Source of the DNA: Candidatus Undinarchaeota archaeon
GTDB lineage: Archaea > SpSt-1190 > JASMDC01
DNA: 64,000 nt
Assembly: GCA_964519305.1 (NCBI GenBank)
Contig: CAZFHY010000006.1
Coordinates: forward strand, 86,099-150,098
Direction: 5' to 3'
In this document: positions 1 through 64,000 of the stretch, one piece after another
Position numbering within the stretch: the first letter of the stretch is position 1
Layout: every line of letters starts with the position of its first letter
Position numbers and translations under genes: made by a program
Notes under the pieces: model-generated
What the model was told of the DNA's origin: nothing
The model's input: the letters and a program-made list of their open reading frames with translations, nothing else
Databases searched by the model: none

Positions 1-2058
1 GGCGTTCCTTTCCCGTGCGGGAAGGATCTGCATCACCCTTTCGATGACTCCTGCCGGTACGCCGGATGCCCTCTTCGTGGGGCAGGGCTCCTGCAGGTCA
101 TTGAGCCCGTTGTCGGACAGCTCGCCCACCCCGATGGCGACGATGGTGATCCCCGCCGCTTTACCGGGGTAGCATGGCCTCTTGATCACTTCGATCCCTG
201 CCATCGACATCTTCTTCAACAGGCTGCCGACTCCCCCCTGGTCAGCAACGAAACCTTTCGCCGCGTCCGTGAACTGTTCTCTGAACGAGGGGTCCAGTAA
301 CTGCTTCCTGAAATCCGGATCGTTCATCCGCTCCCGGAATTCCGGGATACGCCTGAGCACGCGCCCCTCCTCGGAGCGCTCGACGAATCTCTCCACGTTC
401 CGGAGCAGTGCCTTGGCAGCGGCCGACTCCCTGAACGCACTATCATCGCTCCCGCTCTCTGCGGCCTCCCTGGCCGATGTGAGCCGCCCCTTGGCCTTTT
501 CCAGGATACGTCCCGCCGCCTTACTGGTGAGGTTCAGCGCCTCGACCTTGGAAACGAGGGCGGCCAGACGCGTCTCGACGTCACTCATGTCCTTCTGGGC
601 CCTCTTCACCATGGTCTTTCGACCACGCAGTTCACCCGCGAAGCCATCCCTCCGGTCGTCGAAGGTCAGCTTGATGGCGTCGTATTCCTGTGCCCTGGCC
701 TGTGAGATCGCCCGCATGGCCTTGCGCAATGCCTCTTCGGTACCATCTACGTCGTCGAAGTCCTGAGTGGATCCCAGGATGTCCTCGATGATCGGGTTCT
801 CCTCAGGCTCTACTGTCGCAGACCCCTCCAGTTCCGATAGTTCTTCATCGGTCTTGTCGTCGTTCTCTTCTTTCAGTTTCAGCGAATCACGGGCCTCGGC
901 GAGCGCTTTCTCGCGCATCTTACGGGCCTTGTCCTGAGCTTCCTTCGCCCGTTCAAGGAGCTTCGTCAGACGCTCCTTGATCTTGGTCATCTGCTTCTTG
1001 CGCAGTTCCTTGGCAGCCTCCCGCTTGGCTTTCCAGACCTCCTTCTCCTTCTCGATACGTTCCCTGACCAGGGCGTGGATAGCCTTACCCGGTCGCACGG
1101 TCTCGATACCGATGTCCTTCAGTGCAGCAGCGACCTTGTCGGCGAGGTCGGGCCTCCCGACGACCTTTATCTTCGATGGTTCGAGCGACTTTACCTTCTC
1201 GATGAGCGATGAGATATCCTCCTCCGAGCGGATGACGATCGAAGTGACGTGCTCCCCTGCGTCCTGATTTGCCGTCCCCTGAAGCGCGTCAGTGAAGTCC
1301 TTGATGGCCACGATTATTAATGGTCTGTCCGTGGCGCCCTCGGCCTTCGCTTTCTCGATGACCTTCTCAGCGACCGCTTCAGCCACCTCTTCGGGCGTTC
1401 CACCACCAACGACCTCCTCGGTGACGTTTAGGGCGGTGAGCTCCTCGCGCAGCGTCTCGTTGATATCGGAGCCTACGAGCTTCACCTTCTCGATACCAAG
1501 CTCCCCGATGACGTCCGAGATGTCGGACGGTACGGCATCCAGTGGGACGATTAGAACAGGTAGCTTGAACGCGGTGGCCAGATCCTTGGCGGCCCCCACC
1601 TCGTCCATGTTACCGTCATTAGGTGCCTCGATGTTGTCCGTCACGAGCACGGCTTCCGTGATTCCCTCGAGCCAGAAGTACCGGGCCACTTCGGCACTTG
1701 TCCCGTACCGGGTCATGCCCCAGAGCCGGACGACGGTCTTCCCCTGACCGGTCAGACCCTCCTCGATGTCATCGCTGACCACGGCGGGACCTCCAATGAT
1801 GTAGACCGTCTCGGGTTTCAGATCGTCAATGGTCGCAACGGTCTCTTCTGGTAGCGTGTCCTTCTCCGTGAGGAGCAGGGGGATTCCCTGCTTCAGCGCC
1901 GCGGCCCGGGCGACCATGGCATCGGGATAGTTTACTGTAGTGGCAAGCAGCACTGCGTCGACACTTGCAGTCATATCACCGCTATCGATGTCTTCCTGGG
2001 CCAATGCCGTGCTTAGCACGAGCATAAGTACGAGTAATCGAGAAATCCACTTCATCAT
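1..2058 (-). CDS. secreted surface protein, partial (C-terminus lies beyond window start); signal peptide, CWB2-like cell-wall-binding repeat modules, long coiled-coil tail
   Basis: Manual reverse-strand translation from ATG at 2056-2058 (MMKWISRLLVLMLVLSTALAQ...) appears to run without stops to position 1; segments such as RLWGMTRYGTSAEVARYFW...PVLIVPLD resemble CWB2 repeats; plus-strand ORFs 182-1747 are Ser-rich shadows; absent from ORF track because edge-truncated. Confidence 0.5.
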   Translation of the reverse strand, partial: MMKWISRLLVLMLVLSTALAQEDIDSGDMTASVDAVLLATTVNYPDAMVARAAALKQGIPLLLTEKDTLPEETVATIDDLKPETVYIIGGPAVVSDDIEEGLTGQGKTVVRLWGMTRYGTSAEVARYFWLEGITEAVLVTDNIEAPNDGNMDEVGAAKDLATAFKLPVLIVPLDAVPSDISDVIGELGIEKVKLVGSDINETLREELTALNVTEEVVGGGTPEEVAEAVAEKVIEKAKAEGATDRPLIIVAIKDFTDALQGTANQDAGEHVTSIVIRSEEDISSLIEKVKSLEPSKIKVVGRPDLADKVAAALKDIGIETVRPGKAIHALVRERIEKEKEVWKAKREAAKELRKKQMTKIKERLTKLLERAKEAQDKARKMREKALAEARDSLKLKEENDDKTDEELSELEGSATVEPEENPIIEDILGSTQDFDDVDGTEEALRKAMRAISQARAQEYDAIKLTFDDRRDGFAGELRGRKTMVKRAQKDMSDVETRLAALVSKVEALNLTSKAAGRILEKAKGRLTSAREAAESGSDDSAFRESAAAKALLRNVERFVERSEEGRVLRRIPEFRERMNDPDFRKQLLDPSFREQFTDAAKGFVADQGGVGSLLKKMSMAGIEVIKRPCYPGKAAGITIVAIGVGELSDNGLNDLQEPCPTKRASGVPAGVIERVMQILPARERNA

Positions 2059-2142
2059 GACGTCCCCTCTCCTCCTTCTAATTTGTATCAGGGACGGATT
2101 AAATAGTTACCGGGGATCGAGGTGATCGTAGCCAGTTCCGAC

Positions 2143-3711
2143 TTATCGTCCGGTCAGTTCGTAGCGTGCGGGATCGAGCGTGCCGGGAGGCACAAGGACG
2201 ACATAGGAGCCCCAGTCCCAGGTGTCAAGGATGGTCACCTCGAAGAGGTCCTCATCGATGGGATCCTTGTCCTGATGGTTCTCGAACACCGACAGCCAGT
2301 CCGTGCTCTTGTCGCGAACAAGGAGCGCGATATGATCGCCCCCACGAGCGAGAACGTACCCGCCGTTCACCCGTGTATCATCGTGGAGCAGGTCGATGAC
2401 CGTGCTGTCCTTCCTCGTCCGGTCGTGGATCTCGATTGTCGTCTCGCCAGCATCGGTGACCGTCGTCGTGGAAGGACGGAAGTCGAGCAGGAAGAGGTCG
2501 ATGGGCAGGTCGTAGTATGTATGCTGGCCCTGCGCCACCTGGATGGCATACCCGTGCTCGTTCTTCTTGTTCCAGTGAGGGTGCTGCGAGTCCGGGGCGA
2601 CGAAGATTACCTGCCATCCCTGCTGTACCAGCTCCCGGGCTATGCCGATACCGCGCTTCCCTGTCCGTGTGTAAGCGCTGAAGAGCTGCTGGTACCGGGA
2701 GCCCAGCCCTGCCTCGTTGTGCGCCTCCTTCAGAACGTCCAGCACGATGCCGATGCACGAGCTCTCACGCGGTATCCGGTCCACGTCACTCGCCGTGGAA
2801 GATGTGGCGAGGGAGAGGGCCTCGGCCGCGTCCTTCCCTTCCATCCTAAGCTTGTAGTACCGGTACACGCCATCCGTGGTCGGCAGCCGTGGCACCGCCT
2901 GCTCGACCTCTTGAGCTATCCGCTGCTCGAACTGTTCCATGACACGATCCCGGGACTTCGGTTGTAGGACGAGCTGCCCGTAGAGGTCGAAGTTCAGCGT
3001 GCTGAGGTCACCCTGTTTGAGCAGGGCATAGAGGAGGGCCTTGGGATGGCTCCCGCCGAACCTGGTGGTGAGGAGCTCGGCATACTCCGAGTCGTCGCCG
3101 TAGTGGGTGCTGACGCCGAACCCGTGCTGCTCGTCGAGAGCTAGCTTGTGCTCGGAATGGGTCCGCAGCGCCTTCCGGGAGATGAGCTTGCCCATCGATA
3201 TGTCAGCAGTCGTGTCCACTGGGGCCGTACCTGCCGGAGCGGAGCCCAGCAGGCACCGTCCGTTCGCGATATACGTGCGTTCCTCGACACGCTGGAACCC
3301 GCGGTCGGCGACCGAGTAGCACTCGCCGGTCTCGAACCGATTGGTTGGACTGCTGACCAGGCAGCACGCGCACGCGAGCCGCAGACCATCGCTCCCTATG
3401 ATGTCGCAATCCAGCCAGTTGTCGAGCCGGCCGTAGAGCTGTGGATAGTGCTTCGTTTTGTCGCCCTGTACCGAGGTCCCGACCACCTTGCCCTCGAAAC
3501 ATGTCGTTTCCTGGCCGCTGACCGATAGGAGGTCGGAGCAGATGATGCACGCGTCCTCCACCATCTCCGAGCCGCCGCCATCAGCGTCCATGCTCTTGAG
3601 GCCCGTGCATGTTTCTGCACCACGATTTCCGTTGCATCCGGCAAGGAGCACCAGCGCGACAAGGAGGAGCGCGATGGCCGTTCCGCCACGCTCCGATCCA
3701 CCGAATACCAT
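2143..3711 (-). CDS. secreted lipoprotein-like protein of unknown function
   Basis: ORF track 522 aa; N-terminal hydrophobic signal followed by LLAGCNGN lipobox-like motif; opposite-strand ORF 2122-2967 is Arg/Val-rich shadow. Confidence 0.5.
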   Translation of the reverse strand: MVFGGSERGGTAIALLLVALVLLAGCNGNRGAETCTGLKSMDADGGGSEMVEDACIICSDLLSVSGQETTCFEGKVVGTSVQGDKTKHYPQLYGRLDNWLDCDIIGSDGLRLACACCLVSSPTNRFETGECYSVADRGFQRVEERTYIANGRCLLGSAPAGTAPVDTTADISMGKLISRKALRTHSEHKLALDEQHGFGVSTHYGDDSEYAELLTTRFGGSHPKALLYALLKQGDLSTLNFDLYGQLVLQPKSRDRVMEQFEQRIAQEVEQAVPRLPTTDGVYRYYKLRMEGKDAAEALSLATSSTASDVDRIPRESSCIGIVLDVLKEAHNEAGLGSRYQQLFSAYTRTGKRGIGIARELVQQGWQVIFVAPDSQHPHWNKKNEHGYAIQVAQGQHTYYDLPIDLFLLDFRPSTTTVTDAGETTIEIHDRTRKDSTVIDLLHDDTRVNGGYVLARGGDHIALLVRDKSTDWLSVFENHQDKDPIDEDLFEVTILDTWDWGSYVVLVPPGTLDPARYELTGR

Positions 3712-3770
3712 CGTGGTCTCTCTTCGCCCCCTGGTTTGTTATTAAGCGTTTCGGACGGTCGGCGGTTCAA

Positions 3771-4793
3771 TCACCGCTCATAGCTCACTGCACCGAGAGT
3801 GATGAGCTTGTTGAGCACCATGTCCACGGCAGCGTTCCCAAGCTGTTCGCGAACTGCCGCTTCGACCTCTACCATGTCACGAGTGCCGTCGCACAATTCC
3901 ACGACGGTCAGTCTCTCCTCGTCCTCTGTGATCTCTGTACCAAGGGGGAACCGAGCTTTGGGAAGTGCCCAGGCCTTCCGCGCCACATCGACCTTCATAG
4001 CCGGACCTTTGCTTGGATTTCCCTCGACAGTGATCAGGGTGCCCCGGTTCATCCCGTGGCGTTCGTCCTGTACGGCGATGACACCGCATGCGAGCGTGTA
4101 GGCAGTGGTCCCTCTCGGAGGGTCCACCTTGGCGTCCCGCTTCAGATGGTCGGTGATCCTGAACCGTGCGTCACGGTCTAGGACCACGCGGCCGCCCTCT
4201 ACCTTGGCGGTGAGGGTGGCGATGGGTGCTCGGGCGCAGGCCTTGACGAGACTGGGCCAGCCCTTGGAGTCCAGTGGGAGCACACCCTTTCCGGTATCAA
4301 GGAAAGCACCGTCCCTGCCCTTTATCTGGCCGGATACCGTACCATCGGGCGCAGGAGTGCATGCGGCCGCGAGCTCCAGCAGGCGCCGACCACCGCCCTT
4401 GGCGCGCTTCCATACACCTTCGAAGAACCGTGATGCAATCCGTCCCTTACCCGAGACCACGGCTCCCGCACCGTTCAGTCCCGCAAAAGGATTGGCACCG
4501 ACGTAGGCCCGCTCACCGTCCGCGATCACCAGGCATCCGTCAAGCCCTTCAGCGAACCGGCTGCGGGCTCCGAGGAACCGTCCCTTGAACCGTCGGAGGG
4601 CCAGTGGGTCCAGTTGTCCTTCGGCCAGGTTGGCCACAACCCGGAGGCGTACCGCCGATCGCTCGAACCTCACTCGCGGCTCTTCAAGGAAGATCGGAGC
4701 GATGATATCCAAGGAGCGTCGGGCACCGGCCATGAGCCGGACCACCTCGCGCGGGAGGGTGTGACGTCCGTCCTCGAGCACCAGGTGGACCAT
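3771..4793 (-). CDS. hypothetical protein (downstream partner of carbamoyltransferase)
   Basis: ORF track maximal extension 3771-4859 overlaps upstream gene; internal Met (MVHLVLEDGR...) at 4793 is proposed as start; no recognisable motif. Confidence 0.4.
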   Translation of the reverse strand: MVHLVLEDGRHTLPREVVRLMAGARRSLDIIAPIFLEEPRVRFERSAVRLRVVANLAEGQLDPLALRRFKGRFLGARSRFAEGLDGCLVIADGERAYVGANPFAGLNGAGAVVSGKGRIASRFFEGVWKRAKGGGRRLLELAAACTPAPDGTVSGQIKGRDGAFLDTGKGVLPLDSKGWPSLVKACARAPIATLTAKVEGGRVVLDRDARFRITDHLKRDAKVDPPRGTTAYTLACGVIAVQDERHGMNRGTLITVEGNPSKGPAMKVDVARKAWALPKARFPLGTEITEDEERLTVVELCDGTRDMVEVEAAVREQLGNAAVDMVLNKLITLGAVSYER

Positions 4794-4836
4794 GGCGTGG
4801 TGAGGGAGCCCAAGACATATAGGTATGACGGTGGCG

Positions 4837-6534
4837 TCAGGCCTGCTCGACGAGCACATCGCCCAGGGCCATGAGGGGGACGCCCGTCTCCACGAACGTC
4901 TTCAGCGCGTCCTCGGGAGTGCACACAATGGGCTGGCCATGGACGTTGAAGGAAGTGTTGAGCACGATGCCGTCACCGGTCTCTTTCCGCACGCCCTCGA
5001 TGACACGTCGATAGGCAGGGTTCTCCTCGCCAAGGATCTGGGGGCGGGAGGAGCCGTCCACGTTGATGACGGCACGGAGCTGGTCTCTTAGACCGTCCTG
5101 GATCAGATATCCCATGGTCATGAACCTGTCCGGTGCGTCCACGTCCTTGAAGAACCGCTTGCTGTCCTCTTCAAGTACCGAGGGGCAGAAGGGCTGGAAC
5201 CACACCCGCTTCTTCACCTTCATGTTCAGGTCGTGCTTGGCCGTGGGCGAGTCTGCACGGGCCAGGATGCTGCGGTTCCCCAGCGCCCGCGGACCCAGTT
5301 CCATCCGGCCGTTGTACCAGAACACGATGTCGTTGGCGGCGATGCGCTCTGCGGCTGTGCCGGCAGCATCTTCGGACCGCTCCCACCTTACCTTCCCCTT
5401 GAACGCCTTGAGAGCAGTGAGCACCTCGTCCTCGCCGTACTCAGGGCCGAGGAATATATGGGGGATGCGCTCCGGGTGGACCACGTCCACCTCCTTGGCC
5501 ACTTTGAGGGCGGCTCCGATGGCCAGGCCCCCGTCTCCCATGTGCGGGAACACGAACCATTCCTTGACATCAGGGAGCAGGCGGATGTGCATGTTCATCT
5601 TGATGTTGGAAGCGATGCCTCCGTTCCATGCCACCGAGGACATCCCTGTCTCCTTCACGGCGTTGGCGAACAGCTGGCTCGTGAAGTGCTCGAACGCCCG
5701 CTGGGCCATGTGAGCGAACTGTTCGCGGGGATTGCGCCATAGCGTCCGCTGGAGCAGCTTGTATCGAGCGCCGGGGGAGAGCCGTGCCCGGACCCGCATA
5801 CCGTCCACCTCGTAGAGGTCGAAGAAGGGGTTCTTCTCATCGGGCACCTCGTAGGAGAAGTCCGCGAGCGACATGACCTTCCCCTCGTCCTCGAGGACGC
5901 GCATACCGATTAGGTGGGTGACCTCCTGGTAGAACAGACCCAGTGAGTCGCGGGTAGCCATGGTCTCCAGGTTCCTGACATCGCCGTCCTCAGCGATCCC
6001 CACGGTCGTGGACACACCATCGCCCAGGGCGTCCATTGTGACCACCAGGCTCTTGCGGAATCCCGAACAGAGGGCCGCAGCGGCAGCATGGGCCTCGTGA
6101 TGGTCGACGATGTGGAGGATGTAATCATGGTCGAACCCTGCCCGCGCCAATTGCGTGTGCAGAGCGCGTTTCGACAGAGCATGGAACAACCTGTTCGACC
6201 GGAGCTTTCCGGTAGAGTTCTGGATGAGCCGGTTGATCTCGACGTTCCATGGCGGGTCCACCTTGTGGCGACGGACCGGATAGTAGTCCTCCTTCACCTT
6301 GGGCCACACGCGGCCCAGGGTGACCGAGAAGTCGGATGTGCACCCTGCCACGACCTCGATGTCCGCCGGTTTGAGGTCGGCGGCCCCGAGACACCAGGAC
6401 AGGGCCTTGTGGGGGAAGTGGACCTCGAGCTTACGACGTGTGAACCGCTCCTCGTTCGCAGCGGTGATCACTCGTCCGTCGCGGACCACGCAGGCGCCGG
6501 CGTCATGGCCGTCCCACACGCCCAGTATGTCCAT
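4837..6534 (-). CDS. carbamoyltransferase, NodU/CmcH family
   Basis: 565 aa; N-terminal MDILGVWDGHDAGACVV..., internal HHEAHAAAA and C-terminal WNGGIASN...GDGGLAIGAA motifs typical of the NodU/CmcH (HypF/Kae1-like fold) carbamoyltransferases. Confidence 0.75.
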   Translation of the reverse strand: MDILGVWDGHDAGACVVRDGRVITAANEERFTRRKLEVHFPHKALSWCLGAADLKPADIEVVAGCTSDFSVTLGRVWPKVKEDYYPVRRHKVDPPWNVEINRLIQNSTGKLRSNRLFHALSKRALHTQLARAGFDHDYILHIVDHHEAHAAAAALCSGFRKSLVVTMDALGDGVSTTVGIAEDGDVRNLETMATRDSLGLFYQEVTHLIGMRVLEDEGKVMSLADFSYEVPDEKNPFFDLYEVDGMRVRARLSPGARYKLLQRTLWRNPREQFAHMAQRAFEHFTSQLFANAVKETGMSSVAWNGGIASNIKMNMHIRLLPDVKEWFVFPHMGDGGLAIGAALKVAKEVDVVHPERIPHIFLGPEYGEDEVLTALKAFKGKVRWERSEDAAGTAAERIAANDIVFWYNGRMELGPRALGNRSILARADSPTAKHDLNMKVKKRVWFQPFCPSVLEEDSKRFFKDVDAPDRFMTMGYLIQDGLRDQLRAVINVDGSSRPQILGEENPAYRRVIEGVRKETGDGIVLNTSFNVHGQPIVCTPEDALKTFVETGVPLMALGDVLVEQA

Positions 6535-6553
6535 GGCGCGAGTGTTCAGGGCA

Positions 6554-6568
6554 AGTTTATATAACCAT
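6554..6568. promoter_or_regulatory. TATA-box-like element (tttatataa) in divergent intergenic region
   Basis: AT-rich palindromic TATA-like motif about 25-30 nt from the start of the minus-strand carbamoyltransferase gene and upstream of the plus-strand flippase-like gene. Confidence 0.4.
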
Positions 6569-6612
6569 TATCGTGGGAGCCTCTTCAGGTGTGATGACTG
6601 AACAGAAAGCTC

Positions 6613-7647
6613 GTGTTCACTGTCGTACTGGGACTGGCCGTTGCCATAGCCATGTTCTGGACTGAGGACCCGACGGAACTGTCGCGTGTGTGGTCGACGG
6701 CCCGTAACGACTACCTGCTGGCCGGCGTGCTCCTCGTCATCATCACCCTCTTCATCAACACGGTCCGCTGGTATACGCTACTCCATCAGCTCGGCTATGA
6801 TGCAGGGTTCATCGACGTGTTCTGTCAAGTGAGCGGCCCCTTCGTGGTCTCCTCCCTCACTCCCGGCCGTGCCGGCGAGGTGTTCAAGCTCTATGCCGCA
6901 AAGCGCATCAGCTGCATCGATGTATCCCACTCCAGTGCTGCGCTCCTTATCGAGCGCGCGTGCGATCTGTCCGTGATGACCTCCTTCATCCTCTTGGGGC
7001 TTGTGACCGGCCTCGAACCGCAGTTGGGCGCCTATGCCTCCGCTGCGTACGCCACAGTGGCGTTCACCATGACGGTCATCGCGGTGATAGTGCTCTCGGT
7101 GCGCCACCCGGGCGTGCTGGCGATGGTGGTCCGTGTGCTCGAACTGGGGGGCCGTGTCGGACTGCCCGGGTGCGGACGTGGCGCCAAGAAGATCGATGAG
7201 TGCGCTCCCGCCTTCCACTCGGTCGCAGGACGGATCAACCTGCCTCTTATACTCGGCATCACGGCGTGCGTGTGGGTGCTCGACGTTGCGCGTATGTGGG
7301 TGCTGTTCAAGGCACTGGGCGTCAACGTTCCGCTGGTGCCCATAGGGTTCGTGTACTGTCTTTCCCTCCTGTTGGGCATAGTGTCCTATGTCCCTGGTGG
7401 ACTGGGGGTCACCGAGGGTTCAATGGTCGTGCTGTTCGGGCTGTTCGCCGTACCCGGGACCCAGGCAAAGATCGCCGTTCTCATCGAGAGGGTGTTCTCG
7501 TTCTGGCTGGCCCTCTTCATCGGGAGCATGGCCCTCTCCTACAAGGCCGACGTGCTGCTGTTCGACCTGTCCTCGGGAGATATGCCGGACCTGACCGACG
7601 CGGAAGCCGCCACATGCCCCGCGGACGAGGACGATGAAACTAAGTAA
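6613..7647 (+). CDS. flippase-like / lysylphosphatidylglycerol-synthase-TM-domain family membrane protein
   Basis: 344 aa multi-pass membrane protein; conserved LTPGRAGEVF motif; acidic C-terminal tail TCPADEDDETK. Confidence 0.6.
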   Translation: MFTVVLGLAVAIAMFWTEDPTELSRVWSTARNDYLLAGVLLVIITLFINTVRWYTLLHQLGYDAGFIDVFCQVSGPFVVSSLTPGRAGEVFKLYAAKRISCIDVSHSSAALLIERACDLSVMTSFILLGLVTGLEPQLGAYASAAYATVAFTMTVIAVIVLSVRHPGVLAMVVRVLELGGRVGLPGCGRGAKKIDECAPAFHSVAGRINLPLILGITACVWVLDVARMWVLFKALGVNVPLVPIGFVYCLSLLLGIVSYVPGGLGVTEGSMVVLFGLFAVPGTQAKIAVLIERVFSFWLALFIGSMALSYKADVLLFDLSSGDMPDLTDAEAATCPADEDDETK

Positions 7648-7681
7648 CTTCTTATAGGAGCGTCGTCTGTCATTCGGACAG

Positions 7682-8734
7682 GTGGACCGCCTGAACAAAA
7701 AGCTCCTGCTCACCAGTGCCTTGGGCGCCGCCGTCCTCGCCGTCATGTTATGGTCGGTCGGCCCCGAACGCTTGACGGAGCTCGTGTCCGGGGCGCGACC
7801 GGGCTATATAGTCGCCGCAGCGCTCGCTATAGTGGTCCTCAACGTGATCGCCACGTTCCGCTGGCACCTGCTCATGTCGTCGCTCGGGTACGTGCTGACC
7901 CTCTGGGACACGTATTTCCAGATTAGTGGTGCTTTCCTTCTCTCGACTCTCACCCCGGGCCGTGCCGGCGAAGTGTTCCGGTTATACCTCTCCAAGCGTA
8001 TCAGCGATATCGACGCCTCCCACTCCGGCGCTGCGCTCCTCATCGAGCGCGCATGTGACCTTTCGGTGATGGCCGCTCTCATTCTTCTGGGGCTGGTGAC
8101 CGGTATGGGGGCGCAGTTGGGCGCCTTCGGGGACGCTGCCCGGGTCACCGTGGGTGTGACCTTCCTAATCGTCGCCATGCTCGTGCTCTCGGTGCGCCAC
8201 CGGTGGGCGATGGGCCTGGTGGTCCGGATCCTCTCTTTTGGAGGGCGACGAGGGCTCCCCGGGTGCGCGCGCGGTGCGCAGAAGATCGAGGAGAGCATCC
8301 CCGCGTTCCTATCGGTTGCACGTCGGGTGAGCGTGCCCGCTGTGTTCGGGATGACCTTGCTGATCTGGGCGTCCCAGGTCGCAAGGATGTGGTTCGTATG
8401 TGTCGCAGTAGGAGCCGAAGTGTCACCGATGGTCGTGGGCCTGGCCTACTGTCTCGGTATCCTTCTGGGTGTCGTGTCCTACATTCCTGGTGGGCTCGTG
8501 GTCACCGAGGGCACCATGGTCGGACTGCTCGTCGTGCACGGTGTGCCGACGGACATAGCGACGGTGGCCGTGGTGATCGACCGGCTGTTCGCCTACTGGG
8601 CCGCAGTAGTGGTCGGTGTGATGTCCCTTTCCTACAAGGCGGACGTGCTGTTGTTCGACTTCTCATCCGGCGAGATGCCGGACATGGTCGACGAGGAGAC
8701 GGCGACCTGTCCCCCGGACGATGATGAAGAGTAG
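7682..8734 (+). CDS. flippase-like membrane protein, tandem paralog of 6613-7647
   Basis: 350 aa; co-linear with upstream paralog at protein and nucleotide level (e.g. ...ccgggccgtgccggcgaagtgttc...); acidic tail TCPPDDDEE. Confidence 0.6.
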   Translation: MDRLNKKLLLTSALGAAVLAVMLWSVGPERLTELVSGARPGYIVAAALAIVVLNVIATFRWHLLMSSLGYVLTLWDTYFQISGAFLLSTLTPGRAGEVFRLYLSKRISDIDASHSGAALLIERACDLSVMAALILLGLVTGMGAQLGAFGDAARVTVGVTFLIVAMLVLSVRHRWAMGLVVRILSFGGRRGLPGCARGAQKIEESIPAFLSVARRVSVPAVFGMTLLIWASQVARMWFVCVAVGAEVSPMVVGLAYCLGILLGVVSYIPGGLVVTEGTMVGLLVVHGVPTDIATVAVVIDRLFAYWAAVVVGVMSLSYKADVLLFDFSSGEMPDMVDEETATCPPDDDEE

Positions 8735-8767
8735 TGGGACGTGTTCTGACACGTGATAAGTACTGTA

Positions 8768-8870
8768 TAGTTATGATGCAGTGTCAACTTCAGTCATAGT
8801 CCACTACATCTCTCAGTGATGGTTGGACGCTCCCGGTTTAGAATACTTGCGCGTAACTGTTTCGCAAAGG
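8768..8870. repeat. left copy of ~90-100 bp imperfect inverted repeat flanking the pilin-like cassette
   Basis: Reverse complement of 11385-11470 aligns with 8776-8865 (shared blocks tgcagtgtcaacttca, agtccac, cagtgatggtt, acttgcg.gtaac); roughly 75-80% identity by hand alignment. Confidence 0.6.
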
Positions 8871-9147
8871 TACCGGGACACAGAGAATTACTGAATTTTT
8901 GTTCAGTAACATGTGGATACCCTCTGTCGCCCTCATGGAAGCGAAAGGGCACAAGCTTCCCTTCAACAGTCAGCTAGCCAGAAGTCACCACATAGTACGA
9001 CCGTTCCAAAAAAGTACAGTAGACGCTGTATCTTCCTGCCATCACGCGAACATTGCGCGGACGTATCCCTGCCCAATCCTCCCACCTCGATATTGTAGGT
9101 GACGTGCCAGCAATGTCGCGTCTTGGGGGGCCCGGCCCGGTATCGAA

Positions 9148-9166
9148 AAGAATATATTATATTCAC
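9148..9166 (+). promoter_or_regulatory. TATA-box-like element (aatatattatatt) upstream of pilin-like gene
   Basis: AT-rich motif about 15-25 nt upstream of ATG 9179 in a 440-bp low-GC intergenic region; consistent with a leaderless transcript. Confidence 0.35.
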
Positions 9167-9178
9167 CCGTTAAGTCCC

Positions 9179-10933
9179 ATGGAAGGTGATCCGGTGGCAA
9201 GTAGAATCCTAACACTTTCATCTAGGAGTAACTCCGCTGGCCAGGCGGCCATGGAGTTCCTGATGAGCTACGGCTGGATGCTGGTGATCATCGTCATCGG
9301 CGGTGCCGCGATGTACTCCATGGGCATCCTCAACCCGGGCACCTACCAGAAGAAGGGCTGCGTCGGGTTCGAGAAGATCCATTACCGCGACCACCTGTTC
9401 CGCGGTACGGGCGAGGTCGGGCTGTGGACGGTGTGGTCGTCAGAGACCGAGCGCGAAAGCCAGTTCCAACTGCGTATGCAGAACGGGGCCGGGATCACCC
9501 TCCGCATCCGGGGCATCGACGTGGAGTATCCCGAGGGCGTGCACGTGACGTGGTCCGAGCGCGGCTACGACTGCGACTACTACAACACCGCTGACGACAC
9601 CGACTCGGGCTGCCAGGAGCAGAACGTGTCCGAGGGGGATCTCGCCACCCTCTCCATCGAGGACGTGGGGCGGGGGACTCTGGACCTGCGACACGGCGCC
9701 GTGTACCGCAGCAAGGTCAAGGTGACGTTCGACGCGTTCAACGCGCTGGAAGATCACTCTGAGGTGGCCATCTGCTGTGGCAAGATCGAGGGCGGCTCGA
9801 CCGCGTCCACATCGGGCGGCGGGAGCGGTTCGGGGTCCGGAACCGGTAGCGGTACGGGCTCCGGTACAGGTACTGGCAGCGGTACGGGATCCGGGACCGG
9901 GAGCGGCACCGGGGCGTCCTGGGGCCCCTGCATGGCCACGTGGGAGAAGGACGACGGATCGGACTACGAGATCATGTATGCCTCGTGGAACGGCGCGTGG
10001 AGCACCGCCGCCAAGGTGACCGACAACGCAATCTATGATAGCGCTCCTTCAATATCCTGCACCTCGTCGTCGTACTGCATGGCCGTCTGGTTCGCGTACG
10101 ACGGATCGGACTACGAAATCATGTACGCTACGTGGAACGGCGCCGCGTGGAGCGCCGCCGCCGCGGTGACCGACAACGCGGTCTCCGATACCAATCCCAT
10201 CGTGTCATGCCCGACCACGTCCTTCTGCATGGCCACGTGGAACGGGCATGACGGGGACAGCGAGATCATGTACGCTACGTGGAACGGCGCCGCGTGGAGC
10301 GCCGCTGCCAAGGTGACCGACAACGCACTCTCCGAGTCCATGTCCTCCGTGTCCTGCGCCACATCGTCGTCCTGTATGACCGCGTGGCGCGTCCTAGATG
10401 GGAATTACGAGATCAGGTCCGCCGCATGGAACGGTGCTTCTTTGAGCGATGCCGAGGTGACCGACTTCGCGTACAACGACATCCAGCCCTCCGTCTCCTG
10501 CCCCTCGGCGAGCTCCTGCATGGTCACGTGGAGCAGGCACCAGGGGTCCAGCGGCGGGGACTACGAGATCATGTCCGCTACGTGGAACGGCGCCGTATGG
10601 AGCGCTGCCGCCCTGGTGTGCGACAACTCGGACCAAGACTACGAGCCCACCGTGTCCTGCCCGACCACGTCCTTCTGCATGGCCACTTGGCACGCGTCCG
10701 GCGTCGGGATCAAGTACGCCTCTTGGAACGGCGCCTCGTGGGGCGCGGAGGCGACGGTTGTCGGATCGGGGATCAATCCCCAGGTATCATGCACGACATC
10801 GAGCTCGTGCATGGTGGTGTACTCCGTGAACGATATCAAGAGCGCTACATGGAACGGGAGCTCATGGAGCGACGCGGGGACGGTGGACACCGCCGCAGGC
10901 ACGAACTATCCGTACGTCTCGTGCGTGGGGTGA
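9179..10933 (+). CDS. archaeal pilin-like protein with class III signal peptide, Gly/Ser/Thr linker and ~8 tandem ~55-aa Trp/Cys repeats
   Basis: ORF track 9053-10933 (TTG maximal start); ...SAGQAAMEFLMSYGWMLVIIVIGGAAMY matches archaeal prepilin-like signal; repeat unit contains DYEIMYATWNGAAWSAAAKVTDNA...SC.TSS.CMA.W; start 9179 (ATG) or 9251 uncertain. Confidence 0.6.
   Translation: MEGDPVASRILTLSSRSNSAGQAAMEFLMSYGWMLVIIVIGGAAMYSMGILNPGTYQKKGCVGFEKIHYRDHLFRGTGEVGLWTVWSSETERESQFQLRMQNGAGITLRIRGIDVEYPEGVHVTWSERGYDCDYYNTADDTDSGCQEQNVSEGDLATLSIEDVGRGTLDLRHGAVYRSKVKVTFDAFNALEDHSEVAICCGKIEGGSTASTSGGGSGSGSGTGSGTGSGTGTGSGTGSGTGSGTGASWGPCMATWEKDDGSDYEIMYASWNGAWSTAAKVTDNAIYDSAPSISCTSSSYCMAVWFAYDGSDYEIMYATWNGAAWSAAAAVTDNAVSDTNPIVSCPTTSFCMATWNGHDGDSEIMYATWNGAAWSAAAKVTDNALSESMSSVSCATSSSCMTAWRVLDGNYEIRSAAWNGASLSDAEVTDFAYNDIQPSVSCPSASSCMVTWSRHQGSSGGDYEIMSATWNGAVWSAAALVCDNSDQDYEPTVSCPTTSFCMATWHASGVGIKYASWNGASWGAEATVVGSGINPQVSCTTSSSCMVVYSVNDIKSATWNGSSWSDAGTVDTAAGTNYPYVSCVG
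9790..9916 (+). repeat. low-complexity GS/GT-encoding tract (linker) inside pilin-like gene
   Basis: ggc/agc/acc/ggt codon repeats encoding GGGSGSGSGTGSGTGSGTGTGSGTGSGTGSGTG. Confidence 0.7.
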
Positions 10934-11304
10934 GCCGCGGCGGGGGCACCGTGGACGGGAGCGGGAACGTGTACTTGGTGGATACCGAGAACCACCGCAT
11001 CCAGAAGTTTACCTCGACAGGGACCTTCATCACAGAGTGGGGAGGCGGGGGCACGGGCGACGGGCAGTTCTCCACCCCACAGGGAATTGATATCGACACC
11101 TCCGGAAGGGTGTATGTCGCCGACGCGGGCAACAACCGCATTCAGGTGTTCGACACGGACGGAACCTTCATCACGAAGTGGGGGAGTTGGGGTACGGGCG
11201 ACGGGGAGTTAATCACCCCGAGCAATATGATCACGGTCGGGAGCGATACCATCTACGTCGTGGAATCGGGGAACAACCGGGTGCAGAAGTTCACCATATC
11301 GTAG
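10930..11304 (+). CDS. NHL-repeat segment (about 2.5 NHL repeats) in a different frame from the pilin-like gene; either a frameshifted C-terminal domain or a small coupled ORF starting at GTG
   Basis: Frame-1 translation GVSRGGGTVDGSGNVYLVDTENHRIQKF...GRVYVADAGNNRIQVFD...IYVVESGNNRVQKF shows NHL motifs; GTG 10930-10932 overlaps stop TGA 10931-10933 of the upstream ORF; no ATG in frame; upstream frame-1 sequence is Arg-rich nonsense. Confidence 0.4.
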   Translation: MSRGGGTVDGSGNVYLVDTENHRIQKFTSTGTFITEWGGGGTGDGQFSTPQGIDIDTSGRVYVADAGNNRIQVFDTDGTFITKWGSWGTGDGELITPSNMITVGSDTIYVVESGNNRVQKFTIS

Positions 11305-11384
11305 CGGACCGTTGTAAGTGGTGCCCCTGTCGCGTCCAGGGGGGCGGACCTACCTGACCGCTGGACGTGAGGTCATCCCGCGAC

Positions 11385-11470
11385 CGTTACACGCAAGTGT
11401 TTTAATCTGGAGTACCTAACCATCACTGTGAGGATGGGTGGACTCTTGTTGAAGTTGACACTGCACAAAA
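11385..11470. repeat. right copy of imperfect inverted repeat (inverted relative to 8768-8870)
   Basis: See left copy; lies between the end of the NHL segment and the 3' end of the convergent MBL-fold hydrolase gene. Confidence 0.6.
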
Positions 11471-11507
11471 GTTTCTGAGTACCCTTGCATCACTTCCTAC
11501 CAGAGTC

Positions 11508-12269
11508 CTAGAACTCAACCCTTTCTCCCGGTCGCAGGGTACGCACCTTGATGCCTGGCTCCCGTTCACGCGCCAACCTCTCCAGCTCCTCGGGGCGTCC
11601 CGAATGGAAGGATAAGGGCGGTAGGCTCATCCAGGCACCACCCTCGTGGATGGGGATGACTTTGCTAGCGCCAAGTTCCACTGCGGCCTGGAGGGCCTGG
11701 GCAGGGGTCATGACGATGCGGCGGCCAAGCACCCGGGAGCCGCCTATAGGGAGCATGGCCACGTCGATGGTGAAGCGCCGGCCAATATCGGTGAACCCGT
11801 GATGGTACTTCGTATCGCCGCCGAAGAACAGGCTCGTGGACCCGTCCTGGAGGACGAAGTTGATCTCGCCGTCCGGATGGTCCGCCTCGGTAGCGGTGAT
11901 GGTGACCCCTCCCTGCTCCTGGACGTCGCCCGGGACCATGTCCACGACCTCCTTCGCTCCCAGGTCGCGAGCGAAACGCGCCGTCCCCTCAGGCCCGAGG
12001 ATGGTTGTCTTGGCCAGGTCCATACGGCTTAAAGAGCGCCGGTCGAAGTGGTCCGGGTGGAGATGTGAGGCGACAATCAGGTCGATGGGTGGCAGGTCCT
12101 TGAGCTCGATACCGGGGCGCTGGTAGCAGGGCAGTCCCCGTAACTGCATGCAGAACCAGGGGTCGGTGAGGACCGTGAGCCCCTCGAACCGCAGCAGGAG
12201 CGTAGAGGTCCGGACGAATGTGACGTCCACCACGCTCCCGGGATAGGGGGCAAACGTTTTATGTCCCAT
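11508..12269 (-). CDS. MBL-fold metallo-hydrolase
   Basis: ORF track 258 aa; HxHxDH motif (SHLHPDH) and downstream His/Asp ligands; start taken at MGHKTF. Confidence 0.7.
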   Translation of the reverse strand: MGHKTFAPYPGSVVDVTFVRTSTLLLRFEGLTVLTDPWFCMQLRGLPCYQRPGIELKDLPPIDLIVASHLHPDHFDRRSLSRMDLAKTTILGPEGTARFARDLGAKEVVDMVPGDVQEQGGVTITATEADHPDGEINFVLQDGSTSLFFGGDTKYHHGFTDIGRRFTIDVAMLPIGGSRVLGRRIVMTPAQALQAAVELGASKVIPIHEGGAWMSLPPLSFHSGRPEELERLAREREPGIKVRTLRPGERVEF

Positions 12270-12777
12270 CCTCCGGCGGAGCACGCAGTGCTGCCCAGGG
12301 CCTTACGCCTCTTGAGACCATCACTGCGAATCCGCCCCATCCGACCGCTAGCAGCAGAAGCTGTGCGGCGATGAATACCTCCCGGGGGAACAGCCCCCAC
12401 GTCGACACCAGACACACGGTCTCGGAGAACGGGCGCAGGCACCGAGCATTACCTTCCCAGAGGATAGGGAGGCCTATGCCCAGATCGATAGCGGCGTGGA
12501 GCAGAACACCAGCTAGGCACACGGGCAGGACACGACGGAACCGTTGCGGGTCCCTGGCGAGCATCCACGCGACCACGGCCGCTAGCAATGGCAGAACGAT
12601 AAGGTTGCCCATCACGGTAGCATGGGTGCGTGCCAGCACGCTCCACCCGAACACCACCATCACCAGGTCTATGTCCGGTACCACGCTGGCCACGAGGAAC
12701 GCGCGGGTCCGCTCCCGGTCCAGTCCCTGTCTAGAGGCGATAAGGAGCGCGAGCATGTAATGTGTGAGCGGGTCCAT
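12259..12777 (-). CDS. membrane-bound metal-dependent hydrolase-like protein (YdjM-like)
   Basis: 172 aa, starts MDPLTHYMLALLIA, four hydrophobic helices with conserved His/Asp positions. Confidence 0.5.
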   Translation of the reverse strand: MDPLTHYMLALLIASRQGLDRERTRAFLVASVVPDIDLVMVVFGWSVLARTHATVMGNLIVLPLLAAVVAWMLARDPQRFRRVLPVCLAGVLLHAAIDLGIGLPILWEGNARCLRPFSETVCLVSTWGLFPREVFIAAQLLLLAVGWGGFAVMVSRGVRPWAALRAPPEDGT

Positions 12778-12781
12778 GGGT

Positions 12782-14197
12782 TCACCCGCGGCCTAGGAGC
12801 CGGCGGGCGGCCTTGGCACCTGCCCAAGCCATAGTGCGGACCTGAGCGTCACCCTTCAGAGCGGCGAGCGTCTGCCGTCCCACGTACCCGGGGCGCAGGT
12901 AGAAGGCCCGGTTGATGCGCTGCCAGTACTCCCGGAGAAGCTCGGGTGGTGCGGTGGGATTCTCCATCACGGTCTCGTTGAGGAACACGTACCGCTCCCA
13001 GTCGTCCGTCTGCAGGAGATCGTTCTTCTCGGCCCATGCGTGGAGCCCGGTGCCCGGGTACGGTGTGGCGAAGGACACCTGAAGGTAGTCGCAGTCGACC
13101 TCCTGGACGAGCTGGAGCGTCTCCTCCAGCGTCTCCTGGGTCTCCCCCGGCAGTCCCAGCATAAGGAATCCCATGGTCTTGATGCCCTCGTCGTGCGCCA
13201 ACGTGAAGGCGTTCTTGATCTGCTCCACGGTGATGCCCTTGCGCATGGCGTTGAGGAGTTTCTGGGAGCCGGACTCTATACCGAACTCGATGAGGTCGCA
13301 CCCCGCTTCGTGCATGGCCGCCAGCACGTCCTTGTCCACGGTGTCGGCCCGCGTGAGGGCCTTCCACCGCAGGTCGTCGGGCAGACCCCGTTCTACGAGC
13401 TCATGGCACAGCTCGATCGACCATGAACGGTCCACGGCGAACGTGTCGTCCAGGAAAGAGATGAGCTTGACGCCGAACTCGCGCCTGTCCCGCTCTATCT
13501 CCTCGGCGACGTTCCGCGGGGAACGTGTGCGCAGCGTCCCACCGAACACCCAGGGGCATGAGCAGTAGATGCACCGGCCCGGGCAGCCACGGACAGCAAT
13601 TACCGTGGAGAAATGATCAGATTCAGGCGCCCTGTACCGTTCCATGGGCAGGAGATGGAGGGCTGGGAATGGCAGGTCGTCCAGTGGGTCCACCAGCGGT
13701 CGTTGTGGCCCGTGCACTATCCTCTTGCCTTTACGGAGCGACACACCGGCCACCCGGGATAGCTTGCTAGGACCTTCCGGGAGCGAGTCCACCAGCTCGG
13801 GGAGGGTGCGCTCCCCCTCACCACGCACCAGCATATCGATAGATGGGAGCCGTGTGAGGGTCTGGTCCGGGACCATGCTGGCATGGACACCGCCCAGAAC
13901 TGTGGTCGTTTCAGGTCGCAGGGTCTTGACACCATGGGCGATGCGGCCGCACAGGTCCGCAGTGGGAGTTGTGGCGGTGAGCCCTACAACGTCGGGTTCG
14001 GCGTCCAGCACCCGACGGACCGCCTCTTCCTCGGAGAGCTGGAGCGCATTGGCGTCAAGTATGTCCACCGGTACGCCGGCCACTTCAAGGCACGCGGCGA
14101 GGTAGGCCAGCCCGAGCGGGGGGCCTACTGATATCTGGGCGATGGCCTCGGTCCGTGACTGGTACGGCGGGTTCACCAGCAGCACGGATGGTGCCAT
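12782..14197 (-). CDS. B12-binding domain radical SAM protein (class B)
   Basis: ORF track 12782-14251; N-terminal B12-binding-like region (VLLVNPPYQ...GLAYLAA), CxxxCxxC motif (CPGRCIYC); start proposed at internal Met (MAPSVLL) because the maximal start collides head-to-head with the divergent gene. Confidence 0.7.
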   Translation of the reverse strand: MAPSVLLVNPPYQSRTEAIAQISVGPPLGLAYLAACLEVAGVPVDILDANALQLSEEEAVRRVLDAEPDVVGLTATTPTADLCGRIAHGVKTLRPETTTVLGGVHASMVPDQTLTRLPSIDMLVRGEGERTLPELVDSLPEGPSKLSRVAGVSLRKGKRIVHGPQRPLVDPLDDLPFPALHLLPMERYRAPESDHFSTVIAVRGCPGRCIYCSCPWVFGGTLRTRSPRNVAEEIERDRREFGVKLISFLDDTFAVDRSWSIELCHELVERGLPDDLRWKALTRADTVDKDVLAAMHEAGCDLIEFGIESGSQKLLNAMRKGITVEQIKNAFTLAHDEGIKTMGFLMLGLPGETQETLEETLQLVQEVDCDYLQVSFATPYPGTGLHAWAEKNDLLQTDDWERYVFLNETVMENPTAPPELLREYWQRINRAFYLRPGYVGRQTLAALKGDAQVRTMAWAGAKAARRLLGRG

Positions 14198-14213
14198 GGT
14201 CGAAAAGGGGCCT

Positions 14214-14228
14214 GTTACCTTAATAAAC
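14214..14228. promoter_or_regulatory. shared divergent BRE/TATA-like element (ccttaataaacg)
   Basis: Located between rSAM start (about 14197, minus) and membrane gene start (14250, plus); the same cc-ttaataa motif recurs upstream of other genes in the window. Confidence 0.4.
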
Positions 14229-14249
14229 GTTACACGGGTTCGTTCCATC

Positions 14250-16004
14250 ATGCTCGGACAGGCAGGGGGGCTTGTGGCAGGTTTCCTGACCTGGACCTAT
14301 GCTCTTCTCGTACCGGGACTGCTGTGGGCGCTGGCCCTCTATCCTGGCCGGACGCTCATCTTCACGCTCGTGACAGGCCTGTCGATCGGTCTCTTCGTGA
14401 TGCCCGTGGGCGCTTTCATGTTCGCTTGGCTGACCGGCACGGTCGTCTCTGTACCGCTGGTGCTCTCTCTCGCTACCCTGCTCTCTCCGCTGGCCCTTGT
14501 CGTACGATGGCCTCGAGCACCTTCCCGGGGCGATTCCGGGGACGGTGGGGCCGCAGCACTGATCCTGGCGCTCCTTCTCCTAATGGGTGCGCTCTACGAG
14601 GGGACCGCTCTTGGTTACTGGGACACCTACATCGTGGCCCCCGCTCTGTTCATCATCGATGAGCCCATTGCCTTCGTGGACATGAACGGCAACCTCCTGG
14701 TGAACGCCACCCTCACCGGAAAGCTGTTCGACAATCTCAGGGACGATACGACCTATGGCATCATCACAAAGGACCAGCGCCTGGGTGCGGGTGTGCTGGT
14801 CTCGGTCCATGCCCTCCTCCTGGGCGATGTGGGGTTCAGACTGGCCTTCGCCTGCTACCACGCGCTTGGTGCGGCCGCGATCTACCTGGCGGCCCGACTG
14901 CTCTTCAGTTCGTCATGGATGGGCATTGCCGCCGCCACGCTCCTTGGGTTCAACGGGTTCGTGCTCACAGCAGATACCCTCAATCCCAACGCCATCGCCA
15001 TGTCCATGAGCGCTGTGATGACCATGTTGCTGCTCCACAGGCCGCGAGGGAGGCAGTGGGCGATCATCGGTCTGCTCCTGGGCACCCTTGGTGGGGTACG
15101 GAACATCGCACTGCTCTTCGTCCCTGCGGTCATCTGGGCGACCCGGCCCTGGGACCGGCGACGGCTGGTGCTGCTCCTGGCAACGGCCTTCATCCTCAAC
15201 GCACCTTTCCTCGCGTGGAACAGGTTCGCCTTCGGTAGTATGTTCACCCACGCCGCTATGTACGCCGGGTATGAGGGGTGGCGGCCCCAGTTCGAGCACC
15301 AGTTACCGGTCCTGGGCACGTCGTTCAAGTTCAACGGGATGCTCAACTGGCCGTTCTACGATAACATAGTCCGGACACCTCACTTCCCATTTCCTGTGTT
15401 CCTCCTCCTGCCGCTTACTGTCATACGTTCCTTCGGCCTCGTCCTCTCTGCACTGGGGCTCGCTGGCATCGCTTTCCTATGGCGGGACGACCGCGCCGCC
15501 ATTATCCTACTTCTGCTCTGGGCCCTTCCATATTTCATGTTCTTCCTACCGCAGGAGAACTGGTCCGAGCTGAAGATGACCTTCCTCCTCCCTATCTATC
15601 CGGCAATGGTGCTATTGGTCCTGGCCGGTCTGCGCGGATCACGCCCGCTGCACATCGCCGTGTCGCTCCTCCTGCTCATCGTGTTCGTACAAGTGGCCGC
15701 GACGAGCCAATACGAGCCCGATCCGCGGTGGCCCGAGCGCTTCCCACATTCCATGGCCAACGCGGGCAGGGAGCTGCCCGACGAACTGCGTGATACCCAG
15801 TTCTTCTTCCACCTGCCGGAGAACGATGACGAACTGATCCACCAGCGCCAGCGGTTCACGGCCGGGAACATCTTTCCATCGATCCGCACCGTTCCCCGTG
15901 AGCGTTTGAGCGGTCTGAGAGCGGCCCTCCGGACCGAGATGAGCGAGCGGAACAATGATGGTAGGCGGACCATGATCGCGGTATGGAACTACATCTACGG
16001 ATGA
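14250..16004 (+). CDS. polytopic membrane protein, putative GT-C-type glycosyltransferase-like
   Basis: ORF track 14142-16004; about 12 predicted TM helices, IIDEP loop motif, ~585 aa from MLGQAGG; assignment by architecture only. Confidence 0.45.
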   Translation: MLGQAGGLVAGFLTWTYALLVPGLLWALALYPGRTLIFTLVTGLSIGLFVMPVGAFMFAWLTGTVVSVPLVLSLATLLSPLALVVRWPRAPSRGDSGDGGAAALILALLLLMGALYEGTALGYWDTYIVAPALFIIDEPIAFVDMNGNLLVNATLTGKLFDNLRDDTTYGIITKDQRLGAGVLVSVHALLLGDVGFRLAFACYHALGAAAIYLAARLLFSSSWMGIAAATLLGFNGFVLTADTLNPNAIAMSMSAVMTMLLLHRPRGRQWAIIGLLLGTLGGVRNIALLFVPAVIWATRPWDRRRLVLLLATAFILNAPFLAWNRFAFGSMFTHAAMYAGYEGWRPQFEHQLPVLGTSFKFNGMLNWPFYDNIVRTPHFPFPVFLLLPLTVIRSFGLVLSALGLAGIAFLWRDDRAAIILLLLWALPYFMFFLPQENWSELKMTFLLPIYPAMVLLVLAGLRGSRPLHIAVSLLLLIVFVQVAATSQYEPDPRWPERFPHSMANAGRELPDELRDTQFFFHLPENDDELIHQRQRFTAGNIFPSIRTVPRERLSGLRAALRTEMSERNNDGRRTMIAVWNYIYG

Positions 16005-16008
16005 GGTC

Positions 16009-17292
16009 TTAGCTCAACCGAACAAGCTTCTCGCACGGGAACTGGAATCCCTCTGGCATTGGTCGTCCTGTCGGGGGCGCCAAGCAGTAGATGATCGTGT
16101 CGCAGTCCGTGAAGAGGACCGGGAAGCACACCCCCTCGTCCGGAAGCTCGCCCTCATCGGGCTGTGGCAGGTCGAGGCAGATGTTGGTCCCTTTCACCTT
16201 CGACGGCTTCAGAGGCTGGCCGTCGCAGTAGGGCATCTCGCCCTCGCAGTTGGAGTTCACCGTGTCGCCCGTGAACGTGAGAACACGGGCGTACTGTGTG
16301 ACCGGGATCATGCACGGTAGGTCCTCGTTCGCAGTGGTCGCACACCCGATCTGCTTCCACGCACCGTCCAGGGAACATCCCGAGGGATTTGGATCAGTGG
16401 TGGGTGCTGGGGTCCCGAGCGGCGGTACTTCCCCCCGCTCGAGCTTGAGGCACGGCGGTTCCCCCTCCTCGAGAGGCTCGTCGTCCACGGGACAGAAGAA
16501 GAGCGAGTCGCAGTCGATGAACGTGAAGGGGATGCAGGGCTCACCCTCCTCTCTCTCCATGCAGAGCTGGTTCCCGTCAACGATCTTGCCCGTGAACGCC
16601 TCGTCCTTGTTACAGAAGCTACCGCGGCATCCGAATGTCCCCGTGCCCCCGTCGGTGTAGGTGAGCATCACAGTGGCATAAGCGAGAGGTGCAGGGCTCG
16701 GCATTTCGCGGCCTTCCAGGTCGGTGTGCCCGGTCTGGACCCATGATCCTGTGAGGGAGCAGCCAGTTGTTCCGGTGGCCGGCGTCGCTGATGGAGACGT
16801 GACAGGTATCGGGCTGGCCGTGGCCGCGATCGGATTCGGTGTCGGGCTGGTTGTCGCATCTACCGTATTTTCGGTCATGGGCGACGGATCCTCGTCAACG
16901 GTCGGTTCCGGCTCGGTGCCGTTCATCAACGTCTCCCAGGGGACGGACGTGGGAACCGCTCCATCGCCCCCACTGGTCCCCGTGAGCCCGTCCAGGTAAC
17001 CGCCCTGGTACCCGATGAGCGCCACGCCCAGAACGAGCACCGCAACCATGCTCAGAAGGACAGGAAGACTGCTGGATGCGGCCTCTACGGCCACGACCTC
17101 CTCGACAGGGGCGGCCGTCGCCTCCACGTACGCGGCCTGGGCCTGGAGCGACTGGAATGCGGTGTCCACGGCGGCGGGGTCGTATCCGGACTGGATCATG
17201 TAGGAGCGTACCTGGTAGGGGGTGTAGCCCTGGTTGAGATACTCCTGGATATAGTTGGCGTAGTAGCTCGTGTAGTCCTGGTACGCCTCCAC
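16009..17292 (-). CDS. type-II membrane protein with conserved N-terminal cytoplasmic module and two extracellular Cys-rich repeats
   Basis: 427 aa; N-terminus YTSYYANYIQEYLNQGYTPYQVRSYMIQSGYDPAAV, single TM, Thr/Pro linker, two ~115-aa 8-Cys modules. Confidence 0.55.
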   Translation of the reverse strand: MEAYQDYTSYYANYIQEYLNQGYTPYQVRSYMIQSGYDPAAVDTAFQSLQAQAAYVEATAAPVEEVVAVEAASSSLPVLLSMVAVLVLGVALIGYQGGYLDGLTGTSGGDGAVPTSVPWETLMNGTEPEPTVDEDPSPMTENTVDATTSPTPNPIAATASPIPVTSPSATPATGTTGCSLTGSWVQTGHTDLEGREMPSPAPLAYATVMLTYTDGGTGTFGCRGSFCNKDEAFTGKIVDGNQLCMEREEGEPCIPFTFIDCDSLFFCPVDDEPLEEGEPPCLKLERGEVPPLGTPAPTTDPNPSGCSLDGAWKQIGCATTANEDLPCMIPVTQYARVLTFTGDTVNSNCEGEMPYCDGQPLKPSKVKGTNICLDLPQPDEGELPDEGVCFPVLFTDCDTIIYCLAPPTGRPMPEGFQFPCEKLVRLS

Positions 17293-17315
17293 GATATTCG
17301 TATGGCAGTTGGGTA

Positions 17316-18086
17316 TTAAGTGGATTTGCCTTCGCGGGCCAGCGCCTCGCAGGGCACTTCCACGCCCGCGGCCGGGGGGCGGTCCACTGGCGAGAGGCAG
17401 TACACCATCGTATCGCAGTCAACGAACTCCAGCGGGTAGCAGAGGCCCGTGGTGTCCATGCAGATGCGGCGACCATCCTCTGTCCTGGCGGACGTGCCCT
17501 CGCCCGGGGGACAGTACGGTTCTTTCCCCTCGCACTCGAGAACGGCGGTCCCGCCCTCATCGATTGTGACTATCCGCGCATAGTCCTCCAGTGCCACAGC
17601 GCATGGTCGCTCCTCACCGTCTGTGGAGGCGCACCCAATCTGACGCCAGCGCCCTTCGATCGGGCACTCGAGCTCCGGGTCCACGCTCCGTGGCGTTGGT
17701 GTGGGGCTGGCTGAGGCGGTGCGACGCTGTGCGGTTCTTGTACTCGTGACGGCCTGGAGCTGCGTGCGGACAATAGGTTCAGCCTGGATCCCGCTGGTAG
17801 AGGTGAGGTTGTGGAGGAGACCTTGCTGATATGCAACAACAAACCCTCCTATGAGCACCAACACGGCAAGGAGAGCGACCACAGTTCCCCGGGATTGTCC
17901 TTCATTGGTCGGTGTCGGCGGCTCCTCCCCTTTAACGAGGGCCTCCGCAGTGGCCTCGTCGTACCCCATCTCGATGAAGAGCTCCTTGACCTGCTCGGGT
18001 GGGTAGCCCATCTGCAGGTACTCCTGAGCATAGGATGCATAGTAGCTGGAGTACTGGGCATCCCCCATCGGGAGGATACTCATCAC
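17316..18086 (-). CDS. paralog of 16009-17292 (same N-terminal module, one Cys-rich module)
   Basis: 256 aa; N-terminus YSSYYASYAQEYLQMGYPPEQVKELFIEMGYDEATAEALV, TM, Cys-rich ectodomain. Confidence 0.55.
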   Translation of the reverse strand: MMSILPMGDAQYSSYYASYAQEYLQMGYPPEQVKELFIEMGYDEATAEALVKGEEPPTPTNEGQSRGTVVALLAVLVLIGGFVVAYQQGLLHNLTSTSGIQAEPIVRTQLQAVTSTRTAQRRTASASPTPTPRSVDPELECPIEGRWRQIGCASTDGEERPCAVALEDYARIVTIDEGGTAVLECEGKEPYCPPGEGTSARTEDGRRICMDTTGLCYPLEFVDCDTMVYCLSPVDRPPAAGVEVPCEALAREGKST

Positions 18087-18123
18087 TAGTGCTTTAATTG
18101 GTTTCTATGGGACCTCTGCAAGC

Positions 18124-18651
18124 TCAGAGCTTTTCGAAAGTGAGGTCCTTGGGTGGCATGCACATGGAGGCCACGGTGATGTGGAGTCGGTCCTCCTCGC
18201 CCTGGTAGATGGCAAGTGTCCGTGCGTCCATGGCGCGACCCTCGGATACCCGGTAGGCCTTGTTCCTGGAGAGGTAGTGGGAGCCGGTGAACGTCACGTC
18301 GAGCCACTTTTCCTCGCTCATGCCGTTGCCCCGTCCTTGTAGATGGAGCCCCTGCTCGTCCTCGTAGATGAGGAGCTTCGGGGCTTCGGGGAGGAGGGAG
18401 TCGGCCTGGATGAGATAGCCGTTGTCCAGCTCCATGTAAGAACCGTTCTCGAAAAGCGACTCTACGAGGTCGAGCTGGTTGTAGAGGGACTCGAGCGCGG
18501 CCCCGGGCACGGGTCTTAGTGAGCCCGCGAACCCGACGTTGTAGCCGGCGGCGGCGGGCGAGGCGAAGGGTTCGAAGACCTCTAGCCCCGATACGTCCAA
18601 TCCGGTCCCGGCCTCGGCCGCGTCCATATCGAGAAGATACATGATCATCAC
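18124..18651 (-). CDS. hypothetical protein
   Basis: 175 aa ORF with balanced composition; overlapping alternative frame 18086-18676 is Arg-rich and rejected; TATA-like tttaaaaa at about 18690 upstream. Confidence 0.4.
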   Translation of the reverse strand: MMIMYLLDMDAAEAGTGLDVSGLEVFEPFASPAAAGYNVGFAGSLRPVPGAALESLYNQLDLVESLFENGSYMELDNGYLIQADSLLPEAPKLLIYEDEQGLHLQGRGNGMSEEKWLDVTFTGSHYLSRNKAYRVSEGRAMDARTLAIYQGEEDRLHITVASMCMPPKDLTFEKL

Positions 18652-18689
18652 TTGTCCTTGCGGACGGAGGCGACAAGCAATGGTCCGTT

Positions 18690-18850
18690 TTTAAACATTT
18701 TCTTTGGATTTGACACGAAATCGCACGATTTGGGCTTATTCCCCGAAAAAACGGCTATTAAGCCTTAATAACATCTTTGAGCGTCTGTAGGGCGTCGAAG
18801 CGCACCGCATACTTTCATGCTATGTGAACTACCCCTCACCAATTAGAGGG
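18690..18850 (-). ncRNA. putative omega-RNA (reRNA) region at the right end of the tnpB element
   Basis: By analogy with IS200/IS605 TnpB systems the guide RNA overlaps the 3' end of tnpB and extends downstream; an oligo-T run (gccgttttttcgggg on the minus strand) lies near 18745; boundaries not determinable by eye. Confidence 0.25.
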
Positions 18851-20150
18851 GCTTCCCGCTTCGATACTGTTTCCAGCTCCACGGGCGCATCGGGTGGTCC
18901 CCACCCTGAGCGATTCTGAATGTTGATTGCTGCGTTCAGGTCGCGGTCAATGGTAAGGCCGCAGTTCCAGCAGCTATGTACTCGAACCGACAGGTCCTTC
19001 TTCACTAGCATACCACAACGGCTGCACATCTGAGAGGTGTTTTTCGGGTCAACCAGTACTACCTTCCCACCAGCCTCTTCCGCTTTGTAGGTGGTGTACT
19101 GGATGACCTTGTTCCAAGAAGCATCAACAATGGACTTTGCTAGATAGTGGTTTTTCATCATATTGAGGATATCGAGTTTCTCGAAGGTGATGGTCGAGTA
19201 GTTATCAGCAAGCTGACGGGAGAGCTTGTGGGCGAAGTCGGTGCGCTGGTTTCGGACCTTGCGGTGCACTTTGGCAAGCGCCTTCTTAGCCTTTTTCCTA
19301 CGGTTCGAGCCAATCTTTCTTCTTGAGATCCGACGCTGACGCGTCTTGATATTTTTCTCCGACTCTCGGAGGAAGCGTGGATTCTCGATGACGGCCCCAT
19401 CGGAGAGAGTGGCGAAATTCTCAAGGCCGACATCCACGCCGACGGCGATCCCGTCATGTGATCTAGCCTCGACTTTTACCTCACAGGAGAAGACGACGTA
19501 CCACTGATCAACATCGCGCTTGACGGTGCAGGTCTTTATCCTACCTTCGAGCGGTCGATGTAGCTTAATGCGAACGGGACCGATCTTCGAGAGTTTGAGA
19601 TGCTGTTCATCCGGAGAAAGTGAGAAGCCGCTCTGCGGATAGGTGAATGAGTCATATCTCCCCTTGCCCTTGAACCGGGGGTATCCGGGAGTTTCACCGT
19701 TCCTCACACGACGGAAGAACGCGTCGAACGCCTTCCTCAACCTCCGGAGGACATCCTGAAGTACTTGGGAGTGGACCTGTTGCTGATACTCATCCCTGTT
19801 TCCCGGGAGGGCGTCCTGTTGGTCCCTGTAGGTGACGCATCGTTGCTCATCCTTCCAGGCATCCGTGCGTTCTGCAAGTGCGTTGTTATAGAGCCTACGG
19901 CAGGTCTCGAGTGTGAATATTAGAATCGATTCCTGAGACTTGTTCGGATACAGACGATATCTGTAGCTACGTATCACTGTTTCCCCGTCCCCCACCAGAT
20001 ATCCTATTGGATGAAATAGTATTGCCGTGAATAAATAGGACTGGGAGGTGGCGTGCCAGTACTCGTTCAGGAAGTAACTTTCGAGTAAGTCACCTCCCTC
20101 TCGGAAGGCGACATCCCGCCGAAACGTAGAAAAGAGTTAGTCATCATACG
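18700..20150 (-). mobile_element. IS1341-like (tnpB-only) insertion element, approximate boundaries
   Basis: tnpB plus flanking lower-GC ends; imperfect hairpin gggaggtg...cacctccc at 20043-20097 near the putative left end. Confidence 0.45.
18829..19995 (-). CDS. tnpB: IS200/IS605-family transposase accessory protein TnpB (RuvC-like nuclease with zinc finger)
   Basis: 388 aa; canonical N-terminus RSYRYRLYPNKSQ, central RuvC-like region, C-terminal CxxC...CxxC zinc finger (CSRCG...CWNCG); no tnpA adjacent. Confidence 0.85.
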   Translation of the reverse strand: MGDGETVIRSYRYRLYPNKSQESILIFTLETCRRLYNNALAERTDAWKDEQRCVTYRDQQDALPGNRDEYQQQVHSQVLQDVLRRLRKAFDAFFRRVRNGETPGYPRFKGKGRYDSFTYPQSGFSLSPDEQHLKLSKIGPVRIKLHRPLEGRIKTCTVKRDVDQWYVVFSCEVKVEARSHDGIAVGVDVGLENFATLSDGAVIENPRFLRESEKNIKTRQRRISRRKIGSNRRKKAKKALAKVHRKVRNQRTDFAHKLSRQLADNYSTITFEKLDILNMMKNHYLAKSIVDASWNKVIQYTTYKAEEAGGKVVLVDPKNTSQMCSRCGMLVKKDLSVRVHSCWNCGLTIDRDLNAAINIQNRSGWGPPDAPVELETVSKREAPLIGEG

Positions 20151-20151
20151 A

Positions 20152-21471
20152 GTGGTCATGCGGGTGCTCCTCCTGGCCCCACGCGTGACGGAGGGCGAGT
20201 CCACTCTTCCTTTGGGGCTGGCTTATATCGCCTCCGTGCTCGAGGCCGATGGATGCGAGGTCCTTGGACGCGACCTATCCTTCACAGGACCTGAGGACGT
20301 TGCACAGGAGGCCGCCGACCTAGAGGTGGACGTGGTGCTCGCATCCTCGCTCACCAGCACCCTGGGCCAGGTGTCGGCAGCATGTGACAAGCTCCGACGC
20401 GCGACGGGGGTCCCTATCGCCCTGGGCGGCCCTCACGCCACAGCTCTACCGACCCACGCACTGGACGCCGGTGGCTTCGACGCTGTGCTGGTTGGCGAGG
20501 GTGAGGACCGGGTGCTCCCGCTCGTCAGGGCACTGTCCGGGAGCGGCCGGTTGACACGCGTCCCCGGACTCCGCCTCCCCGATGGTGCGTCAACGGGCCC
20601 GGCTCTGTCGCCTCCCGATCCGGATGCTCTTCCCTTTCCACGACGAGATGCCTTCCCCGAGAGCTTGTACTCGGGCATGCCATCCCGGGGTCCGTATACT
20701 CCGCTCATCACCTCTCGCGGGTGTGGTCGCCGGTGCGCTCACTGTCCTTCCCGTTCCCTCGTGGGGGGTCCGAGACGGCGTTCTCCGGACAACGTGGCCG
20801 ACGAGGTGGAACACATACTCTCGTGCGGGTACCGTGAGGTCCACGTGGAGGATGATGGTTTCACCGAGGACCGGGGCCATGTGCTTGGAATCTGTGATGC
20901 CTTCAAGGAGCGTGGACTGGACATCGACTGGGCGTGCACCAACGGGCTCCATCCGGACGACCTGGACGAGGGCCTTCTAGCTTCCATGGCCGGGGCCGGT
21001 TGTTACTCGATCGCCCTGGGTATCGAGTCCCTTGACCGATCTACCCTGGCCACTCTGTGCAGACCTATGGACCTGGAACGTATCGCAGGACTTGTCCGTG
21101 CGGCCCACGACCACGGTATTGAGGTCTGTGGTTACTTCATGCTCGGCATTCCGGGGATGGAGCTCAATGATGGGGCATCCCTGGCCGACGAGGCACTTGC
21201 CCTTGACCTCGACACCGCCCATTTCTCCGTGTTCTCACCCTTGCCCGGATCACCCATATTCTCCCGTTTGGCAGCTGATGGAGCATCGGTTGATGAGCTG
21301 GTGGCCGGTCGCGTCCCTGGGATGGACCGGGCCACTCTCGAAGTGGAAAGTACTCGGGCGTACCGCCGCTTCTACGCGGGGCACAAGGGAGTTGCCGTGG
21401 CACGCAAGGCCCTTTCCACTGGCAGACCGCTCGAGCCGATAGTCAAAAAGTTTAAAGACTGGTTCGTCTAA
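20152..21471 (+). CDS. B12-binding domain radical SAM protein (class B)
   Basis: 439 aa; N-terminal B12-binding-like region, CGRRCAHC radical SAM motif. Confidence 0.75.
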   Translation: MVMRVLLLAPRVTEGESTLPLGLAYIASVLEADGCEVLGRDLSFTGPEDVAQEAADLEVDVVLASSLTSTLGQVSAACDKLRRATGVPIALGGPHATALPTHALDAGGFDAVLVGEGEDRVLPLVRALSGSGRLTRVPGLRLPDGASTGPALSPPDPDALPFPRRDAFPESLYSGMPSRGPYTPLITSRGCGRRCAHCPSRSLVGGPRRRSPDNVADEVEHILSCGYREVHVEDDGFTEDRGHVLGICDAFKERGLDIDWACTNGLHPDDLDEGLLASMAGAGCYSIALGIESLDRSTLATLCRPMDLERIAGLVRAAHDHGIEVCGYFMLGIPGMELNDGASLADEALALDLDTAHFSVFSPLPGSPIFSRLAADGASVDELVAGRVPGMDRATLEVESTRAYRRFYAGHKGVAVARKALSTGRPLEPIVKKFKDWFV

Positions 21472-21481
21472 CGCCCACCTT

Positions 21482-22897
21482 ATGGGCAAGCGTGTGGTTT
21501 TCCTTCGGGCCGATCCGGAACGGCTCTCGCCGGGACACCACCCGCGCAACGCCTACCCCTGCATGAACATCCGTTACAGTGCCTCCGTGGCCATGGCCAT
21601 GGGGTACGATGTGGAGGTCATCGACATGGCAGCGAGCCTGCCGAGCGGCACACTGGCCGAATCGGTGGCCGCAGCACGACCTGACGCAGTAGTATGCGAT
21701 GTCATCACCCCTGCCGTCCAGTTCACTCTTGACGCCGTCGAGCGGATCGGGGTCCCGGTCCTCGCTATGGGACAGCATTCATCGGCGCTACCGCGGACAT
21801 TACTCGATAGAGAGGGGCCGGTGGACGGCTGTATCGTGGGCGAGGCCGAACAAACGCTCCAAGAGGCACTGCCCGCTATCATGGCAGGGGACCTGTCATC
21901 CCTTGCCGGAATGGCCGGGCTCGTTGTCCGGTCACCCGATGGGCCCATCGAAGGACCGCCCCGCGCTCCTCTCGAGCGGCTCGATGAGCTCCCCTATCAG
22001 GCCCATACCTCTCACCACGGGAGCTACTACACGCACTATCCTATTCGGACCCGGGGCCGCCGTCGGTTCGGTTTCATCGAGGCGGGCCGTGGCTGCCCGC
22101 ACTCGTGCTTATTCTGTTCACAGACACTGCGGATATCCTATGGCAACCGGGTCCGGCTACGATCGCACGAGAGCGTGGCCGCTGAGGTCGATTATCTCGT
22201 CCGTGAGCTCGATGTGAACGCGCTCGTGTTCCTGGACGACGCCTTCTGTCTCGATCACAAGTTCGCCCATGGCATCTGCGACTCCCTTATCGAACGGGGG
22301 CTCAACGACAAGGTGTCATGGCTGGTGCAGACCCGTGTAGACGCGGTCGACGAGGACCTACTGACCCACATGCGTGAGGCTGGCTGCTCCTCAGTCTGCT
22401 TCGGTGTCGAGTCAGGCAGCCAGCGTGTGCTAGATGTGTTGCGCAAGGGCGTCAAGCTCGACCAGATCCGGGCAGCGTTCCAGATGGCACATGATGCGGA
22501 CCTCCTCAGGGTCGGGTTCTTCATGCTCGGTAATCCGACAGAGACCCGGGAGGAGCTTGAGAGCACCAAGGCCTTCTGCCGTGAGCTTGCCCCGGACTTC
22601 ATTCAGGTCGCGTTCTTCACGGCGTACCCGGGCTCGGCCGCTTGGGCGGAATGGGGCGACACGACCGACTACGACTCCTACACCCACTATAACGCAGTGA
22701 TCAGCAACCGGAGCGAAATGAGCAATGAGGAACTGATCGAGCTCCATCGGGAGTTCTATCTCACCTTCCTTTCCCGTCCGGACTTCGTCGCACGCTATGC
22801 CCGCTACCGTCTTCCCAGGGCCCTTGCGAACTGGCGCGAGGAAGCGGAGCTGATGCGGACGGCGTTCGGGTTCTTCACGTCCCAGCACAGTGATTAG
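21482..22897 (+). CDS. B12-binding domain radical SAM protein (class B)
   Basis: 471 aa; CPHSCLFC radical SAM motif; follows previous rSAM gene by 10 nt. Confidence 0.75.
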   Translation: MGKRVVFLRADPERLSPGHHPRNAYPCMNIRYSASVAMAMGYDVEVIDMAASLPSGTLAESVAAARPDAVVCDVITPAVQFTLDAVERIGVPVLAMGQHSSALPRTLLDREGPVDGCIVGEAEQTLQEALPAIMAGDLSSLAGMAGLVVRSPDGPIEGPPRAPLERLDELPYQAHTSHHGSYYTHYPIRTRGRRRFGFIEAGRGCPHSCLFCSQTLRISYGNRVRLRSHESVAAEVDYLVRELDVNALVFLDDAFCLDHKFAHGICDSLIERGLNDKVSWLVQTRVDAVDEDLLTHMREAGCSSVCFGVESGSQRVLDVLRKGVKLDQIRAAFQMAHDADLLRVGFFMLGNPTETREELESTKAFCRELAPDFIQVAFFTAYPGSAAWAEWGDTTDYDSYTHYNAVISNRSEMSNEELIELHREFYLTFLSRPDFVARYARYRLPRALANWREEAELMRTAFGFFTSQHSD

Positions 22898-23601
22898 GCG
22901 CGTCCGGTGAGCCGGAGCACGCCTTCCCGGAGCAGGGGGCGGAGGATTGAGTACCAGTCGAGGAAGGGCCGCATCTTGCTATACCCCTTCTTCTCATCGA
23001 AGCGCTTGGTCACGGGGACCTCGGTGTAACGGTAGCGCTTGACCGCCTGGATGAGCATATAGGGCTCGAACTCGTACCGGTCGAGCCACGGGGCCGAGAG
23101 GTCGAGCTCCTTTACCAGCTTGATCTTATAGGCGCGAAAGCCGTTCGAGGCGTCCGTTACCTTCTTCCCGGTCACCAGCCGGAACGTGATCGTGAACAGG
23201 TGGGTGGTCACACGTCTGAAGAGCGGGATGTCCGGGTGTCCCTCGAGGTACCGGGAACCTTGGACCAGATCGTTCCCTTCGAAGAGCGGGTCCAGTAGGT
23301 TTGGTATCTCGGCCGGCTCGTCCTGGTCGTCCCCTGCTATCGCCACGATGATGTCGTACCCCTTCTCCATGGCATAGGCCTGGACGCGCCGGGTGAGGAA
23401 TCCCGGGCCACGGTTGACATCATTACGTAGTACGGTCGCACCGGCCTCTTTGGCCTCTTTCCCCGTGCGGTCGGTACTGCCGTCGTCAACGACCACGAAC
23501 TCGTCAACGATATCCCAAGGGACCTTGCGCACTGTGCGGCCGATCTTGCCTTCCTCGTTGAAGGCGCCGGTCATGAGCAGAACGCGCTTGCCCCGGTACA
23601 C
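22894..23601 (-). CDS. family 2 glycosyltransferase (dolichyl-phosphate sugar synthase-like)
   Basis: ORF track 22894-23736; GT2 signature ...AFNEEGKIG...VVVDDGSTD...; start uncertain (GTG 23601/23619 or ATG 23574) because the maximal extension overlaps the upstream gene. Confidence 0.65.
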   Translation of the reverse strand: MYRGKRVLLMTGAFNEEGKIGRTVRKVPWDIVDEFVVVDDGSTDRTGKEAKEAGATVLRNDVNRGPGFLTRRVQAYAMEKGYDIIVAIAGDDQDEPAEIPNLLDPLFEGNDLVQGSRYLEGHPDIPLFRRVTTHLFTITFRLVTGKKVTDASNGFRAYKIKLVKELDLSAPWLDRYEFEPYMLIQAVKRYRYTEVPVTKRFDEKKGYSKMRPFLDWYSILRPLLREGVLRLTGRA

Positions 23602-23632
23602 ATCAAGCGGACAGGCCACATGCTTTAAAAGT

Positions 23633-24649
23633 TCAGGGGAAGGGGACCGGTGCCCGGTCCTCGGCCGAGCGCAAGGCCGCTTCCGCCATGCGCACCGACT
23701 GGACGCCCACCTCACCCGAGGTCCGTGGCGTCTCACCGGTCCTGACGCAGTCCAGGAAGTGCTCTATCTCCAAGCGAAGGGGTTCGTGCTGATCGATAAA
23801 GGGCTGTGAGACGTTCCCCATCCGGCGCATGGCCCTGAACGCTCCGTAGGAATCGTAGCGGTAACCGTTGGACTCCAGGAATGCCAGATAGTCGAAGTCG
23901 AACACGTTGAGCTGCGGTGTGATGCTGTCGAGCTGCGCCGAGCGCGCCTCTCCCACAAGCCACATCTCACGCACTTTTCGTGGGGTGAGCCAGCTGACTG
24001 TGATGTTGGCCAGGATGTTATCGGGGAATCGGAGTGTGATGAACGCCACATCCTCGAACGGCGTCTGGGGCAGAACTGAGCTGGACGTTGCGGAGATCTC
24101 TATGGGGGTCGCGCCCAGTAATAGGCAGACCGTGTCGAAGTCGTGGACGGCGAAATCGAAGATGACACCACAATCCAGGCGAGGTGTGCGGAATCCGATA
24201 CGCGAGCAGTGGAGCATGTAGATCTTACCGAATGTATCGGAATCGATCTCTCGCTTGAGCGCCATCACTGATGGATCGAACCTGAAGATATGGCCCACTT
24301 GGAGGGTGAGCCCATCCTTCCTGGCTATCTTCATAAGGTCCTCGCACGCAGGGGAGTTCAGTGCGAAGGGCTTTTCCACAAGGAGATGCTTTCCTGCTTC
24401 CAGAACGGCGCGGGCCACGTCCGCGTGAGTGGCCGCAGGTGTGCAGACGCACACGGCATCTATGTCGCTCCTGGAGAGCAAAGAGTCCATGTCCTCGGTG
24501 GTATCGACCCCGAAGGAGCGTTCGATCATCCGACAACGGGACCCACTGATGTCACAGACCTGGACAAGGTCGGTATGGGGCAGCTCGGTGAGTACGCGAA
24601 CGTGGTTCTTGCCCCACTCGCCGACCCCTATGACCCCGACACCGACCAT
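23633..24649 (-). CDS. Gfo/Idh/MocA family NAD(P)-dependent oxidoreductase (sugar dehydrogenase-like)
   Basis: 338 aa; N-terminal Rossmann motif VGVIGVGEWG, EKP motif (HLLVEKPFAL). Confidence 0.75.
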   Translation of the reverse strand: MVGVGVIGVGEWGKNHVRVLTELPHTDLVQVCDISGSRCRMIERSFGVDTTEDMDSLLSRSDIDAVCVCTPAATHADVARAVLEAGKHLLVEKPFALNSPACEDLMKIARKDGLTLQVGHIFRFDPSVMALKREIDSDTFGKIYMLHCSRIGFRTPRLDCGVIFDFAVHDFDTVCLLLGATPIEISATSSSVLPQTPFEDVAFITLRFPDNILANITVSWLTPRKVREMWLVGEARSAQLDSITPQLNVFDFDYLAFLESNGYRYDSYGAFRAMRRMGNVSQPFIDQHEPLRLEIEHFLDCVRTGETPRTSGEVGVQSVRMAEAALRSAEDRAPVPFP

Positions 24650-24755
24650 GGGTGGGCGGAGATAAGTTAATTACATAAACCTTCCGCGGGGCCGCCGGGA
24701 ATACCGGCACGCCACCCCGGTTCGGTTATAATACGATGAACGCCTCCTCCTAGCC

Positions 24756-25049
24756 ATGCGATGGCAGCGGCAATCGGAGATGGTCCTGATCAGGGAGATC
24801 GGCAAGCGTGGGGGTCTTCTGCCCATGCAGGTGGCTTCCCCCCTACTCGCCGATAGCCTGGGCATCTCGCGGGAGTTCGCTTCGGACCTCGTGAGAAGCT
24901 TGGTCCGTTCCCAGAGGCTGGCCGCTCACCAAAGCTTTTTATCTATCAACAACCATATCAGGTGTCAGTGTGGGGCGCGGATGTTCCCCGCCGCCTTGGC
25001 CCGAACGGGAGGCGTGTGCCCGCACTGCAGAAGGATGATGACCACCTGA
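24756..25049 (+). CDS. small putative DNA-binding protein with C-terminal zinc ribbon
   Basis: 97 aa; helix-turn-helix-like segment (LGISREFASDLVRSL) and CQC...CPHC motif; TATA-like ggttataata about 25 nt upstream. Confidence 0.35.
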   Translation: MRWQRQSEMVLIREIGKRGGLLPMQVASPLLADSLGISREFASDLVRSLVRSQRLAAHQSFLSINNHIRCQCGARMFPAALARTGGVCPHCRRMMTT

Positions 25050-25057
25050 TCATTATC

Positions 25058-26056
25058 TCATGTTCCCAACCTCCCTTTTTCTTTTTTAGTTCCCCAGGGT
25101 GTGGATTCGGTCCACACCCTGCGGAACTCTTTTGTGAAGCTCGCACCCAACCGTCCGTTTCGGATAACGAGAATGTTCTCGTCGTTCCCCATTAGCCCGC
25201 TCTTGGTCGGATTCGCAGAGCCGGTCACTACAGTCTCACCATCGACGATGAAGGTCTTATGGTGCATCATACCCTTGTTCCCGTCCGCCCTGACATCAGC
25301 ACCTGCAGCCAGGACAGCAGAGCACCGTTCCCAGCGTCTGGCCTGGACGCGTTCGCATACTCCTGATACCGAGACCCCCCGATGGACGGCTCGGGACAAC
25401 GCCTCGGCCACAGCACCATCGGTGAAGGAGAATGCAAGGAACTGGACCTCCCGCTCCGCACCGTCTATCGCATCGACGATTACCTCACGGCAGCCATCGT
25501 CGGGGCAGAACGCGACCTGGAGGGAGGTCCCGCCCAGCTCCATAACAGGGGATGACGTGGACCCTCCGGTAGAGAACACACCCGCCCATAGCTCTTCGAA
25601 CTCAGCTGTATAGGCGGCCGACAGAAGTCGGGAGCGTACTTGGAGGAGAACGTTATCGTTCCGCGCTGCGCCCCTTCCTGTCGGATTGAATGACCCGGTC
25701 ACGACAAGCTGGTCATCGATGATGCAGAACTTGTTGTGCATCAGGGCACGCTCGGCATGTCCCCGTCGGACTGGGATCCCCGCCGGTACATCACCCCCGT
25801 GGACTACAACACGCGCGCGGGTCCGTCTTAGGGCGGCGATCACAGCCGGATGATCCACATCATAGAATGCACAGCTCACAGAGCTATGTGCTGAGAGGAT
25901 CGCTGCGGCCAGTAACTCCCCGCAAGGTTCATGCGGACAGAAGTGCACAAGGGGTATGGGGGCAGCCTCGTACGGGATGCTGTCGACCTGCCAGCGAGCG
26001 GCCACAGCAGCACATGTCACAAGGACGATAATCGATAGAAGAGGCCTCAGTCGCAT
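25058..26056 (-). CDS. secreted phospholipase D-family (HKD) protein
   Basis: Two HxK(x)4D motifs (HNKFCIIDD, HHKTFIVDG); start set at MRLRPLLSIIVLVTCAAVA (signal peptide); longer ORF-track extension to 26563 rejected as shadow of the divergent gene. Confidence 0.6.
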   Translation of the reverse strand: MRLRPLLSIIVLVTCAAVAARWQVDSIPYEAAPIPLVHFCPHEPCGELLAAAILSAHSSVSCAFYDVDHPAVIAALRRTRARVVVHGGDVPAGIPVRRGHAERALMHNKFCIIDDQLVVTGSFNPTGRGAARNDNVLLQVRSRLLSAAYTAEFEELWAGVFSTGGSTSSPVMELGGTSLQVAFCPDDGCREVIVDAIDGAEREVQFLAFSFTDGAVAEALSRAVHRGVSVSGVCERVQARRWERCSAVLAAGADVRADGNKGMMHHKTFIVDGETVVTGSANPTKSGLMGNDENILVIRNGRLGASFTKEFRRVWTESTPWGTKKEKGRLGT

Positions 26057-26079
26057 GAAAAGAAGAGCGGCCTGACAAA

Positions 26080-26092
26080 CCTTTTTAAACCT
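26080..26092 (+). promoter_or_regulatory. TATA-box-like element (ctttttaaacc)
   Basis: About 22-30 nt upstream of ATG 26112. Confidence 0.35.
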
Positions 26093-26111
26093 GCGACGGG
26101 AACGTTCCACT

Positions 26112-27635
26112 ATGCCTGAGTCCCTGGCGCCATATGTAGCACAGCTGCTACGCCAGGGGTATACGAAAGACCAGGTGCATGACACCCTCAGGGAGCAGGG
26201 ATGGGAGGATAAGGCCATCAGCGAGGCTCTAGAGCAGGCGACAGTGCTCGCTGAACAACCCGAACCGCGGCTCGCCCCCTTTCCCAAACCCATGGTCCCG
26301 CCGGCGGTAGTGGCCGGGGTCTTGGGAATAATCGTAGTGATCGTGTTCGCGTCCATGTTCATGGGCGGCTCGGAGCCAACGCCGGTGGAGCCCACGCCCA
26401 CACCACGCGCTACACCTGAGCCCACCCCTGAGCCCACGGTCGCACCTACAGCCACGCCGAAACCGGAACCGAAGGGATTGGGCGTCGACCTGGTCGGAGT
26501 GACGGTGCGTTCCAAGGACGAGACCCAGTTCCTCCACCGCGACTTCACTGTTGACGCGATCAAGCTCGTGTACGATGTCCTATCTGCGCCGAGCGCGCAG
26601 GAGCGTTACGAGTCGATCCAGAAATTCGTGGGATATTGTAAGAACAGGACCTTCCCTAATCCCGAGCTCGACCGTGAGCTCGAGGAAATGGACAAGGACA
26701 TGGAGAACTACAAGTTCTACTTGGAGACCAACAACATACCCAAGGCCACAGAGGTCCTGGAAAACGATATTTTCGGACGATTCAGCGCGAAGCGTGTCGA
26801 GGGACCATTACCCGTCACCGTCTCGCTGAGCTACGGGACCGGTCTTGTCCTCAACCTGACCTCCACGACCCAGCTCATTGGTTTGAACACGCTCTGGGAG
26901 ACATCCCATCTCATCCAACCGAACATCCCTGATGACGTGTGGACCGGGGTGTGGGACGAGGCGTGGACGAACACGTTCCCCGCGGGTGCTGAGCGCTCAT
27001 CCTTCACCGTGGACATGCTCTATCTTGACCAGACCACGCTCGAAGTGACCCCGCCGCGGTCGGCGGCGTTCAAGTATTACGGGAAGAGCGGCCTGCGATC
27101 GCTACAGGGGGATGGCTACACGATTCCGAGCTTCGAGGCCGTGCTGATCTACCAGATCGGAGGCGAGGTGTGCACCCAGACCGAGCGGACATGGTCCGGC
27201 GGGAATGTCGGACAGTGGGTTTGCCCCGAAAGGGTGAAGGAGGGTGAGTTCTTCGTCAAGAAGAACGTGACCTTTTCGTTCCTGGACCTCTCGCCAGTGC
27301 AGGGGAACCTTACGGCCGTCTATCGTACCGAGCTCAAGGCGAGCATCAGTGGCAATCCCATCGACCTCACTTTCCTGTTCCTTGAAGGGAAGGAGCCATT
27401 CTCCAAATCATCGGCCTCCGCCCTCCTCAAGGACCTGAAGCTCAATATCTATACTGCAGAGACCGAAGGGACGGCAAAATGTCCCGTCCACGTCGTCGAC
27501 GCTTACACAAATGCACCGGTCAGCTATGTAGCGGCCGTTGCTGTGGGCGAGTACATGATGGTTATGTACGCCGACGACAAGCCCAATCCAGCCTACTTCC
27601 GCAGTCTGGCCGATGCACTGTGCACAAAGGTCTAG
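26112..27635 (+). CDS. type-II membrane protein of the same N-terminal-module family, large extracellular domain
   Basis: 507 aa; N-terminus APYVAQLLRQGYTKDQVHDTLREQGWEDKAISEAL, TM helix, Pro/Thr-rich linker. Confidence 0.5.
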   Translation: MPESLAPYVAQLLRQGYTKDQVHDTLREQGWEDKAISEALEQATVLAEQPEPRLAPFPKPMVPPAVVAGVLGIIVVIVFASMFMGGSEPTPVEPTPTPRATPEPTPEPTVAPTATPKPEPKGLGVDLVGVTVRSKDETQFLHRDFTVDAIKLVYDVLSAPSAQERYESIQKFVGYCKNRTFPNPELDRELEEMDKDMENYKFYLETNNIPKATEVLENDIFGRFSAKRVEGPLPVTVSLSYGTGLVLNLTSTTQLIGLNTLWETSHLIQPNIPDDVWTGVWDEAWTNTFPAGAERSSFTVDMLYLDQTTLEVTPPRSAAFKYYGKSGLRSLQGDGYTIPSFEAVLIYQIGGEVCTQTERTWSGGNVGQWVCPERVKEGEFFVKKNVTFSFLDLSPVQGNLTAVYRTELKASISGNPIDLTFLFLEGKEPFSKSSASALLKDLKLNIYTAETEGTAKCPVHVVDAYTNAPVSYVAAVAVGEYMMVMYADDKPNPAYFRSLADALCTKV

Positions 27636-28432
27636 ACCGGTATCTGAGGGGACTCGACCAGTCGGTCGATGCCCATGCGCACCAGTTCATCATCACTGGG
27701 GAGAGCATCGTTCTTTGCGAACACGGCACATCCCTTGAGATAGAGGGGGACGCCCATGGTCGGATGGTCGAGGCGGAAGAGCGAGCCCTTACAGGATTGT
27801 GTGCAGGGGAACACTCCCCACTCCGGCCGTCCAGGGCGGGTGGAAGCGAGCCCAATCAAGCAGTACCTGCTGATGGTGACGAACACGTACGGGTGATGGA
27901 ACGAGCCGTGGAGAGGATTATCCCCCTCTCCCAGGCGAAGGGATACGCCTTGGAAGGGATTCTCCACTTCCACCCGGCGGACGCCACGTGAGGCCAGCAG
28001 GCTGCGGACCGCGGGTACGTCCATGTTGGTCGTGCGGAACCGTTCCCAGGCCTCGGGTGTGAGGGCTTCCTTTGCTTGCATGAGCCGCGGACCACGCTTC
28101 TGCTTGTGGATGATGCCGCCCACTACGGGTTCGAGCCGGCCTTCCTCAGCGATAATGTCGATAACGCCCCAATCGTTGGCGACGACCTCGGTGCCGTCAG
28201 GAAGTTCGGCAAGGAGGGATTTCAGCCGGTTAATGCCCTCCTGTGTGACGGGCGGTGTGACGAAGGTTACGGCCACATCGGCGTCATCTGCCCTCTTAAG
28301 AGCATCCGTGAGCTCAGTTCGTGTGGGCATGAGGCGCTGACAATACCCGTTCCCCAGGTAGAGCCGGTCATGCCCGGTCCAGTCGATCGTGTCCAACAAC
28401 TCAACCCTGGAGACGATGATCGCACGCTCCAT
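27632..28432 (-). CDS. peptidase U32 family protein (second of a coupled pair)
   Basis: ORF track 27632-28459; start proposed at MERAII (ATG 28432) overlapping the upstream stop (TGATG) with GGTGAGGTG SD-like motif; C-terminal Cys cluster. Confidence 0.55.
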   Translation of the reverse strand: MERAIIVSRVELLDTIDWTGHDRLYLGNGYCQRLMPTRTELTDALKRADDADVAVTFVTPPVTQEGINRLKSLLAELPDGTEVVANDWGVIDIIAEEGRLEPVVGGIIHKQKRGPRLMQAKEALTPEAWERFRTTNMDVPAVRSLLASRGVRRVEVENPFQGVSLRLGEGDNPLHGSFHHPYVFVTISRYCLIGLASTRPGRPEWGVFPCTQSCKGSLFRLDHPTMGVPLYLKGCAVFAKNDALPSDDELVRMGIDRLVESPQIPV

Positions 28433-29529
28433 CACCTCACCACCTCGGGCCAGTAGCATTCAGCGGCCGAGCAGTTCCAGCCATAAAGATCCCTGTACAG
28501 GGTCCGGCATCTTTCCATGTATGCAGTATTATCCTCCGAACCCTCGAGCTCCTCCAGTGCACGGCGCACGAGGATGATGTCGTCCACCTTCTTGCTCGTG
28601 GGATGGATCCGACCCTGTATCTTTACGACGGTGACACCCGCGTCGCGCATCAAGCCCAGTCCGCAGATGCCGCATCCGCTACCGCCCCAGTTGGGTGCCC
28701 ATTGCAGGCCGAACCGTTCCTGAACGGCCACGGCCAGCTCATCGCTACCCTCCAGGGCTTCGACCTGGACCGCCGAGGAATTTAGACAGAGATGGCTGGA
28801 GGCGACCCGCGCGATCGGTCCAGCGTACTGGACGGTCTTCGGGATATGTCGCATGGCTCGTACCAGATGCGCCCGCATGCTTCCCAGACGAGGACTGAGG
28901 AGGGCGAACATCCCCCTGGTAGTGCTCTTGTGCCGGGCCTCAGTGAGACCGTGGAAGTACGTGCACAGCCCCTCCACATGGGGGCAACGGGCGTTGAGCA
29001 CGAATCCCTCGAGGGTGATGTCGGGAGCCGCTTGGGCTATGTCGGCGATCTCCTTGATAGAGAGGTGATGGGGGAGGATCACACGTGAGGCGCCGAGACG
29101 TTGGTAGAACCGGGCGGCTTGGGCATTGAACACCGCGTTGATGGTGCTGACGTGGATGTCGATACCCACATCGTTGTCATGGAGGTGGGACATTAGGCCA
29201 AGATCGGCAACAATGAGGGCGTCAGCCTCAGCAGCGATGGCCTCATCGACCTCCTCGATTAGATAGGTGAACTGGGCTGCGGAGTAGAAGTCCTGGTTAT
29301 AGGCGACGTTCACGCGTACGCCGAGGTCATGGGCGATCGTCAGGGCCTTACGCAGTTCGTCATAGGATGGCATGGAAGAGCGAGTGTACATCTCGCGGCT
29401 GACACCCCCCATGTGGGTGTAGCGCTTGCGCCACCGGTCGGAGAGAACTGCACAGTACAGTTCAGTAGCTCCCGCACGGACGATGGGTTCCACCTCATCG
29501 GCCCGGTTGATGGGAGCGAGAATATCCAT
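28432..29529 (-). CDS. peptidase U32 family protein
   Basis: 365 aa; N-terminus MDILAPINRADEVEPIVRAGATELYCAV typical of U32, C-terminal Cys motif (CGICG...CSAAECYWPE). Confidence 0.7.
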   Translation of the reverse strand: MDILAPINRADEVEPIVRAGATELYCAVLSDRWRKRYTHMGGVSREMYTRSSMPSYDELRKALTIAHDLGVRVNVAYNQDFYSAAQFTYLIEEVDEAIAAEADALIVADLGLMSHLHDNDVGIDIHVSTINAVFNAQAARFYQRLGASRVILPHHLSIKEIADIAQAAPDITLEGFVLNARCPHVEGLCTYFHGLTEARHKSTTRGMFALLSPRLGSMRAHLVRAMRHIPKTVQYAGPIARVASSHLCLNSSAVQVEALEGSDELAVAVQERFGLQWAPNWGGSGCGICGLGLMRDAGVTVVKIQGRIHPTSKKVDDIILVRRALEELEGSEDNTAYMERCRTLYRDLYGWNCSAAECYWPEVVR

Positions 29530-29600
29530 CGCCAGCTACCCCAACGGACAGGTTTTTATGTGCTTCGACAGCGCCCCGCTGTGCACATCCAATAAAAACG

Positions 29601-31415
29601 ATGAACGTGCACCCCTTGATTGGAATGGAGCCCGTGCTCTCGGTAGATGATCACTTCGGTGTGCTGGAACGACTGGAGGCCATGGCCTTCGAGCCATCCG
29701 AGTGGCATGACCTCAACCTCGCTGCTCACGGGCTCTCGCTGACGGGTCAGTTCGAGCGTGCTGCCATCGTAGAGCGTGTCAAGCAGAAGATACGCATCCT
29801 CCCGCACCAGATCGAGACTGCGCTGCGTGTGCTCAACGACCTTGGCCATCGCGCGTTATTGGCCGATGAGGTAGGGCTGGGCAAGACCGTGGAAGCGGGT
29901 ATCGTGCTCAAGGAGTACCTGGTCCGTGGCCTTGTGGACCGCGTGCTCATCCTCACACCTGCTCCCTTGGTCCGTCAGTGGCAGGGAGAGCTTGAAGAGA
30001 AGTTCGGTGAAGGGTTCATCACCCCTCTTGACGATGGGTTCCGTGGGTTCGAGAAGGAGGACCGTCTCATCTGCTCCATGGACAGGGCCCGCCAGCCCAA
30101 GAACGCACCCTTTGTCCAAGCCCGTCCATGGGACCTCCTTATTGTGGACGAGGCCCACCGGCTGCGCAACGTTGAGACGAAGCTCCACCAGTTCGTGGCC
30201 GGGATCGACGCTCGTTACCTGCTCATGCTAACCGCGACCCCCATCCAGAACAACCTCTTCGAGCTGTTCAACCTCATAGACCTCCTCAAACCGGGTCATC
30301 TGGGTACGCGGAACCAGTTCGGTGTCTATTTCGTAGGGGACCGTAAGGCTCAGACGCTCGAGAACGAGGGGGAGCTGCGCGAGCTTCTGGGCCAGGTCAT
30401 GGTGCGCAACCGTCGCGCCGATGTAGGGCTCCAGCTCCCAGACCGCCATGTCCACGACATCATGCTTGATCCTTCTCCCCAGGAGGCCGAACTGTACCGT
30501 CGGGTCATCGGCTATATCGCTGACCAGTACGACGAGGCCGACGACGGTGGGGAGTTCGACGCCGCTGAGGCCCGTGGGACGACACGTGGTATCGACCTTC
30601 TGAGGCTCATGACGCTCGAGCGTGAGCTCGTGTCATCCAGTCAAGCTCTGGCCGCTACCCTGCGCAAGATAATCCCACGAGAGCCCGATCCCGAGAAGCG
30701 CGTGCTTCTGGACGAGCTGTACGAGCTTTGCCTGTCGGCCCGGGACAGCACCAAGGCCCGCAATCTCCTGGAGCTCGCTCAGCGCTTGGACACTTCCCTC
30801 ATCGTGTTCACGCAGTTCATCTCCACCCAGGAGCATCTGCGGGAACGTCTGGATGCCGCAGGCCTGTCGCCCGTGGTGTTCAACGGCAGCATGTCACCCT
30901 CCGAAAAGGAGTTCGCTATCCAGGGTTTCAAGGAGCGGGGCGGTGTGCTCCTGTGCACTGACTCGGGGAGCGAGGGCCGGAACCTCCAGTTCGCCAACGT
31001 GCTGGTGAACTACGACCTTCCCTGGAATCCCATGCGCCTGGAGCAGCGTATCGGCCGGATCCACCGCATCGGCCAAGAGCGGGACGTCCACGTGTTCAAC
31101 CTAACGCTCGCGGGCACGATCGAGGACCACATACTCACGACGCTCTATCGCAAGATCGACCTCGTCACCGCGGCTGTGGGCGATATGGACCTGATCCTTT
31201 CCAAGCTGCCCGATGGCGTATCCTTCGAGCGCCGACTGTTCGAGCTGTCGTTGCGCATCAAGGACAAGCGTTCCTTCGACGATGGGATGAAAGAGTTCGC
31301 CGATGAGATGGCGGAGGCCAAGGAGCTGGCAGCCAAGGTGCATCAGCTGGATGCCCGTGTGCTCGAGCGCTTCGACCTATCGTCACTGGAGAATGCGGGG
31401 GTGCGAATCGAGTGA
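29601..31415 (+). CDS. SNF2-family helicase/ATPase (compact, RapA-like)
   Basis: 604 aa; motif I LADEVGLGKTVEAG, motif II LLIVDEAH, motif III LTATPIQNN, helicase-C motifs DSGSEGRNLQ and QRIGRIHRIGQ. Confidence 0.75.
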   Translation: MNVHPLIGMEPVLSVDDHFGVLERLEAMAFEPSEWHDLNLAAHGLSLTGQFERAAIVERVKQKIRILPHQIETALRVLNDLGHRALLADEVGLGKTVEAGIVLKEYLVRGLVDRVLILTPAPLVRQWQGELEEKFGEGFITPLDDGFRGFEKEDRLICSMDRARQPKNAPFVQARPWDLLIVDEAHRLRNVETKLHQFVAGIDARYLLMLTATPIQNNLFELFNLIDLLKPGHLGTRNQFGVYFVGDRKAQTLENEGELRELLGQVMVRNRRADVGLQLPDRHVHDIMLDPSPQEAELYRRVIGYIADQYDEADDGGEFDAAEARGTTRGIDLLRLMTLERELVSSSQALAATLRKIIPREPDPEKRVLLDELYELCLSARDSTKARNLLELAQRLDTSLIVFTQFISTQEHLRERLDAAGLSPVVFNGSMSPSEKEFAIQGFKERGGVLLCTDSGSEGRNLQFANVLVNYDLPWNPMRLEQRIGRIHRIGQERDVHVFNLTLAGTIEDHILTTLYRKIDLVTAAVGDMDLILSKLPDGVSFERRLFELSLRIKDKRSFDDGMKEFADEMAEAKELAAKVHQLDARVLERFDLSSLENAGVRIE

Positions 31416-32494
31416 GCAACGATCTCGATAGCTTCCTTACTGCCTACAGGCGAGTGGCCGGACTCTCTCCCGGGGAGGCTGACAAGGATGTGGGAGTGGC
31501 CGATGCCATCTCTGCTGCTAAGGGTAGAGGATTGGTGGCCGTTAAGAGGCTGGTCGAGCCTCCTGGCATGAGCAAAGATCCTTTCGGAGATGTGAAGCTA
31601 ACTCACTGTCGCACGGTCCATCGCTCGACCCGCCGGAGCAGCCGGAACTTCGCACTCTGCTTCTCTTTCCGGGTAGGGATCCGCACGGCCAGTCTTCGGG
31701 AAGCGGTGTACCATGTAGCAGTGGACATGGCCACGATGGAACCGCTGGCCGGGTTCACAGGCTTTGCCGGACTGCACTACGAGAACGTCGACTACCGTCC
31801 CCGTCTTTCACATGAGCTGATCCAGCGTGCTTTCGCAAGGGCGCAGGCGGAGCTCGGTCGTCGGATGCGTCCTATGCAGGAAGAAGAACTGGCGCGCTTG
31901 ACCGTCCAGCACCGGACCGCGGCTACCAGGGTGAAGGCCTACTTCCATCAGCTCCAGAAGGAGGTGCTCGAGGCAGAGCGCCGTGTCCAGCAGCGCATCG
32001 ATTCCACTAGTGCAATGATGGCCTCTGCCACCACGCGAGAACTGAAGGAGAAGCGTCAGAAACGGCTGGTCCAGCTCGAGGCCGAACTGGAGAAGGTGCG
32101 GGACCGGAACGACTTCACACTCCTTGACTACCGGAAGCGCATGGAGGGCGAGCTCACGAAGGAGGAGGGCCGGTGCGGTCTGGACACCGACGTGACCATC
32201 ACCTCCGCCGTGGTCCTGGAGTACGACACATCGGTGGAAACCTACCTTCTCGTTGGCCGGCATGCACACGCAGAGCTGGAGCGTGCACGTTCGCCCTTCG
32301 CAAAGCCAGATACGCTACAGTGTGCCTGCTGTGGCCAAGAGGCGGTAACACTGGCACTCGATGCAGCAGGACATCTGGTATGCCCCTCCTGTGCCCGGGT
32401 CTGTACGTTGTGCGGTTCCGTGCGCAGTGAACTGTGCTCACAGGGCCGTCCCTCGAAGCTCCTTACCCAGCCCTGTACGCGATGCGGGCTGTGA
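31412..32494 (+). CDS. hypothetical coiled-coil protein with C-terminal zinc ribbons, coupled to SNF2 helicase
   Basis: 360 aa; GTG start overlaps helicase stop (GTGA); central charged helical region; C-terminal CACCG...CPSC...CTLCG...CTRCG. Confidence 0.5.
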   Translation: MSNDLDSFLTAYRRVAGLSPGEADKDVGVADAISAAKGRGLVAVKRLVEPPGMSKDPFGDVKLTHCRTVHRSTRRSSRNFALCFSFRVGIRTASLREAVYHVAVDMATMEPLAGFTGFAGLHYENVDYRPRLSHELIQRAFARAQAELGRRMRPMQEEELARLTVQHRTAATRVKAYFHQLQKEVLEAERRVQQRIDSTSAMMASATTRELKEKRQKRLVQLEAELEKVRDRNDFTLLDYRKRMEGELTKEEGRCGLDTDVTITSAVVLEYDTSVETYLLVGRHAHAELERARSPFAKPDTLQCACCGQEAVTLALDAAGHLVCPSCARVCTLCGSVRSELCSQGRPSKLLTQPCTRCGL

Positions 32495-32558
32495 GTGGGA
32501 CCCGGTCAATCCCGCGGGTGGCGGTTTTAAATAACAACGGCCGTAACTCTGACCGTCC

Positions 32559-33230
32559 ATGGCCGAGCTGCGTGTCACATGCATCGTTCCCACCAGGAAC
32601 GAAGAGCGGACCATCAGTGAGCTGCTAGAACGCATCAGTCCGCACTGTGACGAGATAGTAGTGGTCGACTCGAGCACTGACAGCACCCCTGAACGTGCGG
32701 CAAAGCATGCTCGCGTCGTACGGGAGGATCAACGAGGGAAGGGGATCGCGCTCCGCACGGGAGCGCGGGAGGCCACGGGCGATATCCTCGTGTTCCTCGA
32801 TGCAGATGGTTCTCACATCCCTGAGGACATACCCGAGCTGGTCCTGCCTATCAAGGAAGGCCGTGCTGACATGGTAATCGCCTCACGTTCGCTTGGCGGG
32901 AGCGAGGAGCTCTCAGGCACTCTGAACCAGTGGTTCCGGGCTACTGCTAGCGGCGTCATAACCCTAATTATCAATTACCGCTTCGATTCGTGGATCACCG
33001 ATAGCCAGAACGGCTTCCGCGCCATCCGACGGGACGTGTTTCTCAAGCTCGGGACCACTGCCGTCATCTTCGACATCGAGACGGAGATGCTCATGAAGGC
33101 CCTTAAGCAAGGTCACACTGTGGACGAGGTGCCCAGTCGCGAGAAGCGACGACGGTACGGAAGTTCGGGCATCAACCTATGGTGGATGTGGTATCGGTAC
33201 GCCTGGACCACCTTCCGCAACCTTGTATAA
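32559..33230 (+). CDS. family 2 glycosyltransferase
   Basis: 223 aa; ...CIVPTRNEERTI...VVVDSSTDST...VFLDADGSH... GT2 motifs. Confidence 0.7.
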   Translation: MAELRVTCIVPTRNEERTISELLERISPHCDEIVVVDSSTDSTPERAAKHARVVREDQRGKGIALRTGAREATGDILVFLDADGSHIPEDIPELVLPIKEGRADMVIASRSLGGSEELSGTLNQWFRATASGVITLIINYRFDSWITDSQNGFRAIRRDVFLKLGTTAVIFDIETEMLMKALKQGHTVDEVPSREKRRRYGSSGINLWWMWYRYAWTTFRNLV

Positions 33231-33335
33231 TCATGTCGCGAGTGTCATGCCGTGTCAGGGCAGGTTAATAACCCTTAATAACTTATATTCTGCCGAATTA
33301 GGCCGTAAAACGCGATTTCCGGCCGATTTAGAGAA

Positions 33336-33348
33336 ACGTTTATATAGG
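33336..33348 (+). promoter_or_regulatory. TATA-box-like element (tttatatagg), preceded by direct repeat ttaataac x2
   Basis: AT-rich intergenic region 33241-33390; TATA about 45 nt upstream of ATG 33391. Confidence 0.35.
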
Positions 33349-33390
33349 GGCGGTGTTGCTCGGGTTCTCACACGAAAAGAGGCGAAGATT

Positions 33391-33825
33391 ATGTTCATGA
33401 CTGAAGCCATGTACGACGTTGCGGCTGTTGACCTTGCAGGTCACAACTCAGCGTACGATGGCCGTCTCGTTATTCAGGGCTATGACCGCGCGGGTAACGA
33501 CTTCGACTCTGGTCGATACATGGTCGATTTCGACCTTAGTGAGCGTATCGATGGCGAGTTCGACCTAATCGTCCACGGCATCGCTCAGGTTAAGAAGGAC
33601 TTCGCTCACCCCAGCTCGCCCGCCTATGGTGGCGCGTGGCTCAAGTACTCCGATCACGACGATGTACACGTCTCCGAGGACACCCAAGAGACCGTCATCG
33701 ACATCCGATCGGACCGCACCTACAAGATCCACCTCATCGACGAGCCTTCAGGCACCACCCAGGATTATCTCCTCACGAAGGAGGCCGGTGAACTGATCAT
33801 CGAACCGGTGCTCGGCGATCTCTAG
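33391..33825 (+). CDS. hypothetical acidic protein
   Basis: ORF track 33223-33825; internal Met (MFMTEAMYD) chosen because upstream part lies in the AT-rich promoter region. Confidence 0.4.
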   Translation: MFMTEAMYDVAAVDLAGHNSAYDGRLVIQGYDRAGNDFDSGRYMVDFDLSERIDGEFDLIVHGIAQVKKDFAHPSSPAYGGAWLKYSDHDDVHVSEDTQETVIDIRSDRTYKIHLIDEPSGTTQDYLLTKEAGELIIEPVLGDL

Positions 33826-33916
33826 GGCACCAACGATCTCATAGCGTACTTACCCTATCTAGGTATAGCTATCCCAGTTCTCACTTGGATTGAGGAATGT
33901 TCTCGTGGCCGCGGGA

Positions 33917-34633
33917 TTATCCGATGGTCACGGTCAGCTCTTCTTGTTTGATGTGCCGATAGTTGCCGCCAGTGTCCGAGGTGCACTGAGCTGGCTCGCA
34001 GAATGCGCATTCTTCACTCATGTAAAGGCACACATCGACGGCGAACGTCCTGGTTCCCACTGTTGTGTTGGCCGGGACCGTGAGCTTAATGTTGCTGAAC
34101 CCGATCTTGTGACTCTTCGCCGCGATAGTGCGCTTGCCAGAGAACCAATCCTGTCCTGAGAATGTATCCTCCTCCTTCGGGTGCAGGTTGATACAGAAGC
34201 ATCGCGGGTCCAGATCGTCGTTCTTGACGGCCACATAGAGGGAGCGCGGGGTGGAGTTGGAGGCGGCGATTTCGAAAGAGGAGGTCTCTAATGCCATCAG
34301 TTCGCTCGACATCTTCAGTTTGTCCTCGAGGCGGTCCCGTCGCTCAGCATCAGCACGGGCTTCCGGATCTAGGTTCGCATCAGTCTCGAACTGGGCACCT
34401 GTGATCCACTTCATGAAGGGCGGTATGAGCACTGTGACCATGATGAGGAAGATGATGGCAATGAGCGTTTTGATGATGCGTGGCGGCATCTCCGTCTCAT
34501 CGCCCGAGAGGGCCTTCGCCACCTCGGCGGAGCCGACACCCTTTTTGAGCAGCGCCCTGCGGATCTCGGGTTTTGTATGTCCACGCTCCTCGAGCGTACG
34601 GATCCAATCCCGGAGCTCTTCCTGCGACGGCAT
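33917..34633 (-). CDS. type-II membrane protein of the same N-terminal-module family
   Basis: 238 aa; N-terminus EELRDWIRTLEERGHTKPEIRRALLKKGVGSAEVAKAL, TM helix, Cys-containing ectodomain. Confidence 0.5.
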   Translation of the reverse strand: MPSQEELRDWIRTLEERGHTKPEIRRALLKKGVGSAEVAKALSGDETEMPPRIIKTLIAIIFLIMVTVLIPPFMKWITGAQFETDANLDPEARADAERRDRLEDKLKMSSELMALETSSFEIAASNSTPRSLYVAVKNDDLDPRCFCINLHPKEEDTFSGQDWFSGKRTIAAKSHKIGFSNIKLTVPANTTVGTRTFAVDVCLYMSEECAFCEPAQCTSDTGGNYRHIKQEELTVTIG

Positions 34634-34693
34634 CTACCGACTGATAAAGACCTCAAGATTAAAAAAATAGATGTTCGGTATCGGGGCAACCGC

Positions 34694-35461
34694 CTACATT
34701 TTCGCGCCGCACCGGGAGCAGAACGCGGTCCTTCGCTTGTTGACGAATCCGCAAGTGTTGCAGGGGAATCCCTCAGGACCCTTGTCCTCTTCAGGTTCCT
34801 CATCATCAGTCGGTTCCGGTTCCGGTTCGGGCGGCGGTCTTACGACCGCGCCCACGGGAGAGATATGCTCAGCAATGCTGGCACCAGGTGGTGCTGGTGG
34901 GGGCTGAGGTTGTGCCATAGCGCCCCCGTACTCGTCCCTCGTTGTCTCGTTATCGGGTCCTTTCCCGGGTGCGTTGAGCTGCTCCTCAATGGCATCCACG
35001 CGAGCTGCGAGCTCAGTTATGCGTTCGGCCGATTCAGCAGCGCCTGCGCCAGCGCTGTCAAGGCCGTCATGGGCTTCGGCCCGCGCCGTCTCGAGCGCCT
35101 TGCTCAGTTCGTCCACGCGGATCTTCAGATCACGCTCCTCGCTCTCTACTCGGGTGAGGGTATCCCGTTCCTCTTTGGATAGATGGGCCTCCACGGAGCC
35201 TGCTGGCGTCTCGACTTTTGGAGCCTCAGATGGTGCCTTGTGCACAACGACCTCCTCATCGTCCGTATCCCCTGCGGTAGGGGGGAGCACCAGAGCGCTG
35301 CCCAGACCTGCGAGGGCGAACAGTACTCCGACACCCAGGAGGAACGTGGCCTTGAAGTCCATGACCATCTTCTCCACACCGAGCATGAGCATTACGAGGC
35401 CCACAGCAAGGATGGTAGCAGGGAGGATGGCGAGGATGCGTCGTGGATCGGGTGCTGCCAT
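34694..35461 (-). CDS. membrane protein with coiled coil and C-terminal zinc ribbon
   Basis: 255 aa; N-terminal TM helices, charged helical region, C-terminal CNTCG...CSRCG; ATG immediately follows upstream stop (TAGATG) with GGGGGTG 8 nt upstream. Confidence 0.5.
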   Translation of the reverse strand: MAAPDPRRILAILPATILAVGLVMLMLGVEKMVMDFKATFLLGVGVLFALAGLGSALVLPPTAGDTDDEEVVVHKAPSEAPKVETPAGSVEAHLSKEERDTLTRVESEERDLKIRVDELSKALETARAEAHDGLDSAGAGAAESAERITELAARVDAIEEQLNAPGKGPDNETTRDEYGGAMAQPQPPPAPPGASIAEHISPVGAVVRPPPEPEPEPTDDEEPEEDKGPEGFPCNTCGFVNKRRTAFCSRCGAKM

Positions 35462-37306
35462 CTAACGGAACACCCCCATGACCTTGTCAAGTAGACCTTT
35501 CTTCGCTTCGGGGCGCAGGGTCTTGACCAGCTTGGCCACAGTCTTGAGGTCCGTCCGCCTGAAGTGCTTCTGCGTTATGAACTCCTCCTTCACCCGACCG
35601 TCGGCCTCGACGTTATCATTGATGAATGGCTTGGGATCGACGACCGACACCCTTGGGGGGGAGAGGGGGTAGTTCTGTGAGAGGCGGACCTCGTAGTGCA
35701 CCTTCTTGAGCTGGGCGCCATAGAGCGCCTTGTACTCTCCGCTCCAGAGGTAGATGTTATTTGCTAGCGGTTTGAACGTGGTGACCATGTCGGACACGAG
35801 GATGTTCCCGATCTCCTCAAAGAACTCCTCGGAGCTTGTGATCTCGAACTTACGCACCCTCAGACGCTCCTTAACGATCTCCAATGCCTCACAAAGGCTC
35901 ATCTCGCCCTCCCATTCCAGGCCAGAACCGGGGTGTCCGAAGAGAACGAGCCCTGTGGGGGAATGAATGGCGCCGAAGAGGAGGATCCTCTCGGTCACAT
36001 CGAGCCGGGAGTCGAACTTGATCATTGGGGGTGTCTGCGGGAAGTACGGGTCCACCAGGACCACGGCCTCGTAGGTGCGGCCGGTCAGCACTCCTTCACC
36101 ATTGATGGTCACGGCCCAGCCTCCCAGGACCTCCCTGTTCAGGTCCTGTGCGTACTTTCCCACCTCATTGTCGGGGATCTGTGTGATGGATGGCTCGTAC
36201 TTCTCGAGGTAGCCCGCCTCATAGGATAGACGGGTCGTCGGGTCCATGGAGACAAGGTCCGTGCGCTTTAGGGCCCGGATGTCCTCAAGGACCTCCGCGA
36301 TATGGGTGTCCTCGGTCCATGCTGAGGTGAGGAGGGGGATAACTACTGAGCCCCCCACATCGATATGATCATTAGGGAACACGTTCCGAAGGGACACGCG
36401 GGGGGGTACCCGGGGGAATTCCTTGGGTACATCCACGACAATGTCGAGCGTGATGCCCTGATGGGTCGTCACTGGCCCCTCCCATCGCTCCACGTTGCCC
36501 TTCACGGGACGCAGCTGGCTCTTGCGCAGTAGCTGATAGGTCTCCAGGTACAACCGCGGCACCTCGCGGTGGACCCGCTCGATGCGACGACGTAGGGCGT
36601 CCAGTACACCGCTCAGGTCAGGGTCCTTGTTCCATTGGTAAGTGGCCAGGTTCTCGAGCTTGGCATACCCTTCCTCGTCAGTGAGCCGTGGATGGACAAG
36701 CCCTACCCGTACGGAGGGGGGGCTTTTTGGATACCCCTGAGGGAGGGTCACTATAACGATCTCGCTCTCCATACGTCCCTTGAACGTGTTCTTGCCGGAC
36801 TCCTGGAATCCCTGCTTGAGCAGCAGGCGACGGTCCTTCCCAGCCTCGACACGTTCCCCGATATCGTCCAGGCGTGTGTAGATGAACTCACCCGGAGGGA
36901 TCTGTTCCTCGAACGAGTAACTGTCCAGTGTGAATCGCGCCGGTGAGCGTGGATAGGCGGGAGGTAGTAGCACCTCCATTCGCTTCCCCTTGTGCTTTCC
37001 TGTTAGCGCGATCCCGCCGGTGTCCTCCTTGTGCGAGAAACCTTCCTCATGCAGAAAGGATACTTCGAGCGTCTTCTTGATCTCGCCATCGAGGAACTGG
37101 GCGAGCGGAAGACCGTCGGGGATTGGGACCTTCCGGTTCACTCCTCCCCCGGAGATGCTCGCGTTCTTGGCACCCTCCACCTGTAGCTTCACCTGGACCA
37201 TCTTGCCGTAGAACTCACCACGGAGGTCGTAGATTGAGTCACCTACGAAAGAGAACCCGCTCCCACGGAGCTGATGAATCTCGCGGAGGATACGCGGGTC
37301 GGGCAT
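35462..37306 (-). CDS. protein with about five tandem UBC/UEV-like (E2-variant/RWD-like) domains
   Basis: ORF track 35462-37699 (N-terminal extension overlaps upstream gene; start proposed at MPMPDP, ATG 37306). Five repeats with W..(I/V).G...YP..PP.(V/I).F motif; repeat 3 has FPNDHIDVGGSVVIPLL, matching HPN-region topology but no Cys at the catalytic position. Confidence 0.5.
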   Translation of the reverse strand: MPDPRILREIHQLRGSGFSFVGDSIYDLRGEFYGKMVQVKLQVEGAKNASISGGGVNRKVPIPDGLPLAQFLDGEIKKTLEVSFLHEEGFSHKEDTGGIALTGKHKGKRMEVLLPPAYPRSPARFTLDSYSFEEQIPPGEFIYTRLDDIGERVEAGKDRRLLLKQGFQESGKNTFKGRMESEIVIVTLPQGYPKSPPSVRVGLVHPRLTDEEGYAKLENLATYQWNKDPDLSGVLDALRRRIERVHREVPRLYLETYQLLRKSQLRPVKGNVERWEGPVTTHQGITLDIVVDVPKEFPRVPPRVSLRNVFPNDHIDVGGSVVIPLLTSAWTEDTHIAEVLEDIRALKRTDLVSMDPTTRLSYEAGYLEKYEPSITQIPDNEVGKYAQDLNREVLGGWAVTINGEGVLTGRTYEAVVLVDPYFPQTPPMIKFDSRLDVTERILLFGAIHSPTGLVLFGHPGSGLEWEGEMSLCEALEIVKERLRVRKFEITSSEEFFEEIGNILVSDMVTTFKPLANNIYLWSGEYKALYGAQLKKVHYEVRLSQNYPLSPPRVSVVDPKPFINDNVEADGRVKEEFITQKHFRRTDLKTVAKLVKTLRPEAKKGLLDKVMGVFR

Positions 37307-37355
37307 GGGCACGTGGAGGTGCGCAAGATTAATAACGGTAGCGTCGACGGTCGGC

Positions 37356-40235
37356 TCAAGCCGGGATGCACTGTCGAGGTAATACCCATGCTCCGGGGTT
37401 TCTTGCGAAGTACACGGCCCGAGTCGCGTTGTGCTCGAACAGTACACCACTACGTTCGGTGATGACAGAGACCGTGAGCTCTTCCCATCCATCCAATGCC
37501 TTATCGCAGAACCTGAACGGCTCAAAGTGGACGAGATAGCCGCCGGGGGCCGATGTGACGTACAGCGACTCGCGAACGGACCCGTCCAGATATGCCCGCA
37601 CTGTCCGGGCAGCAGGGATGATGTCGCGGCCTGCCACGGATACCAGAACGTCCATGTCGAAGCCCCATGCCTGGAGCACCTGGTAGATTGGCTCCTCACG
37701 GGAGCCCGGTCGTACCTCCTCGATGGTCAGGCGTGTCTCTCCGGGCGCTACTAGCGTGATATGGTCGGTGCCGCTTCCAGTGCGGCCCAGACGTGCAACG
37801 CTGACGTCCACGGTGGCGCGGCCGGCGCTCAGGGATCCGGAGACCACGAGCGTCAGCACCCACTGACGCAGAGCGGGCACGTAGCGCATAGAGAAGACCC
37901 TCGATTCCGTACCCCGGATGGACGTTCGCAAGTCATCGCGTGTAAGGGTCGTGACGGGACTCCCGTCCCGGGTATCCACTACGGAGACGTAGGCATGAAG
38001 GAATATGCCATGTCGTGCTTCCTCGAGCGGGACCGTCCGGGGTTCTATGGACCGGACTGTGACCTCGTAGCCGGGGCTCAAAGGACCGTACCAGAGGGGG
38101 ACGGAGGAACGTGCCGCTCCCATCTCGCCGTCGTGGTCCAGTGTTAGGAACAGCGGGATGGACCCTGGCGTGAGCGTACCTGCAAGGTGGGGTGGGAGCC
38201 GGGCACGGACCCGCCAGACCTCATCACGCCACGCCAACTCTATGTTCTCCGTAGGTAACGGGAGGTCACCCACGACCAGTGTGATCGAGTCTGCTGAGAG
38301 CCCACTGGAGACCGGGCCACCCTGCAGACGCACAGAGAGATCAAGGCTGACGATCACTTCACCAGTGGCAAGGGCGTCCATGTCCAATGCTTCTGGTCGG
38401 ATGTCCTCCACCCGGACCGAGAGCCCCTCCGGCGAGCAGCCGTCCTCGCGACACATCTCGCCCGGACCGCAGACGTGACCGAACGAGGCCGCCTCGTCCG
38501 TGCAGAGGCAATGGGAGGGGCACAGCTCCCACGGGAGGATGGCCGGGATCCGTTGGAGCCCGATCCGCGCCACACGTTCGCCGTCCTCCTCCGCAACGAC
38601 GAAGGGTGGTTCATCCCCGCCGCCGGCGCATCCGACGGCCGTGCACTGCTGGCCGTGCTCGCACACGTCAACCAACCGGCCGTCCTCGGTGAAACACGCG
38701 CACACAGGGTGTCGGTCGGAAGCGGGTACACACTGTCCGCCTGGGCCCATGCAGCGAAGGATGATGTCCCCCGTGCCCAGCGATCCGTCACGGCACAGAC
38801 GATCGTAATCGGTGCCTCTAAGGCCGGTCGGCACCCATTGCTCGACCTCGAGCGGGACGGTGTGAACGCCCGATTCGGAGCCACGGAACGCGGTGAGACG
38901 GAGTTGGTAATGGCCGGGTGGGACCGTTTCGGGGAGGGTGAAGTCGATCTTTCCACAGGGGTATGTACGACGGACGAGGATGCGCGCCTCTGTCCCAGTG
39001 TAGTTGATCAGCGCCACCTCGCAACGCTCACCTGGCGTGTCGATCCACATGCGGACGTCCTCGCCCACCATGTACGATGGCTGCTCGAGCGTGACCGGTA
39101 GGGGCACGGACCTCCCGGGCTTAAGGAAGTGGACGATGGTGTTGGCCGTGGCCGAGAGCCCCAGAGGATTGAACATGGTGACACGCACCACGTACTCCCC
39201 CTCTTCGGACTCTGTCGAGAGCGTGAGCGGGACATAGAGGCAGGAGGGGAGACCGTACTGGGCGTCAATGACATTACCCTCGTGCAGCAGTTCGACGGAA
39301 CAGGCAGATATGCCGGCCCCGGCGAAGGCGCCCACGACCATCGTCTCGCCGAGGAGGAACGTGTCCGTCACACGGCCGGCACCGTCACCTACTACAAGTG
39401 TAACAGGGAAGAGGCGCGGCCTGACGAGCACCTCAGCAGTGGCGTTGATCAGGACATTGAAACCCTTGTACTTGACCAGCGAGTGTATGATGACGGGCGT
39501 GGCAGGGCACTGGCCACCTTCGTACTCCTCGCACCCCATCCCCGCAGGATCGAGCTCGAGAAGGGCGGAGTCACAGGTGAAGCATGCGCGGGGCCGTCCG
39601 AGGGATTGACCATCGATGGAGAACGCACCCCATACGATGAACTCCACCTCGTCGCTGAATGAGAATGTTACGATGTCCCCTGCATAGTACTGGTCGAGGT
39701 CGGTGACCAGCGGGGCGTTGGTGATACAGTCCTCGGTCCCGTCCCGACACTGGAGGGGGAACTCCAGGCCCACTCGCTCCTTGCGTGTGATGTGGCTGGT
39801 CGCCAATCCTGTCGTAGGGAGGGTATAGGTGACGGTGCGTTCGCCGACCTCCTCTGCCTCGTCCACGAGTATGAACCCGCGGGGTGTGTAAGAGAACTTG
39901 AGGGTGGGTCGCAGCTCCTCGAGCGAATACGAGCGTGCCACAGTGAGCAGGGGCTCAACGGTGGTGAACCGTAGCGTGACAGAGTCACCGGTCACGTCGT
40001 AGGTGCACGCGCGAGTGTGCGCGGGTGCGAGCTGGGCACAGGCGCGGTCGAGCACGCCCGGTTTGAGGAGAGTGTCCATCAGTCCATCACCCACACCGTC
40101 GAGGGTCACGGTGATGTGGTTGATGGGAGAGCGTGATACATCGACCTCCTCTAGGATGGTATCCACGACCACAGCTGTCGCGGGAGCGACCACTAGGAGC
40201 AAGGCCAGGAGGATGGCGCTCCTCATGCAGCGCAC
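37356..40235 (-). CDS. large secreted Cys-rich surface protein
   Basis: 959 aa; Sec-type signal peptide (MRCMRSAILLALLLVVAPATA), multiple Cys-rich segments. Confidence 0.55.
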   Translation of the reverse strand: MRCMRSAILLALLLVVAPATAVVVDTILEEVDVSRSPINHITVTLDGVGDGLMDTLLKPGVLDRACAQLAPAHTRACTYDVTGDSVTLRFTTVEPLLTVARSYSLEELRPTLKFSYTPRGFILVDEAEEVGERTVTYTLPTTGLATSHITRKERVGLEFPLQCRDGTEDCITNAPLVTDLDQYYAGDIVTFSFSDEVEFIVWGAFSIDGQSLGRPRACFTCDSALLELDPAGMGCEEYEGGQCPATPVIIHSLVKYKGFNVLINATAEVLVRPRLFPVTLVVGDGAGRVTDTFLLGETMVVGAFAGAGISACSVELLHEGNVIDAQYGLPSCLYVPLTLSTESEEGEYVVRVTMFNPLGLSATANTIVHFLKPGRSVPLPVTLEQPSYMVGEDVRMWIDTPGERCEVALINYTGTEARILVRRTYPCGKIDFTLPETVPPGHYQLRLTAFRGSESGVHTVPLEVEQWVPTGLRGTDYDRLCRDGSLGTGDIILRCMGPGGQCVPASDRHPVCACFTEDGRLVDVCEHGQQCTAVGCAGGGDEPPFVVAEEDGERVARIGLQRIPAILPWELCPSHCLCTDEAASFGHVCGPGEMCREDGCSPEGLSVRVEDIRPEALDMDALATGEVIVSLDLSVRLQGGPVSSGLSADSITLVVGDLPLPTENIELAWRDEVWRVRARLPPHLAGTLTPGSIPLFLTLDHDGEMGAARSSVPLWYGPLSPGYEVTVRSIEPRTVPLEEARHGIFLHAYVSVVDTRDGSPVTTLTRDDLRTSIRGTESRVFSMRYVPALRQWVLTLVVSGSLSAGRATVDVSVARLGRTGSGTDHITLVAPGETRLTIEEVRPGSREEPIYQVLQAWGFDMDVLVSVAGRDIIPAARTVRAYLDGSVRESLYVTSAPGGYLVHFEPFRFCDKALDGWEELTVSVITERSGVLFEHNATRAVYFARNPGAWVLPRQCIPA

Positions 40236-42283
40236 CCCCGTACACCTGCGACCTGTACGAATCCGTGGTCGGTCTTTGTAGTGAACAGCGGGTCCATCAC
40301 CACATCGTGCTCGCTATCCCCCTCGATGGTTAGGACGGTGGCGGCGGTGCGCACCTTGTACACCGGGGTGCCGTCCTGGTCCGTTGGTGTCGCAAGTAGG
40401 ATGTACCGTCCGGGGAGCACTCGTGGGAAGGCATACCGCCCGTCAGCATCGGTCCGTACCTCGAGCATCTCCAGGTCGGGATCGACGGGAAGGAGCGTTA
40501 AACGTACCGCTGCCGGTGGGGAGCCGGGAACGAATACCAGTGGTCGCATGTCAGCGATATCACTGCACGGCCCCTCTGCTACATTTTCTGTTCGGTGGTC
40601 AAGGCAACCTAGTGTGAACGTTTCTGCGCACAGTATGGTGGTGTTCTCGGCCACGATCCCTGTCAGTGAGGCATACTGCGGGAGCACAACGTCGATCGGT
40701 ACTTGGGCGGGGAGAACGACGTTCACGGAGGTACCTCCTACGCCCTCTGTGTCGAGTGGGATCACTGTGAGACGGCGGATACCGCAGGGGAGACCTGAAA
40801 GCAGGGTCTCGCCCGATACATCGAAGGTCAGCGCACCACCACAAGGCTCCACTATGACCTGTACCCGTTCTGCACCTACGGGCCGGATCGTCGCTTCGCA
40901 GGTCCCCGTGCAGGCGAGGTCCACCTCCCGAGGTGGTCCATTGGCGGCCTTAGGTAGGATCGTGCCTCCGCCAGTTACCAACCAAGGAACGATCACGAAC
41001 CGCAACCGGAGGGGGCGCATGAGCGATCCGGATGGAAGGCGCCCGGCGGGTGTGAGGTCGGTGAGCTCCACCTCAAGAGGGAACTGGATGTCGTAAACGG
41101 CCCGGTAGCTCTTGTACCATGGAGCGCGACCTGAGCACAGATCGACCGCGCACGGTCGCTCATCCCTGGCGACACCACGCACCGTGATGGTGCGTTCGCC
41201 CCCGTTTACGGAGAGGTTGAGGAGAGGATAAGCGCTAGCGGCCCCCTCTCCCTTGTCGCCCAGGCGGGGCCGTGCCGACCAGGATAGAGACCGCATGAGA
41301 GCCACAGGGTCCGCCGCGTCCTCGTCGACACCGGCCAACTCGGCACCAAGTCGGCTGAACAGACGTTCGGACCGCATGCGTGCTGCAAAGAGGGTCGCGG
41401 CCACGCCGAGGTCCTCTCCGATAGCTCTTCGCAGGGCCTGTTCGTCCAAGGCCACGTTGCCCTCGTCTGTCATGCAGAAACCAGGATGGCGACGTCCCCT
41501 GGCGTCAGGAAGCGTGAACGGATCGCAGGTGAGGTCCGCAGTGGGGCCCGGTACACGTGGATCACGCTCCATGAGGAACGCGGCCAAGCTCTCGATCCCG
41601 CGGTACCAGAGGTTATCGACCTCGCCTGATTCGGGGCCCGCCTCGGTGTACAGCTGTGTGACAGCACGCGCGATGCGTACAAGGCGGAGTAGACGTAACG
41701 GCAGCTCAACTGCCACCGGTTCCTTGATGGAGGAGCTGGTCCCGTCACGTGTTATTGTCAAAGGGATCTCGGCGGAGAGGCGAACGAAAGCGTCCCCGAC
41801 CTCCACGTCACTGGTTCCGAGGGAGATGCGGTCACCGTCAAGCTCCAATCCGTCGATCCCCTCCACGCCCGCGGTAGCGAGCTCCTGGATGTTGGCCTCC
41901 AAGCGACGGGCGACCGCCTCGCGCACCATGGCGCGTACCACATCATCAGCGGGGAGGTTCACCGCACGACCGCCGAGCACGAACACAGGGATGCCGTCCA
42001 GGGATGGCTCTGGGACCGCCGAGGGCGCGAATCCTCCGCTCTGAGCGACCTCGTCCACGGCCTGTGCCAGAGACTCACGTACTACCCCTTCCAGGATCTC
42101 GTGGAGCCGGACCGACTCGTCACGCACCTCGACCGCCTGTCGGGTGTCGTCTTTGATTTCCTGCTCGATCCGTCGGGGTGCCCGCAGAGCAAGGAACAGC
42201 ACCGTGACCACCAGCGCGAGCGCAACGATGGCCAGAATTACGGTCTGACCTCTGCGGTTGAAAAGGTCCCTCCCCCTGGACAC
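40223..42283 (-). CDS. pilin-like (class III signal peptide) adhesin with C-terminal carboxypeptidase-regulatory-like domain
   Basis: 686 aa; N-terminus NRRGQTVILAIVALALVVTVLFLAL; C-terminal TDADGRYAFPRVLPGRYILLATP motif. Confidence 0.5.
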   Translation of the reverse strand: MSRGRDLFNRRGQTVILAIVALALVVTVLFLALRAPRRIEQEIKDDTRQAVEVRDESVRLHEILEGVVRESLAQAVDEVAQSGGFAPSAVPEPSLDGIPVFVLGGRAVNLPADDVVRAMVREAVARRLEANIQELATAGVEGIDGLELDGDRISLGTSDVEVGDAFVRLSAEIPLTITRDGTSSSIKEPVAVELPLRLLRLVRIARAVTQLYTEAGPESGEVDNLWYRGIESLAAFLMERDPRVPGPTADLTCDPFTLPDARGRRHPGFCMTDEGNVALDEQALRRAIGEDLGVAATLFAARMRSERLFSRLGAELAGVDEDAADPVALMRSLSWSARPRLGDKGEGAASAYPLLNLSVNGGERTITVRGVARDERPCAVDLCSGRAPWYKSYRAVYDIQFPLEVELTDLTPAGRLPSGSLMRPLRLRFVIVPWLVTGGGTILPKAANGPPREVDLACTGTCEATIRPVGAERVQVIVEPCGGALTFDVSGETLLSGLPCGIRRLTVIPLDTEGVGGTSVNVVLPAQVPIDVVLPQYASLTGIVAENTTILCAETFTLGCLDHRTENVAEGPCSDIADMRPLVFVPGSPPAAVRLTLLPVDPDLEMLEVRTDADGRYAFPRVLPGRYILLATPTDQDGTPVYKVRTAATVLTIEGDSEHDVVMDPLFTTKTDHGFVQVAGVRGCAA

Positions 42284-42331
42284 AAGGGGCTCCTCCGAGC
42301 TAAGGTTTAATTGTGTTTCTGGAAGGTTGCC

Positions 42332-42511
42332 TCAGACCTTATCCTTTGGCGCTTCTGCGTTGGCAATAAGGGCACCCTCGTTCTCATCCAGGGATTCGCC
42401 CCGTCGGAGCTTGTCCATGACGATCATCGCCTGGTCGAAGTAACTGCTGTAGAGCATCAGAAGAGGTAGGCAGAAGAGGATCGCCACCACTAGTGCAGCG
42501 GCGTGGAACAT
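42332..42511 (-). CDS. small hydrophobic protein (59 aa) immediately downstream of lonB; not in ORF track
   Basis: Manual translation MFHAAALVVAILFCLPLLMLYSSYFDQAMIVMDKLRRGESLDENEGALIANAEAPKDKV; below the 60-aa cut-off. Confidence 0.3.
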   Translation of the reverse strand: MFHAAALVVAILFCLPLLMLYSSYFDQAMIVMDKLRRGESLDENEGALIANAEAPKDKV

Positions 42512-42517
42512 GGGCGC

Positions 42518-44371
42518 TCACACCGTGGGGACCGGGCCGGGAACAACTTCAGTTGTATGCCGCGCCAGTCGCTTGATCTTGTTGATGACGTCCTTCTTAT
42601 CCTTCCAGATCAGTGCGTGCTCGAGCACATCGCTGATCGTGTCCACGGGGACGATCTCGATAAGCCCCTTCTTGTCATCATCCAACAGCACATCCTTGAG
42701 GTTGGCGGCAGGGATGAGCACCTTCTTGAGGCCTGCCTCGATAGCAGCCTCGATCTTGGACGTGACACCTCCCACAGGAAGCACGTCGCCCCGTACGGAC
42801 AGGGATCCCGTCATGGCCACGCTCTGGCGGATGGCTACCTGCTCCAGAGCAGATACCACGGCGGTGACCACAGAGATACTGGCCGAATCACCCTCCACCC
42901 CCTCATAGGTCTGAAGGAACTGGATATGGACATCGAAGTTGGCGATGTCCTTCCCGAAGTACTTCTTGATGGGGGCTGAGACGTTCTTGATCGCTTCCTT
43001 GGCGATCTCGCCCAGCTTTCCCGTGGCGATTATCCTTGACGACTCGCGGGCCATCGAAGGGGTGACGTTGGCGACGATGGGGAGCACGATGCCCGAGTCA
43101 CCGAACACGGCCAGGCCGTTGACCTTCCCAACGTTGGTGCCTGTGGCGCGGAACACCTTGTATTCCTTCTTCTCCTCGATGTACTTGTCGGCGATCTGCT
43201 GCTCAAGGGTTCGGGCGAACACCTTGGCCTTGGTGATGTGGGACGGGTTCACGAGGTCGCAATCCTCGGCCTTTGCGATGTCGCCCGCGGCGCGCACCAG
43301 GCCTCCGAGCTCACGGAGTCGGAGGGTGAGGTGGCCCTTGCGGTTGGCCCGTCGACGTGCCTCGTAGATCACCAGCTCGATGGCCTCCTTGGAGAAGTGT
43401 GGGATCTTGCCGTCCTTCGTCACTTCCTGGGCCACGAACCGGGCGACCTTCAGCTGGTTCGCCTCGCTGTCGGGGATGGTGTCGTTCATGTACACCTCGT
43501 ACCCGTAACCACGGATGCGCGAGCGCAGAGCAGGATTCATACCCTCGATGGTCTTGACGTTACCGGCTGCTACGAGCACGAAGTCACAGGGCACGGGCTT
43601 GGTGCGTACCATGGCCCCCGACGACCGCTCACTGCGACCCGTGATGGAGTATTTCTTCTCCTGCATCGCGGAGAGCAGGTCGATCTGCATCTCCGGTTTA
43701 AGGGTGGCGATCTCGTCGATGAACAGCACGCCCTTGTGCGCACGGTGGATCGAGCCGGCCTCCACGCGGTCGTGGGCAGGCGTCTCCAGCCCTCCGGACT
43801 GGAAGGGGTCATGCCGCACGTCGCCCAGTAGCGATCCCTCGTGCGCCCCGGTGGCGTCCACGAAGGGCGCCTTCTCGCCCCGCCTGTGAGTGAGGAGGAG
43901 CTTGGGCACCTTTGACTTGGTCTTTGAGCGAAGGTACTGGAATGGCACGAACAGTAGAGCGGCAGCGATGATGCCTGTGAGCAGCTGTCCGGTGAAGAAC
44001 CCGTACCAGATCAGACAGAATATGAGCATGAGGGCGATGAGGTTGCGCAGGGACTCGGTCTTGTTCACCTCGTTCTTGTAGGATGATACGATGAGCTTAC
44101 CCTGGCCGGCCTTGACGGTCTTTACGAGTGGCTCGTTATCGTCCTCCGAGTTAGGGAACACGATGACGTCCTCTAGCTCTTCTCGGGAGATGAGCTCGGC
44201 CATCCCTTGGGCCAGCATGGACTTGCCCGTGCCGGGTTCGCCGATGAGCATGACGTGGCGCCGCTGGAGCGCGGCCTTCTTCATGACCTCCACTCCGCGC
44301 TCTTGACCTATCACCTGGTCAATGATCCCCTCAGGGACCTCGACGTCCCGTGTGGACTCTGGTAACTCCAC
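42518..44371 (-). CDS. lonB: archaeal membrane-bound ATP-dependent Lon protease (LonB)
   Basis: 617 aa; Walker [13 protein letters not shown] insertion within the AAA+ domain, C-terminal Lon protease domain with Ser-Lys dyad region (GDSASIS...K). Confidence 0.85.
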
Positions 44372-44425
44372 AGTGCTAGAACTACCGTCACGACTTATAA
44401 CACTTTTCGTTGGGAGCGGGCAGGT

Positions 44426-44725
44426 CTACTCTTCTCCGGCCACCTCGGTGGCCTCAGCGATTTCCTGGTCGCGGGATGCGAACTCCATGGAATGGCTGAT
44501 GATCATGACGTCCCCGACGGCCTTGACCGCCTTGTGGGGCACGATGACGGCGCGCACGTTCTTGAGCGCCTTGCTCAGAAGGCTGTCGGGAGTGGACTTC
44601 ACCACCCATCCATTGATCATGTACTTGCCGAGGACCGCATCCCCGATCTTACCGAAGTACATGCCTGCGTCGGTAAAAACGTCGATGTCATAGATATCGG
44701 ATAGGCGCTTGATGGTGACGACCAT
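44426..44725 (-). CDS. small hypothetical protein (possible PRC-barrel-like)
   Basis: ORF track 44426-44755; start taken at MVVTIKRL; weak resemblance to PRC-barrel proteins. Confidence 0.35.
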   Translation of the reverse strand: MVVTIKRLSDIYDIDVFTDAGMYFGKIGDAVLGKYMINGWVVKSTPDSLLSKALKNVRAVIVPHKAVKAVGDVMIISHSMEFASRDQEIAEATEVAGEE

Positions 44726-44756
44726 ATTGTGTAACCCCGCATCCGCTACCGACACC

Positions 44757-44770
44757 TTTTTTTATAAATC
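44757..44770 (+). promoter_or_regulatory. TATA-box-like element (ttttttataaatc)
   Basis: About 20-25 nt upstream of ATG 44788. Confidence 0.35.
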
Positions 44771-44787
44771 TATCATTTTCGATCCTC

Positions 44788-45684
44788 ATGGGCATGATAT
44801 ACCTGGTGGGTAGCTCCCACGTTTCAGCTTCGGGCGCCGATCAGGTAGCGGATGCCATTCGCAGGGTCCGTCCGGACGTTGTCGCTGTCGAACTGTGCTA
44901 CAAGCGCTACCATGTATTACGCGAGCATGGCGGTGCACCACCTATCCCCCCATTCCGCGAAGGCATCCGTGAGCTCGGTGTGCGAAGGTACCTTCTGGTT
45001 TGGTTCCTCTCCCGGCTCCAGGAGCATTATGCACGATTAGCGGGTGCGCCCGTCGGGACCGACATGCTCCACGCTCTGGACGCAGCAGCGGAGGATGCCG
45101 TGCCCATCGCCTTGGTGGACGATGACATTGACGCCACTATAGATAGGCTCGTGAACGCAGTGGGGCTGCGTGATGTCTTTACACTGATATGGATGGGCTT
45201 CAAGGGAGATCCCTGGATCAACAGGTTCGATATCACGAGCATCCCTGAGGATGACCTTGTCGAAGAGATGCTGGAGGAGCTCGAACGCGCCTTCCCGAAA
45301 GTGCATGACGTGCTCGTGCGACGGCGGAACCTCCGCATGGCCTCACGGCTCATGACCGTGGCGGACGCCCGAGGTACGGTGTTGGCGGTACTGGGTGCAG
45401 GTCATAAACAGGGTGTTGCCAAGCTTCTTGAAGGAGGCCCTCACACGGTCATTGTGGTCGGGCCCGACACGGCCCTCCCTGACTCGGATACTCCCCGCCT
45501 CACGGTGAAGCTATCACTTCCGGGGGAACCGCCTCTACCTGGCAAGGACCTATCTGCCGCGGATGCGGAAGTGGGCGGAGAGGTTGTTGAATCCCTCGCT
45601 CACACCGACGTGGGTTCCGCGGTAGTAGCCGATGACCCCGCCCGAGACGATGCCCAGCACGAGCACGAAAATGTAGAACCCTAA
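44788..45684 (+). CDS. TraB/GumN family protein
   Basis: 298 aa; N-terminus MIYLVGSSHVS...RVRPDVVAVEL typical of TraB family; C-terminal tail possibly over-extended. Confidence 0.55.
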   Translation: MGMIYLVGSSHVSASGADQVADAIRRVRPDVVAVELCYKRYHVLREHGGAPPIPPFREGIRELGVRRYLLVWFLSRLQEHYARLAGAPVGTDMLHALDAAAEDAVPIALVDDDIDATIDRLVNAVGLRDVFTLIWMGFKGDPWINRFDITSIPEDDLVEEMLEELERAFPKVHDVLVRRRNLRMASRLMTVADARGTVLAVLGAGHKQGVAKLLEGGPHTVIVVGPDTALPDSDTPRLTVKLSLPGEPPLPGKDLSAADAEVGGEVVESLAHTDVGSAVVADDPARDDAQHEHENVEP

Positions 45685-45696
45685 TGCTCCGGCCAT
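45550..45696 (-). CDS. possible small membrane protein (48 aa), alternative to the C-terminal tail of the TraB ORF
   Basis: Manual translation MAGALGFYIFVLVLGIVSGGVIGYYRGTHVGVSEGFNNLSAHFRIRGR; TATA-like tatataaa about 27 nt upstream on the minus strand. Confidence 0.2.
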   Translation of the reverse strand: MAGALGFYIFVLVLGIVSGGVIGYYRGTHVGVSEGFNNLSAHFRIRGR

Positions 45697-45717
45697 GGTA
45701 CGCTATGTTGTACCACA

Positions 45718-45731
45718 AAAGGTATATAAAA
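45718..45731. promoter_or_regulatory. TATA-box-like element (ggtatataaaat), possibly bidirectional
   Basis: Between small minus-strand ORF start (45696) and the plus-strand regulator gene. Confidence 0.35.
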
Positions 45732-45771
45732 TATGCGGATTAGCTATCGCCCGTCCCCGGAGAGAGGCATC

Positions 45772-46116
45772 ATGGTCGTACGAACCACACGCGGAATTAC
45801 CCGAAGCTTGAAGCAGGAGATAACCCTTCTAAGGCGTCATGTGGAGATCCTGAGCGTTCTCCTTGAGACGAAAGAGCCATTAGGCATCCTGCGCCTCTCG
45901 GATCGCACCAACTACTCACCTCACAAGGTGCGCTACACTCTCCGAACTCTCGAGCACGAGAAGCTCATCAAACCCAGTACCCGCGGGGCCGAGGTCACCG
46001 AGGAGCTCGGTATATTCGTGGAGGACCTCATCCGTGATCTTTCCACTATTCGCGACGAGCTCAATGAAGTGTACAAGACCGTCCAGCGCGTACGCGAGGA
46101 ATACCCCCGACGATAG
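45772..46116 (+). CDS. putative winged-helix transcriptional regulator
   Basis: ORF track 45733-46116; helix-turn-helix-like segment (LSDRTNYSPHKVRYTLRTLEHEKLI); start at M14 preferred because of TATA position. Confidence 0.4.
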   Translation: MVVRTTRGITRSLKQEITLLRRHVEILSVLLETKEPLGILRLSDRTNYSPHKVRYTLRTLEHEKLIKPSTRGAEVTEELGIFVEDLIRDLSTIRDELNEVYKTVQRVREEYPRR

Positions 46117-46176
46117 GATGGGCCCAGAGGGCCTCGTCGGTTCATTCATACCCTTAGTAGTGCTTACGGGGCTCCC

Positions 46177-46521
46177 ATGACCGTTCAGTTAGTACTCATC
46201 GTTATCCTGTTCGTTCTGATTCTCCTCTGGCTACGCATGACCCTGCTGCCCGACCACGTGGGCACGGTTACCGCGATCGGGGGAACTGTGGCCTGTGCCG
46301 AGGGCGATAGCGCCACCTGTGCTCGTCAGACAGTGGGTGGCTCCGCTGTTAAAGTGAGCGTTGACATTGGGGACGAGACCGTGGAGGCCGAGTGCTCAGG
46401 GTGCGTACTGTGCATGGGCGACCTTCGGGAGGGATACCCTGTGGGCGTTACCCGCATCGGCTCTCGCCTCATCGCCCAGCCTCTGTTGTTCCCCTCTCTC
46501 CAGAAGAGGTGGATGTCATAG
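46177..46521 (+). CDS. small membrane-anchored Cys-rich protein
   Basis: 114 aa; N-terminal TM helix, CAEGDSATC and CSGCVLC motifs. Confidence 0.3.
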   Translation: MTVQLVLIVILFVLILLWLRMTLLPDHVGTVTAIGGTVACAEGDSATCARQTVGGSAVKVSVDIGDETVEAECSGCVLCMGDLREGYPVGVTRIGSRLIAQPLLFPSLQKRWMS

Positions 46522-47168
46522 TCGCGGAGGGGCTCGATTTAGTAGGGGCCTTCGTGCTGGGACTTGCCCAGGGTGCGGGGCCCTGCCTGGGTATCTGTGC
46601 TCCGATAATCTTCCCTCTCACCGCTGCTACCGCGGGAAGCGCTCGGGAGGGGTTCATTGTCGCTGGCCTTGCCGCATTGGGACGGCTCTTGGCGTACGTC
46701 GTCCTGGGTGCGGGCGCGGGGCTCCTGGGGGGTGCTGTCCAGGCCTTCGCCGAGGGAGGTGGTGCATGGCATGTGTACATGGCCTGCGGATTCGCTTCGG
46801 GGGTACTCGGTGGTTATTACTTGGTGAAGGCCCACACATGCGCCTGCATCGAGCTGGGGGTCACCAATCCCTTCATCCTTGGAGTTCTCCTGGGACTGGC
46901 CCCGTGCGCACCGCTCACCCTCATCCTCGTACAGGCCTTCGCCACGGGATCCGCGTTCTATGGCGTGGTCCTGGTGATCGTGTTCGGCATCGCCAGCTCG
47001 CTCCCGCTCCTTCTTGGCGGGGGTTTTGTGGGTCATCTCGTGCGTCATATCCAGACGGGGGGCGATTTCTCAAGGAACGTACAGCGTGTCAGTGGCGTTC
47101 TACTAATCATGGCCGGGGCCAAGTTCCTGCTGATGGCCAGGGCCGTGGAACTGGTCGCAGGACCCTGA
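46509..47168 (+). CDS. CcdA/DsbD-like thiol-disulfide transporter family membrane protein
   Basis: ORF track 46392-47168; two conserved Cys-Pro motifs in TM segments (GAGPCLGICAPI, GLAPCAPL); GTG start proposed at 46509. Confidence 0.5.
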   Translation: MDVIVAEGLDLVGAFVLGLAQGAGPCLGICAPIIFPLTAATAGSAREGFIVAGLAALGRLLAYVVLGAGAGLLGGAVQAFAEGGGAWHVYMACGFASGVLGGYYLVKAHTCACIELGVTNPFILGVLLGLAPCAPLTLILVQAFATGSAFYGVVLVIVFGIASSLPLLLGGGFVGHLVRHIQTGGDFSRNVQRVSGVLLIMAGAKFLLMARAVELVAGP

Positions 47169-47170
47169 GA

Positions 47171-48091
47171 TCATTCCTCGGGACGCTCGACCCTCACCTT
47201 CAGGACCTTGCTACCGAAGATGGGGAAGGTCCGTCCGCTCTCGACCTTCAGTTCGTACGCTCCCTGCTCGTCTTTGCCCTTGAAAGTGAGCCTGTCAGTG
47301 GATTCTAGTCGCCACCCGCCGACGTGCCCGTTATTGAACCGTTCCTCAGAATGAACGACCCAGACCTCATCGAGCGCCTCTACGGTCTCGAGCACTTGAC
47401 CAATGGGTGTTGTGTCCCAGTGGTCGATGGGGGGCAGACCGTACCGGCTACCGCCCTTACCGAACACCGGTCTCGGCCTGTCGAGCTTACGTGAGATAGG
47501 GGCATCGGTTATCGTGACGTCGTACGAGGATGTACCCAGGTTCCATCCCATGTGGGCGTCGATGACGGCGTACCGCTCCTCGTGCTCACGAGACTTCATG
47601 ACGAAAGAACCCCACTGCTGGAATGATTGACCCAAGACCGATCCGAGGACCGATGTGTAGTCGGGTAGGGATCCGAAGAACGAGATGTGGTCTACCGAGT
47701 CCATGGCCGCGACCTTGTCCGCCGCATCGGTGGCCGTCGTGTACTCCCAGTGGTCCACCGGTGGGACCTGATAGGGGCCGCCGCCGCCCTGCTTGAAGAC
47801 CGGTCGGGGCGAAGAGAGCTCTATGGTCTCGTCCTTCCCCTCGATGCTTGCCCGTTTTGATATGTAGTACTCGTCACCGAGGTCGTTAAGTGCGGTCTCG
47901 AGCGTCCCCTTCCGGTCGCCATGACAGCGATAGGTCGTCGTGTGAGACTCCCCGGGGGGGCTCCTGAGGACATGTTCCTTTGACAGATAGAGCCCTGGTG
48001 CGGCCTCTTGGAGGTCGGACAGCGCATCAATGAGCGCCTCGCGGTACCCTCCTTCCATCGAATAATCCTTGACCAGGTCCTCAGCGAGCAT
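47171..48091 (-). CDS. hypothetical protein with internal duplication
   Basis: 306 aa; repeated segment RPVFKQGGGGPYQVPPVDHWEYTT / RPVFGKGGSRYGLPPIDHWDTT. Confidence 0.45.
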   Translation of the reverse strand: MLAEDLVKDYSMEGGYREALIDALSDLQEAAPGLYLSKEHVLRSPPGESHTTTYRCHGDRKGTLETALNDLGDEYYISKRASIEGKDETIELSSPRPVFKQGGGGPYQVPPVDHWEYTTATDAADKVAAMDSVDHISFFGSLPDYTSVLGSVLGQSFQQWGSFVMKSREHEERYAVIDAHMGWNLGTSSYDVTITDAPISRKLDRPRPVFGKGGSRYGLPPIDHWDTTPIGQVLETVEALDEVWVVHSEERFNNGHVGGWRLESTDRLTFKGKDEQGAYELKVESGRTFPIFGSKVLKVRVERPEE

Positions 48092-48139
48092 GGGGCGCCC
48101 GGCGTGGTGGCCGATTGATAAACCTTTCGATGGGTCGCG

Positions 48140-50245
48140 CTATCCCACCGAGCCCTTCAAGGAATCCTTGTCCTGGAAGAAGGGATCGACTTCACCCTCA
48201 TCCTCAAGCTCCTCTTCGACCTCCCTCTTCTTGGACAGCGCAGTCATCTTGGCGCTGATGATGTCCACGGGCTTGAGGAGTTTGCCCAGGATATCGATCA
48301 ATACCGAGCCCACTGTCTTCTTTTTTGGCTTCACGGCCTCGCCGCCTTCACCATAGCGAGACACTTGGGCCGCTAGTCGCTCCGCCTCGATTTCTTCGTC
48401 GCTCTTTCGTCGGAAGGTCTTGTATAGGGCATCGCGCATCGGTACTAGCGAACGGGTCAAAGAGCCGAAAATACCCCTGACCTGGGCGACCAGACCGCTC
48501 TCCTCCTCATCGGCCTCCACCATCTCCGCCTCGGCCTCGATCTCCTCCTTGGTCTTCTCCCGCTCGGGTGTGAGGATCGCACGGATCGTAACGACGAGCT
48601 TGTCCACTGGTGCGAACACGGAACCCATGGTCAGCGCGATCCGTTTCAGGATAGTGGGTCCTTGTTGGGTCTCCTCGATCATCGACTCCATTCGGTTCTC
48701 TTCGGCCTTCATACGCTCCATTTCTACTTCTTCTTCTGTCTTCTCCCTGGTCAGGTTGGCTAATCCCTCGGTAATGGGGCGGAACGTCTTGGCAATGGTG
48801 ATGAAAATCCGTCGGAAGTGGAGCTGGAGGGCGGACATCTCTTCCTCTTTAAGGACGTTCCCGAACTCATCCCGCTCGACCTCCTCTTCCTCGGTCAGTG
48901 CTTTGTGCAGAGCCTTGAAGCTTTGTATGAGCCCCTCGAAGGGATGGGTGAGCTTGAACATCAACACCATAATCTTGGCACCGGTCGCGCTGGTCTCCTT
49001 CTCCTCGCTGAGCACCTGGTTGAGCTTCGCGGCCTGCTCACGCTCGGCCTCCAGCGCAGCCTGTTCATCAGGTGTCGGGAAGTACTTGTGCCGAGCTGCT
49101 GTTATCTGTTCAGCCAGTGCATTTGCCCGCGGCCTGATGGTGTGGGTCACTCTCAGGGCGACATTCTTGACCCGTCGACCCACCTTCCTTTGTACGTTCT
49201 GGATTATCTGGAGGCGATGGAGGGCGTTGAGCACATAGATGAGCCCGCCCAACGGCACGAGTGCAACACCGGCGACGATATAGATGGACAGACCGCTCAT
49301 GAACGCGTACACGGTCCCACCTGCGCCGAGCAGCATGACCGCGCTCGACATAGCCAGACCTGTCCGCACCTGACCGCTGTACTCGATCCACATGGCCTCA
49401 CCCGTGGCGTTGAGCGTGTACCGATAGGTGTTCTTCTCGTGACAGTCCTTGATAGAGGGGTAGGCCCGTCCACAGTTCATGCACGTGACGCCACTCACCG
49501 GGACGACGTATGTCTGACAGGAGGGGCAGGCCGAGTAACCCTCCTTCGACGGTTCCGGAACATCACACCCACATGAGGGACAAGTGTGCCGATCCGATAC
49601 AACACCATAGCAATCGCAGAAGTGGGTCGTGGACACCAGTGTCTTGGTGACGCGACCCTTCGCAGTGAGGACCTTGAATATACCGAGAAGCATGCGCGTG
49701 GGGATGTCCCATGTATCCATGGTGATGTACAGTTGGCCGCCGAACTCGTCCACTAGCACATCGTTGGACATGAGGAACGTGAAGGTCTTTCGTTTCAGGT
49801 CCGTGCGGAACCACGACTGCGCTATCTCGTCATAGAGGTTATAGGGCAGGAAGCTTGGATCGAGCGCAATGGCCTGCTTGTAGCACGTGACCGTCTGCTT
49901 GATGGCACCGTAATTGTAGTACGCTCGCCCGAGTAGGTACCATGCATCACCTGACTCTTGGTCCTGTTGGATCGCATTGTTCAGCGCGTTGATGGCGTCC
50001 AAGGGCTTATTGGCCTCGATGAAGGCATTACCAAGTGCGTTCCATGCTTCGACGAATTCAGGGGTCAGGTCGACGGCCGCCTGGAACGCCTCGATAGCTT
50101 TGGGATAGTCCTGCTTGCTCATTAAGTCCTGGCCGGCGGAATATTTGGTCTTGGCATAGGTGGTGTCCTTCGTGGCCTCATCGCGGTAGTACTTATAGGC
50201 GCTCTTCCCGCCCTCGGCCGGTACCGCTTGGTTCGCTTGGTCCAT
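48140..50245 (-). CDS. TPR-repeat membrane protein with zinc ribbons and C-terminal coiled coil
   Basis: 701 aa; N-terminal TPR motifs, CPSCGC...CPSCQ...CMNCG, TM helices, long charged helical tail. Confidence 0.6.
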   Translation of the reverse strand: MDQANQAVPAEGGKSAYKYYRDEATKDTTYAKTKYSAGQDLMSKQDYPKAIEAFQAAVDLTPEFVEAWNALGNAFIEANKPLDAINALNNAIQQDQESGDAWYLLGRAYYNYGAIKQTVTCYKQAIALDPSFLPYNLYDEIAQSWFRTDLKRKTFTFLMSNDVLVDEFGGQLYITMDTWDIPTRMLLGIFKVLTAKGRVTKTLVSTTHFCDCYGVVSDRHTCPSCGCDVPEPSKEGYSACPSCQTYVVPVSGVTCMNCGRAYPSIKDCHEKNTYRYTLNATGEAMWIEYSGQVRTGLAMSSAVMLLGAGGTVYAFMSGLSIYIVAGVALVPLGGLIYVLNALHRLQIIQNVQRKVGRRVKNVALRVTHTIRPRANALAEQITAARHKYFPTPDEQAALEAEREQAAKLNQVLSEEKETSATGAKIMVLMFKLTHPFEGLIQSFKALHKALTEEEEVERDEFGNVLKEEEMSALQLHFRRIFITIAKTFRPITEGLANLTREKTEEEVEMERMKAEENRMESMIEETQQGPTILKRIALTMGSVFAPVDKLVVTIRAILTPEREKTKEEIEAEAEMVEADEEESGLVAQVRGIFGSLTRSLVPMRDALYKTFRRKSDEEIEAERLAAQVSRYGEGGEAVKPKKKTVGSVLIDILGKLLKPVDIISAKMTALSKKREVEEELEDEGEVDPFFQDKDSLKGSVG

Positions 50246-50307
50246 CTTATCTCCCTGACTTTCCGTATTCGTTCCTCTAACTATCCGTTGCGTATTGCCT
50301 TTGGTAA

Positions 50308-50320
50308 CCTTTAAAAAACT
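50308..50320 (+). promoter_or_regulatory. BRE/TATA-like element (cctttaaaaaact)
   Basis: About 25-30 nt upstream of the SUI1 start. Confidence 0.35.
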
Positions 50321-50343
50321 ACAATGGGGAATAACTACTGCAA

Positions 50344-50652
50344 GTGGCCGATATATGTAAGGTCTGTGGACTGCCTGAGGACCTTTGTGTCTGCGAGGCG
50401 ATCGCGAAGGAGACCCAGAAGATCACCGTGAAAACGGTGACCCGGCGTTATGGGAAGAAGATTACGATAATAGAGGGTATTGAAGGCAAGCACATCGATA
50501 CAAAGCAGCTTGCCAAGAAGCTGAAGTCCTACCTTGCTTGCGGAGGCACTCTGAAAAAGGATTCTATCGAACTCCAGGGTGCACAGGCACGCAAGGCGAA
50601 GGAGGCCCTCATCAAGTTCGGCTTCACCCCAGAGTCGGTCGTGGTGACCTAG
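50344..50652 (+). CDS. translation initiation factor SUI1 (aSUI1/eIF1 homolog) with N-terminal zinc ribbon
   Basis: 102 aa; CKVCG...CVC then SUI1-fold region (KITVKTVTRRYGKKITIIEGI...ACGGT); GTG start. Confidence 0.85.
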   Translation: MADICKVCGLPEDLCVCEAIAKETQKITVKTVTRRYGKKITIIEGIEGKHIDTKQLAKKLKSYLACGGTLKKDSIELQGAQARKAKEALIKFGFTPESVVVT

Positions 50653-50706
50653 TAACTCTACAGGTATCCACGGCAGCTGGTCTATCCTACGTCCTAGGAA
50701 CGGCTA

Positions 50707-51780
50707 TCATCTGAACAATGGGAAGAGCGACAGCGCCACCTCGAACGGATCGGTGGTGATGATGCTCGATCCGTACAGCTCCATTGCGGCGACGTCGGAG
50801 CTGCGATGGGAAGGGTCACCCCGGTCCACCAAACGCACTACTACCGGGAATCCCTCCCATCGCGGATCATCGGACGGCGGAATCGCAATAGCGAGGTTGA
50901 ATGACCGGGTACCGAGCTTATGGAGATGATGGTCGAGCACCTTGAACACCGCTTCTTTCAGGTCGTCAGTTATCGTTGGGGACAGGAGTATGACCTCACG
51001 TTCCTTGATGGGTGTGAGGTTCACGAGCACCCGCACACCCCGCCACTCGCGACCTAGATCCAGCGTACACTGGAGCTCAGACAGGTCATCGAAATAGTCG
51101 GTGCCGTGCGCTTCCCGATAGCGAGCTGCAGCAGCCCGTAGGTGTTCCACGCGAGCGTAGTGGAGCCCTCTGGTGCACACGACCTGGGCATGCCCGTGAG
51201 TGATGGATGCTCCGCCCTTCCAGAGGCAGTTCCAGATTATTAACACGTTCTGAGCATCCGGATCGAGCTGCCTGCACCGATCGGCCCAGGCGAGAGCGCA
51301 GTCGATGTAGTCGGCCACCCTCTCAGAAGAGATGTGGAGGGGATCGTGCTCGTCGAACACGATCAGACCATGGTAACCGTCGTACTTGGCGATGTTCGAG
51401 GCCGTGACGCAATGCTTGCCTTTCACTCGCCCGAACGGATCCTCGGGAGTGAGCTCAAGGGGTGTGCAAAAGGGTCCTCCGCTGCTTCCGGTCACCTCAT
51501 CCGACACGTCCCCATGGGGCTTGGCGTCAAGTGGGCGATGGGCTCGCAGGGGATTGAACAACGAGCCTTCACCCACCACGGTGTTCATCACGTGAACGAT
51601 GGGCTGCGACGTCACAGCTTCAATGCTCCCGAACCGGTCCACCACCCACTCCTCCATCGGGGGAGGTACGCTCAGGGCTCCCGTGGATGATCGCACATCA
51701 AAGATGCGCTCCCACCGCGCACGGTTGTCGGCTGACAACCGTTCGACGAGCTCTGGAAGATCGAGGACGGTGACGGTCAT
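50707..51780 (-). CDS. GalT-like HIT-superfamily nucleotidyltransferase
   Basis: 357 aa; HxHxQ signature (GASITHGHAQVV) and Cys/His cluster. Confidence 0.5.
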   Translation of the reverse strand: MTVTVLDLPELVERLSADNRARWERIFDVRSSTGALSVPPPMEEWVVDRFGSIEAVTSQPIVHVMNTVVGEGSLFNPLRAHRPLDAKPHGDVSDEVTGSSGGPFCTPLELTPEDPFGRVKGKHCVTASNIAKYDGYHGLIVFDEHDPLHISSERVADYIDCALAWADRCRQLDPDAQNVLIIWNCLWKGGASITHGHAQVVCTRGLHYARVEHLRAAAARYREAHGTDYFDDLSELQCTLDLGREWRGVRVLVNLTPIKEREVILLSPTITDDLKEAVFKVLDHHLHKLGTRSFNLAIAIPPSDDPRWEGFPVVVRLVDRGDPSHRSSDVAAMELYGSSIITTDPFEVALSLFPLFR

Positions 51781-51830
51781 ATCCTCGATGGAGCCTAGGA
51801 GGTTTTTATGTGTTGGCGCCCCGGTCGCCG

Positions 51831-52130
51831 ATGAAATCCTTTAATTTCTTGGCGTTGATGAGCAGGTCTATGGATGAGATCCCGATAGCCGCCATAGGCG
51901 AGAAGGCCAAGGACACTCTCAGGCAGGAGACCAGACGCTTCCTGGAGATCGACCGGGAGGTCAACCAGGCTTTCCTGTTCGGCTTCATGGCCGGGGGACT
52001 CCTGGGGATCGCGATTGGCTACACCCTGCATGAGCTCGAGATCCAGCAGGATGTCGAGACCGCCAGCCAGTTCTCGTACGAGGACGTGGCGGAGGACATC
52101 AAGGACCGGCTCCGCACGGCTCTGCAGTAG
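51831..52130 (+). CDS. small hypothetical membrane protein
   Basis: ORF track 51810-52130 (TTG); ATG at 51831 (MKSF) preferred; one hydrophobic helix. Confidence 0.3.
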   Translation: MKSFNFLALMSRSMDEIPIAAIGEKAKDTLRQETRRFLEIDREVNQAFLFGFMAGGLLGIAIGYTLHELEIQQDVETASQFSYEDVAEDIKDRLRTALQ

Positions 52131-52261
52131 TGTCGTCGTCAGAACTTAAGTCCACTGCTCGGCCTAAGCATCACAGGTCCTGCTGTCATGCACTCCTATG
52201 TAGGATCGCTATATAGCGTCAAGGCTATGAACTAGTGGAATGCGCGTGATAGAATGATCGC

Positions 52262-52903
52262 TCACCAGCCGCCTTCGCTGTCGCTCCATCCCTCGCTGGA
52301 TTCGTTCCCCCAGCTCTGCTGCTGCTCGGCCGGTTGTTCCTGAGGAGCGCTCTCCTGCGGCGGGGGTGCGGGTGCCTGCTCCGTCTGGGGGTATTCTGCC
52401 CCTGGGACTCCTTGTTCGCTTTCCTGGTCGGACTGGCCCTTGTACTGATCGAGCTTCCCCTCTTCGGCCTTTCGTGCCTCGGCCCGCTCCTGGATGGAGA
52501 GCACCACGAAGATGACCATCCCGACGAGGGAGCCGAAGAACGTACCGATGCAAACGAAGAACATCTTACCAGTCGAACCGTCCCACTGGTTGCTCGCTCG
52601 GACGCAGGCCTGCTCGGTCAGTTGTGGTGTGGTGACTCCGTTGAGATCGGTACATGAACCCTCCCACAACTGCGCCAATGTGTCGGTGAGGGTCCAGCAA
52701 TCGGGATCGTTCTCCTTTGTGCACTCTTCCGGACACTTACCGTCGTTCTGCGGCTGACATGCAGCAGGCGGACCGCCGCTGTCACCGGTATCGCCCCACT
52801 CTTCCCAGTCATCCTGAGCAGCGACCCCTATCAGAAGGAGTGTAATTAGGACGAACGCAAGAGTATATCGGCGGTCCATATGATGAAGGAAGGACGTCAT
52901 CAA
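52262..52903 (-). CDS. secreted/membrane-anchored Cys-rich protein with acidic Gln-rich cytoplasmic tail
   Basis: 213 aa; signal peptide, Cys-rich ectodomain, TM helix, tail rich in E/Q/P. Confidence 0.45.
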   Translation of the reverse strand: MMTSFLHHMDRRYTLAFVLITLLLIGVAAQDDWEEWGDTGDSGGPPAACQPQNDGKCPEECTKENDPDCWTLTDTLAQLWEGSCTDLNGVTTPQLTEQACVRASNQWDGSTGKMFFVCIGTFFGSLVGMVIFVVLSIQERAEARKAEEGKLDQYKGQSDQESEQGVPGAEYPQTEQAPAPPPQESAPQEQPAEQQQSWGNESSEGWSDSEGGW

Positions 52904-52924
52904 TTATAAAAACGTGTTCCTAGG

Positions 52925-54073
52925 CTAAGGTCCGCCCTTTACCGGCAGGGGCGTACATCGCTTCTCCAATATGCTCCAATCGGTCGTTAGAGGTGTGATG
53001 ATGGGTGCCGGACGTGAGGATATCACGCTCCGGATCTCGGCTGCCCGGTCAGCGCTCACCGGATGGGTCGAGGCCACCTCCATGACGTCCTCTAGTATAG
53101 TGTCGTCCGCTGCCAGACGATCGAAGAACCGGGGCAGACCGTCAGGATCGAGCTTAGCAGCATAGAGTATCTCCAAGCCTCCATCGTCCGCTTCCCGCTC
53201 CTGCTCCCTACTGAACGCAAGGGCGGAGAGATCGCCCGCGAGGGGTGCCAACTCCACTATGTCCGAGTCGGTCCCGCTCATGATGATCGCCACCATGATC
53301 CCGATGCCCGCGTTAGCGACCACGTTCCGCAGACCGTGGCGTCCGGTGACGTGGGCCATCTCGTGGCCGAGCACCCCTGCGACCTCATGAGGATCGTCGG
53401 TGGCGTTAAGGAGTCCGTAGGTCACGAACATCCGTCCTCCCGGAAGAGCGAACGCGTTCACCATCTTGGTATCGATGATGGTGAAGTTGAAGGTATATGG
53501 CTGGTCGCCCGATGCTGTCACGAGCCGATCGGTGACCTCCGCGAGGGCGGCATTAAGCTCCGTGTTCTTGCACTCGCGATAATTACGGGTTATATCCCCG
53601 GCGGCAGTGGCCCCGAGCGATTCTTCCCAGTCGACCGGGATCCTGTCAACAGCCATATCGAGGAGGATAGGGACGCCGGCATAGATACCTGCGAGGATGA
53701 CAACGATGAATAGGAGGAACAGGGCCAACATCACCTTCTGCCCGGAAGAGTGCGCCTCCTTAACTGATGCCAGCTTATTGATCCGCTTGATAACCGAGGG
53801 ATGTGCGCCCGAGCGCCTGACGATATCGGGGAGGGAATCCTCATTGACGTAGAGGAGGAGGTCATTTCCCAGGGCATGACCCTTGAACACCCAGAACTCG
53901 TCATCGGGCCCAAGCTCCATAGTGACCGATCCGTACGTGAGCCGAACGGGCCCCTGGTCCTTCACGGTGATCTCGATGGCCGATGGGAGGAATCGCACTC
54001 TCACTGGAGTCGACTCACCCTTCTTCCCCAGACCGAACAAGGTGGCCGGGAGCTCGCTACGGGGCTCGGCCAT
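52925..54073 (-). CDS. M48-family zinc metalloprotease (HtpX-like)
   Basis: 382 aa; HEXXH motif (HEMAHVTGRHG), TM helix. Confidence 0.7.
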   Translation of the reverse strand: MAEPRSELPATLFGLGKKGESTPVRVRFLPSAIEITVKDQGPVRLTYGSVTMELGPDDEFWVFKGHALGNDLLLYVNEDSLPDIVRRSGAHPSVIKRINKLASVKEAHSSGQKVMLALFLLFIVVILAGIYAGVPILLDMAVDRIPVDWEESLGATAAGDITRNYRECKNTELNAALAEVTDRLVTASGDQPYTFNFTIIDTKMVNAFALPGGRMFVTYGLLNATDDPHEVAGVLGHEMAHVTGRHGLRNVVANAGIGIMVAIIMSGTDSDIVELAPLAGDLSALAFSREQEREADDGGLEILYAAKLDPDGLPRFFDRLAADDTILEDVMEVASTHPVSADRAAEIRSVISSRPAPIITPLTTDWSILEKRCTPLPVKGGP

Positions 54074-54114
54074 TGCTATCCCGAGGGACGCCGAACGTTA
54101 AGTATGTTGCGCCG

Positions 54115-55578
54115 CTATGAGCTTTCCAGCAGTCCGGTCTGACGGTTGAAGTCCTCGATGAGCTCATCGTACCGCTCGCCCATGTGCCATCGGTCCGGCC
54201 AGTAGTTCGGATCGTTCCACTGGGCATTGAGTTCGGCAAGGTCCTTTCCCTGCTGCTCGATCCACGTGAAGTACTTGAGATTGTGGATGCGCTTGCGGTC
54301 GTAGTGCCCGAGTTCCTTCATGAAGTCCGTCTTGATACCATGTATGTCCCTGTGGAAGGCCAATATAGCGTCGTCGCGGGTGAATGGTCCGTTCTGCGCA
54401 TTCTGTTCCTCGAGACGTGAGCCGTACATCCCCATGGAGTCGGTAAAGATGGTGAAGAGGACATCGCTCTCGCCCAGTTCGAAGTACTTGGCGGCCTTGA
54501 TGCACGTCATCATATTGCTGATCGAGGATATACCTAGCAGAGGGAGCTTGTCGATGAGCTCTTGGGAGACACCTTGATCCACAAGGTATTTCTTGCCAGC
54601 CTCCTCGTTGAACAGACGCATGGCGTTCATCACCGGAGCATCGTCCATGGCGACGATCATGTCCGTGTTCTTAACGTTGTGCACCCATGGGACGTGTTTG
54701 TCACCGATACCCTCGATCCGGTGAGCACCGAAACCGTTCATGAGCAGGGTGGGGCACTGGAGGGCCTCGCTGGCGACGACCTTGGACGTGGGGTATCGCT
54801 CCTTTAGATACTCTCCGGCACCGATGGTACCAGCGGACCCGGTCGCGACGCAATAGCCAAAGTACCTGTCGCCGGTGCGCATCTCCTTCTTCAGCACTTC
54901 CTCGATCGCGTGACCCGTGACCTCGTAGTGCCAGAGGGGATTGCCGGGCTCATCGAACTGGTTGAAGATGGTCAGGGCATCCCCGCTACGCCTGAGCTCC
55001 CAGCATTTATCATAGATCTCCTTGACGTTGGACTCGCACCCGGGCGTGGCGATGACCTCGCTACCTATGGACTTGAGCCACTCGAACCGTTCCTTGCTCA
55101 TCTCCTCGGGGAGGATGGCCACCGAGTGGCAACCCATGAGGGATGACACGTACGCTCCCCCTCGACAGTAGTTTCCTGTGGAAGGCCATACTGCTTTCTC
55201 GTTGATGGGATCGAACTCACCTGTGACCAGGCGGGGGGCCAAGCACCCATAGGCCGCTCCGACCTTGTGGGCACCGGTTGGGAACCATTTACCGACCAAG
55301 GCGATGATCCTAGCGTCGACACCTGTGAGCTCAGAGGGCATCTCTAGATAATTAACGCCATTGAATCCGCCGGTCGACATGTCGTTCTTCCAGGATATTC
55401 GGAAAAGGTTACGTGAGTCCACGTCCCAGAGCCCGATGTCCTTCAGTTTCTGTGCTATCTTGTCAGGCACGAGCTCGGGATTCTTCATCTGCTTGAAGGT
55501 AGGGAGGATGATGTTGCGCTCCCGGAATCTCTCGATGGTCCTTTTGACCTGCTTCTCGTCGATTGTGATGTCCAGCAT
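54115..55578 (-). CDS. PLP-dependent fold-type II enzyme (tryptophan synthase beta / cysteine synthase-like superfamily)
   Basis: 487 aa; putative PLP-lysine region FPTGAHKVGAAYGCL and S/T-G-N motif (PSTGNYCRGGAYVSS); specific function not assignable. Confidence 0.5.
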   Translation of the reverse strand: MLDITIDEKQVKRTIERFRERNIILPTFKQMKNPELVPDKIAQKLKDIGLWDVDSRNLFRISWKNDMSTGGFNGVNYLEMPSELTGVDARIIALVGKWFPTGAHKVGAAYGCLAPRLVTGEFDPINEKAVWPSTGNYCRGGAYVSSLMGCHSVAILPEEMSKERFEWLKSIGSEVIATPGCESNVKEIYDKCWELRRSGDALTIFNQFDEPGNPLWHYEVTGHAIEEVLKKEMRTGDRYFGYCVATGSAGTIGAGEYLKERYPTSKVVASEALQCPTLLMNGFGAHRIEGIGDKHVPWVHNVKNTDMIVAMDDAPVMNAMRLFNEEAGKKYLVDQGVSQELIDKLPLLGISSISNMMTCIKAAKYFELGESDVLFTIFTDSMGMYGSRLEEQNAQNGPFTRDDAILAFHRDIHGIKTDFMKELGHYDRKRIHNLKYFTWIEQQGKDLAELNAQWNDPNYWPDRWHMGERYDELIEDFNRQTGLLESS

Positions 55579-56008
55579 GGGTGGGATCCCCTACCCGCCA
55601 GTGCGGGTCGGAGGGGATGACAGTGTTAACTATAAATGGGTTTTGCCCGGGCTGGTCCGACGGGCGTTCACCACCTCGGGACCATCCCCAATGGGGCCTT
55701 TTCATATGATACTTCCACCATGTCGGGCGCCACGTGCGATATGGGGGAACGGGAAATGATTCCGACATGGTCGTATGGAGGAAGTTTTCATGAGAATACG
55801 AAATCGCACGCAGGAACCTTAATCCTCGGTTTTACGGATGATTATCAAATAAATATTTACTAATCGTAATATTAACTAATAATATTTGTAATGACTGTAG
55901 TAATATGCTTGTTTACGGCTGGGGGGCGATAATTGACCGAATAAAGGACTGGCTTTCCGTGTCACGATTAGCGTTAAAAACGGGATAAGAGGCCCCAATA
56001 AAGCAAAT

Positions 56009-56020
56009 CAATTTAAAGGA
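56009..56020 (+). promoter_or_regulatory. TATA-box-like element (aatttaaagg) upstream of MC1 gene
   Basis: About 35 nt upstream of ATG 56051 within a long AT-rich intergenic region. Confidence 0.4.
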
Positions 56021-56050
56021 AAACGCTATCGGGGGGTGCAGTGTGATATC

Positions 56051-56323
56051 ATGGCTGGAAATGTCAAGTACTTTGTTCTGCAGCAGAACGGTAAGGACAG
56101 CAACCACGTCTTCTCCGGCAAGCAGCCCCGTGCTGCCGCCCTGAAGGCTGCCGCTCGCGGCTTCAAGAAGATCGAGCTCCGAGAGCGCGGTGCAAAGCGC
56201 ATCCACATCTTCGAGGGCACTGTGAAGGTCGTTGACGCGCCTCCGAATGCCCCCTCCTGGATGCCGGCGAAGGTCAAGAAGGCCAACGTCAAGAAGCTCG
56301 GCATCAAGCGCCTCGACAAGTAA
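56051..56323 (+). CDS. archaeal chromosomal protein MC1
   Basis: ORF track 56036-56323 (GTG); FSGKQPRAAALKAAARG...LRERGAKRIHIFEG...VDAPPNAPSWMPAKV matches MC1 family as remembered; ATG 56051 preferred. Confidence 0.8.
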   Translation: MAGNVKYFVLQQNGKDSNHVFSGKQPRAAALKAAARGFKKIELRERGAKRIHIFEGTVKVVDAPPNAPSWMPAKVKKANVKKLGIKRLDK

Positions 56324-56345
56324 AACCGAGACGCAAGGTTGCATT

Positions 56346-56397
56346 GGGGGTCGGGTCCGCCCGGCCCCCTTCCTTGTTTTTTTTTCTTATCTGCTCC
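56346..56397 (+). terminator. GC hairpin followed by T9 tract downstream of MC1 gene
   Basis: gggggtcggg tccg cccggccccc (10-bp stem, one mismatch) then ttgttttttttt at 56386-56397. Confidence 0.5.
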
Positions 56398-56428
56398 CTG
56401 TCCTACTTGCTGTTAGGACATCGCGTTC

Positions 56429-57301
56429 TCAATTATGTCTCCGGAACTTCCATTTTCCGGAATAGTATAGTATCCCGACGAAGATAGCACCGACGAACAA
56501 ACCCGCATCAATGATGTCCTCGATGTTCAGCAGATTATCGATGAATGATTCTGTGTCATCATCATCCTCTGGTACGCAATAGAACCTGTCAATATCGCAC
56601 CGGGTGCCGAACGAGCAGAACGCATCGGACGTGCAGCACTTATGGCCCTTGAGGCAGCAGACGAAAATGCAATTGCGCGAGGCGCACCTGCTATCATCTG
56701 CACACCGCTCTCCGACATCGAGGAGGCGTAGGTGTGGTAGTACCGTTGCGGTCGCTTGTGGCGACGGGGTTGTCGGTGAGCTCCCCGGGATATCGGTCGG
56801 TACCGGGCTTGCTGTGACCGAGGGCGCAGGTGTCGGAGTGGGATCCCGTTGGTATTGAATGAGGACAAATGAGTTCCCGAAGATGGTGATGTCCTCGCAG
56901 TAATCGAGCCTCTGGGTGACCCTGAGCGTGATGGTGTTCTCACCCTTGTCCAGATTATAATCGTGCGTACTGAGGTCCCAGCGCATGTTGAAATTGGAGC
57001 GAACGGTCCACCAGTCGGAATATGTACGCTCTCCAGGGACGGGGACACCGTTGACGATGACATGGAGTCGCGGTGCATAAGTGCTCGAGGCATGGATGTT
57101 GAGGGTGGTCGACTCGGGTCTCTCGGGAGCTGTGAATGGGATGGATATCTCAGTCACGAGCTCGCGGTCCTCGGATGTGCACTTGTAGGTCTTTGTGGGT
57201 GATCCCAGGTCATCGAAGGTCATCTCTTCCTGGAACCACTCCCCCGAAACACAGGTCAGCATTACGAGGATTATGATGACTGCTACCTTGTTGGAGCGCA
57301 C
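56429..57301 (-). CDS. secreted Cys-rich protein with C-terminal membrane anchor
   Basis: 290 aa; signal peptide, Thr/Pro-rich linker, Cys-rich C-terminal region, terminal hydrophobic segment. Confidence 0.45.
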   Translation of the reverse strand: MRSNKVAVIIILVMLTCVSGEWFQEEMTFDDLGSPTKTYKCTSEDRELVTEISIPFTAPERPESTTLNIHASSTYAPRLHVIVNGVPVPGERTYSDWWTVRSNFNMRWDLSTHDYNLDKGENTITLRVTQRLDYCEDITIFGNSFVLIQYQRDPTPTPAPSVTASPVPTDIPGSSPTTPSPQATATVLPHLRLLDVGERCADDSRCASRNCIFVCCLKGHKCCTSDAFCSFGTRCDIDRFYCVPEDDDDTESFIDNLLNIEDIIDAGLFVGAIFVGILYYSGKWKFRRHN

Positions 57302-57354
57302 GGGATTGATGTGTTCGTTCTTCTTAATAAGCCTGAGTTACAGAATATTCAACT

Positions 57355-57867
57355 CTATACTGATTCGTCCTCATCCTCATCAAGTAGGTAGTCGGGCGTT
57401 GGCGACCATGTACCAACGATCACAGCCGTCATGAACACCAGTACTAGGAGTGCACCGAGCCCCGTGGACCCGAACGCGAGCCCCACTGCAGCGAAAGCAA
57501 GAAATGCGCCAAGGAGCATCACGCCCCGGCGGAGTCCGCTCACCTCGTCCTCCCCTCCGAAAAGGTAGCCGAATAGGTACGTGGCTGCAAGACCGACCAC
57601 TAGGAACACGGGGAACATGTACTTCTGGGCCAAGACCATTGTCGCAGCGAGCGCGGAGCTCGCCCTGCTCGCGCCCATTATGAGCGCGAGGGCCCAGAAC
57701 CCGATCAAAAGAGCCACGAATGTACGTTCACGGAAACCCCATCGACTATCGCTCTCTCGGTCGAGGGCGGCATGGAACACATAGGTGGCCGCCAGGGCTA
57801 CGAACGGGCCGGCCACCAGAAGGGCAACGAGGAGCTGAAGCTCCATACCGGCAGTGGCCATGATCAC
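57355..57867 (-). CDS. polytopic membrane protein, unknown function
   Basis: 170 aa, 5-6 hydrophobic helices, acidic C-terminus. Confidence 0.45.
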   Translation of the reverse strand: MIMATAGMELQLLVALLVAGPFVALAATYVFHAALDRESDSRWGFRERTFVALLIGFWALALIMGASRASSALAATMVLAQKYMFPVFLVVGLAATYLFGYLFGGEDEVSGLRRGVMLLGAFLAFAAVGLAFGSTGLGALLVLVFMTAVIVGTWSPTPDYLLDEDEDESV

Positions 57868-60800
57868 CGTCCTTCGCTGCTCGTCTCGTGTCCAAGCGTC
57901 TCAAGCTCGCGTTGGAGGAGCGTGAGCTCACGCTCACCAAGGGCGAACCTGCTTACTGTGACGAGAAGAGAAGCATCGCCCATGGACACCCGGTCCCTGA
58001 GGGATTGGATGGCCCGGAACACAGAGTCGAAACCGTTGTGGCCTACTAGATACTCGATCCCGTCCAGGAGCACGACCGACGATGGCAACTCATCGACGTA
58101 ACGCTTGATTGCCTGGACAGTGTCAATATGTGAGGGGCTCAGGGTCACGTTATCGATGGAACGTTCGTCCGTGAGCCAGCGCACTGCGACCTCCTCGGAC
58201 AGTTCGTAGCGACGGCGAAGGATATCGGGATTAGTACGGGAGATACAGAGGGTGGGTTTACCGAGCGTGTGGGCATGTGAAAGGAAGCGAAAGCTCGTTT
58301 CGGGTTTGCTCTCGATCACCAGATAGGAGTACCCAGAGCGAACTGGGAACTCTCCTCCAGACACTAGGATAGGTTCAGGCACCTCCAAGGGACGGGGCGT
58401 TTCGACGGGTACCTGTGCGGAGACCGTGGTGGCGGGGATGGGCGCGACCACAGCATTGGCCAATGCCCTGGTTATGTCCAGAGATCCGAGTGCCCGCCTG
58501 CTACGTCCGATGGCCGCAATTGCTGGGCCGTCAAGTACTGCGCCAAGGGCCTGGCGACGTGGTACTGGCGGGAGGGCGGATAGGGCGACCTGAGCAAGTG
58601 CTCTGTATACGTCGGTACGGCCTGCTTCAAGAGAGGCGATGAGCAGAGGCCGTGCCTCGGCGTCTAGTACCCTACGCAGACAGCGGACGCGGGCGAGGGT
58701 CGTAGTGGCCTCCATACCCACGGTCTCAAGAACATCCTCGAGAGCGTGAAGGTCCTCGGAGCCGGGTGCCCGGCGAGCCCAGGCCACACCTTTGACATGG
58801 TCCTGGAGGGCCAAGATACGTCGTGCATCCGCTAGCACATGGTCGGTCCCCGCTGTCGCGAGGACTACCTTAATCCTCCGCACACAGTCAGGTGGGAACA
58901 GGAGGAGATCGATCAAACGGATGAGCGCACCCTCCTGCGTAAGTTCCCCATTGACATAGCGACGGATCGCATCGAGAGCCGAAGGTAGTGAAGGGAGGGG
59001 GTTATCGACAGATCCAAGCTCATTGGACATCTCTACAAGGAGGTCGTGACGCTCGTCGGCGGGAGCTTCGCAGATGACGGTAACGGACCGGAGGATCAGA
59101 CGATGTTCCTTGGAATCGCACCCTTCTGCTGCCGGACAGAACTTGCAAGGTGCAGGGGCGGACCGCCCCTCGAGCACATCCTGGCTGTGCTCCAAGTAAT
59201 CCCGGAGGTTGGATATCGACGGGCTCTCCACTTCAGTATCGATCTTATCCACGATCGCTAACGCGTCCGTCAGAGAGACAGCGCTGGTCCTGGTCAGGAT
59301 CACGATGCCCGCTGCTTCGGGCACGAGATGTGCTGAGGACGTCTCGCCTTCGACCAAGAGGCGGGCCGCAAGGTCATCAGCGAGGCCGGTTGGAGGGAGT
59401 ATCTCACGTACAACGACTCCGACGTCACCCGAGGGGGGCGGTGTGGGAAGTCCGGCTGCAGCGAGCATGCTCCAAGGGCCTCCTGAACCGGGATCAGGCG
59501 GTGGCCAGCCGGGGAGGGCCAGGGGCCCAGTGCAAGGATTTTGACTGTCGAACGCAGTAAGGACTTTTGCAGTAGATTCGTATCCGACCGTAGCTTTGAG
59601 CAGTGATGCGAATGTGGACCCAGCCAGCTCGGAAGGGGTATCCTTTTGTGGAAGGAGTGAGGACAGCCGTTCGTCCAGAAGGCGCTCGACCAAATGATCC
59701 ATTACCGATCGTTCTCGCATCTTGGAGAGGGCTCTGGCACGACTGGCGGGATCGGATAGGGCATCGAACGCACGGACGATGGCCGCCTCTGTTTGATCGG
59801 GATTGAGCGCACTGGAGAGTGCGAGGAGAGAGTCCATGCGGAGCCAAGGATCCTCGATGCTCTCGGTCAACTCCAAGAGGACATCGGTCCGATCGGCAAG
59901 TTCAGTGCTCAAGGTATCAGGTCCCACGAGTTCACCCAGTATCCCGAGTGATGTGGCCTTTTCCCAAGGATCCGAGATCTCAGTGACCGTCCGTACTAGC
60001 TCCTTTGTGTGTGGCGTGAGGTGGTCACGGACTGCTCCCATGACGTAATGGCCTGAAGCGGCCAGGTCACGGAGCACTTCCAGCCTACGAGGGATGGCTG
60101 TGATATCAGCAGCGGGTACAAGGGTTTCGAGAGCCGTACTGGCGACGGCCTCTAGGAGGTCGGGGCGTGGCGTACAATAAGCACGTGCACCCTTGACCAC
60201 ATGAGCCGTATGCTCTGGATCAGGTAGCTCTATCGCTGCTGCCAGTACTGTGCGAGCAGTATCCCTCGGACATCCTGAGGCGAGCTTGAGGAGACCACGC
60301 ACTGCCTCAGCACGGCTCCATGGATCCTCCAGTTCGGACAGTCTGTGGATAACTCTGGGGACAAGGCCCTCCATGAGCCGGCAGAACGCAGTGTCCGAAA
60401 GAGGTGCCCTAGCGAGATGGGCAAGGAGCGTTACTGCCTCGTCCGGGCTTGATTCCTTCACGAGATCAATGGCCGCCTCCATTGCAGCGGGAGGAGCACG
60501 GTCACCCAGCCCTTCGACGATGTGGAATAACGTGTGACAGCGTTCCTTCCGGGGGAGGGATGTAGCATCGATGACTATGCCATCGGCGAAACCCGTCACA
60601 AGATCCGGACCGAGCGCGTGACCTAGTGCGGCAACCCATCGTGCACGGCTGGAGACATCGGACTCGGCCATTTCCCGCATGAGCCAATCCCCCATCTCCG
60701 CGGCGATGGCGGGAGGGAATGCTGCGAGGAAGGTGGCCGCACGTCCGGGCGTGTCCTCGGCAACGGTGGACGATAGGGCTTCCTTGGCCTGACGTGAGAG

Positions 60801-61331
60801 ACGAGGTCGCGTCCTCTCATCGGCCGCTGTCATGAGGAGGGGGATGATTTCCATGTGTACGGTATCGCTCGCACGTTCCAACTCCCTGAGCACGGATGGT
60901 GCTAGCCTCTCCGCTGAGGGCGAATCGGCCAGGACCTCACCAAGGGTGCCAAGAACGATAGCGCGCTCCTTAGGGACATCGAGGCGTTCGACGGCATCAA
61001 GGATACCTCTGAGACCTCGTCCGAGCTCACGAACCGCCCCCTCTAAGGCCTTGAAAAGTGCTGGGCCTCTTCGATTCAGGATGACGGAGACAATCGCGTC
61101 TGCGTCCCTTGGCCCCAGTTCGCTGGCAGCGAGCCGTAGGAGGAGGGCGGACCGCCTGAACCCTACATTCTCAGATTGGGACGCCAGATCGAAAAGTTCC
61201 CGGTCCGTCCCCGGTGTGGCCGTCAGTTCTTCAACGGATGCCACGACTTCGTCCAAGTGCCGCCAAGGCTCTTCTCCATCGAGGATGGAGCTGAGGGAGG
61301 CAGAGCCCATGTGAGGGATGGTTGCCCTCAT
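57864..61331 (-). CDS. large alpha-helical repeat (HEAT/ARM-like) protein with C-terminal inactivated KaiC-like (DUF835-type) module
   Basis: 1155 aa; Leu/Ala-rich helical repeats; C-terminal ~150 aa (GYSYLVIESKPETSF...VVLLDGIEYLV...SLLVTV) follows RecA/KaiC strand order but lacks a Walker A P-loop. Confidence 0.5.
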   Translation of the reverse strand: MRATIPHMGSASLSSILDGEEPWRHLDEVVASVEELTATPGTDRELFDLASQSENVGFRRSALLLRLAASELGPRDADAIVSVILNRRGPALFKALEGAVRELGRGLRGILDAVERLDVPKERAIVLGTLGEVLADSPSAERLAPSVLRELERASDTVHMEIIPLLMTAADERTRPRLSRQAKEALSSTVAEDTPGRAATFLAAFPPAIAAEMGDWLMREMAESDVSSRARWVAALGHALGPDLVTGFADGIVIDATSLPRKERCHTLFHIVEGLGDRAPPAAMEAAIDLVKESSPDEAVTLLAHLARAPLSDTAFCRLMEGLVPRVIHRLSELEDPWSRAEAVRGLLKLASGCPRDTARTVLAAAIELPDPEHTAHVVKGARAYCTPRPDLLEAVASTALETLVPAADITAIPRRLEVLRDLAASGHYVMGAVRDHLTPHTKELVRTVTEISDPWEKATSLGILGELVGPDTLSTELADRTDVLLELTESIEDPWLRMDSLLALSSALNPDQTEAAIVRAFDALSDPASRARALSKMRERSVMDHLVERLLDERLSSLLPQKDTPSELAGSTFASLLKATVGYESTAKVLTAFDSQNPCTGPLALPGWPPPDPGSGGPWSMLAAAGLPTPPPSGDVGVVVREILPPTGLADDLAARLLVEGETSSAHLVPEAAGIVILTRTSAVSLTDALAIVDKIDTEVESPSISNLRDYLEHSQDVLEGRSAPAPCKFCPAAEGCDSKEHRLILRSVTVICEAPADERHDLLVEMSNELGSVDNPLPSLPSALDAIRRYVNGELTQEGALIRLIDLLLFPPDCVRRIKVVLATAGTDHVLADARRILALQDHVKGVAWARRAPGSEDLHALEDVLETVGMEATTTLARVRCLRRVLDAEARPLLIASLEAGRTDVYRALAQVALSALPPVPRRQALGAVLDGPAIAAIGRSRRALGSLDITRALANAVVAPIPATTVSAQVPVETPRPLEVPEPILVSGGEFPVRSGYSYLVIESKPETSFRFLSHAHTLGKPTLCISRTNPDILRRRYELSEEVAVRWLTDERSIDNVTLSPSHIDTVQAIKRYVDELPSSVVLLDGIEYLVGHNGFDSVFRAIQSLRDRVSMGDASLLVTVSRFALGERELTLLQRELETLGHETSSEGR

Positions 61332-61382
61332 CTATAAATCTTTGATGCCGCGGACCTCGCCCGCTGCATCCTTTTTTATGTA

Positions 61383-62159
61383 TTGCATGCTCAGTCAACG
61401 GACATGTCCGTGTTCGGCGAGGACCCAAATCTGACTCGGATGGACGCTCCTCCAGTGTCCCAAGGCAGCGACGAGAAGATTCCAACTCATGTCCCGGGCT
61501 TCGACAAGCTCATGGGAGGGGGGTTCGAGCGCAACGCAACGATATGCCTCTTCGGCGGGCCCGGAACCGGAAAGACGACTCTCGCTCTCCAGATCCTATA
61601 CAATGCGGCCTTGACCGATGGCGAACCGGGGCTCTATATATCGTTCGAACAGTCGCGGGACGAGGTCTACAGGTTCATGAAACGCATGGGGTACGACCTC
61701 GAAGCGCTCGAAAAGAAGGGCTTGTTCACTTTCAAGAACTACTACCCGACACATCTCCAGAGCTTCATCAAGGAGGACAGGGGGCCCATTGAGAAGACTA
61801 TCGAGACAATCGGCGCCACTCTTCTGGGTATCGACTCCCTCACAGCCCTCGCGATGGTATGTGAGAACGATATCGAGCGTCGGCGGACCTTCCTTAAGCT
61901 CTTCGAGACTGTCAAGATCCATAACACGACCAGCATCTTCACCGTTGAGGAGCATATTACGCCCGACAATATCAAGAGCGTCCACGGCACCGAGTTCCTG
62001 GCTGATGGAGTGGTGAACCTCTACAACCTTCGCCGGGAATGGACACGCCGCCTGGGCCTGGAGATCATCAAGATGCGGGGGATCGCCTTTCCCCGAAAGA
62101 TCGTACCCTATACGATCGAGTCCAACGGTATAAACGTGTTCCCTGATCTCAATCTATAA
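61383..62159 (+). CDS. KaiC-like/RecA-superfamily ATPase (single domain)
   Basis: 258 aa; Walker A GGPGTGKTTLALQ, KaiC-like layout. Confidence 0.7.
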   Translation: MHAQSTDMSVFGEDPNLTRMDAPPVSQGSDEKIPTHVPGFDKLMGGGFERNATICLFGGPGTGKTTLALQILYNAALTDGEPGLYISFEQSRDEVYRFMKRMGYDLEALEKKGLFTFKNYYPTHLQSFIKEDRGPIEKTIETIGATLLGIDSLTALAMVCENDIERRRTFLKLFETVKIHNTTSIFTVEEHITPDNIKSVHGTEFLADGVVNLYNLRREWTRRLGLEIIKMRGIAFPRKIVPYTIESNGINVFPDLNL

Positions 62160-62162
62160 CGA

Positions 62163-62621
62163 TCAGATGAGACTGTCGGTGTCGCGTACGAGGTCCGCCA
62201 ATAGCCGGGATAGTTCTTTCAGCTGCCCCCGGCTCACGGACACCGATCCCTTCTCGGTCGAGATGACGAGGCTGAGGGAATTGGCGTCCACGTTGATATG
62301 CTTGTCCTCGATTGCATGATAGAGCTTGGTGACGGTACGGAACGCAGCGGGGTAATCCTCTTTGAATCCGTGCTCCTTCACGAGCACTTCCTCGAAGACC
62401 TCAGACCTGTACCGGTCGATGGTCGGCACGTTGGGTATGAGCCCGCGCTTCCGTGCGATTATAAGCGCAGCGGTGATGGCGTTGTCCATACCGGTGTATA
62501 GCTGTTTGATGGTTGAGATGAGGAGGTGTGGGTCCTTTGCCCGCGTCATCGCGACATCGATGAGGAACGTAGCGGTCTTACTGGCCTTCCGTGCCTCCTT
62601 CAGATGGGAGGACGGGTCCAT
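62163..62621 (-). CDS. hypothetical protein
   Basis: 152 aa ORF, no recognised motif. Confidence 0.35.
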   Translation of the reverse strand: MDPSSHLKEARKASKTATFLIDVAMTRAKDPHLLISTIKQLYTGMDNAITAALIIARKRGLIPNVPTIDRYRSEVFEEVLVKEHGFKEDYPAAFRTVTKLYHAIEDKHINVDANSLSLVISTEKGSVSVSRGQLKELSRLLADLVRDTDSLI

Positions 62622-62675
62622 ATCATCGGCGGGGAATCCCTATCTATTAAAAGCTTGCGTGCGACCGAGCCTGCC

Positions 62676-63338
62676 ATGCCCTCCGACCCGGAGGAGGTTG
62701 ATGGTCTGGTTGAGCCAGAACCCAGTAATACCCTTCCTCTGGTGCGAGTGGGTGTCGTCCTGGCAGTGCTCTGCTTGTTCCTCTATACTGCAGCCCGCTT
62801 GAACGCTCCCCAAGGATGTGCGGTCATCCATATCAAAGGATCATTGGCTGGCGGCAAAGAATCCCGGGTCACCTATGAAGGGGCAAGGGGCGTGATCACG
62901 GTCGAAGGAGGGAACTTCAACCAGCTGGTACAGGCAGCTGATCGGTTGGCGCTCTTCTTCCTGGGTGTTTCCGGTGAGCAGTACAACCTTAACCTCAAAG
63001 GGGAGATGCGGACCTATGAGATACCCTTTCCTGTCAAGACCGTTGACGGCGGGATGACCGAGATAATGGTCGGGATGCGTTCCAATCCATCCCGCCTGGG
63101 TGACATCCCGGTGGATGATCAGGAGGGGCTCGAACGGTTCATTGAGGCACGTCCGGCCCGATTCGCTTTCGCTTTCCATCCCAATGCTGGAGGTGAGGAC
63201 GTGGTGGCCGCAACCGAAGTGTCCACTGCTCTGGCGCTCCGGTTCAGTTATCTGAACACCACTGACGACATCCTGACATTCAATGAGGCGACCGGCGGTG
63301 TCCACAGCCTTGAGACCGCACTGGAGGCGTGCACATGA
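62676..63338 (+). CDS. membrane-anchored hypothetical protein
   Basis: ORF track 62526-63338; ATG 62676 (MPSDPEE) about 25-30 nt downstream of TATA-like ctattaaaag; one TM helix. Confidence 0.4.
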   Translation: MPSDPEEVDGLVEPEPSNTLPLVRVGVVLAVLCLFLYTAARLNAPQGCAVIHIKGSLAGGKESRVTYEGARGVITVEGGNFNQLVQAADRLALFFLGVSGEQYNLNLKGEMRTYEIPFPVKTVDGGMTEIMVGMRSNPSRLGDIPVDDQEGLERFIEARPARFAFAFHPNAGGEDVVAATEVSTALALRFSYLNTTDDILTFNEATGGVHSLETALEACT

Positions 63339-63841
63339 GCCTTCCGATGGAGATCCTGAACGCCTTCCTGTACTTCTTACCCGCATATATGGCGAACATG
63401 GCCCCCTGCTACATGGCCCATTTCTCTTTCTTCAAGGCGCTCGCCTATCCTCTGGATATGGGCCGGGAGTGGATGGATGGCCGACGCATATTGGGTGAGG
63501 GCAAGACTATTGCCGGATTCGTGTACGCTGCTGTCATCGGTGCTGCTGTATCTCTGGGTCAGGGTAATACGTGGATGCTCGGTTTCGTGATGGCGATCGG
63601 TGCGCTCATGGGTGACCTCGCCGGGTCCTTCCTGAAACGTCGGATCGATGTGGGCCGTGGGGAACGAACGCTGCTCCTTGATCAGCTCGACTTCGTGGTC
63701 GGAGCGCTGATCGTCCTGTATCTCGTCGGATGGGCGCCACCGCTGAGGACCATGGTAATACTCCTCCTCATCACTCCTCCGCTCCACCTGCTGATGAACT
63801 TCGTCGGCTACGCGCTCAAATACAAGGAGGTGCCTTGGTGA
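63335..63841 (+). CDS. carS: CDP-archaeol synthase (CarS)
   Basis: ORF track 63329-63841; MSLPMEILNAFLYFLPAYMANMAP...GDLAGSFLKRRI motifs; ATG 63335 overlaps upstream stop (ATGA) with GGAGG 7 nt upstream. Confidence 0.75.
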   Translation: MSLPMEILNAFLYFLPAYMANMAPCYMAHFSFFKALAYPLDMGREWMDGRRILGEGKTIAGFVYAAVIGAAVSLGQGNTWMLGFVMAIGALMGDLAGSFLKRRIDVGRGERTLLLDQLDFVVGALIVLYLVGWAPPLRTMVILLLITPPLHLLMNFVGYALKYKEVPW

Positions 63842-64000
63842 CGGATGAGCTGAAGCAGGTCATAGTCTTCCGTAGGGACCTCAAGCTCAGCCGCGGGAAG
63901 GCGGTCGTCCAGGGTGCCCATGCCGCCATTGGCGCCTTTGAGCGTGCCCAGCGCTCTCGCCGGGAGTGGGTGGACACATGGGGTCGGGAAGGGCAGCGAA
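63838..64000 (+). CDS. pth2: peptidyl-tRNA hydrolase Pth2, partial (3' end beyond window)
   Basis: VTDELKQVIVFRRDLKLSRGKAVVQGAHAAIGAF matches archaeal Pth2 N-terminus; GTG start overlaps carS stop (GTGA) with AGGAGG 5 nt upstream. Confidence 0.7.
   Translation, partial: MTDELKQVIVFRRDLKLSRGKAVVQGAHAAIGAFERAQRSRREWVDTWGREGQR

What the first reader, a model, noticed from the sequence alone, without database searches (positions are those of the whole stretch)
16009..34633. Four paralogous type-II membrane proteins sharing a conserved N-terminal cytoplasmic module
Genes at 16009-17292, 17316-18086, 26112-27635 and 33917-34633 all begin with a ~40-aa motif (aromatic-x3-L-x3-G-[YH]-T-x2-[QE]-[VI]...G-[YW]...A), then one TM helix and divergent, often Cys-rich or Pro/Thr-linked ectodomains. 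This looks like a lineage-specific expansion where a common cytoplasmic adaptor or sorting module is attached to variable extracellular domains.
Basis: seen in the sequence. Interest (0 to 1): 0.45.

Follow-up and report, generated by a model that had tools for sequence, protein, structure and literature searches.

The report
Cytoplasmic three-helix tag on membrane proteins
Four membrane proteins of a tiny marine DPANN archaeon share a 40-residue, RecX-like three-helix module on their cytoplasmic end; it has no dedicated Pfam or NCBIfam model, is common across DPANN archaea, and its job is unknown.

Summary
All four ORFs exist. Each starts with a ~40-aa module, followed by one TM helix and a different ectodomain.

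A family HMM built only from outside sequences recovers all four among 952 window ORFs (E 2e-16 to 4e-9; next best 0.2). There is no fifth copy in the window.

- Only A and B are true paralogues (tandem duplicates, E 3e-28). C and D share nothing but the module.
- The module is not lineage-specific. A four-sequence profile finds 843 protein clusters. A DNA pattern finds 87 loci in reference genomes, mostly Woesearchaeota, Nanoarchaeota and Aenigmatarchaeota, plus a few CPR bacteria.
- The window's own proteins carry Undinarchaeales labels.

The module sits at a protein terminus next to a TM helix in nearly every case examined: 1-4 copies at the N-terminus, or 2-7 at the C-terminus after a signal peptide and ectodomain. 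It lies on the Lys/Arg-rich side of the membrane, so it is cytoplasmic.

Function is inferred only. The most likely role is a cytoplasmic protein-docking or anchoring handle for surface proteins.

Verdict: a new variant of a known fold, of moderate interest.

The parts
16009..17292 (-). Gene A (427 aa): module, TM helix, Pro/Thr/Ser linker, then two Cys-rich ectodomain repeats
   Evidence: ORF. The exact protein is in public assemblies. Paralogue of B at E 3e-28.
17143..17277 (-). A: N-terminal three-helix module (residues 6-50)
   Evidence: Outside-family HMM E 1.7e-16. Net charge -3.
17008..17067 (-). A: TM helix (residues 76-95)
   Evidence: Kyte-Doolittle maximum 2.66.
16012..16764 (-). 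A: two copies of a ~115-aa Cys-rich ectodomain (residues 177-288 and 305-427)
   Evidence: Alignment A5, with 26 invariant columns including 8 Cys.
17316..18086 (-). Gene B (256 aa; true start probably Met7): module, TM helix, linker, one Cys-rich ectodomain
   Evidence: AF2 model.
17922..18056 (-). B: N-terminal three-helix module (residues 11-55)
   Evidence: Outside-family HMM E 3.9e-9. AF2 helices 10-25, 30-39 and 44-51; block-mean pLDDT about 89-95 over residues 21-50. Net charge -7.
17829..17885 (-). B: TM helix (residues 68-86)
   Evidence: KD maximum 2.69. AF2 long helix 62-99.
17319..17669 (-). B: Cys-rich ectodomain (residues 140-256), homologous to those of A
26112..27635 (+). Gene C (507 aa): module, TM helix, Pro/Thr linker, then a ~385-aa ectodomain with no family match
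   Evidence: The exact protein is on 24 or more public contigs.
26115..26246 (+). C: N-terminal three-helix module (residues 2-45); its numbering equals the family consensus numbering
26295..26363 (+). C: TM helix (residues 62-84)
   Evidence: KD maximum 2.84.
33917..34633 (-). Gene D (238 aa): module, TM helix, then a ~155-aa ectodomain with 6 Cys; last gene of a same-strand gene row
   Evidence: Only 6 homologues, all at least 71% identical.
34496..34627 (-). D: N-terminal three-helix module (residues 3-46); variant with G-H-T and G-V
   Evidence: Outside-family HMM E 2.1e-10. Not recovered by the A+B+C model alone. 87.5% mean identity among orthologues against 70% for the ectodomain.
34412..34477 (-). 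D: TM helix (residues 53-74)
   Evidence: KD maximum 2.68. Nearly invariant among orthologues.

Best explanation
SHOWN.
- Each of the four genes encodes a single-pass membrane protein.
- The first ~45 residues are one copy of a small three-helix module. This module is widespread, has no dedicated model in Pfam or NCBIfam, and is most similar in sequence and predicted fold to the three-helix repeat of bacterial RecX.
- In the family the module sits at a protein terminus, 5-60 residues from a TM helix, in nearly all full-length proteins examined. It occurs as 1-4 copies at the N-terminus before the TM helix, as here, or as 2-7 copies at the C-terminus behind a signal peptide, ectodomain and TM helix.
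- It lies on the positively charged, cytoplasmic side of that helix.
- The outside parts are unrelated to one another.
- The window comes from a marine DPANN archaeon (its proteins carry Undinarchaeales labels). The family is concentrated in DPANN archaea.

INFERRED.
- The module is a cytoplasmic, membrane-proximal protein-protein docking handle. It ties many different surface proteins to a shared cytoplasmic partner, or to each other, so that they are anchored, clustered or positioned.
- It does this by surface contacts of a rigid helical bundle, as RecX repeats do along a RecA filament, rather than by binding DNA.
- In the window, A and B arose by a recent tandem duplication. C and D acquired the same module independently, by domain shuffling.
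For: Family membership of all four: outside-family HMM E 1.7e-16 to 3.9e-9, next best ORF 0.2.

Breadth of the family:
- 843 clusters at E<=1e-3 and 82 at E<=1e-10.
- 87 genome loci from a pattern with about one chance match expected (my own estimate from the pattern's information content, not a tool result). 80 of the 87 carry archaeal labels, mostly DPANN.

Architecture:
- In the reference-genome loci there are 36 ORFs with TM then C-terminal modules, 44 with N-terminal modules then TM, 0 with a TM on both sides, and 10 with no TM, most of them short or cut off by the end of the locus.
- The 149 representatives show the same two mirrored layouts, with about 8 exceptions where the module is internal.

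Cytoplasmic side:
- Lys+Arg is higher on the module side in 128 proteins against 17 (Wilcoxon p 5e-17).
- No signal peptide precedes the N-terminal modules.

Fold:
- AF2 gives three helices at block-mean pLDDT of about 84-95.
- hhalign against E. coli RecX repeat 2 gives 83.8% probability, E 7.9e-6. A UBA-like control gives 0.15%.
- RecX_HTH1 is the most frequent Pfam hit. It passes its cut-off in two relatives.

Against DNA binding: median net charge of modules is 0, and the window modules are -3, -7, -4 and 0.

Constraint: the module is more conserved than the ectodomain in D and B orthologues.

Hints of soluble partners:
- Small proteins made only of modules exist.
- A module plus coiled-coil protein lies about 3 kb beyond the window.

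Scaling: in C-terminal-type proteins the module number rises with ectodomain length (rho 0.55, p 3e-5).

No dedicated model: window proteins are below the cut-offs in Pfam and NCBIfam.
Against: - No partner was identified. The only recurrent neighbour in 87 loci is another extracellular protein.
- Almost every conserved position can be explained by folding alone: core hydrophobics, Gly helix caps and an S/T-x-x-Q/E capping box. The best PDB sequence match is a computer-designed mini-protein (8skx, E 2e-8). There is therefore no clear conserved binding surface, and part of the similarity could be convergent.
- In C the module is less conserved than the ectodomain.
- The correlation between module number and size comes from a score-ranked sample, and it is reversed in N-terminal-type proteins.
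- The topology is predicted, not measured. Around the TM helices of A-D themselves the charge bias is weak.
Confidence: 0.45

Rival explanations
1. Passive topology and retention plug. The module has no partner. It is a fast-folding, very stable hydrophilic knob that keeps its end of the protein in the cytoplasm. This fixes the orientation of the neighbouring TM helix and makes it hard to pull the single helix out of the membrane when the ectodomain is under load, for example during attachment to a host cell.
For: - Conserved positions are essentially those of an idealised three-helix bundle, and the best PDB match is a designed mini-protein.
- The module is strictly terminal and close to the membrane in both orientations.
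- Larger type-I ectodomains have more modules.
- The family is concentrated in wall-less episymbiotic DPANN and CPR lineages.
- Established knowledge: folded N-terminal domains hinder translocation of signal-anchor N-termini.
Against: - Lys/Arg flanks alone normally suffice for topology.
- C-terminal tails of type-I proteins need no topology signal.
- Soluble proteins made only of modules, and a module plus coiled-coil protein, exist. A plug does not explain them.
- One specific fold is reused across hundreds of proteins, which suggests recognition.
Confidence: 0.2
2. Convergent generic helical motif. The four N-termini, and many database hits, resemble each other only because short ideal helix-loop-helix-loop-helix sequences look alike. 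On this view there is no common origin or shared role.
For: - The profile hits de novo designed proteins at E 2e-8 to 1e-4.
- D is not found by the A+B+C model.
- Weak hits are scattered over many helical Pfam families.
Against: - The window search is clean: four hits at E<=4e-9, then nothing better than 0.2 among 952 ORFs.
- A 72-nt pattern with about one chance match expected (my own estimate) gives 87 loci, almost all in one archaeal superphylum.
- Position next to a TM helix and sidedness are invariant. Chance similarity would not produce this.
Confidence: 0.1
3. Membrane-tethered nucleic-acid binder. The three-helix unit is a helix-turn-helix that binds DNA or RNA, making these proteins ToxR/CadC-like one-component sensors or nucleoid-membrane tethers.
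For: - The architecture (N-terminal small helical domain, one TM helix, variable outside domain) matches ToxR-type regulators.
- Foldseek's top but non-significant hits are small DNA-binding HTH domains.
- Established knowledge: RecX has weak DNA affinity.
Against: - Module charge is neutral on average and acidic in A, B and C.
- No match to any DNA-binding HTH family reaches its cut-off.
- Tails with 5-7 copies on giant adhesin-like proteins do not fit regulators.
- All Foldseek hits have E>1.
Confidence: 0.08
4. UBA-like receptor for a ubiquitin-like system. The module binds a ubiquitin-like protein or the neighbouring protein of about five UEV-like units (35462-37699), coupling surface proteins to a ubiquitin- or ESCRT-like sorting route.
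For: - The loop motif MGY in B, and the spacing of hydrophobic positions, resemble UBA.
- Sub-threshold UBA-family hits occur in about 9 of 49 modules.
- Gene D lies in the same-strand row as a protein with about five UBC-fold units that lack the catalytic Cys.
Against: - UBA scores are all below the cut-off (B 11.6 against 22.4 bits).
- RecX beats UBA in both structure and profile comparisons.
- The TS-N/UBA-like control gives 0.15%.
- No ubiquitin, E1 or JAB gene was found among the neighbours scanned.
- Most family members are in DPANN lineages, and no ubiquitin-like genes were looked for in their genomes.
Confidence: 0.05
5. Extracellular binding repeat. The module faces outward like the three-helix repeats of phage Ltp or the CW_7 cell-wall-binding repeat, and binds a surface ligand.
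Against: - No signal peptide precedes the N-terminal modules.
- In type-I members the module follows the second TM helix, after a signal peptide.
- The positive-inside bias places it in the cytoplasm.
- The Cys-rich, Pro/Thr-linked parts lie on the opposite side.
Confidence: 0.03

Closest known systems
RecX three-helix repeats (Pfam RecX_HTH1/2/3: PF21982, PF02631, PF21981; structures 3c1d, 3e3v, 3dfg)
   Same: - A unit of about 40-50 aa made of three helices.
- The same sequence pattern: [FY]-[IV]...L/R-x-x-G-Y-x-x-x-x-I-R-x-x-L-x-x-x-G-[aliphatic or aromatic]...A.
- Tandem repetition.
- hhalign 83.8% to E. coli RecX residues 74-112.
- RecX_HTH1 passes its Pfam cut-off in two family members.
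   Different: - RecX is a soluble bacterial protein of about 150-170 aa with exactly three packed repeats. It is usually encoded beside recA and inhibits RecA filaments.
- Here there are 1-7 copies joined by flexible linkers, at the cytoplasmic end of membrane proteins, mostly in archaea.
- The window proteins score only 12-18 bits against a cut-off of 26, and far below the NCBIfam RecX cut-offs.
UBA / UBA-like three-helix domains (PF00627 and relatives)
   Same: Size, three helices, a conserved Gly-aromatic loop after helix 1 (MGY in B), and similar spacing of hydrophobic positions. There are scattered sub-threshold hits.
De novo designed HHH mini-proteins (8skx, HHH_rd4_0518)
   Same: Best PDB sequence match (E 2e-8). 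The match VEELLRRGYSEEDIRRYLKKQGIDDREVDRAIK covers helices 1-3 of the module. It shows that the module is close to an ideal, very stable three-helix bundle.
   Different: The designed protein is artificial and has no evolutionary relationship. The match is a warning that part of the consensus is dictated by folding rules.
ToxR/CadC-type membrane-tethered regulators and zinc-ribbon-TM-variable-domain proteins of bacteria
   Same: The same logic: a small cytoplasmic N-terminal domain, one TM helix, and a variable outside domain.
   Different: The cytoplasmic domain is different (winged helix or zinc ribbon). Those proteins have no mirrored C-terminal tail version and no tandem arrays. The modules here are not basic.
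Ltp superinfection-exclusion lipoprotein repeats (4eqq) and CW_7 repeats
   Different: Those repeats are extracellular. Here the module is predicted to be cytoplasmic. No Pfam match to Lipoprotein_Ltp was seen in any scan.

Membership tests
Membrane-proximal three-helix module family defined here (DPANN-wide) | Match to the consensus L-x2-Y-[IV]-x3-L-x2-G-[YHF]-[TS]-x2-Q-[IV]-[RK]-x2-L-x3-G-[YW]-x4-[IV]-[DE]-x-A-[LF] with an HMM built without the window proteins | tested here: met
   A 1.7e-16, C 2.7e-14, D 2.1e-10, B 3.9e-9. The next best ORF scores 0.2.
Membrane-proximal three-helix module family defined here (DPANN-wide) | Terminal position, followed within about 5-60 residues by a TM helix | tested here: met
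   Gaps between module and TM helix are about 25, 12, 16 and 6 residues in A-D.
Membrane-proximal three-helix module family defined here (DPANN-wide) | Module on the cytoplasmic face | tested here: inconclusive
   The family-wide positive-inside bias is strong (128 against 17, p 5e-17). For A-D themselves the flanks carry few charges on either side.
Membrane-proximal three-helix module family defined here (DPANN-wide) | Three-helix bundle fold | tested here: met
   AF2 single-sequence models: B has helices 10-25, 30-39 and 44-51 at block-mean pLDDT of about 89-95 over residues 21-50. C has helices 6-14, 19-28 and 33-47 at pLDDT 84.
RecX (Pfam RecX_HTH1-3; NCBIfam PRK00117 models) | Sequence score at or above the curated cut-off | tested here: not met
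   RecX_HTH1 scores: C 12.5 bits (18.1 for the module alone), D 15.7 bits, against a cut-off of 26. NCBIfam RecX: A 17.8 bits against 189. Two relatives pass the Pfam cut-off (P0013 33.5, P0143 28.6).
RecX (Pfam RecX_HTH1-3; NCBIfam PRK00117 models) | Fold of the three-helix repeat | tested here: met
RecX (Pfam RecX_HTH1-3; NCBIfam PRK00117 models) | Soluble protein of three packed repeats, bacterial, acting on RecA and usually encoded beside recA | tested here: not met
   A-D have one module each and are membrane-anchored. The genome is archaeal. The neighbouring genes scanned are unrelated to recombination.
UBA domain (PF00627 and UBA-like families) | Sequence score at or above the cut-off | tested here: not met
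   B scores 11.6 bits against 22.4. 5 of 49 modules hit UBA at E<0.01, none convincingly. The EF-Ts TS-N control in hhalign gives 0.15%.
UBA domain (PF00627 and UBA-like families) | Binding of ubiquitin or a ubiquitin-like protein | not testable with these tools
   No ubiquitin-like gene was found among the neighbours scanned. Binding needs an experiment or a co-folding run.
ToxR/CadC-like membrane-tethered transcription regulators | Cytoplasmic winged-helix DNA-binding domain with basic character | tested here: not met
   No Trans_reg_C or other DNA-binding HTH family match. Module net charges are -3, -7, -4 and 0.
Ltp-type / CW_7 extracellular three-helix repeats | Repeats exported to the outer face; match to PF07553 or PF08230 | tested here: not met
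   No signal peptide precedes the module. The positive-inside bias places it inside. There is no Pfam match apart from one weak CW_7 hit, E 0.06, in a relative.
Archaeal type IV pilin-like (class III signal) proteins | Short charged N-terminus directly followed by the cleavage motif and a hydrophobic helix | tested here: not met
   Only a weak UpsA hit over B's TM helix (18.9 bits against 130). The hydrophobic helix is preceded by a folded domain of 50-75 residues.

The most novel reading that the evidence does not exclude
The module is the membrane-side half of a DPANN-wide coupling system. Arrays of RecX-like three-helix units on the cytoplasmic tails of adhesins and receptors would bind along a cytoplasmic filament or coiled-coil scaffold, much as RecX repeats line the groove of a RecA filament. 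One candidate scaffold is the soluble module plus PGMG-repeat plus coiled-coil protein encoded next to a type-IV-pilus-type ATPase just beyond the window. This would give these minimal, wall-less episymbionts a mechanical and organisational link between their surface proteins and the cell interior.
Probability: 0.12. Interest if true: 0.8.

Novelty: new variant of a known kind. Interest (0 to 1): 0.45.

Why it matters
DPANN archaea live attached to other cells, and most of their surface proteins have no assigned function.

This module is short and easy to recognise. It marks the cytoplasmic end of hundreds of otherwise unrelated surface and membrane proteins. That gives three practical uses:
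- a way to list the surface proteome of these organisms;
- a topology marker;
- a concrete bait for finding whatever sits under the membrane.

If the module does dock to a common partner, it would be the first handle on how these minimal cells anchor or organise their adhesins. If it is only a stable plug, it is still a useful natural example of a near-ideal mini-domain, and it deserves a family model in the domain databases.

Tried and rejected
1. The search for homologous proteins with the four-module alignment found nothing. The query was too short for the word index.
2. A concatenated A+B+C query filled the candidate list with low-complexity Pro/Thr matches and also returned nothing. As a result no orthologue sets for A, B and C were obtained from that tool. 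Orthologues came from the representative search instead (P0011, P0015, P0088).
I replaced it with a hand-made degenerate DNA pattern.
4. Foldseek against the PDB gave no hit below E 1 for the 52-residue model. The afdb50 library was unavailable.
5. Cluster look-ups gave no taxonomy for family members.
6. The search for a conserved cytoplasmic partner in 87 loci found only another extracellular protein family.
7. The viral contig scan gave 0 hits.
8. Literature searches (DPANN + UBA-like; RecX-like + archaea; Undinarchaeota + ubiquitin; DPANN + surface proteins) found no description of this module.
9. The ectodomains of A/B, C and D have no family or PDB match, and the AF2 model of B's ectodomain is low-confidence. 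Their functions stay open.
10. The pilin-signal idea for B was rejected (see the membership test).
11. The 30 'uncultured Methanosarcinales' record labels among the genome hits could not be verified. Their other genes often match Woese- or Nanoarchaeota loci best, so I treat these labels as doubtful.

Full report
**1. The observation**

The four ORFs are present exactly where stated:
- A, 16009-17292(-), 427 aa
- B, 17316-18086(-), 256 aa
- C, 26112-27635(+), 507 aa
- D, 33917-34633(-), 238 aa

Each begins, with no preceding hydrophobic signal, with a hydrophilic stretch of about 45 residues. A single strongly hydrophobic helix follows: A 76-95, B 68-86, C 62-84, D 53-74 (Kyte-Doolittle maxima 2.66-2.84).

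The C-terminal parts differ. A and B have Pro/Thr/Ser linkers and Cys-rich domains (18 and 10 Cys). C has a Pro/Thr linker and a 385-aa domain. D has a 155-aa domain with 6 Cys.

A/T-rich, TATA-like boxes lie about 25-30 nt upstream of the start codons of C and D, and less clearly of A. No obvious ribosome-binding-site spacing is seen. This is my reading of the sequence printed, and it fits an archaeon.

**2. Is the N-terminal similarity more than chance?**

Inside the window alone the answer is mixed (leave-one-out HMMs against all 952 six-frame ORFs):
- A and B find each other at E 2e-11.
- C is found by an A+B+D model at E 6.6e-5.
- D is not found by an A+B+C model.

Outside data settle it. 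A profile of the four modules, run against 1.84 billion representative proteins, gave 843 clusters at E<=1e-3 and 82 at E<=1e-10. From the best 149 proteins I extracted 218 module instances and derived this consensus:

L-x2-Y-[IV]-x3-L-x2-G-[YHF]-[TS]-x2-Q-[IV]-[RK]-x2-L-[LI]-x2-G-[YW]-x4-[IV]-[DE]-x-A-[LF]

An HMM of 215 instances, built without the orthologues of A-D, recovers A (1.7e-16), C (2.7e-14), D (2.1e-10) and B (3.9e-9) in the window. The next best ORF scores E 0.2.

So all four are members and there is no fifth copy in the window. One caveat: the outside instances were first recruited with a profile that contained D.

**3. What the four proteins are to one another**

A and B are tandem paralogues over their whole length (BLASTP E 3e-28). 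They share the module, the TM helix, the linker and a ~115-aa ectodomain with 8 invariant Cys. That ectodomain is present twice in A and once in B.

C and D share nothing with A/B or with each other beyond the module. None of the ectodomains matches Pfam, NCBIfam or a PDB sequence.

**4. The organism**

The exact proteins occur on many public metagenome contigs of up to 338 kb. Cluster mates at 90% identity or more are named by NCBI 'Candidatus Undinarchaeales archaeon' (for example MDP7079145, MDP7493092). In a few cases the name is 'Methanopyri archaeon'. Undinarchaeota belong to the DPANN group (Nanobdellati).

**5. The family outside the window**

I back-translated the core of the consensus into a 72-nt degenerate pattern. 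It matches only C in the window, with 0 matches in 100 shuffles. It matches 87 stretches in one-genome-per-species reference genomes. About one chance match was expected there; that is my own estimate from the pattern's information content, not a tool result.

Record labels of the 87 loci:

| Label | Loci |
|---|---|
| Woesearchaeota | 27 |
| Nanoarchaeota / Nanobdellota / Nanoarchaeia | 12 |
| Aenigmatarchaeota | 5 |
| 'archaeon' | 6 |
| 'uncultured Methanosarcinales' | 30 |
| Bacteria | 7 |

- The 30 'Methanosarcinales' labels are third-party-assembly labels that I could not verify. The other genes of these loci often match the DPANN loci best.
- The bacterial loci are Liptonbacteria, Saccharibacteria, Patescibacteria, one unclassified, and three labelled gammaproteobacterial (two Gammaproteobacteria, one Pseudomonadales).
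- No viral contig matched.

The family is therefore DPANN-wide, with some CPR bacteria. It is not an Undinarchaeal invention.

**6. Architecture**

The same two mirrored layouts appear in the 149 representatives and in the 90 module-bearing ORFs of the genome loci:
- 1-4 modules at the N-terminus, then one TM helix and an outside domain. This is the layout in the window.
- A signal peptide, an outside domain of up to about 4,500 residues, one TM helix, and then 2-7 modules at the extreme C-terminus.

A minority have N-terminal modules in front of polytopic domains (DUF2157, Yip1, DUF4234).

Counts in the genome sample:

| Layout | ORFs |
|---|---|
| TM helix, then C-terminal modules | 36 |
| N-terminal modules, then TM helix | 44 |
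| TM helix on both sides | 0 |
| No TM helix (most of them short or cut off at the end of the locus) | 10 |

Among the representatives, about 8 had the module away from either terminus.

The outside domains are unrelated to one another. They include CARDB-like, parallel beta-helix, laminin-G, PsbP-like and several Cys-rich types.

**7. Which side of the membrane?**

The N-terminal modules have no signal peptide. In the C-terminal type, a signal peptide and a second TM helix place the tail inside.

Independently, Lys+Arg within 12 residues of the adjacent TM helix is higher on the module side in 128 of 191 proteins and lower in 17 (Wilcoxon p 5e-17).

The module is therefore cytoplasmic in both layouts. 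This is a prediction. Around the TM helices of A-D themselves the flanks carry few charges.

**8. Fold and nearest relatives**

AF2 without an alignment predicts three helices with high confidence:
- B: helices 10-25, 30-39 and 44-51, block-mean pLDDT of about 89-95 over residues 21-50.
- C residues 1-52: helices 6-14, 19-28 and 33-47, pLDDT 84.

Comparisons with known structures and families:
- Foldseek against the PDB gives nothing below E 1.
- At sequence level, RecX_HTH1 is the most frequent Pfam hit: 11 of 49 modules at E<0.01. It passes its cut-off in two relatives. UBA-type families come second.
- NCBIfam gives only far-sub-threshold RecX hits.
- hhalign of the module alignment against E. 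coli RecX gives 83.8% probability and E 7.9e-6 over RecX residues 74-112, the second repeat. The same test against the UBA-like TS-N domain of EF-Ts gives 0.15%.
- The best PDB sequence match is a de novo designed three-helix mini-protein, 8skx (E 2e-8).

I conclude that the module is a RecX-type three-helix unit with a near-ideal sequence. The window proteins fall well below the RecX family cut-offs, and they lack every contextual feature of RecX: three packed repeats, a soluble protein, a bacterial host and linkage to recA. They are not RecX family members.

**9. How it probably works**

Shown: a stable, non-basic three-helix unit sits just under the membrane at the end of many unrelated surface proteins. 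Median net charge is 0, and the window modules are -3, -7, -4 and 0.

The following observations bear on function:
- The module is often present in multiple copies joined by low-complexity linkers.
- It is under constraint. It is more conserved than the ectodomain in the D and B orthologues, though not in C.
- Small proteins made only of modules exist.
- About 3 kb beyond the right end of the window, on a closely related contig, lies a soluble protein with a divergent module (E 3e-5), a long PGMG repeat and a C-terminal coiled coil. It is next to a T2SSE-type ATPase gene.
- In C-terminal-type proteins the number of modules rises with ectodomain length (rho 0.55, p 3e-5). This comes from a score-ranked sample.

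Inferred: the module is a cytoplasmic docking handle that ties surface proteins to a shared partner or to each other.

The main rival is a passive plug that fixes topology and resists extraction of the single TM helix. Two facts support that rival: nearly all conserved positions can be explained by folding alone, and no partner gene was found. The only recurrent neighbour, seen in 18 of 87 loci, is another large Cys-rich extracellular protein with a pilin-like N-terminus.

DNA binding, ubiquitin-like binding and an extracellular role are less likely. The reasons are given under the rival explanations.

**10. Novelty and verdict**

Neither Pfam-A (2025 copy) nor NCBIfam has a model that captures the module. 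Five literature searches found no description of it. I could not query InterPro's other member databases or subscription journals.

The fold is known. What is new is its use as a terminal, cytoplasmic and often tandem tag on membrane proteins across DPANN archaea. I rate this a new variant of a known kind and of moderate interest: a useful family to define, but with no demonstrated mechanism.

Its reading as a cytoplasmic module on variable ectodomains is supported. Its reading as a lineage-specific expansion of four paralogues is not.

Noticed in passing
window 35462-37699 (-): A 745-aa ORF contains about five tandem UBC-fold units. The motif [YF]P..(P)P recurs five times, and Pfam reports UQ_con, UEV and RWD. 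In the unit that aligns to UbcH5b the catalytic Cys is replaced (FPNDHIDVGGSVVIPLL). I saw no Cys at the equivalent position in the others, which suggests an array of inactive UEV-like domains; this was not checked by tool. That is unusual for a DPANN archaeon. The ORF lies in the same-strand gene row as gene D. The annotated start probably lies too far upstream.
   Followed up: partly
window 34694-35461 (-): A 255-aa protein between gene D and the UEV-like gene. It has N-terminal TM helices, an acidic coiled-coil-like middle part and a C-terminal Cys-x2-Cys...Cys-x2-Cys zinc ribbon. Only weak family hits were found (DUF7269, TraP).
   Followed up: no
L095:3259-4266 (+), equivalent to about 3 kb beyond the right end of the window: A fifth, divergent and soluble module-bearing protein. 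The module (E 3e-5) is followed by about 150 residues of PGMGP repeats and a C-terminal coiled coil with a weak FlaC_arch hit. The gene caller annotated only the last 131 aa. A divergently oriented T2SSE (FlaI/PilB-type) ATPase gene lies next to it.
   Followed up: partly
window 18829-19995 (-), with a GC dip to 0.547 at 18-20 kb: A TnpB / IS605 OrfB-type gene (OrfB_IS605, Cas12f1-like TNB, HTH_OrfB) lies directly upstream of the A/B pair, in a lower-GC stretch. This suggests a mobile-element insertion.
   Followed up: no
window 18510-18591 (+): ARAGORN calls an 82-nt tRNA-Tyr (GTA). Rfam reports no tRNA at gathering threshold anywhere in the window. The call overlaps ORFs 18124-18651(-) and 18086-18676(-), which may be spurious. 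It could be an intron-containing archaeal tRNA or a false positive.
   Followed up: no
window 12782-14251 (-), 20152-21471 (+), 21482-22897 (+): Three ORFs that look like B12-binding radical SAM paralogues within 10 kb (only 21482-22897 is named a radical SAM protein by its cluster mates; the other two are judged from their sequences). They are interleaved with a glycosyltransferase, a Gfo/Idh/MocA oxidoreductase and a 620-aa polytopic membrane protein with no family match (14142-16004). This may be a surface-glycan or lipid modification cluster around the A/B genes.
   Followed up: no
L075:824-3151 (-) and 17 other genome loci (e.g. L031, L046, L073, L078): A recurrent neighbour of module genes in DPANN genomes. 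It is a protein of about 750-800 aa with a pilin-like N-terminal signal (KKRGQISFFIVAG...) and a Cys-rich extracellular body. It has no Pfam or PDB sequence match.
   Followed up: partly
window 37356-40235 (-) and 40223-42283 (-): Two large ORFs (959 and 686 aa) upstream of the UEV-like gene on the same strand, with no Pfam match. The first overlaps the annotated start of the UEV-like ORF.
   Followed up: no
window 27632-29529 (-): A pair of adjacent genes directly downstream of C, convergent with it. One is a U32 peptidase. The other is a 275-aa partner with no family hit, possibly the second subunit of a U32-type enzyme.
   Followed up: no

Follow-up and report, generated by a model that had tools for sequence, protein, structure and literature searches.

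Positions 18824 to 20136 of the window (the whole 64-kb stretch of DNA that was analysed) are, on the minus strand, a non-autonomous insertion sequence of the IS200/IS605 family, of the tnpB-only (IS1341) type. [quoted passage not shown] The first-pass annotation already had the core of this, i.e. a tnpB-only IS200/IS605-type element with an intact nuclease gene and a structured omega-RNA beside a radical SAM gene, but its anatomy had to be redrawn in three places.

Delimitation and genomic setting of the element

The limits of the 1313-bp element were predicted, before an empty allele had been found, from the points at which similarity to relatives in other contexts starts and stops, with flank alignments from at least five different genomic contexts. 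When metagenomes were searched for the reconstructed empty site as an exact pattern, there was no match, and the empty allele was then reached via the neighbouring 174-aa protein. In this sister-strain contig (L072), the sequence corresponding to window positions 23448-20137 is followed directly by that of 18823-17332 (87% and 83.5% identity, respectively). Base-by-base comparison of the occupied and empty alleles shows that L072 lacks exactly 18824-20136, with no target duplication and no terminal inverted repeats, and it confirms 20136 as the first base of the element. This empty-site comparison, which the first-pass annotation had itself proposed for defining the ends, fixes them to the base and replaces the span of 18690-20150 given there. 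Insertion 3' of a TTAA motif without duplication is the signature of the IS200/IS605 family, and the present insertion follows the family rule, being located 3' of a short motif, free of a duplication and devoid of terminal inverted repeats. Within the 64-kb window the element is present once, with no further fragments of it.

The element sits in the divergent promoter region between an unannotated gene and a B12-binding radical SAM gene (20152-21471), the latter correctly recognized on this side from the start, with 21 nt between the insertion and the start codon of that gene. The three genes of the neighbouring cluster, put down as surface-protein genes in the first-pass annotation, gave no Pfam match, and that label is tentative. 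The composition of the element is foreign: GC content falls from ~62% to ~50% across it, and the GC3 of tnpB is 0.63, compared with 0.73-0.82 in the neighbours. Two candidates were rejected along the way. L012, considered as a sharer of the window's radical SAM flank, has a gene that is only a 42% paralogue, while a tRNA-Tyr called by ARAGORN at 18510-18591, a conceivable integration target, was treated as a false positive, being located inside an opposite-strand coding sequence and lacking Rfam tRNA support.

An intact TnpB under purifying selection

The tnpB gene is an uninterrupted ORF of 388 aa with a GTG start (18829-19995, minus strand), in agreement with the length and integrity first assigned to it. 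The true start may be the GTG at 19977, as the start codon of relatives is an ATG one codon further on, which reads ATA here. The protein scores 347.5 bits against the general TnpB model NF040570 of NCBIfam (cut-off 100) and contains the Pfam domains HTH_OrfB_IS605 (PF12323), OrfB_IS605 (PF01385) and Cas12f1-like_TNB (PF07282), all above their cut-offs. Its 319 bits against NF038281, a narrow 'exception' model for IS200/IS605 TnpB, are below the cut-off of 425; the protein is thus outside this narrow model and inside the general TnpB family.

The RuvC-like and zinc-finger motifs noted in the first-pass annotation are borne out by alignment to ISDra2 TnpB (PDB 8H1J, 8BF8 and 8EXA), which spans residues 10-361 with an E value of about 6e-61. 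The RuvC triad is intact as D188/E272/D352 (D191/E278/D361 in ISDra2), and so are the cysteine pairs C324/C327 and C342/C345, within CSRC (324-327) and CWNC (342-345). With dN/dS values of 0.12-0.17 against six relatives, the tnpB ORF is under purifying selection. The identical protein is encoded on 10 metagenome contigs, all at the same insertion site.

Could the protein instead be a miniature, Cas12f-like effector of a type V CRISPR system, or a TnpB of the IS607 type that works with a serine recombinase? Weak, sub-threshold matches to Cas12f2, C2c8 and IS607_TnpB models point in this direction, but the scores are far under the cut-offs: 93 bits against 450 for Cas12f (NF049972), 130 against 350 for C2c8 and 187 against 350 for IS607_TnpB (NF038280). 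Moreover, the 64-kb window is free of CRISPR-like arrays, the partner of TnpB in relatives is a Y1 HUH transposase rather than a serine recombinase, and the duplication-free insertion 3' of a TTAA motif argues for IS200/IS605. We regard both of these identities as exceedingly improbable.

A predicted omega-RNA scaffold within the tnpB gene

Since the right end of the element is at 18824, five bases past the stop codon, the omega-RNA scaffold would be located inside the tnpB ORF, in its terminal ~90 nt or more. The predicted scaffold core (18824-18915, minus strand) comprises the last 87 nt of the ORF and 5 nt beyond it, with three hairpin regions, five helices and the 3' terminus ...GGUAGUUCAC; the 5' end of the RNA may be further upstream within the ORF. 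An RNAalifold consensus of 14 sequences, which took in relatives down to about 45% protein identity, has 19 pairs, 11 of them with double-sided (compensatory) changes. In the core alignment 95% of cells are paired, compared with 36-49% in slid controls, and the extended alignment reaches 93.8%. None of 500 shuffles attained the covariation score, and the core folds with a z-score of -2.57. A covariance-model search, again a check proposed in the first-pass annotation, was carried out with a purpose-built model (R1), which matches the window once, at 18824-18915 (98.6 bits, E 1e-24), and which recovered six tnpB 3' ends outside its seed. In addition, dS is lowered over codons 301-385, where the RNA overlaps the ORF, and synonymous sites are kept there along with the paired bases. 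Codon-identity binning among close relatives gave a weak 3' signal (0.91 versus a mean of 0.79) because these sequences are too similar; covariation needed relatives at 45-55% identity.

The core ends in the right-end terminal motif TTCAC (18824-18828, minus strand; UUCAC in the RNA), which is kept down to about 45% protein identity; the flanks of relatives diverge right after it. Next to it, the guide-proximal hairpin CCCCTC-TAATTGGT-GAGGGG (18832-18851, minus strand) has compensatory variants in relatives, namely CTCCTC/GAGGAG, CCACTC/GAGTGG and CCATCC/GGGTGG. In single-stranded DNA this hairpin would double as the right-end subterminal palindrome, and the compensatory changes could equally reflect constraint on the RNA. 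A GUGGA/UUCAC pseudoknot suggested by the alignment was dropped, as it competes with helix 2 and is broken in one relative (L039). Rfam gave no match in the window at gathering thresholds, and at E <= 10 none in 17500-21500, HgcC included, except for a chance lncRNA match.

The first-pass annotation had laid the element out differently, with the omega-RNA past the stop codon at around 18700-18850, an oligo-T run near 18745 and a hairpin at 20043/20098 marking the other end. Past the ORF there is indeed an AT-rich stretch that includes a T6 run, and an exact 8-bp inverted repeat is found towards the other end. However, the bases from 18823 downward, including the T-run (18745-18750), are present at the empty site in both L072 and L071 and are therefore host intergenic DNA, so that the empty-site alignment refutes this layout. 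Furthermore, the downstream region folds with a z-score of -0.08 against shuffled sequences, relatives share nothing past TTCAC, the covariance model puts the RNA at 18824-18915, and the hairpin is without comparative support. There is virtually no chance that the layout holds.

Structure of the left end

The left end (19996-20136, minus strand) covers the 141 nt upstream of the GTG at 19995, where the promoter region of tnpB would be expected. Relatives in other contexts become similar from CTCTTTT... on, directly after the TAM, in line with the empty site. A local imperfect palindrome, TCGCCTTC-CGAGAG-GGAGGTGA (20090-20111, minus strand), is a candidate TnpA-binding hairpin: its sequence is kept in all 10 aligned left ends and among all relatives, one with tnpA included, and a homologous CCCCTT...GGGGGATGAATC is found beside the tnpA-bearing relative L019. 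With 81.6% of cells paired, the palindrome is marginally above slid controls and shows almost no covariation. As for the long-range hairpin first annotated here (20043-20098, minus strand), its exact 8-bp repeat, GGGAGGTG/CACCTCCC at 20043-20050 and 20091-20098, is real, but it is not a conserved end structure: pairing in the five sequences with both arms amounts to 69% of cells, which does not exceed that of slid controls, and the segment with the 3' arm is missing from the distant clade. The palindrome and the long-range repeat share one arm.

The guide and its target

The host flank adjoining the right end, ATAGCATGAAAGTATGCGGT (18804-18823, minus strand), is the putative guide-encoding sequence. 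The empty allele in L072 reads GTTAA and then ATAGCATGAAAGTATGCGGTG, 21 nt of which are identical to window positions 18823-18803, and the guide 16-mer is unique within the window. By analogy with ISDra2, the guide would be about 16-20 nt in length (PMC8612924). The family TAM, as predicted from the sequence, is TTTAA/TTTAT. At the TAM position of the present locus (20137-20141, minus strand), which is host DNA, the sequence is ACTAA, compared with GTTAA in the empty allele and TTTAA, TTTAT or CTTAA in relatives. This ACTAA (C at -4), in place of TTAA beside the left end, counts against our best explanation; such a degenerate motif could make the locus a poorer substrate both for excision by TnpA and for recognition by TnpB.

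In the following scheme, the steps of RNA transcription and processing, nuclease activity, the outcome of homing and mobilisation in trans are carried over from homologues. The element would have entered by single-strand 'peel-and-paste', 3' of a TTAA-like motif, leaving no target duplication. Transcription running into the host flank would add a guide of ~16-20 nt (ATAGCATGAAAGTATG...) to the omega-RNA. Because this guide is the adjoining flank and is identical to the empty site, the TnpB-omega-RNA complex would be programmed to cut its own element-free locus, i.e. (N)TTAA followed by the same sequence, as in the sister strain. The break would then be repaired from an occupied copy, and the element would be retained or re-installed (homing). 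Moves to new sites would need a Y1 TnpA in trans, such as that still carried by relatives with the same RNA class and ends.

Mobility of the element

As stated in the first-pass annotation, there is no tnpA: a Y1_Tnp search found none in the element, which carries tnpB alone, or in the 64-kb window. Y1 (HUH) TnpA is absent by definition in the IS1341 subgroup and present in the IS200 and IS605 subgroups. Having no tnpA, the element is therefore filed under the tnpB-only IS1341 subgroup and is non-autonomous. A Y1 TnpA adjoins tnpB in the relatives L019, L015 and L046. Close relatives (82-88%) occupy different sites in related MAGs, indicating that the family has moved recently in this lineage, and relatives are found in unrelated contexts with unrelated guides. 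The absence of tnpA from 64 kb and the single copy in the window count against our best explanation.

These two observations could also be accounted for by an immobile relic, fixed in the population after loss of its partner transposase, with a degenerate TAM, an irrelevant TnpB and RNA and an ORF that has merely not yet decayed; the ACTAA motif in place of TTAA and the one insertion site common to all 10 contigs with the identical protein would fit as well. Such a relic is improbable, however, given the dN/dS of 0.12-0.17 against six relatives, the intact catalytic residues, the conservation of synonymous sites and of paired bases in the RNA, and the recent movement to different sites seen among the 82-88% relatives; in addition, the absence of tnpA concerns 64 kb of the genome only. 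A decayed ORF and the lack of a structured 3' RNA had been named in the first-pass annotation as findings that would speak against its call, whereas purifying selection and a conserved RNA are what we see.

The location amid divergent promoters, with the radical SAM start codon 21 nt away, the fixation in the sampled population and the purifying selection in the absence of a local tnpA also raise the question of exaptation, with a TldR-type protein exerting RNA-guided regulation on the radical SAM gene or its unannotated neighbours. TldR-type exapted proteins are nuclease-dead, whereas the RuvC triad is intact here. The transposon ends and the TAM are conserved, relatives occupy unrelated contexts with unrelated guides, and the guide matches the empty site of the element itself and no separate promoter. 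Among the relatives, we saw neither a common guide aimed at a shared host promoter nor a loss of catalytic residues. We consider exaptation very unlikely.

A possible promoter preference and practical value

The archaeal TATA box and the TAM of the clade (TTTAA/TTTAT) coincide. In each of five left-flank contexts, a divergently transcribed gene has its ATG 21-39 nt downstream of the insertion point, and on the sense strand of that gene the junction reads AAAAAGAG|TTAAA. In the empty allele a TATTTAA straddles the insertion point, some 27-34 nt ahead of the ATG of the radical SAM gene. A doubtful but conceivable interpretation is that the clade prefers promoters, and that insertions are tolerated because the upstream half of the promoter is restored by the left-end terminus. 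In a rough null drawn from this window, 21-41% of intergenic TAM-like sites are already so placed (p about 0.0004-0.012 for five out of five); with this background, much of the promoter pattern may be a passive consequence of the motif.

The element is an ordinary member of a well-studied family and carries little weight for biology in general; its value is practical. It offers a compact TnpB (382-388 aa), cleanly delimited, from a poorly studied DPANN-type marine archaeon. Its omega-RNA core is defined, its TAM is predicted to be (N)TTAA/TTTAT, and a natural target as well as an empty-site control are available. It could be taken up in TnpB mining as a candidate, or be used to trace recent activity of mobile elements in these small genomes. 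The annotation is corrected as well, with the predicted guide RNA scaffold placed within the gene instead of downstream of it.

Comparison with known systems

For TnpB7 of Sulfolobus islandicus REY15A the TAM is TTTAA, NTTAA works just as well and -4T is one of the positions that matter least (PMC11043419), and the guide was shown experimentally to start right after the conserved UUCAC at the end of the omega-RNA (PMC11043419, Nat Commun 2024). The host is archaeal in both cases, and the present TAMs (TTTAA/TTTAT/GTTAA) and terminus (...GGUAGUUCAC|) agree with the TnpB7 rules. The likeness is one of TAM and terminus: TnpB7 belongs to an IS605-type element of a thermophilic crenarchaeon, whereas the present element is tnpB-only and resides in a marine, Undinarchaeales-labelled archaeon.

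ISDra2 TnpB from Deinococcus radiodurans (PMC8612924, PMC10097598) shares the domain order, the D-E-D triad and the CxxC...CxxC arrangement. Its reRNA consists of the tnpB 3' end, the RE and about 16 nt of flank, and its TAM is the TnpA target (PMC8612924); the guide RNA predicted here would likewise derive from the gene 3' end, the right end and the flank. ISDra2 differs in being bacterial, in its TAM (TTGAT) and in having its own tnpA alongside. In Halobacterium salinarum, IS1341-type tnpB elements have sense-overlapping 3' RNAs (sotRNAs; Gomes-Filho 2015, PMC4615843). These have been linked to the HgcC family and a UUCA tetraloop (PMC4615843), whereas the present locus matches no Rfam family at E <= 10.

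The majority of tnpB elements have no tnpA of their own; they are moved in trans and home to the scarless donor joint (PMC10055086). In the non-autonomous Geobacillus stearothermophilus ISGst (Meers et al. 2023, PMC10055086), which resembles the present element in having tnpB-only copies with conserved ends, a TnpA encoded elsewhere mobilises the copies, and the TnpB-omega-RNA complex cuts the scarless donor joint, by which the element is retained (PMC10055086). ISGst is bacterial, however, and has other TAMs and many copies per genome, compared with one copy in the 64-kb window here. The closest tnpA-bearing relative found is L019, in a Methanosarcinales MAG (DAOUSF010000153.1). Its TnpB is 52% identical, and it differs in carrying an intact, divergent Y1 TnpA (PF01797, 151 bits), which makes it autonomous. 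It nevertheless shares with the present element the omega-RNA class (93.9 bits with model R1), the GGTAGTTCAC terminus, the TTTAT TAM and a homologous left-end hairpin.

Element boundaries and the unoccupied allele

An identical TnpB is encoded on 10 contigs from marine metagenomes, and the insertion site is shared by all of them. Relatives of 82-88% identity (contigs L004, L005, L009, L011, L012 and L013) lie in quite different gene neighbourhoods; some relatives come from MAGs labelled Undinarchaeales, and a tier of 45-58% identity is found in Methanoculleus, Methanothrix, Methanosarcinales, Methanoperedens and Sifarchaeum. In flank alignments, similarity to the relatives ceases at the right end, the guide side, 5 bases past the stop codon (...GAGGGGTAG-TTCAC), and begins at the left end, the radical SAM side, ~141 nt upstream of the start codon, immediately 3' of a TTTAA/TTTAT-like motif. 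Because of where this similarity starts and stops, the element was predicted to span window 18824-20136 (minus strand).

A search with a neighbouring 174-aa protein retrieved a sister-strain contig (L072; protein identity 95%) that lacks exactly 18824-20136, so that the ends could be defined through an empty site, as the first-pass annotation had proposed. Its DNA aligns to window 23448-20137 (87.1%) and then straight to 18823-17332 (83.5%). The L072 junction reads ...GGTGATTAATGTTAA followed directly by ATAGCATGAAAGTATGCGGTG..., and the window reads ...GATGACTAA, the element and then ATAGCATGAAAGTATGCGGTG...; the predicted boundaries are therefore exact. Comparison of the occupied window with the empty L072 revealed neither target duplication nor terminal inverted repeats, and the insertion point lies 3' of a TTAA-type motif, which together form the IS200/IS605 signature (PMC8612924, PMC10055086). 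The locus is an IS200/IS605-type insertion for which both ends are exact and an empty allele is available; it carries an intact TnpB under selection. The oligo-T near 18745, previously counted as part of the element, corresponds to a T6 run at 18745-18750; this run and TTTAAAAAC at 18685-18693 are also present in L072 and in a further contig with an empty site (L071), which places both in the host intergenic region. The 64-kb window contains neither a second copy nor a fragment of the element.

The short stretch (20-odd bases) that separates the insertion point from the radical SAM start is far more divergent between the alleles than its surroundings: window 20137-20151 and L072 3306-3325 differ by a 6-nt indel and several substitutions, whereas the surroundings are 83-87% identical. 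In the related elements on L005 and L012 (tnpB flanks at about 2838-2867 and 4176-4195), the right-end flank on the tRNA-intron endonuclease side is common, with an identical 20-nt guide (GAACGTTTCCCCGCTGCCTG), whereas the left flanks are unrelated (an FTCD gene versus a radical SAM gene), which suggests either that the assembly is chimeric or that the DNA was rearranged across the element. On L009 (2875-2926) and L013 (2876-2927) the usual left end is missing, and the intact tnpB is directly preceded by the residual 3' end of a different tnpB, coding for zinc ribbon and RuvC-III; on L013 a 109-aa ORF with a TNB domain is called at 2679-3008. The arrangement of these two loci points to nested or tandem insertions.

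The TnpB protein and its gene

The uninterrupted 388-aa ORF at 18829..19995 (minus strand) contains all three TnpB domains (HTH_OrfB_IS605, OrfB_IS605 and Cas12f1-like_TNB) and scores 347.5 bits on NF040570, the NCBIfam model of RNA-guided TnpB (cut-off 100), in line with the intact TnpB originally annotated. Identities as Cas12f2, C2c8 or IS607_TnpB were rejected, as the scores fall far under each model's cut-off. Structures of ISDra2 TnpB (8H1J, 8BF8/8EXA) align to residues 10-361 with E ~6e-61; its RuvC triad is matched by D188, E272 and D352, and its zinc finger by CSRC (324-327) and CWNC (342-345). The TnpB family model does not cover the C-terminal tail past residue ~362, which is coded by the RNA scaffold region. 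The gene is not decaying, as shown by dN/dS values of 0.12-0.17 in comparison with six relatives and by the intact catalytic residues. Relatives start at an ATG (MRSYRYRLYP...) that reads ATA in the window (19972-19995, minus strand), so the start must be GTG 19977 (382 aa) or GTG 19995 (388 aa), an uncertainty of 6 codons. GC falls across the locus from ~62% to ~50%, and GC3 is 0.63 for tnpB versus 0.73-0.82 for neighbouring genes, consistent with a foreign origin.

A covarying RNA at the right end

The omega-RNA had been expected at 18700-18850, but 18690-18850 folds at the level of shuffled sequence (z = -0.08), whereas the ORF 3' end up to the boundary reaches z = -2.57. With a nucleotide profile built on the latter segment, full-length matches were obtained in eight distant relatives, and a 14-sequence alignment yielded three hairpin regions with five helices, in which 11/19 pairs stay paired through double-sided changes. 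Compensatory variants include GGGTGG/CCACCC, CCGCAG/CTGCGG and CCGTAG/CTACGG in hairpin 1, CCCG/CGGG and CCTG/CAGG in hairpin 2, and CCCCTC/GAGGGG, CCACTC/GAGTGG and CCATCC/GGGTGG in hairpin 3. In a controlled count 95.1% of cells were paired, versus 36-49% with the partners slid, and the covariation score was reached by 0/500 shuffles. The covariance-model search that had been advised, run with a model from this alignment, gave a single match in the window, at 18824-18915 (minus strand; 98.6 bits, E 1e-24), and also recovered six Methanoperedens tnpB 3' ends outside the seed (44-55 bits); pairing in the extended alignment is 93.8%, and the double-sided changes number 55. Over codons 301-385, dS is lower by 30-70% than over codons 10-300, as expected for an embedded RNA. 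The interval 18824-18915 is the conserved core of the scaffold, and the RNA may extend further 5' into the ORF. No Rfam family covers it, and given this the covariance model is new in the cataloguing sense only. The first-pass annotation had named the absence of a conserved RNA and a pseudogene in relatives as refuting observations; the opposite was found, with a covarying RNA that ends at the right-end boundary and a gene under the constraint described.

The RNA terminus (...GGUAGUUCAC) persists in relatives of as little as ~45% protein identity, with flank divergence starting directly behind it. From 18823 downward, 21 nt of host sequence are identical to the sequence after GTTAA in the empty allele, so the guide matches a TAM-flanked empty site; the guide 16-mer has no other occurrence in the window. 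The left-flank motif is TTTAA in L005 and L012, TTTAT in L011, in six of six Methanoperedens loci in the left-flank alignment and in L019 (a Methanosarcinales MAG), CTTAA in L004, GTTAA in the empty allele and ACTAA in the window, the last being a degenerate version of the TAM.

In five left-flank contexts (window 20137-20160; L004 2800-2840; L005 2836-2867; L011 2834-2868; L012 2838-2866), TAM and insertion point precede the ATG of a divergently transcribed gene by 21-39 nt; on the sense strand of this gene the junction reads AAAAAGAG followed by TTAAA. The radical SAM ATG of the empty allele (L072 about 3300-3330) is preceded at ~27-34 nt by a TATTTAA that runs across the insertion point, the distance at which an archaeal TATA box is expected. 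On a rough null, 21-41% of intergenic TAM-like sites in the window are already so placed, and 5/5 is therefore only a mild excess (p ~0.0004-0.012, resting on rough gene calls). Since the element on the Methanoperedens contig L031 (~2790-2840) directly follows a tRNA-like 3' end (GGAGTTCGAATCTCCGCGGGCCCA, then TTTAT), insertions of the family are not all promoter-proximal. This pattern leaves the overall verdict on the element unchanged.

Left end and source of transposase

The end hairpin proposed earlier exists as an inverted repeat (arms 20091-20098 and 20043-20050), but its conservation does not hold: in relatives it is 69% paired, indistinguishable from slid controls, and its 3' arm falls in a ~45-nt segment missing from the distant clade. 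A local imperfect palindrome at 20111-20090, TCGCCTTC-CGAGAG-GGAGGTGA, has its GGAGGTG arm in common with the long-range repeat. Its sequence is conserved in 10/10 aligned left ends and 81.6% paired, too invariant for covariation; L019 has a homologous CCCCTT...GGGGGATGAATC after TTTAT, and the palindrome resembles the right-end hairpin stem (CCCCTC/GAGGGG). It is likely the candidate TnpA-binding hairpin.

The element has space for tnpB alone. The lack of tnpA noted from the outset was confirmed across the window: ten small ORFs are without a Y1_Tnp domain, a HUH...Y motif scan of all ORFs gave no hit, and tblastn with the TnpA of L019 gave a best E of 0.63. L019, whose RNA is of the same class (93.9 bits), encodes an intact divergent Y1 TnpA (PF01797, 151 bits), and the related loci L015 and L046 hold tnpA copies or remnants. 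With tnpA lacking in the window and present in L019, it follows that the element is a non-autonomous member of a family with autonomous members, a common situation for tnpB elements (Meers et al., PMC10055086).

Host and neighbouring genes

A CDP-archaeol synthase gene (63329-63841) and archaeal LonB (42518-44371; TIGR00764, 895 bits) identify the host as an archaeon; this LonB is 95% identical to a protein of a MAG labelled Candidatus Undinarchaeales. The radical SAM neighbour already recognized is one of two B12-binding radical SAM genes on the left-end side, where genes for a GT2 glycosyltransferase and a GFO/IDH/MocA oxidoreductase also lie. On the right-end side, none of three genes (16009-17292, 17316-18086, 18124-18651) gave a Pfam match; judging by the character of their sequences, they are plausible, putative surface proteins. 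The adjacent first two, both on the minus strand, are evident paralogues, sharing an N-terminal Y-rich motif (YSSYYASYAQEYL... and YTSYYANYIQEYL...), a hydrophobic segment, Thr/Pro-rich linkers and Cys-rich C-terminal modules (C..G.W.QIGCA...), and may be membrane-anchored secreted proteins of unassigned family. At 18510-18591 (plus strand) ARAGORN calls a tRNA-Tyr of 82 nt with its anticodon at position 32, probably falsely: it lies inside CDS 18124-18651 on the opposite strand, and no Rfam tRNA matches at E <= 10.

Elsewhere, a 147-nt (49-codon) repeat occurs in ~3 tandem copies of 74-78% identity at 9928-10387 (plus strand), inside a 626-aa ORF (9053-10933) without Pfam match. For a SNF2-family helicase (29601-31415, plus strand) the best NCBIfam models are DISARM DrmD and DpdE, at ~248 versus cut-offs of 610-950, so no defence system was called.

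Proposed mechanism and precedent

By analogy with ISDra2, ISGst and SisTnpB7, the tnpB transcript would give rise to the omega-RNA, or a sense-overlapping transcript would supply it (PMC10278001, PMC4615843). The omega-RNA would bind TnpB, and the complex would cut the element-free allele; repair from an occupied copy would then retain or spread the element, and transposition would need a Y1 TnpA in trans.

Precedents exist for each feature of the element: in 2015 archaeal tnpB-only elements with sense-overlapping RNAs at the 3' end, in 2021 the reRNA/omega-RNA principle, in 2023 homing and non-autonomous copies, and in 2024 an archaeal system that combines the TTTAA TAM with a guide placed straight after UUCAC. 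In the latter system, Sulfolobus islandicus TnpB7, experiments established TTTAA as the TAM, with NTTAA equally good and -4T among the least important positions, and a guide that begins directly after a conserved UUCAC (PMC11043419). The TAM motifs and the UUCAC-then-guide layout described here reproduce that pattern.

Follow-up and report, generated by a model that had tools for sequence, protein, structure and literature searches.

The locus described here lies in a 64,000-nucleotide stretch of DNA (hereafter, the window) from contig CAZFHY010000006.1 of a Candidatus Undinarchaeota archaeon, and all coordinates given below refer to the forward (+) strand of this stretch. According to the open reading frame listing, a gene with an ATG start (29601..31415) encodes a compact SNF2 ATPase of 604 aa, and it is followed by a gene with a GTG start (31412..32494) for a partner protein of 360 aa. 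A reading made from the sequence only had described the partner's GTG start as overlapping the helicase stop codon. Indeed, the coordinates and the junction sequence (ATCGAGTGAGC) agree with this, as the TGA stop of the helicase occupies 31413-31415 and the GTG of the partner begins at 31412. The resulting GTGA start/stop overlap (31412..31415) places the partner in the -1 frame. Within the helicase-coding sequence, 8 nt 5′ of the partner's GTG, a GGGGGTG motif (31397..31403) could serve as a Shine-Dalgarno site. The assigned start is supported further, since distant family members have N-termini that align with the N-terminal helix of the partner, SNDLDSFLTAYRRVAG. Downstream of the pair, the palindrome CCCGCGGG is followed by TTTTAAATAA (32511..32534), located 25-34 nt 5′ of the ATG of the next gene. 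From its sequence, this region possibly marks the end of the operon together with a separate promoter for the downstream glycosyltransferase gene. An Rfam scan of the window found no RNA families.

Both genes were compared with their counterparts in a relative that is 88-94% identical (L001), where the GTGA overlap and the Shine-Dalgarno-like motif are both kept. The dN/dS ratios of 0.11 (helicase), 0.17 (partner) and about 0.2 (zinc tail taken separately) show that both genes are under purifying selection. Because these ratios are low, and because the overlap and the Shine-Dalgarno-like motif are conserved, we conclude that the two are genuine genes rather than chance open reading frames in GC-rich DNA.

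The proposal that the 604-aa protein is an SNF2 ATPase with the core motifs was borne out by its open reading frame, domains and motifs. Both lobes scored above the Pfam gathering cut-offs, placing the protein in the SNF2 family (PF00176 plus PF00271): SNF2-rel_dom matched aa 82-304 (E=3e-34; 118.8 bits against a cut-off of 24.9) and Helicase_C matched aa 387-491 (E=5.5e-21; 75.3 bits against 23.5). Motifs I, II, III and VI are intact. Specifically, the Walker A motif (motif I) GLGKT at aa 92-96 (29874..29888) is invariant in alignment A2, and motif II, DEAH, at aa 183-186 (30147..30158) and motif VI, QRIGRIHRIGQ, at aa 482-492 (31044..31076) were located in the sequence and in the same alignment; a TATP motif is found at aa 211. 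The best solved relatives by sequence were RapA (E=5e-43) and SsoRad54 (E=1.5e-36). The helicase core begins at about aa 60 and is not preceded by an N-terminal accessory domain: the NCBIfam RapA profile (NF003426) aligns only from profile position 113, at query residue 23, and RapA residue 150 corresponds to helicase residue 62 in the sequence alignment. The score against this profile, 193.4 bits, is below the equivalog cut-off of 576. The helicase is ∼40-43% identical to helicases of Bacillaceae and Paenibacillaceae that have a Pfam YqhG gene downstream. By these comparisons, we assign it to the orthologous group of Bacillus YqhH/HepA, devoid of the N-terminal domain of RapA.

For the partner, the same early reading had noted a charged helical core and four C-terminal CxxC pairs, and both were recovered. 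In the AlphaFold model and in alignment A3, the protein starts with an alpha/beta module (aa 1-132; 31412..31807), which is shorter than in other family members. A long antiparallel helical hairpin follows (aa 134-254; 31811..32173), modelled with a pLDDT of about 90-97 and carrying by alignment the family motif R..YY..L..E. This hairpin of ∼120 residues contains 27 K+R and 21 D+E in a length of roughly 100 angstrom. After a modelled beta segment (aa 258-293; 32183..32290), the CxxC pairs begin at aa 304, 324, 331 and 355. Aligned with the family, C304xxC307...C324xxC327 form a putative core zinc ribbon (32321..32392), of which the four Cys are invariant or nearly so across the zinc-bearing members. 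A putative second ribbon unit, C331xxC334...C355xxC358 (32402..32485), is aligned in some lineages only. These C4 ribbons would be expected to bind metal, and there is a weak similarity between the zinc tail as a whole and the DNA-binding zinc finger of MutM/Fpg (E=0.009).

Direct scans of the partner against Pfam, NCBIfam and PADLOC gave no match. Relaxing the Pfam threshold to E<=10 yielded no YqhG match and only zinc-ribbon matches at noise level. A word-index search for homologues brought up nothing beyond the protein itself and a relative at 88% identity, and a second round with the family alignment yielded only unnamed hypothetical proteins. An exhaustive HMMER search detected distant stand-alone relatives with a matching Cys tail, one of which is encoded 5 nt 3′ of a gene for a 580-aa SNF2 protein. 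Without iteration, the seed partner HMM matched the same-strand open reading frame directly 3′ of the helicase in 31 of 80 genome loci. With the iterated HMM, 76 of the 79 testable loci, drawn from many phyla of bacteria and from several archaea, had a same-strand homologue directly 3′ of the orthologous compact SNF2 gene. The start of the partner overlaps the helicase stop in 48 of the 76, most commonly with an offset of -4 (18 loci); the overlap is therefore a family-wide trait of the pair. Profile drift in the iterated HMM was countered by independent group-against-group hhalign comparisons and by Pfam confirmation of the Bacillus members. The hhalign probabilities were 100% for groups A and C (E=9e-42), 98.9% for C and B (E=3.5e-17), 99.4% for C and P and 94.3% for A and P, while the direct comparison of the window partner with Bacillaceae YqhG gave 40%. 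The Bacillus partner itself is Pfam YqhG with E=3e-126 and the Paenibacillus partner with E=1e-54. The profile searches that had been suggested for the partner thus led, via chained links, to the YqhG superfamily, of which we classify it as a remote, putative-zinc-ribbon member outside Pfam PF11079 as now delimited.

In other Thermoplasmatota, the helicase and the partner are fused as one protein of ∼920 aa (900-945 aa). The partner family aligned with the C-terminal ∼310 aa of these fused proteins over 273 columns (hhalign 98%, E=1.7e-13), and the helicase part of the fused proteins (for example P0012 and P0053; 'SNF2-related protein') is 44-46% identical to the window helicase. The terminus of the window helicase, ...VRIE, coincides exactly with ...VKIEDSVNLE... 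in the fused proteins. Moreover, the AlphaFold model of a fused relative repeats the topology of the partner, with a flexible linker at the position of the split (pLDDT<50 at residues 607-610), so that the GTGA overlap falls on a domain boundary. From these alignments, the partner is taken as the equivalent of the C-terminal domain of the fused SNF2 proteins, and these as the same enzyme in one chain, albeit with a longer N-terminal leader and without the Cys-rich tail. The view that the helicase lacks large accessory domains needs to be revised in this light, as the accessory domain is the partner, encoded separately. The motor looks compact because its accessory domains reside in the second chain.

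In a Foldseek search with the fused model, RapA came out on top (E=1.8e-33 to 7.8e-29): 962-985 columns were aligned, at a TMq of up to 0.59, whereas other SNF2 proteins aligned over about 470-720 columns with a TMq of about 0.35. E. coli RapA (HepA), the Swi2/Snf2 ATPase that recycles RNA polymerase, is therefore the best whole-length structural match of the fused relative as well as the best solved relative of the ATPase core. Searched with E. coli RapA as the sole target, the gC partner profile matched with E=6.4e-7 in two co-linear segments, RapA 709-789 and 858-923, the former corresponding to the N-terminal module of the partner. Profiles of other partner sub-families also matched RapA 858-935. 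The isolated partner model did not retrieve RapA in the structure search. Together these data indicate that the partner is probably the counterpart of the Spacer/C-terminal region of RapA, and that the Spacer and C-terminal domains appear to be supplied in trans. RapA proper is also characterised by RNA polymerase binding, by an ATPase that the polymerase stimulates and by the release of post-termination complexes. The two systems nevertheless differ in several respects. RapA is a single chain of 968 aa, whereas the window system consists of two chains; RapA has no zinc ribbons and shows no sign of a ∼70-residue helical hairpin; and the window helicase lacks the N-terminal domain (residues 1-109), which in RapA is essential and binds the zinc-binding domain of the beta-prime subunit of RNA polymerase (RNAP; 10.1101/2024.09.28.614012; PMC8666675).

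The closest named system is the YqhH(HepA)-YqhG pair of Bacillus subtilis. As in the window, a compact SNF2 protein of ∼560-600 aa without N-terminal accessory domain is followed on the same strand by a YqhG-superfamily gene, usually with overlapping stop and start codons. The window partner differs from Bacillota YqhG by its shortened N-terminal module and by the two putative C-terminal C4 zinc ribbons, which have no counterpart in Bacillota; it is also too divergent for the Pfam YqhG model, and its host is an archaeon. To our knowledge, neither YqhH nor YqhG of Bacillus has an established mechanism. B. subtilis YqhH, named HepA/RapA, is poorly characterised, and its deletion raises the sensitivity to MMS under PcrA depletion (PMC7385302). 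In B. thuringiensis, YqhH is an active ATPase, and knocking it out makes the cells sensitive to UV (PMC10054049). The literature on 'yqhG/yqhH' of E. coli and S. aureus uses these names for the DUF3828 lipoprotein family and is irrelevant here. The CT398/HP0958 proteins also combine a helical hairpin with a C-terminal zinc ribbon, and beyond the coiled coil no sequence or fold homology of the window partner with them was found. Conceptually, the window pair is analogous to the eukaryotic HELLS-CDCA7 pair.

Since SNF2-type motors occur in defence systems, a defence role had been suggested for the pair. In such an anti-phage or anti-plasmid module, the motor would scan foreign DNA, with the zinc-ribbon partner serving as a sensor or as an adaptor for an effector. 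We consider this improbable. The helicase does match the PADLOC models of the SNF2 proteins BrxHI, DrmD, HmaA, DpdE and ZorD (E=1e-78 to 1e-26), but these matches reflect only the generic, RapA-like SNF2 core, and every curated NCBIfam cut-off was missed widely: 244-249 bits were obtained for the DrmD models (cut-offs 610 and 950), 227 bits for DpdE (500) and 100 bits for ZorD (1500). Furthermore, the defence proteins are bigger (870-1300 aa) and have other accessory regions and obligatory partner genes. In the window flanks, neither DrmA, DrmB (DUF1998) nor a methylase gene was found, nor any companion gene of BREX (PglX/BrxC), Dpd (DpdA-K), Zorya (ZorA-C) or Hma (HmaB/C); the partner protein matched no PADLOC model, and an effector is not encoded by the module. 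The one candidate among the ten flanking genes is a PLD-domain gene 3.5 kb upstream that matches the DrmC and DpdK models. It encodes a generic two-domain PLD protein with a hydrophobic N-terminus, lies on the opposite strand with three genes between, and is not linked to the pair in other loci; we therefore rejected it as a DISARM DrmC. At one locus HmaC adjoins the pair, yet this is a single convergent neighbour in 1 of about 73 loci and was likewise dismissed as a link to Hma. On a plasmid of Halocatena, the gene after the pair encodes an Mrr-like nuclease that is similar to the nuclease domain of ZorD. However, among the close homologues of the helicase none was found in the phage collection and only one in the plasmid collection, on a haloarchaeal replicon with metG as well. 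Across 73 loci, housekeeping genes predominated beside the pair, including GcvT (15), ribonucleotide reductase (RNR; 6), shikimate kinase (6) and SinI (4), with stable contexts in Bacillaceae and Paenibacillaceae (gcvT, sinI, RNR), and only scattered singletons among the 146 flanking genes matched PADLOC. The YqhG-superfamily membership of the partner, the occurrence of the pair in many phyla and its gcvT flank in Bacillaceae largely amount to the outcome that the early reading had named as refuting its proposal, namely a housekeeping-family partner in a pair kept next to core genes. Nothing suggests that the pair is an anti-phage system, and the defence reading is unsupported. The notion of a self-contained two-gene nucleic-acid motor module did hold, as only the pair itself is kept across distant genomes and no window neighbour was found to travel along in other loci.

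Another reading is that a frameshift or assembly error has split a fused SNF2 gene, leaving a pseudogene or a site of programmed -1 frameshifting. The -1 frame of the partner would fit this idea, as would the Thermoplasmatota relatives, which read one continuous open reading frame across the exact split point. However, the split, the GTGA overlap and the Shine-Dalgarno-like motif recur in numerous independent assemblies as well as in the 88-94%-identical lineage, purifying selection acts on both halves, and in bacteria and archaea alike two separate genes are the common arrangement. In addition, the exhaustive search did not bring up the fused forms, to which the window partner is less close than to the zinc-ribbon forms that stand alone. 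A broken gene is thus extremely improbable, and we rejected the pseudogene/frameshift reading on the grounds of conservation and dN/dS. Less remote, though still unlikely in our judgement, is a Rad54-like translocase for repair or recombination with no link to RNAP, its motor remodelling DNA or recombinase filaments and its ribbons binding damaged or branched DNA. This would be consistent with the UV sensitivity of the B. thuringiensis yqhH knockout (PMC10054049), with the lower MMS survival of PcrA-depleted B. subtilis upon hepA deletion (PMC7385302), with the close relationship of the ATPase core to the solved SsoRad54, with the absence of the essential RNAP-gripping domain of RapA and with the weak likeness of the zinc tail to the MutM/Fpg zinc finger. 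Yet, the full-length alignment of the fused model holds with RapA alone, and the profile matches of the partner fall in the post-ATPase region of RapA. Repair genes do not recur beside the pair, and the UV and MMS phenotypes would equally be expected of a factor that clears stalled RNAP.

The fusion in relatives, the full-length alignment with RapA and the match of the partner profile to RapA lead us to the reading that we regard as probable, namely that the pair forms the two chains of one RapA/HepA-like SNF2 translocase, an archaeal, putative-zinc-ribbon member of an ancient YqhH-YqhG module. The 604-aa chain would be an ATP-driven motor on double-stranded DNA, and the 360-aa chain a detachable accessory domain consisting of the alpha/beta module, the roughly 100-angstrom hairpin and two C4 zinc ribbons. 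The stop/start overlap and the internal Shine-Dalgarno-like site would couple translation, so that both chains are made together. As in the relatives where the two are covalently joined, the partner probably docks onto the C-terminal helices of the motor, and it would then engage the target in the way the Spacer and C-terminal domains of RapA do. Since the RapA N-terminal domain has no counterpart here, a protein-DNA substrate would most likely be gripped instead by the zinc-ribbon tail, located where the hairpin ends. The most plausible substrate would be a stalled or post-termination RNAP, or another DNA-bound obstacle in transcription or repair. In its most specific form, the pair would be a two-subunit analogue of RapA that clears stalled or post-termination RNAP in archaea, the zinc-ribbon coiled-coil subunit replacing the N-terminal domain as the polymerase-clamp handle; this we propose only tentatively.

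RapA is usually regarded as a single-chain proteobacterial enzyme, and we know of no other prokaryotic SNF2 motor of which the mechanism is understood. Our data indicate that a far more widespread relative of RapA exists as a two-gene unit, found in numerous phyla of bacteria and in several lineages of archaea. The second chain of this unit would correspond to the post-ATPase domains of RapA; it is the uncharacterised YqhG family or, outside Bacillota, a set of unnamed 'hypothetical proteins'. The YqhH-YqhG unit as such is already known, very widespread and barely studied, and the window pair is its archaeal, putative-zinc-ribbon version. For the YqhG family this suggests a concrete role that can be tested, that of an obligate subunit of the YqhH/HepA motor, and archaea gain a candidate factor for clearing RNAP or other obstacles. 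Should the pair indeed be an analogue of RapA, it would represent the first SNF2-type RNAP-recycling factor in archaea and would provide the YqhG (PF11079) superfamily with a function across bacteria. For annotation, the locus illustrates that matches to PADLOC models or to DrmD-type cores alone do not make isolated RapA-like SNF2 genes defence genes.

The helicase is encoded by an ORF at 29601..31415 on the forward strand (604 aa, ATG start) and the partner by an ORF at 31412..32494 on the same strand (360 aa, GTG start). From the junction sequence, ...ATCGAGTGAGC..., it follows that the partner GTG and the helicase TGA share a four-base overlap, with the partner in the -1 frame; an SD-like GGGGGTG lies within the helicase gene, 8 nt 5′ of that GTG. 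The ORF listing and junction thus showed the two genes and their GTGA overlap exactly as the sequence-only reading had described them. The core helicase motifs that it had noted were likewise found, with motifs I, II, III and VI intact within SNF2-rel_dom and Helicase_C domains, as were the charged helical core and four CxxC motifs of the partner (residues 304, 324, 331 and 355). Measured against an 88-94%-identical relative recovered from several independent assemblies, dN/dS was 0.11 (helicase) and 0.17 (partner), with ∼0.2 in the zinc tail on its own, and both the GTGA overlap and the SD-like motif were kept in this relative despite synonymous changes close by. Helicase and partner are real genes. 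A helicase at least 90% identical is labeled 'Candidatus Undinarchaeales archaeon' (MAG) at NCBI, members of the helicase cluster come from TARA mesopelagic samples, and the next-nearest helicases belong to Thermoplasmatota and Sericytochromatia.

The partner matched nothing in Pfam, NCBIfam or PADLOC, and a word-index search returned near-identical sequences only. Exhaustive HMMER searching of 1.84 billion representatives recovered distant stand-alone relatives of 380-470 aa that share its layout and Cys-rich tail, one of which starts 5 nt 3′ of a 580-aa SNF2 gene. We then examined 80 genome loci with the closest relatives of the helicase, drawn from Bacillaceae, Paenibacillaceae, cyanobacteria, Desulfobacterota, Planctomycetota, Acidobacteriota, Gemmatimonadota and Bradyrhizobium, as well as Halorientalis and Nitrosopumilus. 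With an HMM built from window-derived seeds only, the same-strand ORF directly 3′ of the helicase was matched in 31 of the 80 loci without iteration, and one iteration revealed an adjacent same-strand partner in all but four. Since one of these four is a contig ending right after the helicase, the pair was present in 76 of 79 testable loci. The orthologous helicases of L042 (Caldilineaceae), L076 (Planctomycetaceae) and L086 (Myxococcales) had no detectable downstream partner, which may have been lost, relocated or diverged past detection.

The Bacillus and Paenibacillus partners proved to be bona fide Pfam YqhG (PF11079; E=3e-126 and 1e-54, respectively). As a safeguard against profile drift, independently assembled groups were compared by hhalign. 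Window-like seeds aligned with the bacterial zinc-ribbon forms at 100% probability (E=9e-42), and the latter with YqhG of Bacillaceae at 98.9% (E=3.5e-17, 244 columns) and of Paenibacillaceae at 99.4%. Compared directly, the window-like seeds reached 94.3% with Paenibacillaceae YqhG and only 40% with Bacillaceae YqhG. Judged by these group comparisons, the partner belongs to the YqhG superfamily as a remote member that the current Pfam model does not reach, and the helicase corresponds to Bacillus YqhH. The profile search that the sequence-only reading had called for led to YqhG through intermediate groups, the direct Pfam, NCBIfam and PADLOC scans being empty.

Close spacing of the two genes is widespread. 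The partner overlaps the helicase stop codon in 48 of the 76 loci, most commonly at the offset of -4 seen in the window (18 loci), and starts within 25 nt of the helicase in 20 more; these counts are upper bounds, because start-codon choice favors small gaps. Gaps of about 1 kb occurred in two cyanobacterial loci only (L032 and L050, ∼0.8-1.1 kb). The much longer partner ORFs of Gemmatimonadales L053 and L035 (∼550-750 aa) suggest extra domains. The Cys tail is lineage-specific, being present in Desulfobacterota, Planctomycetota, Acidobacteriota, Bradyrhizobium, Halorientalis and the window lineage and absent from Bacillota, cyanobacteria and Nitrosopumilus; the conserved ribbon is the first one (C304, C307, C324 and C327).

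Helicase homologues of ∼45% identity fall into two length classes, of ∼580-600 aa and ∼900-945 aa, the latter mostly from Thermoplasmatota. The window helicase terminates ...DLSSLENAGVRIE*, where the long forms run on ...DLSTAKDDVKIEDSVNLELEV..., and homology to the partner family covers the C-terminal ∼310 residues of these long forms (hhalign 98%, E=1.7e-13, 273 columns). The AlphaFold model of the partner (pLDDT 84.7) comprises an N-terminal helix and beta-sheet, a helical hairpin (134-204/209-254), closing beta-strands and then the zinc tail. In the model of P0012, a fused Thermoplasmatota SNF2 protein (pLDDT 78.3), residues 614-898 contain the elements in the same order, and the sole low-confidence stretch between ATPase and C-terminal domain, 607-610, is exactly the split point of the window. 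Because the two proteins are naturally fused in relatives, there is strong evidence that they work together as a single enzyme. The Cys tail is missing from the fused forms, which were also not among the matches when the window partner seeded the exhaustive search; thus, in its two-gene, zinc-bearing state, the window pair resembles the common stand-alone forms more than a recently broken fusion.

By sequence, RapA came first among the solved relatives of the ATPase core (E=5e-43) and SsoRad54 second. Foldseek with the fused model ranked RapA structures first (E=1.8e-33 to 7.8e-29), aligning 962-985 columns, given without residue ranges, with TMq up to 0.59 (8t0l, RapA bound to a post-termination complex), as against ∼470-720 columns and TMq ∼0.35 for all other SNF2 proteins. 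For the YqhG-like domain, the partner-alignment profile weakly matched RapA 709-789 among PDB sequences (E=0.26 database-wide). With RapA as a single pre-specified target, the profile of bacterial zinc-ribbon forms gave E=6.4e-7 over two co-linear segments, 709-789 and 858-923, and other sub-family profiles matched the same region (858-935). The hhalign probabilities against RapA were low (16-20%), and the isolated partner model did not retrieve RapA in structure searches. Homology of the YqhG-like domain to the RapA Spacer/C-terminal region is therefore probable, but not proven. In RapA, disruption of post-termination complexes requires the N-terminal domain, which grips the beta-prime zinc-binding domain, and the Spacer inserts as a wedge into the cleft once this is open (bioRxiv 10.1101/2024.09.28.614012; PMC8666675). 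As the window enzyme, unlike RapA, lacks this N-terminal domain, it is RapA-like in architecture and not a RapA orthologue.

Within the widespread YqhH-YqhG unit, the module represents a variant with zinc ribbons, and its best reading is that of a split RapA-like SNF2 enzyme without the RapA N-terminal domain. The motor chain would move along duplex DNA as a translocase, and the overlapping stop and start codons would keep partner synthesis in step with it. Docked onto the C-terminal helices of the motor, as in the fused proteins, the partner would place its alpha/beta module like the Spacer of RapA, and its long helical hairpin would hold the zinc ribbons out to the substrate. A stalled or post-termination RNA polymerase is a plausible substrate, as is some other obstacle bound to the DNA. 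The main rival is a Rad54-like repair role without RNA polymerase. The literature on Bacillus touches both readings: B. subtilis YqhH, called HepA/RapA, is described as a poorly characterized Swi2/Snf2 translocase and grouped with RNA polymerase-interacting enzymes, and its deletion is viable with lower MMS survival under PcrA depletion (PMC7385302), while B. thuringiensis YqhH is an ATPase with reported unwinding activity whose knockout is UV-sensitive (PMC10054049). B. subtilis yqhG is listed as 'unknown', and a transposon insertion in it reduced eDNA release (PMC3487849). PF11079 is named in no searchable paper, the 'yqhG' of E. coli and S. aureus papers is an unrelated protein (DUF3828), and nowhere did we find YqhG described as the partner or a detached domain of the SNF2 motor. 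Under the split RapA-like reading, the YqhG family acquires a role that can be tested, and archaea may have a counterpart of RapA.

The observations of the sequence-only reading are confirmed and its interpretation is supported in part, the exception being the defence module that it had also suggested. The helicase matched many PADLOC SNF2 models through the shared core only and missed every curated NCBIfam cut-off by a wide margin, and no PADLOC model matched the partner. Among the ten flanking genes, DrmC and DpdK matches (PADLOC, E=5e-19) came only from a PLD-domain protein at 25058-26056 (-) with PLDc_2 twice. We rejected it as a DISARM DrmC: its two PLD domains are generic, its N-terminus is hydrophobic, three genes separate it from the pair, which is encoded on the other strand, and it never occurs with the pair in distant loci, nor does any other window neighbor. 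Among 146 pair-flanking genes, the lineage-stable neighbors were housekeeping (GcvT 15, ribonucleotide reductase 6, shikimate kinase 6, SinI 4) and PADLOC matches were scattered singletons. A partner from a housekeeping family and a pair universally conserved beside core genes, which that reading itself took to speak against it, is largely what was found, and the analysis does not support a role in defence. In a Syntrophobacteraceae MAG, the pair lies beside a full-length HmaC/DUF499 AAA+ ATPase (L067, 9029-12340 (-); PADLOC E=0); although the one strong match, this is a single convergent neighbor among ∼73 loci and was not accepted as a linked defence gene. No close homologue was found in the phage collection, and the one plasmid homologue resides on a Halocatena replicon also carrying metG. 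On this replicon (Halocatena salina plasmid NZ_CP096023.1; L087, 4973-9501), the genes for an SNF2-related protein and a YqhG-like 'hypothetical protein' of 676 aa precede one for an Mrr-like restriction endonuclease of 138 aa, which matches the ZorD nuclease domain (E=1.4e-18); the arrangement may reflect an isolated, lineage-specific co-option of the pair.

Other genes near the module deserve mention. In a 638-aa protein encoded at 35462-37378 (-), a ubiquitin-E2-like unit is repeated four times or more (four stretches match UQ_con, E=1.2e-22; UEV matches at E=3.5e-9, RWD at E=3.7e-8 and Prok-E2_B weakly). The protein is kept in the close relatives L001-L004; such a tandem E2/UEV-like array is unusual for an archaeal genome. 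Two genes at 27632-29529 (-), transcribed divergently from the helicase, overlap by 28 nt, one encoding a 365-aa U32-family protein with weak NCBIfam matches to UbiU and TrhP and the other being a 275-aa ORF without family match, an arrangement that recalls two-subunit U32 enzymes such as UbiU/UbiV. Finally, two otherwise unannotated membrane proteins, at 26112-27635 (+) and 33917-34633 (-), resemble each other in an N-terminal cytoplasmic motif (MPESLAPYVAQLLRQGYTKDQVHDTLREQGW... and MPSQEELRDWIRTLEERGHTKPEIRRALLKKGV...) that precedes a transmembrane segment, and may represent a paralogous family flanking the module.
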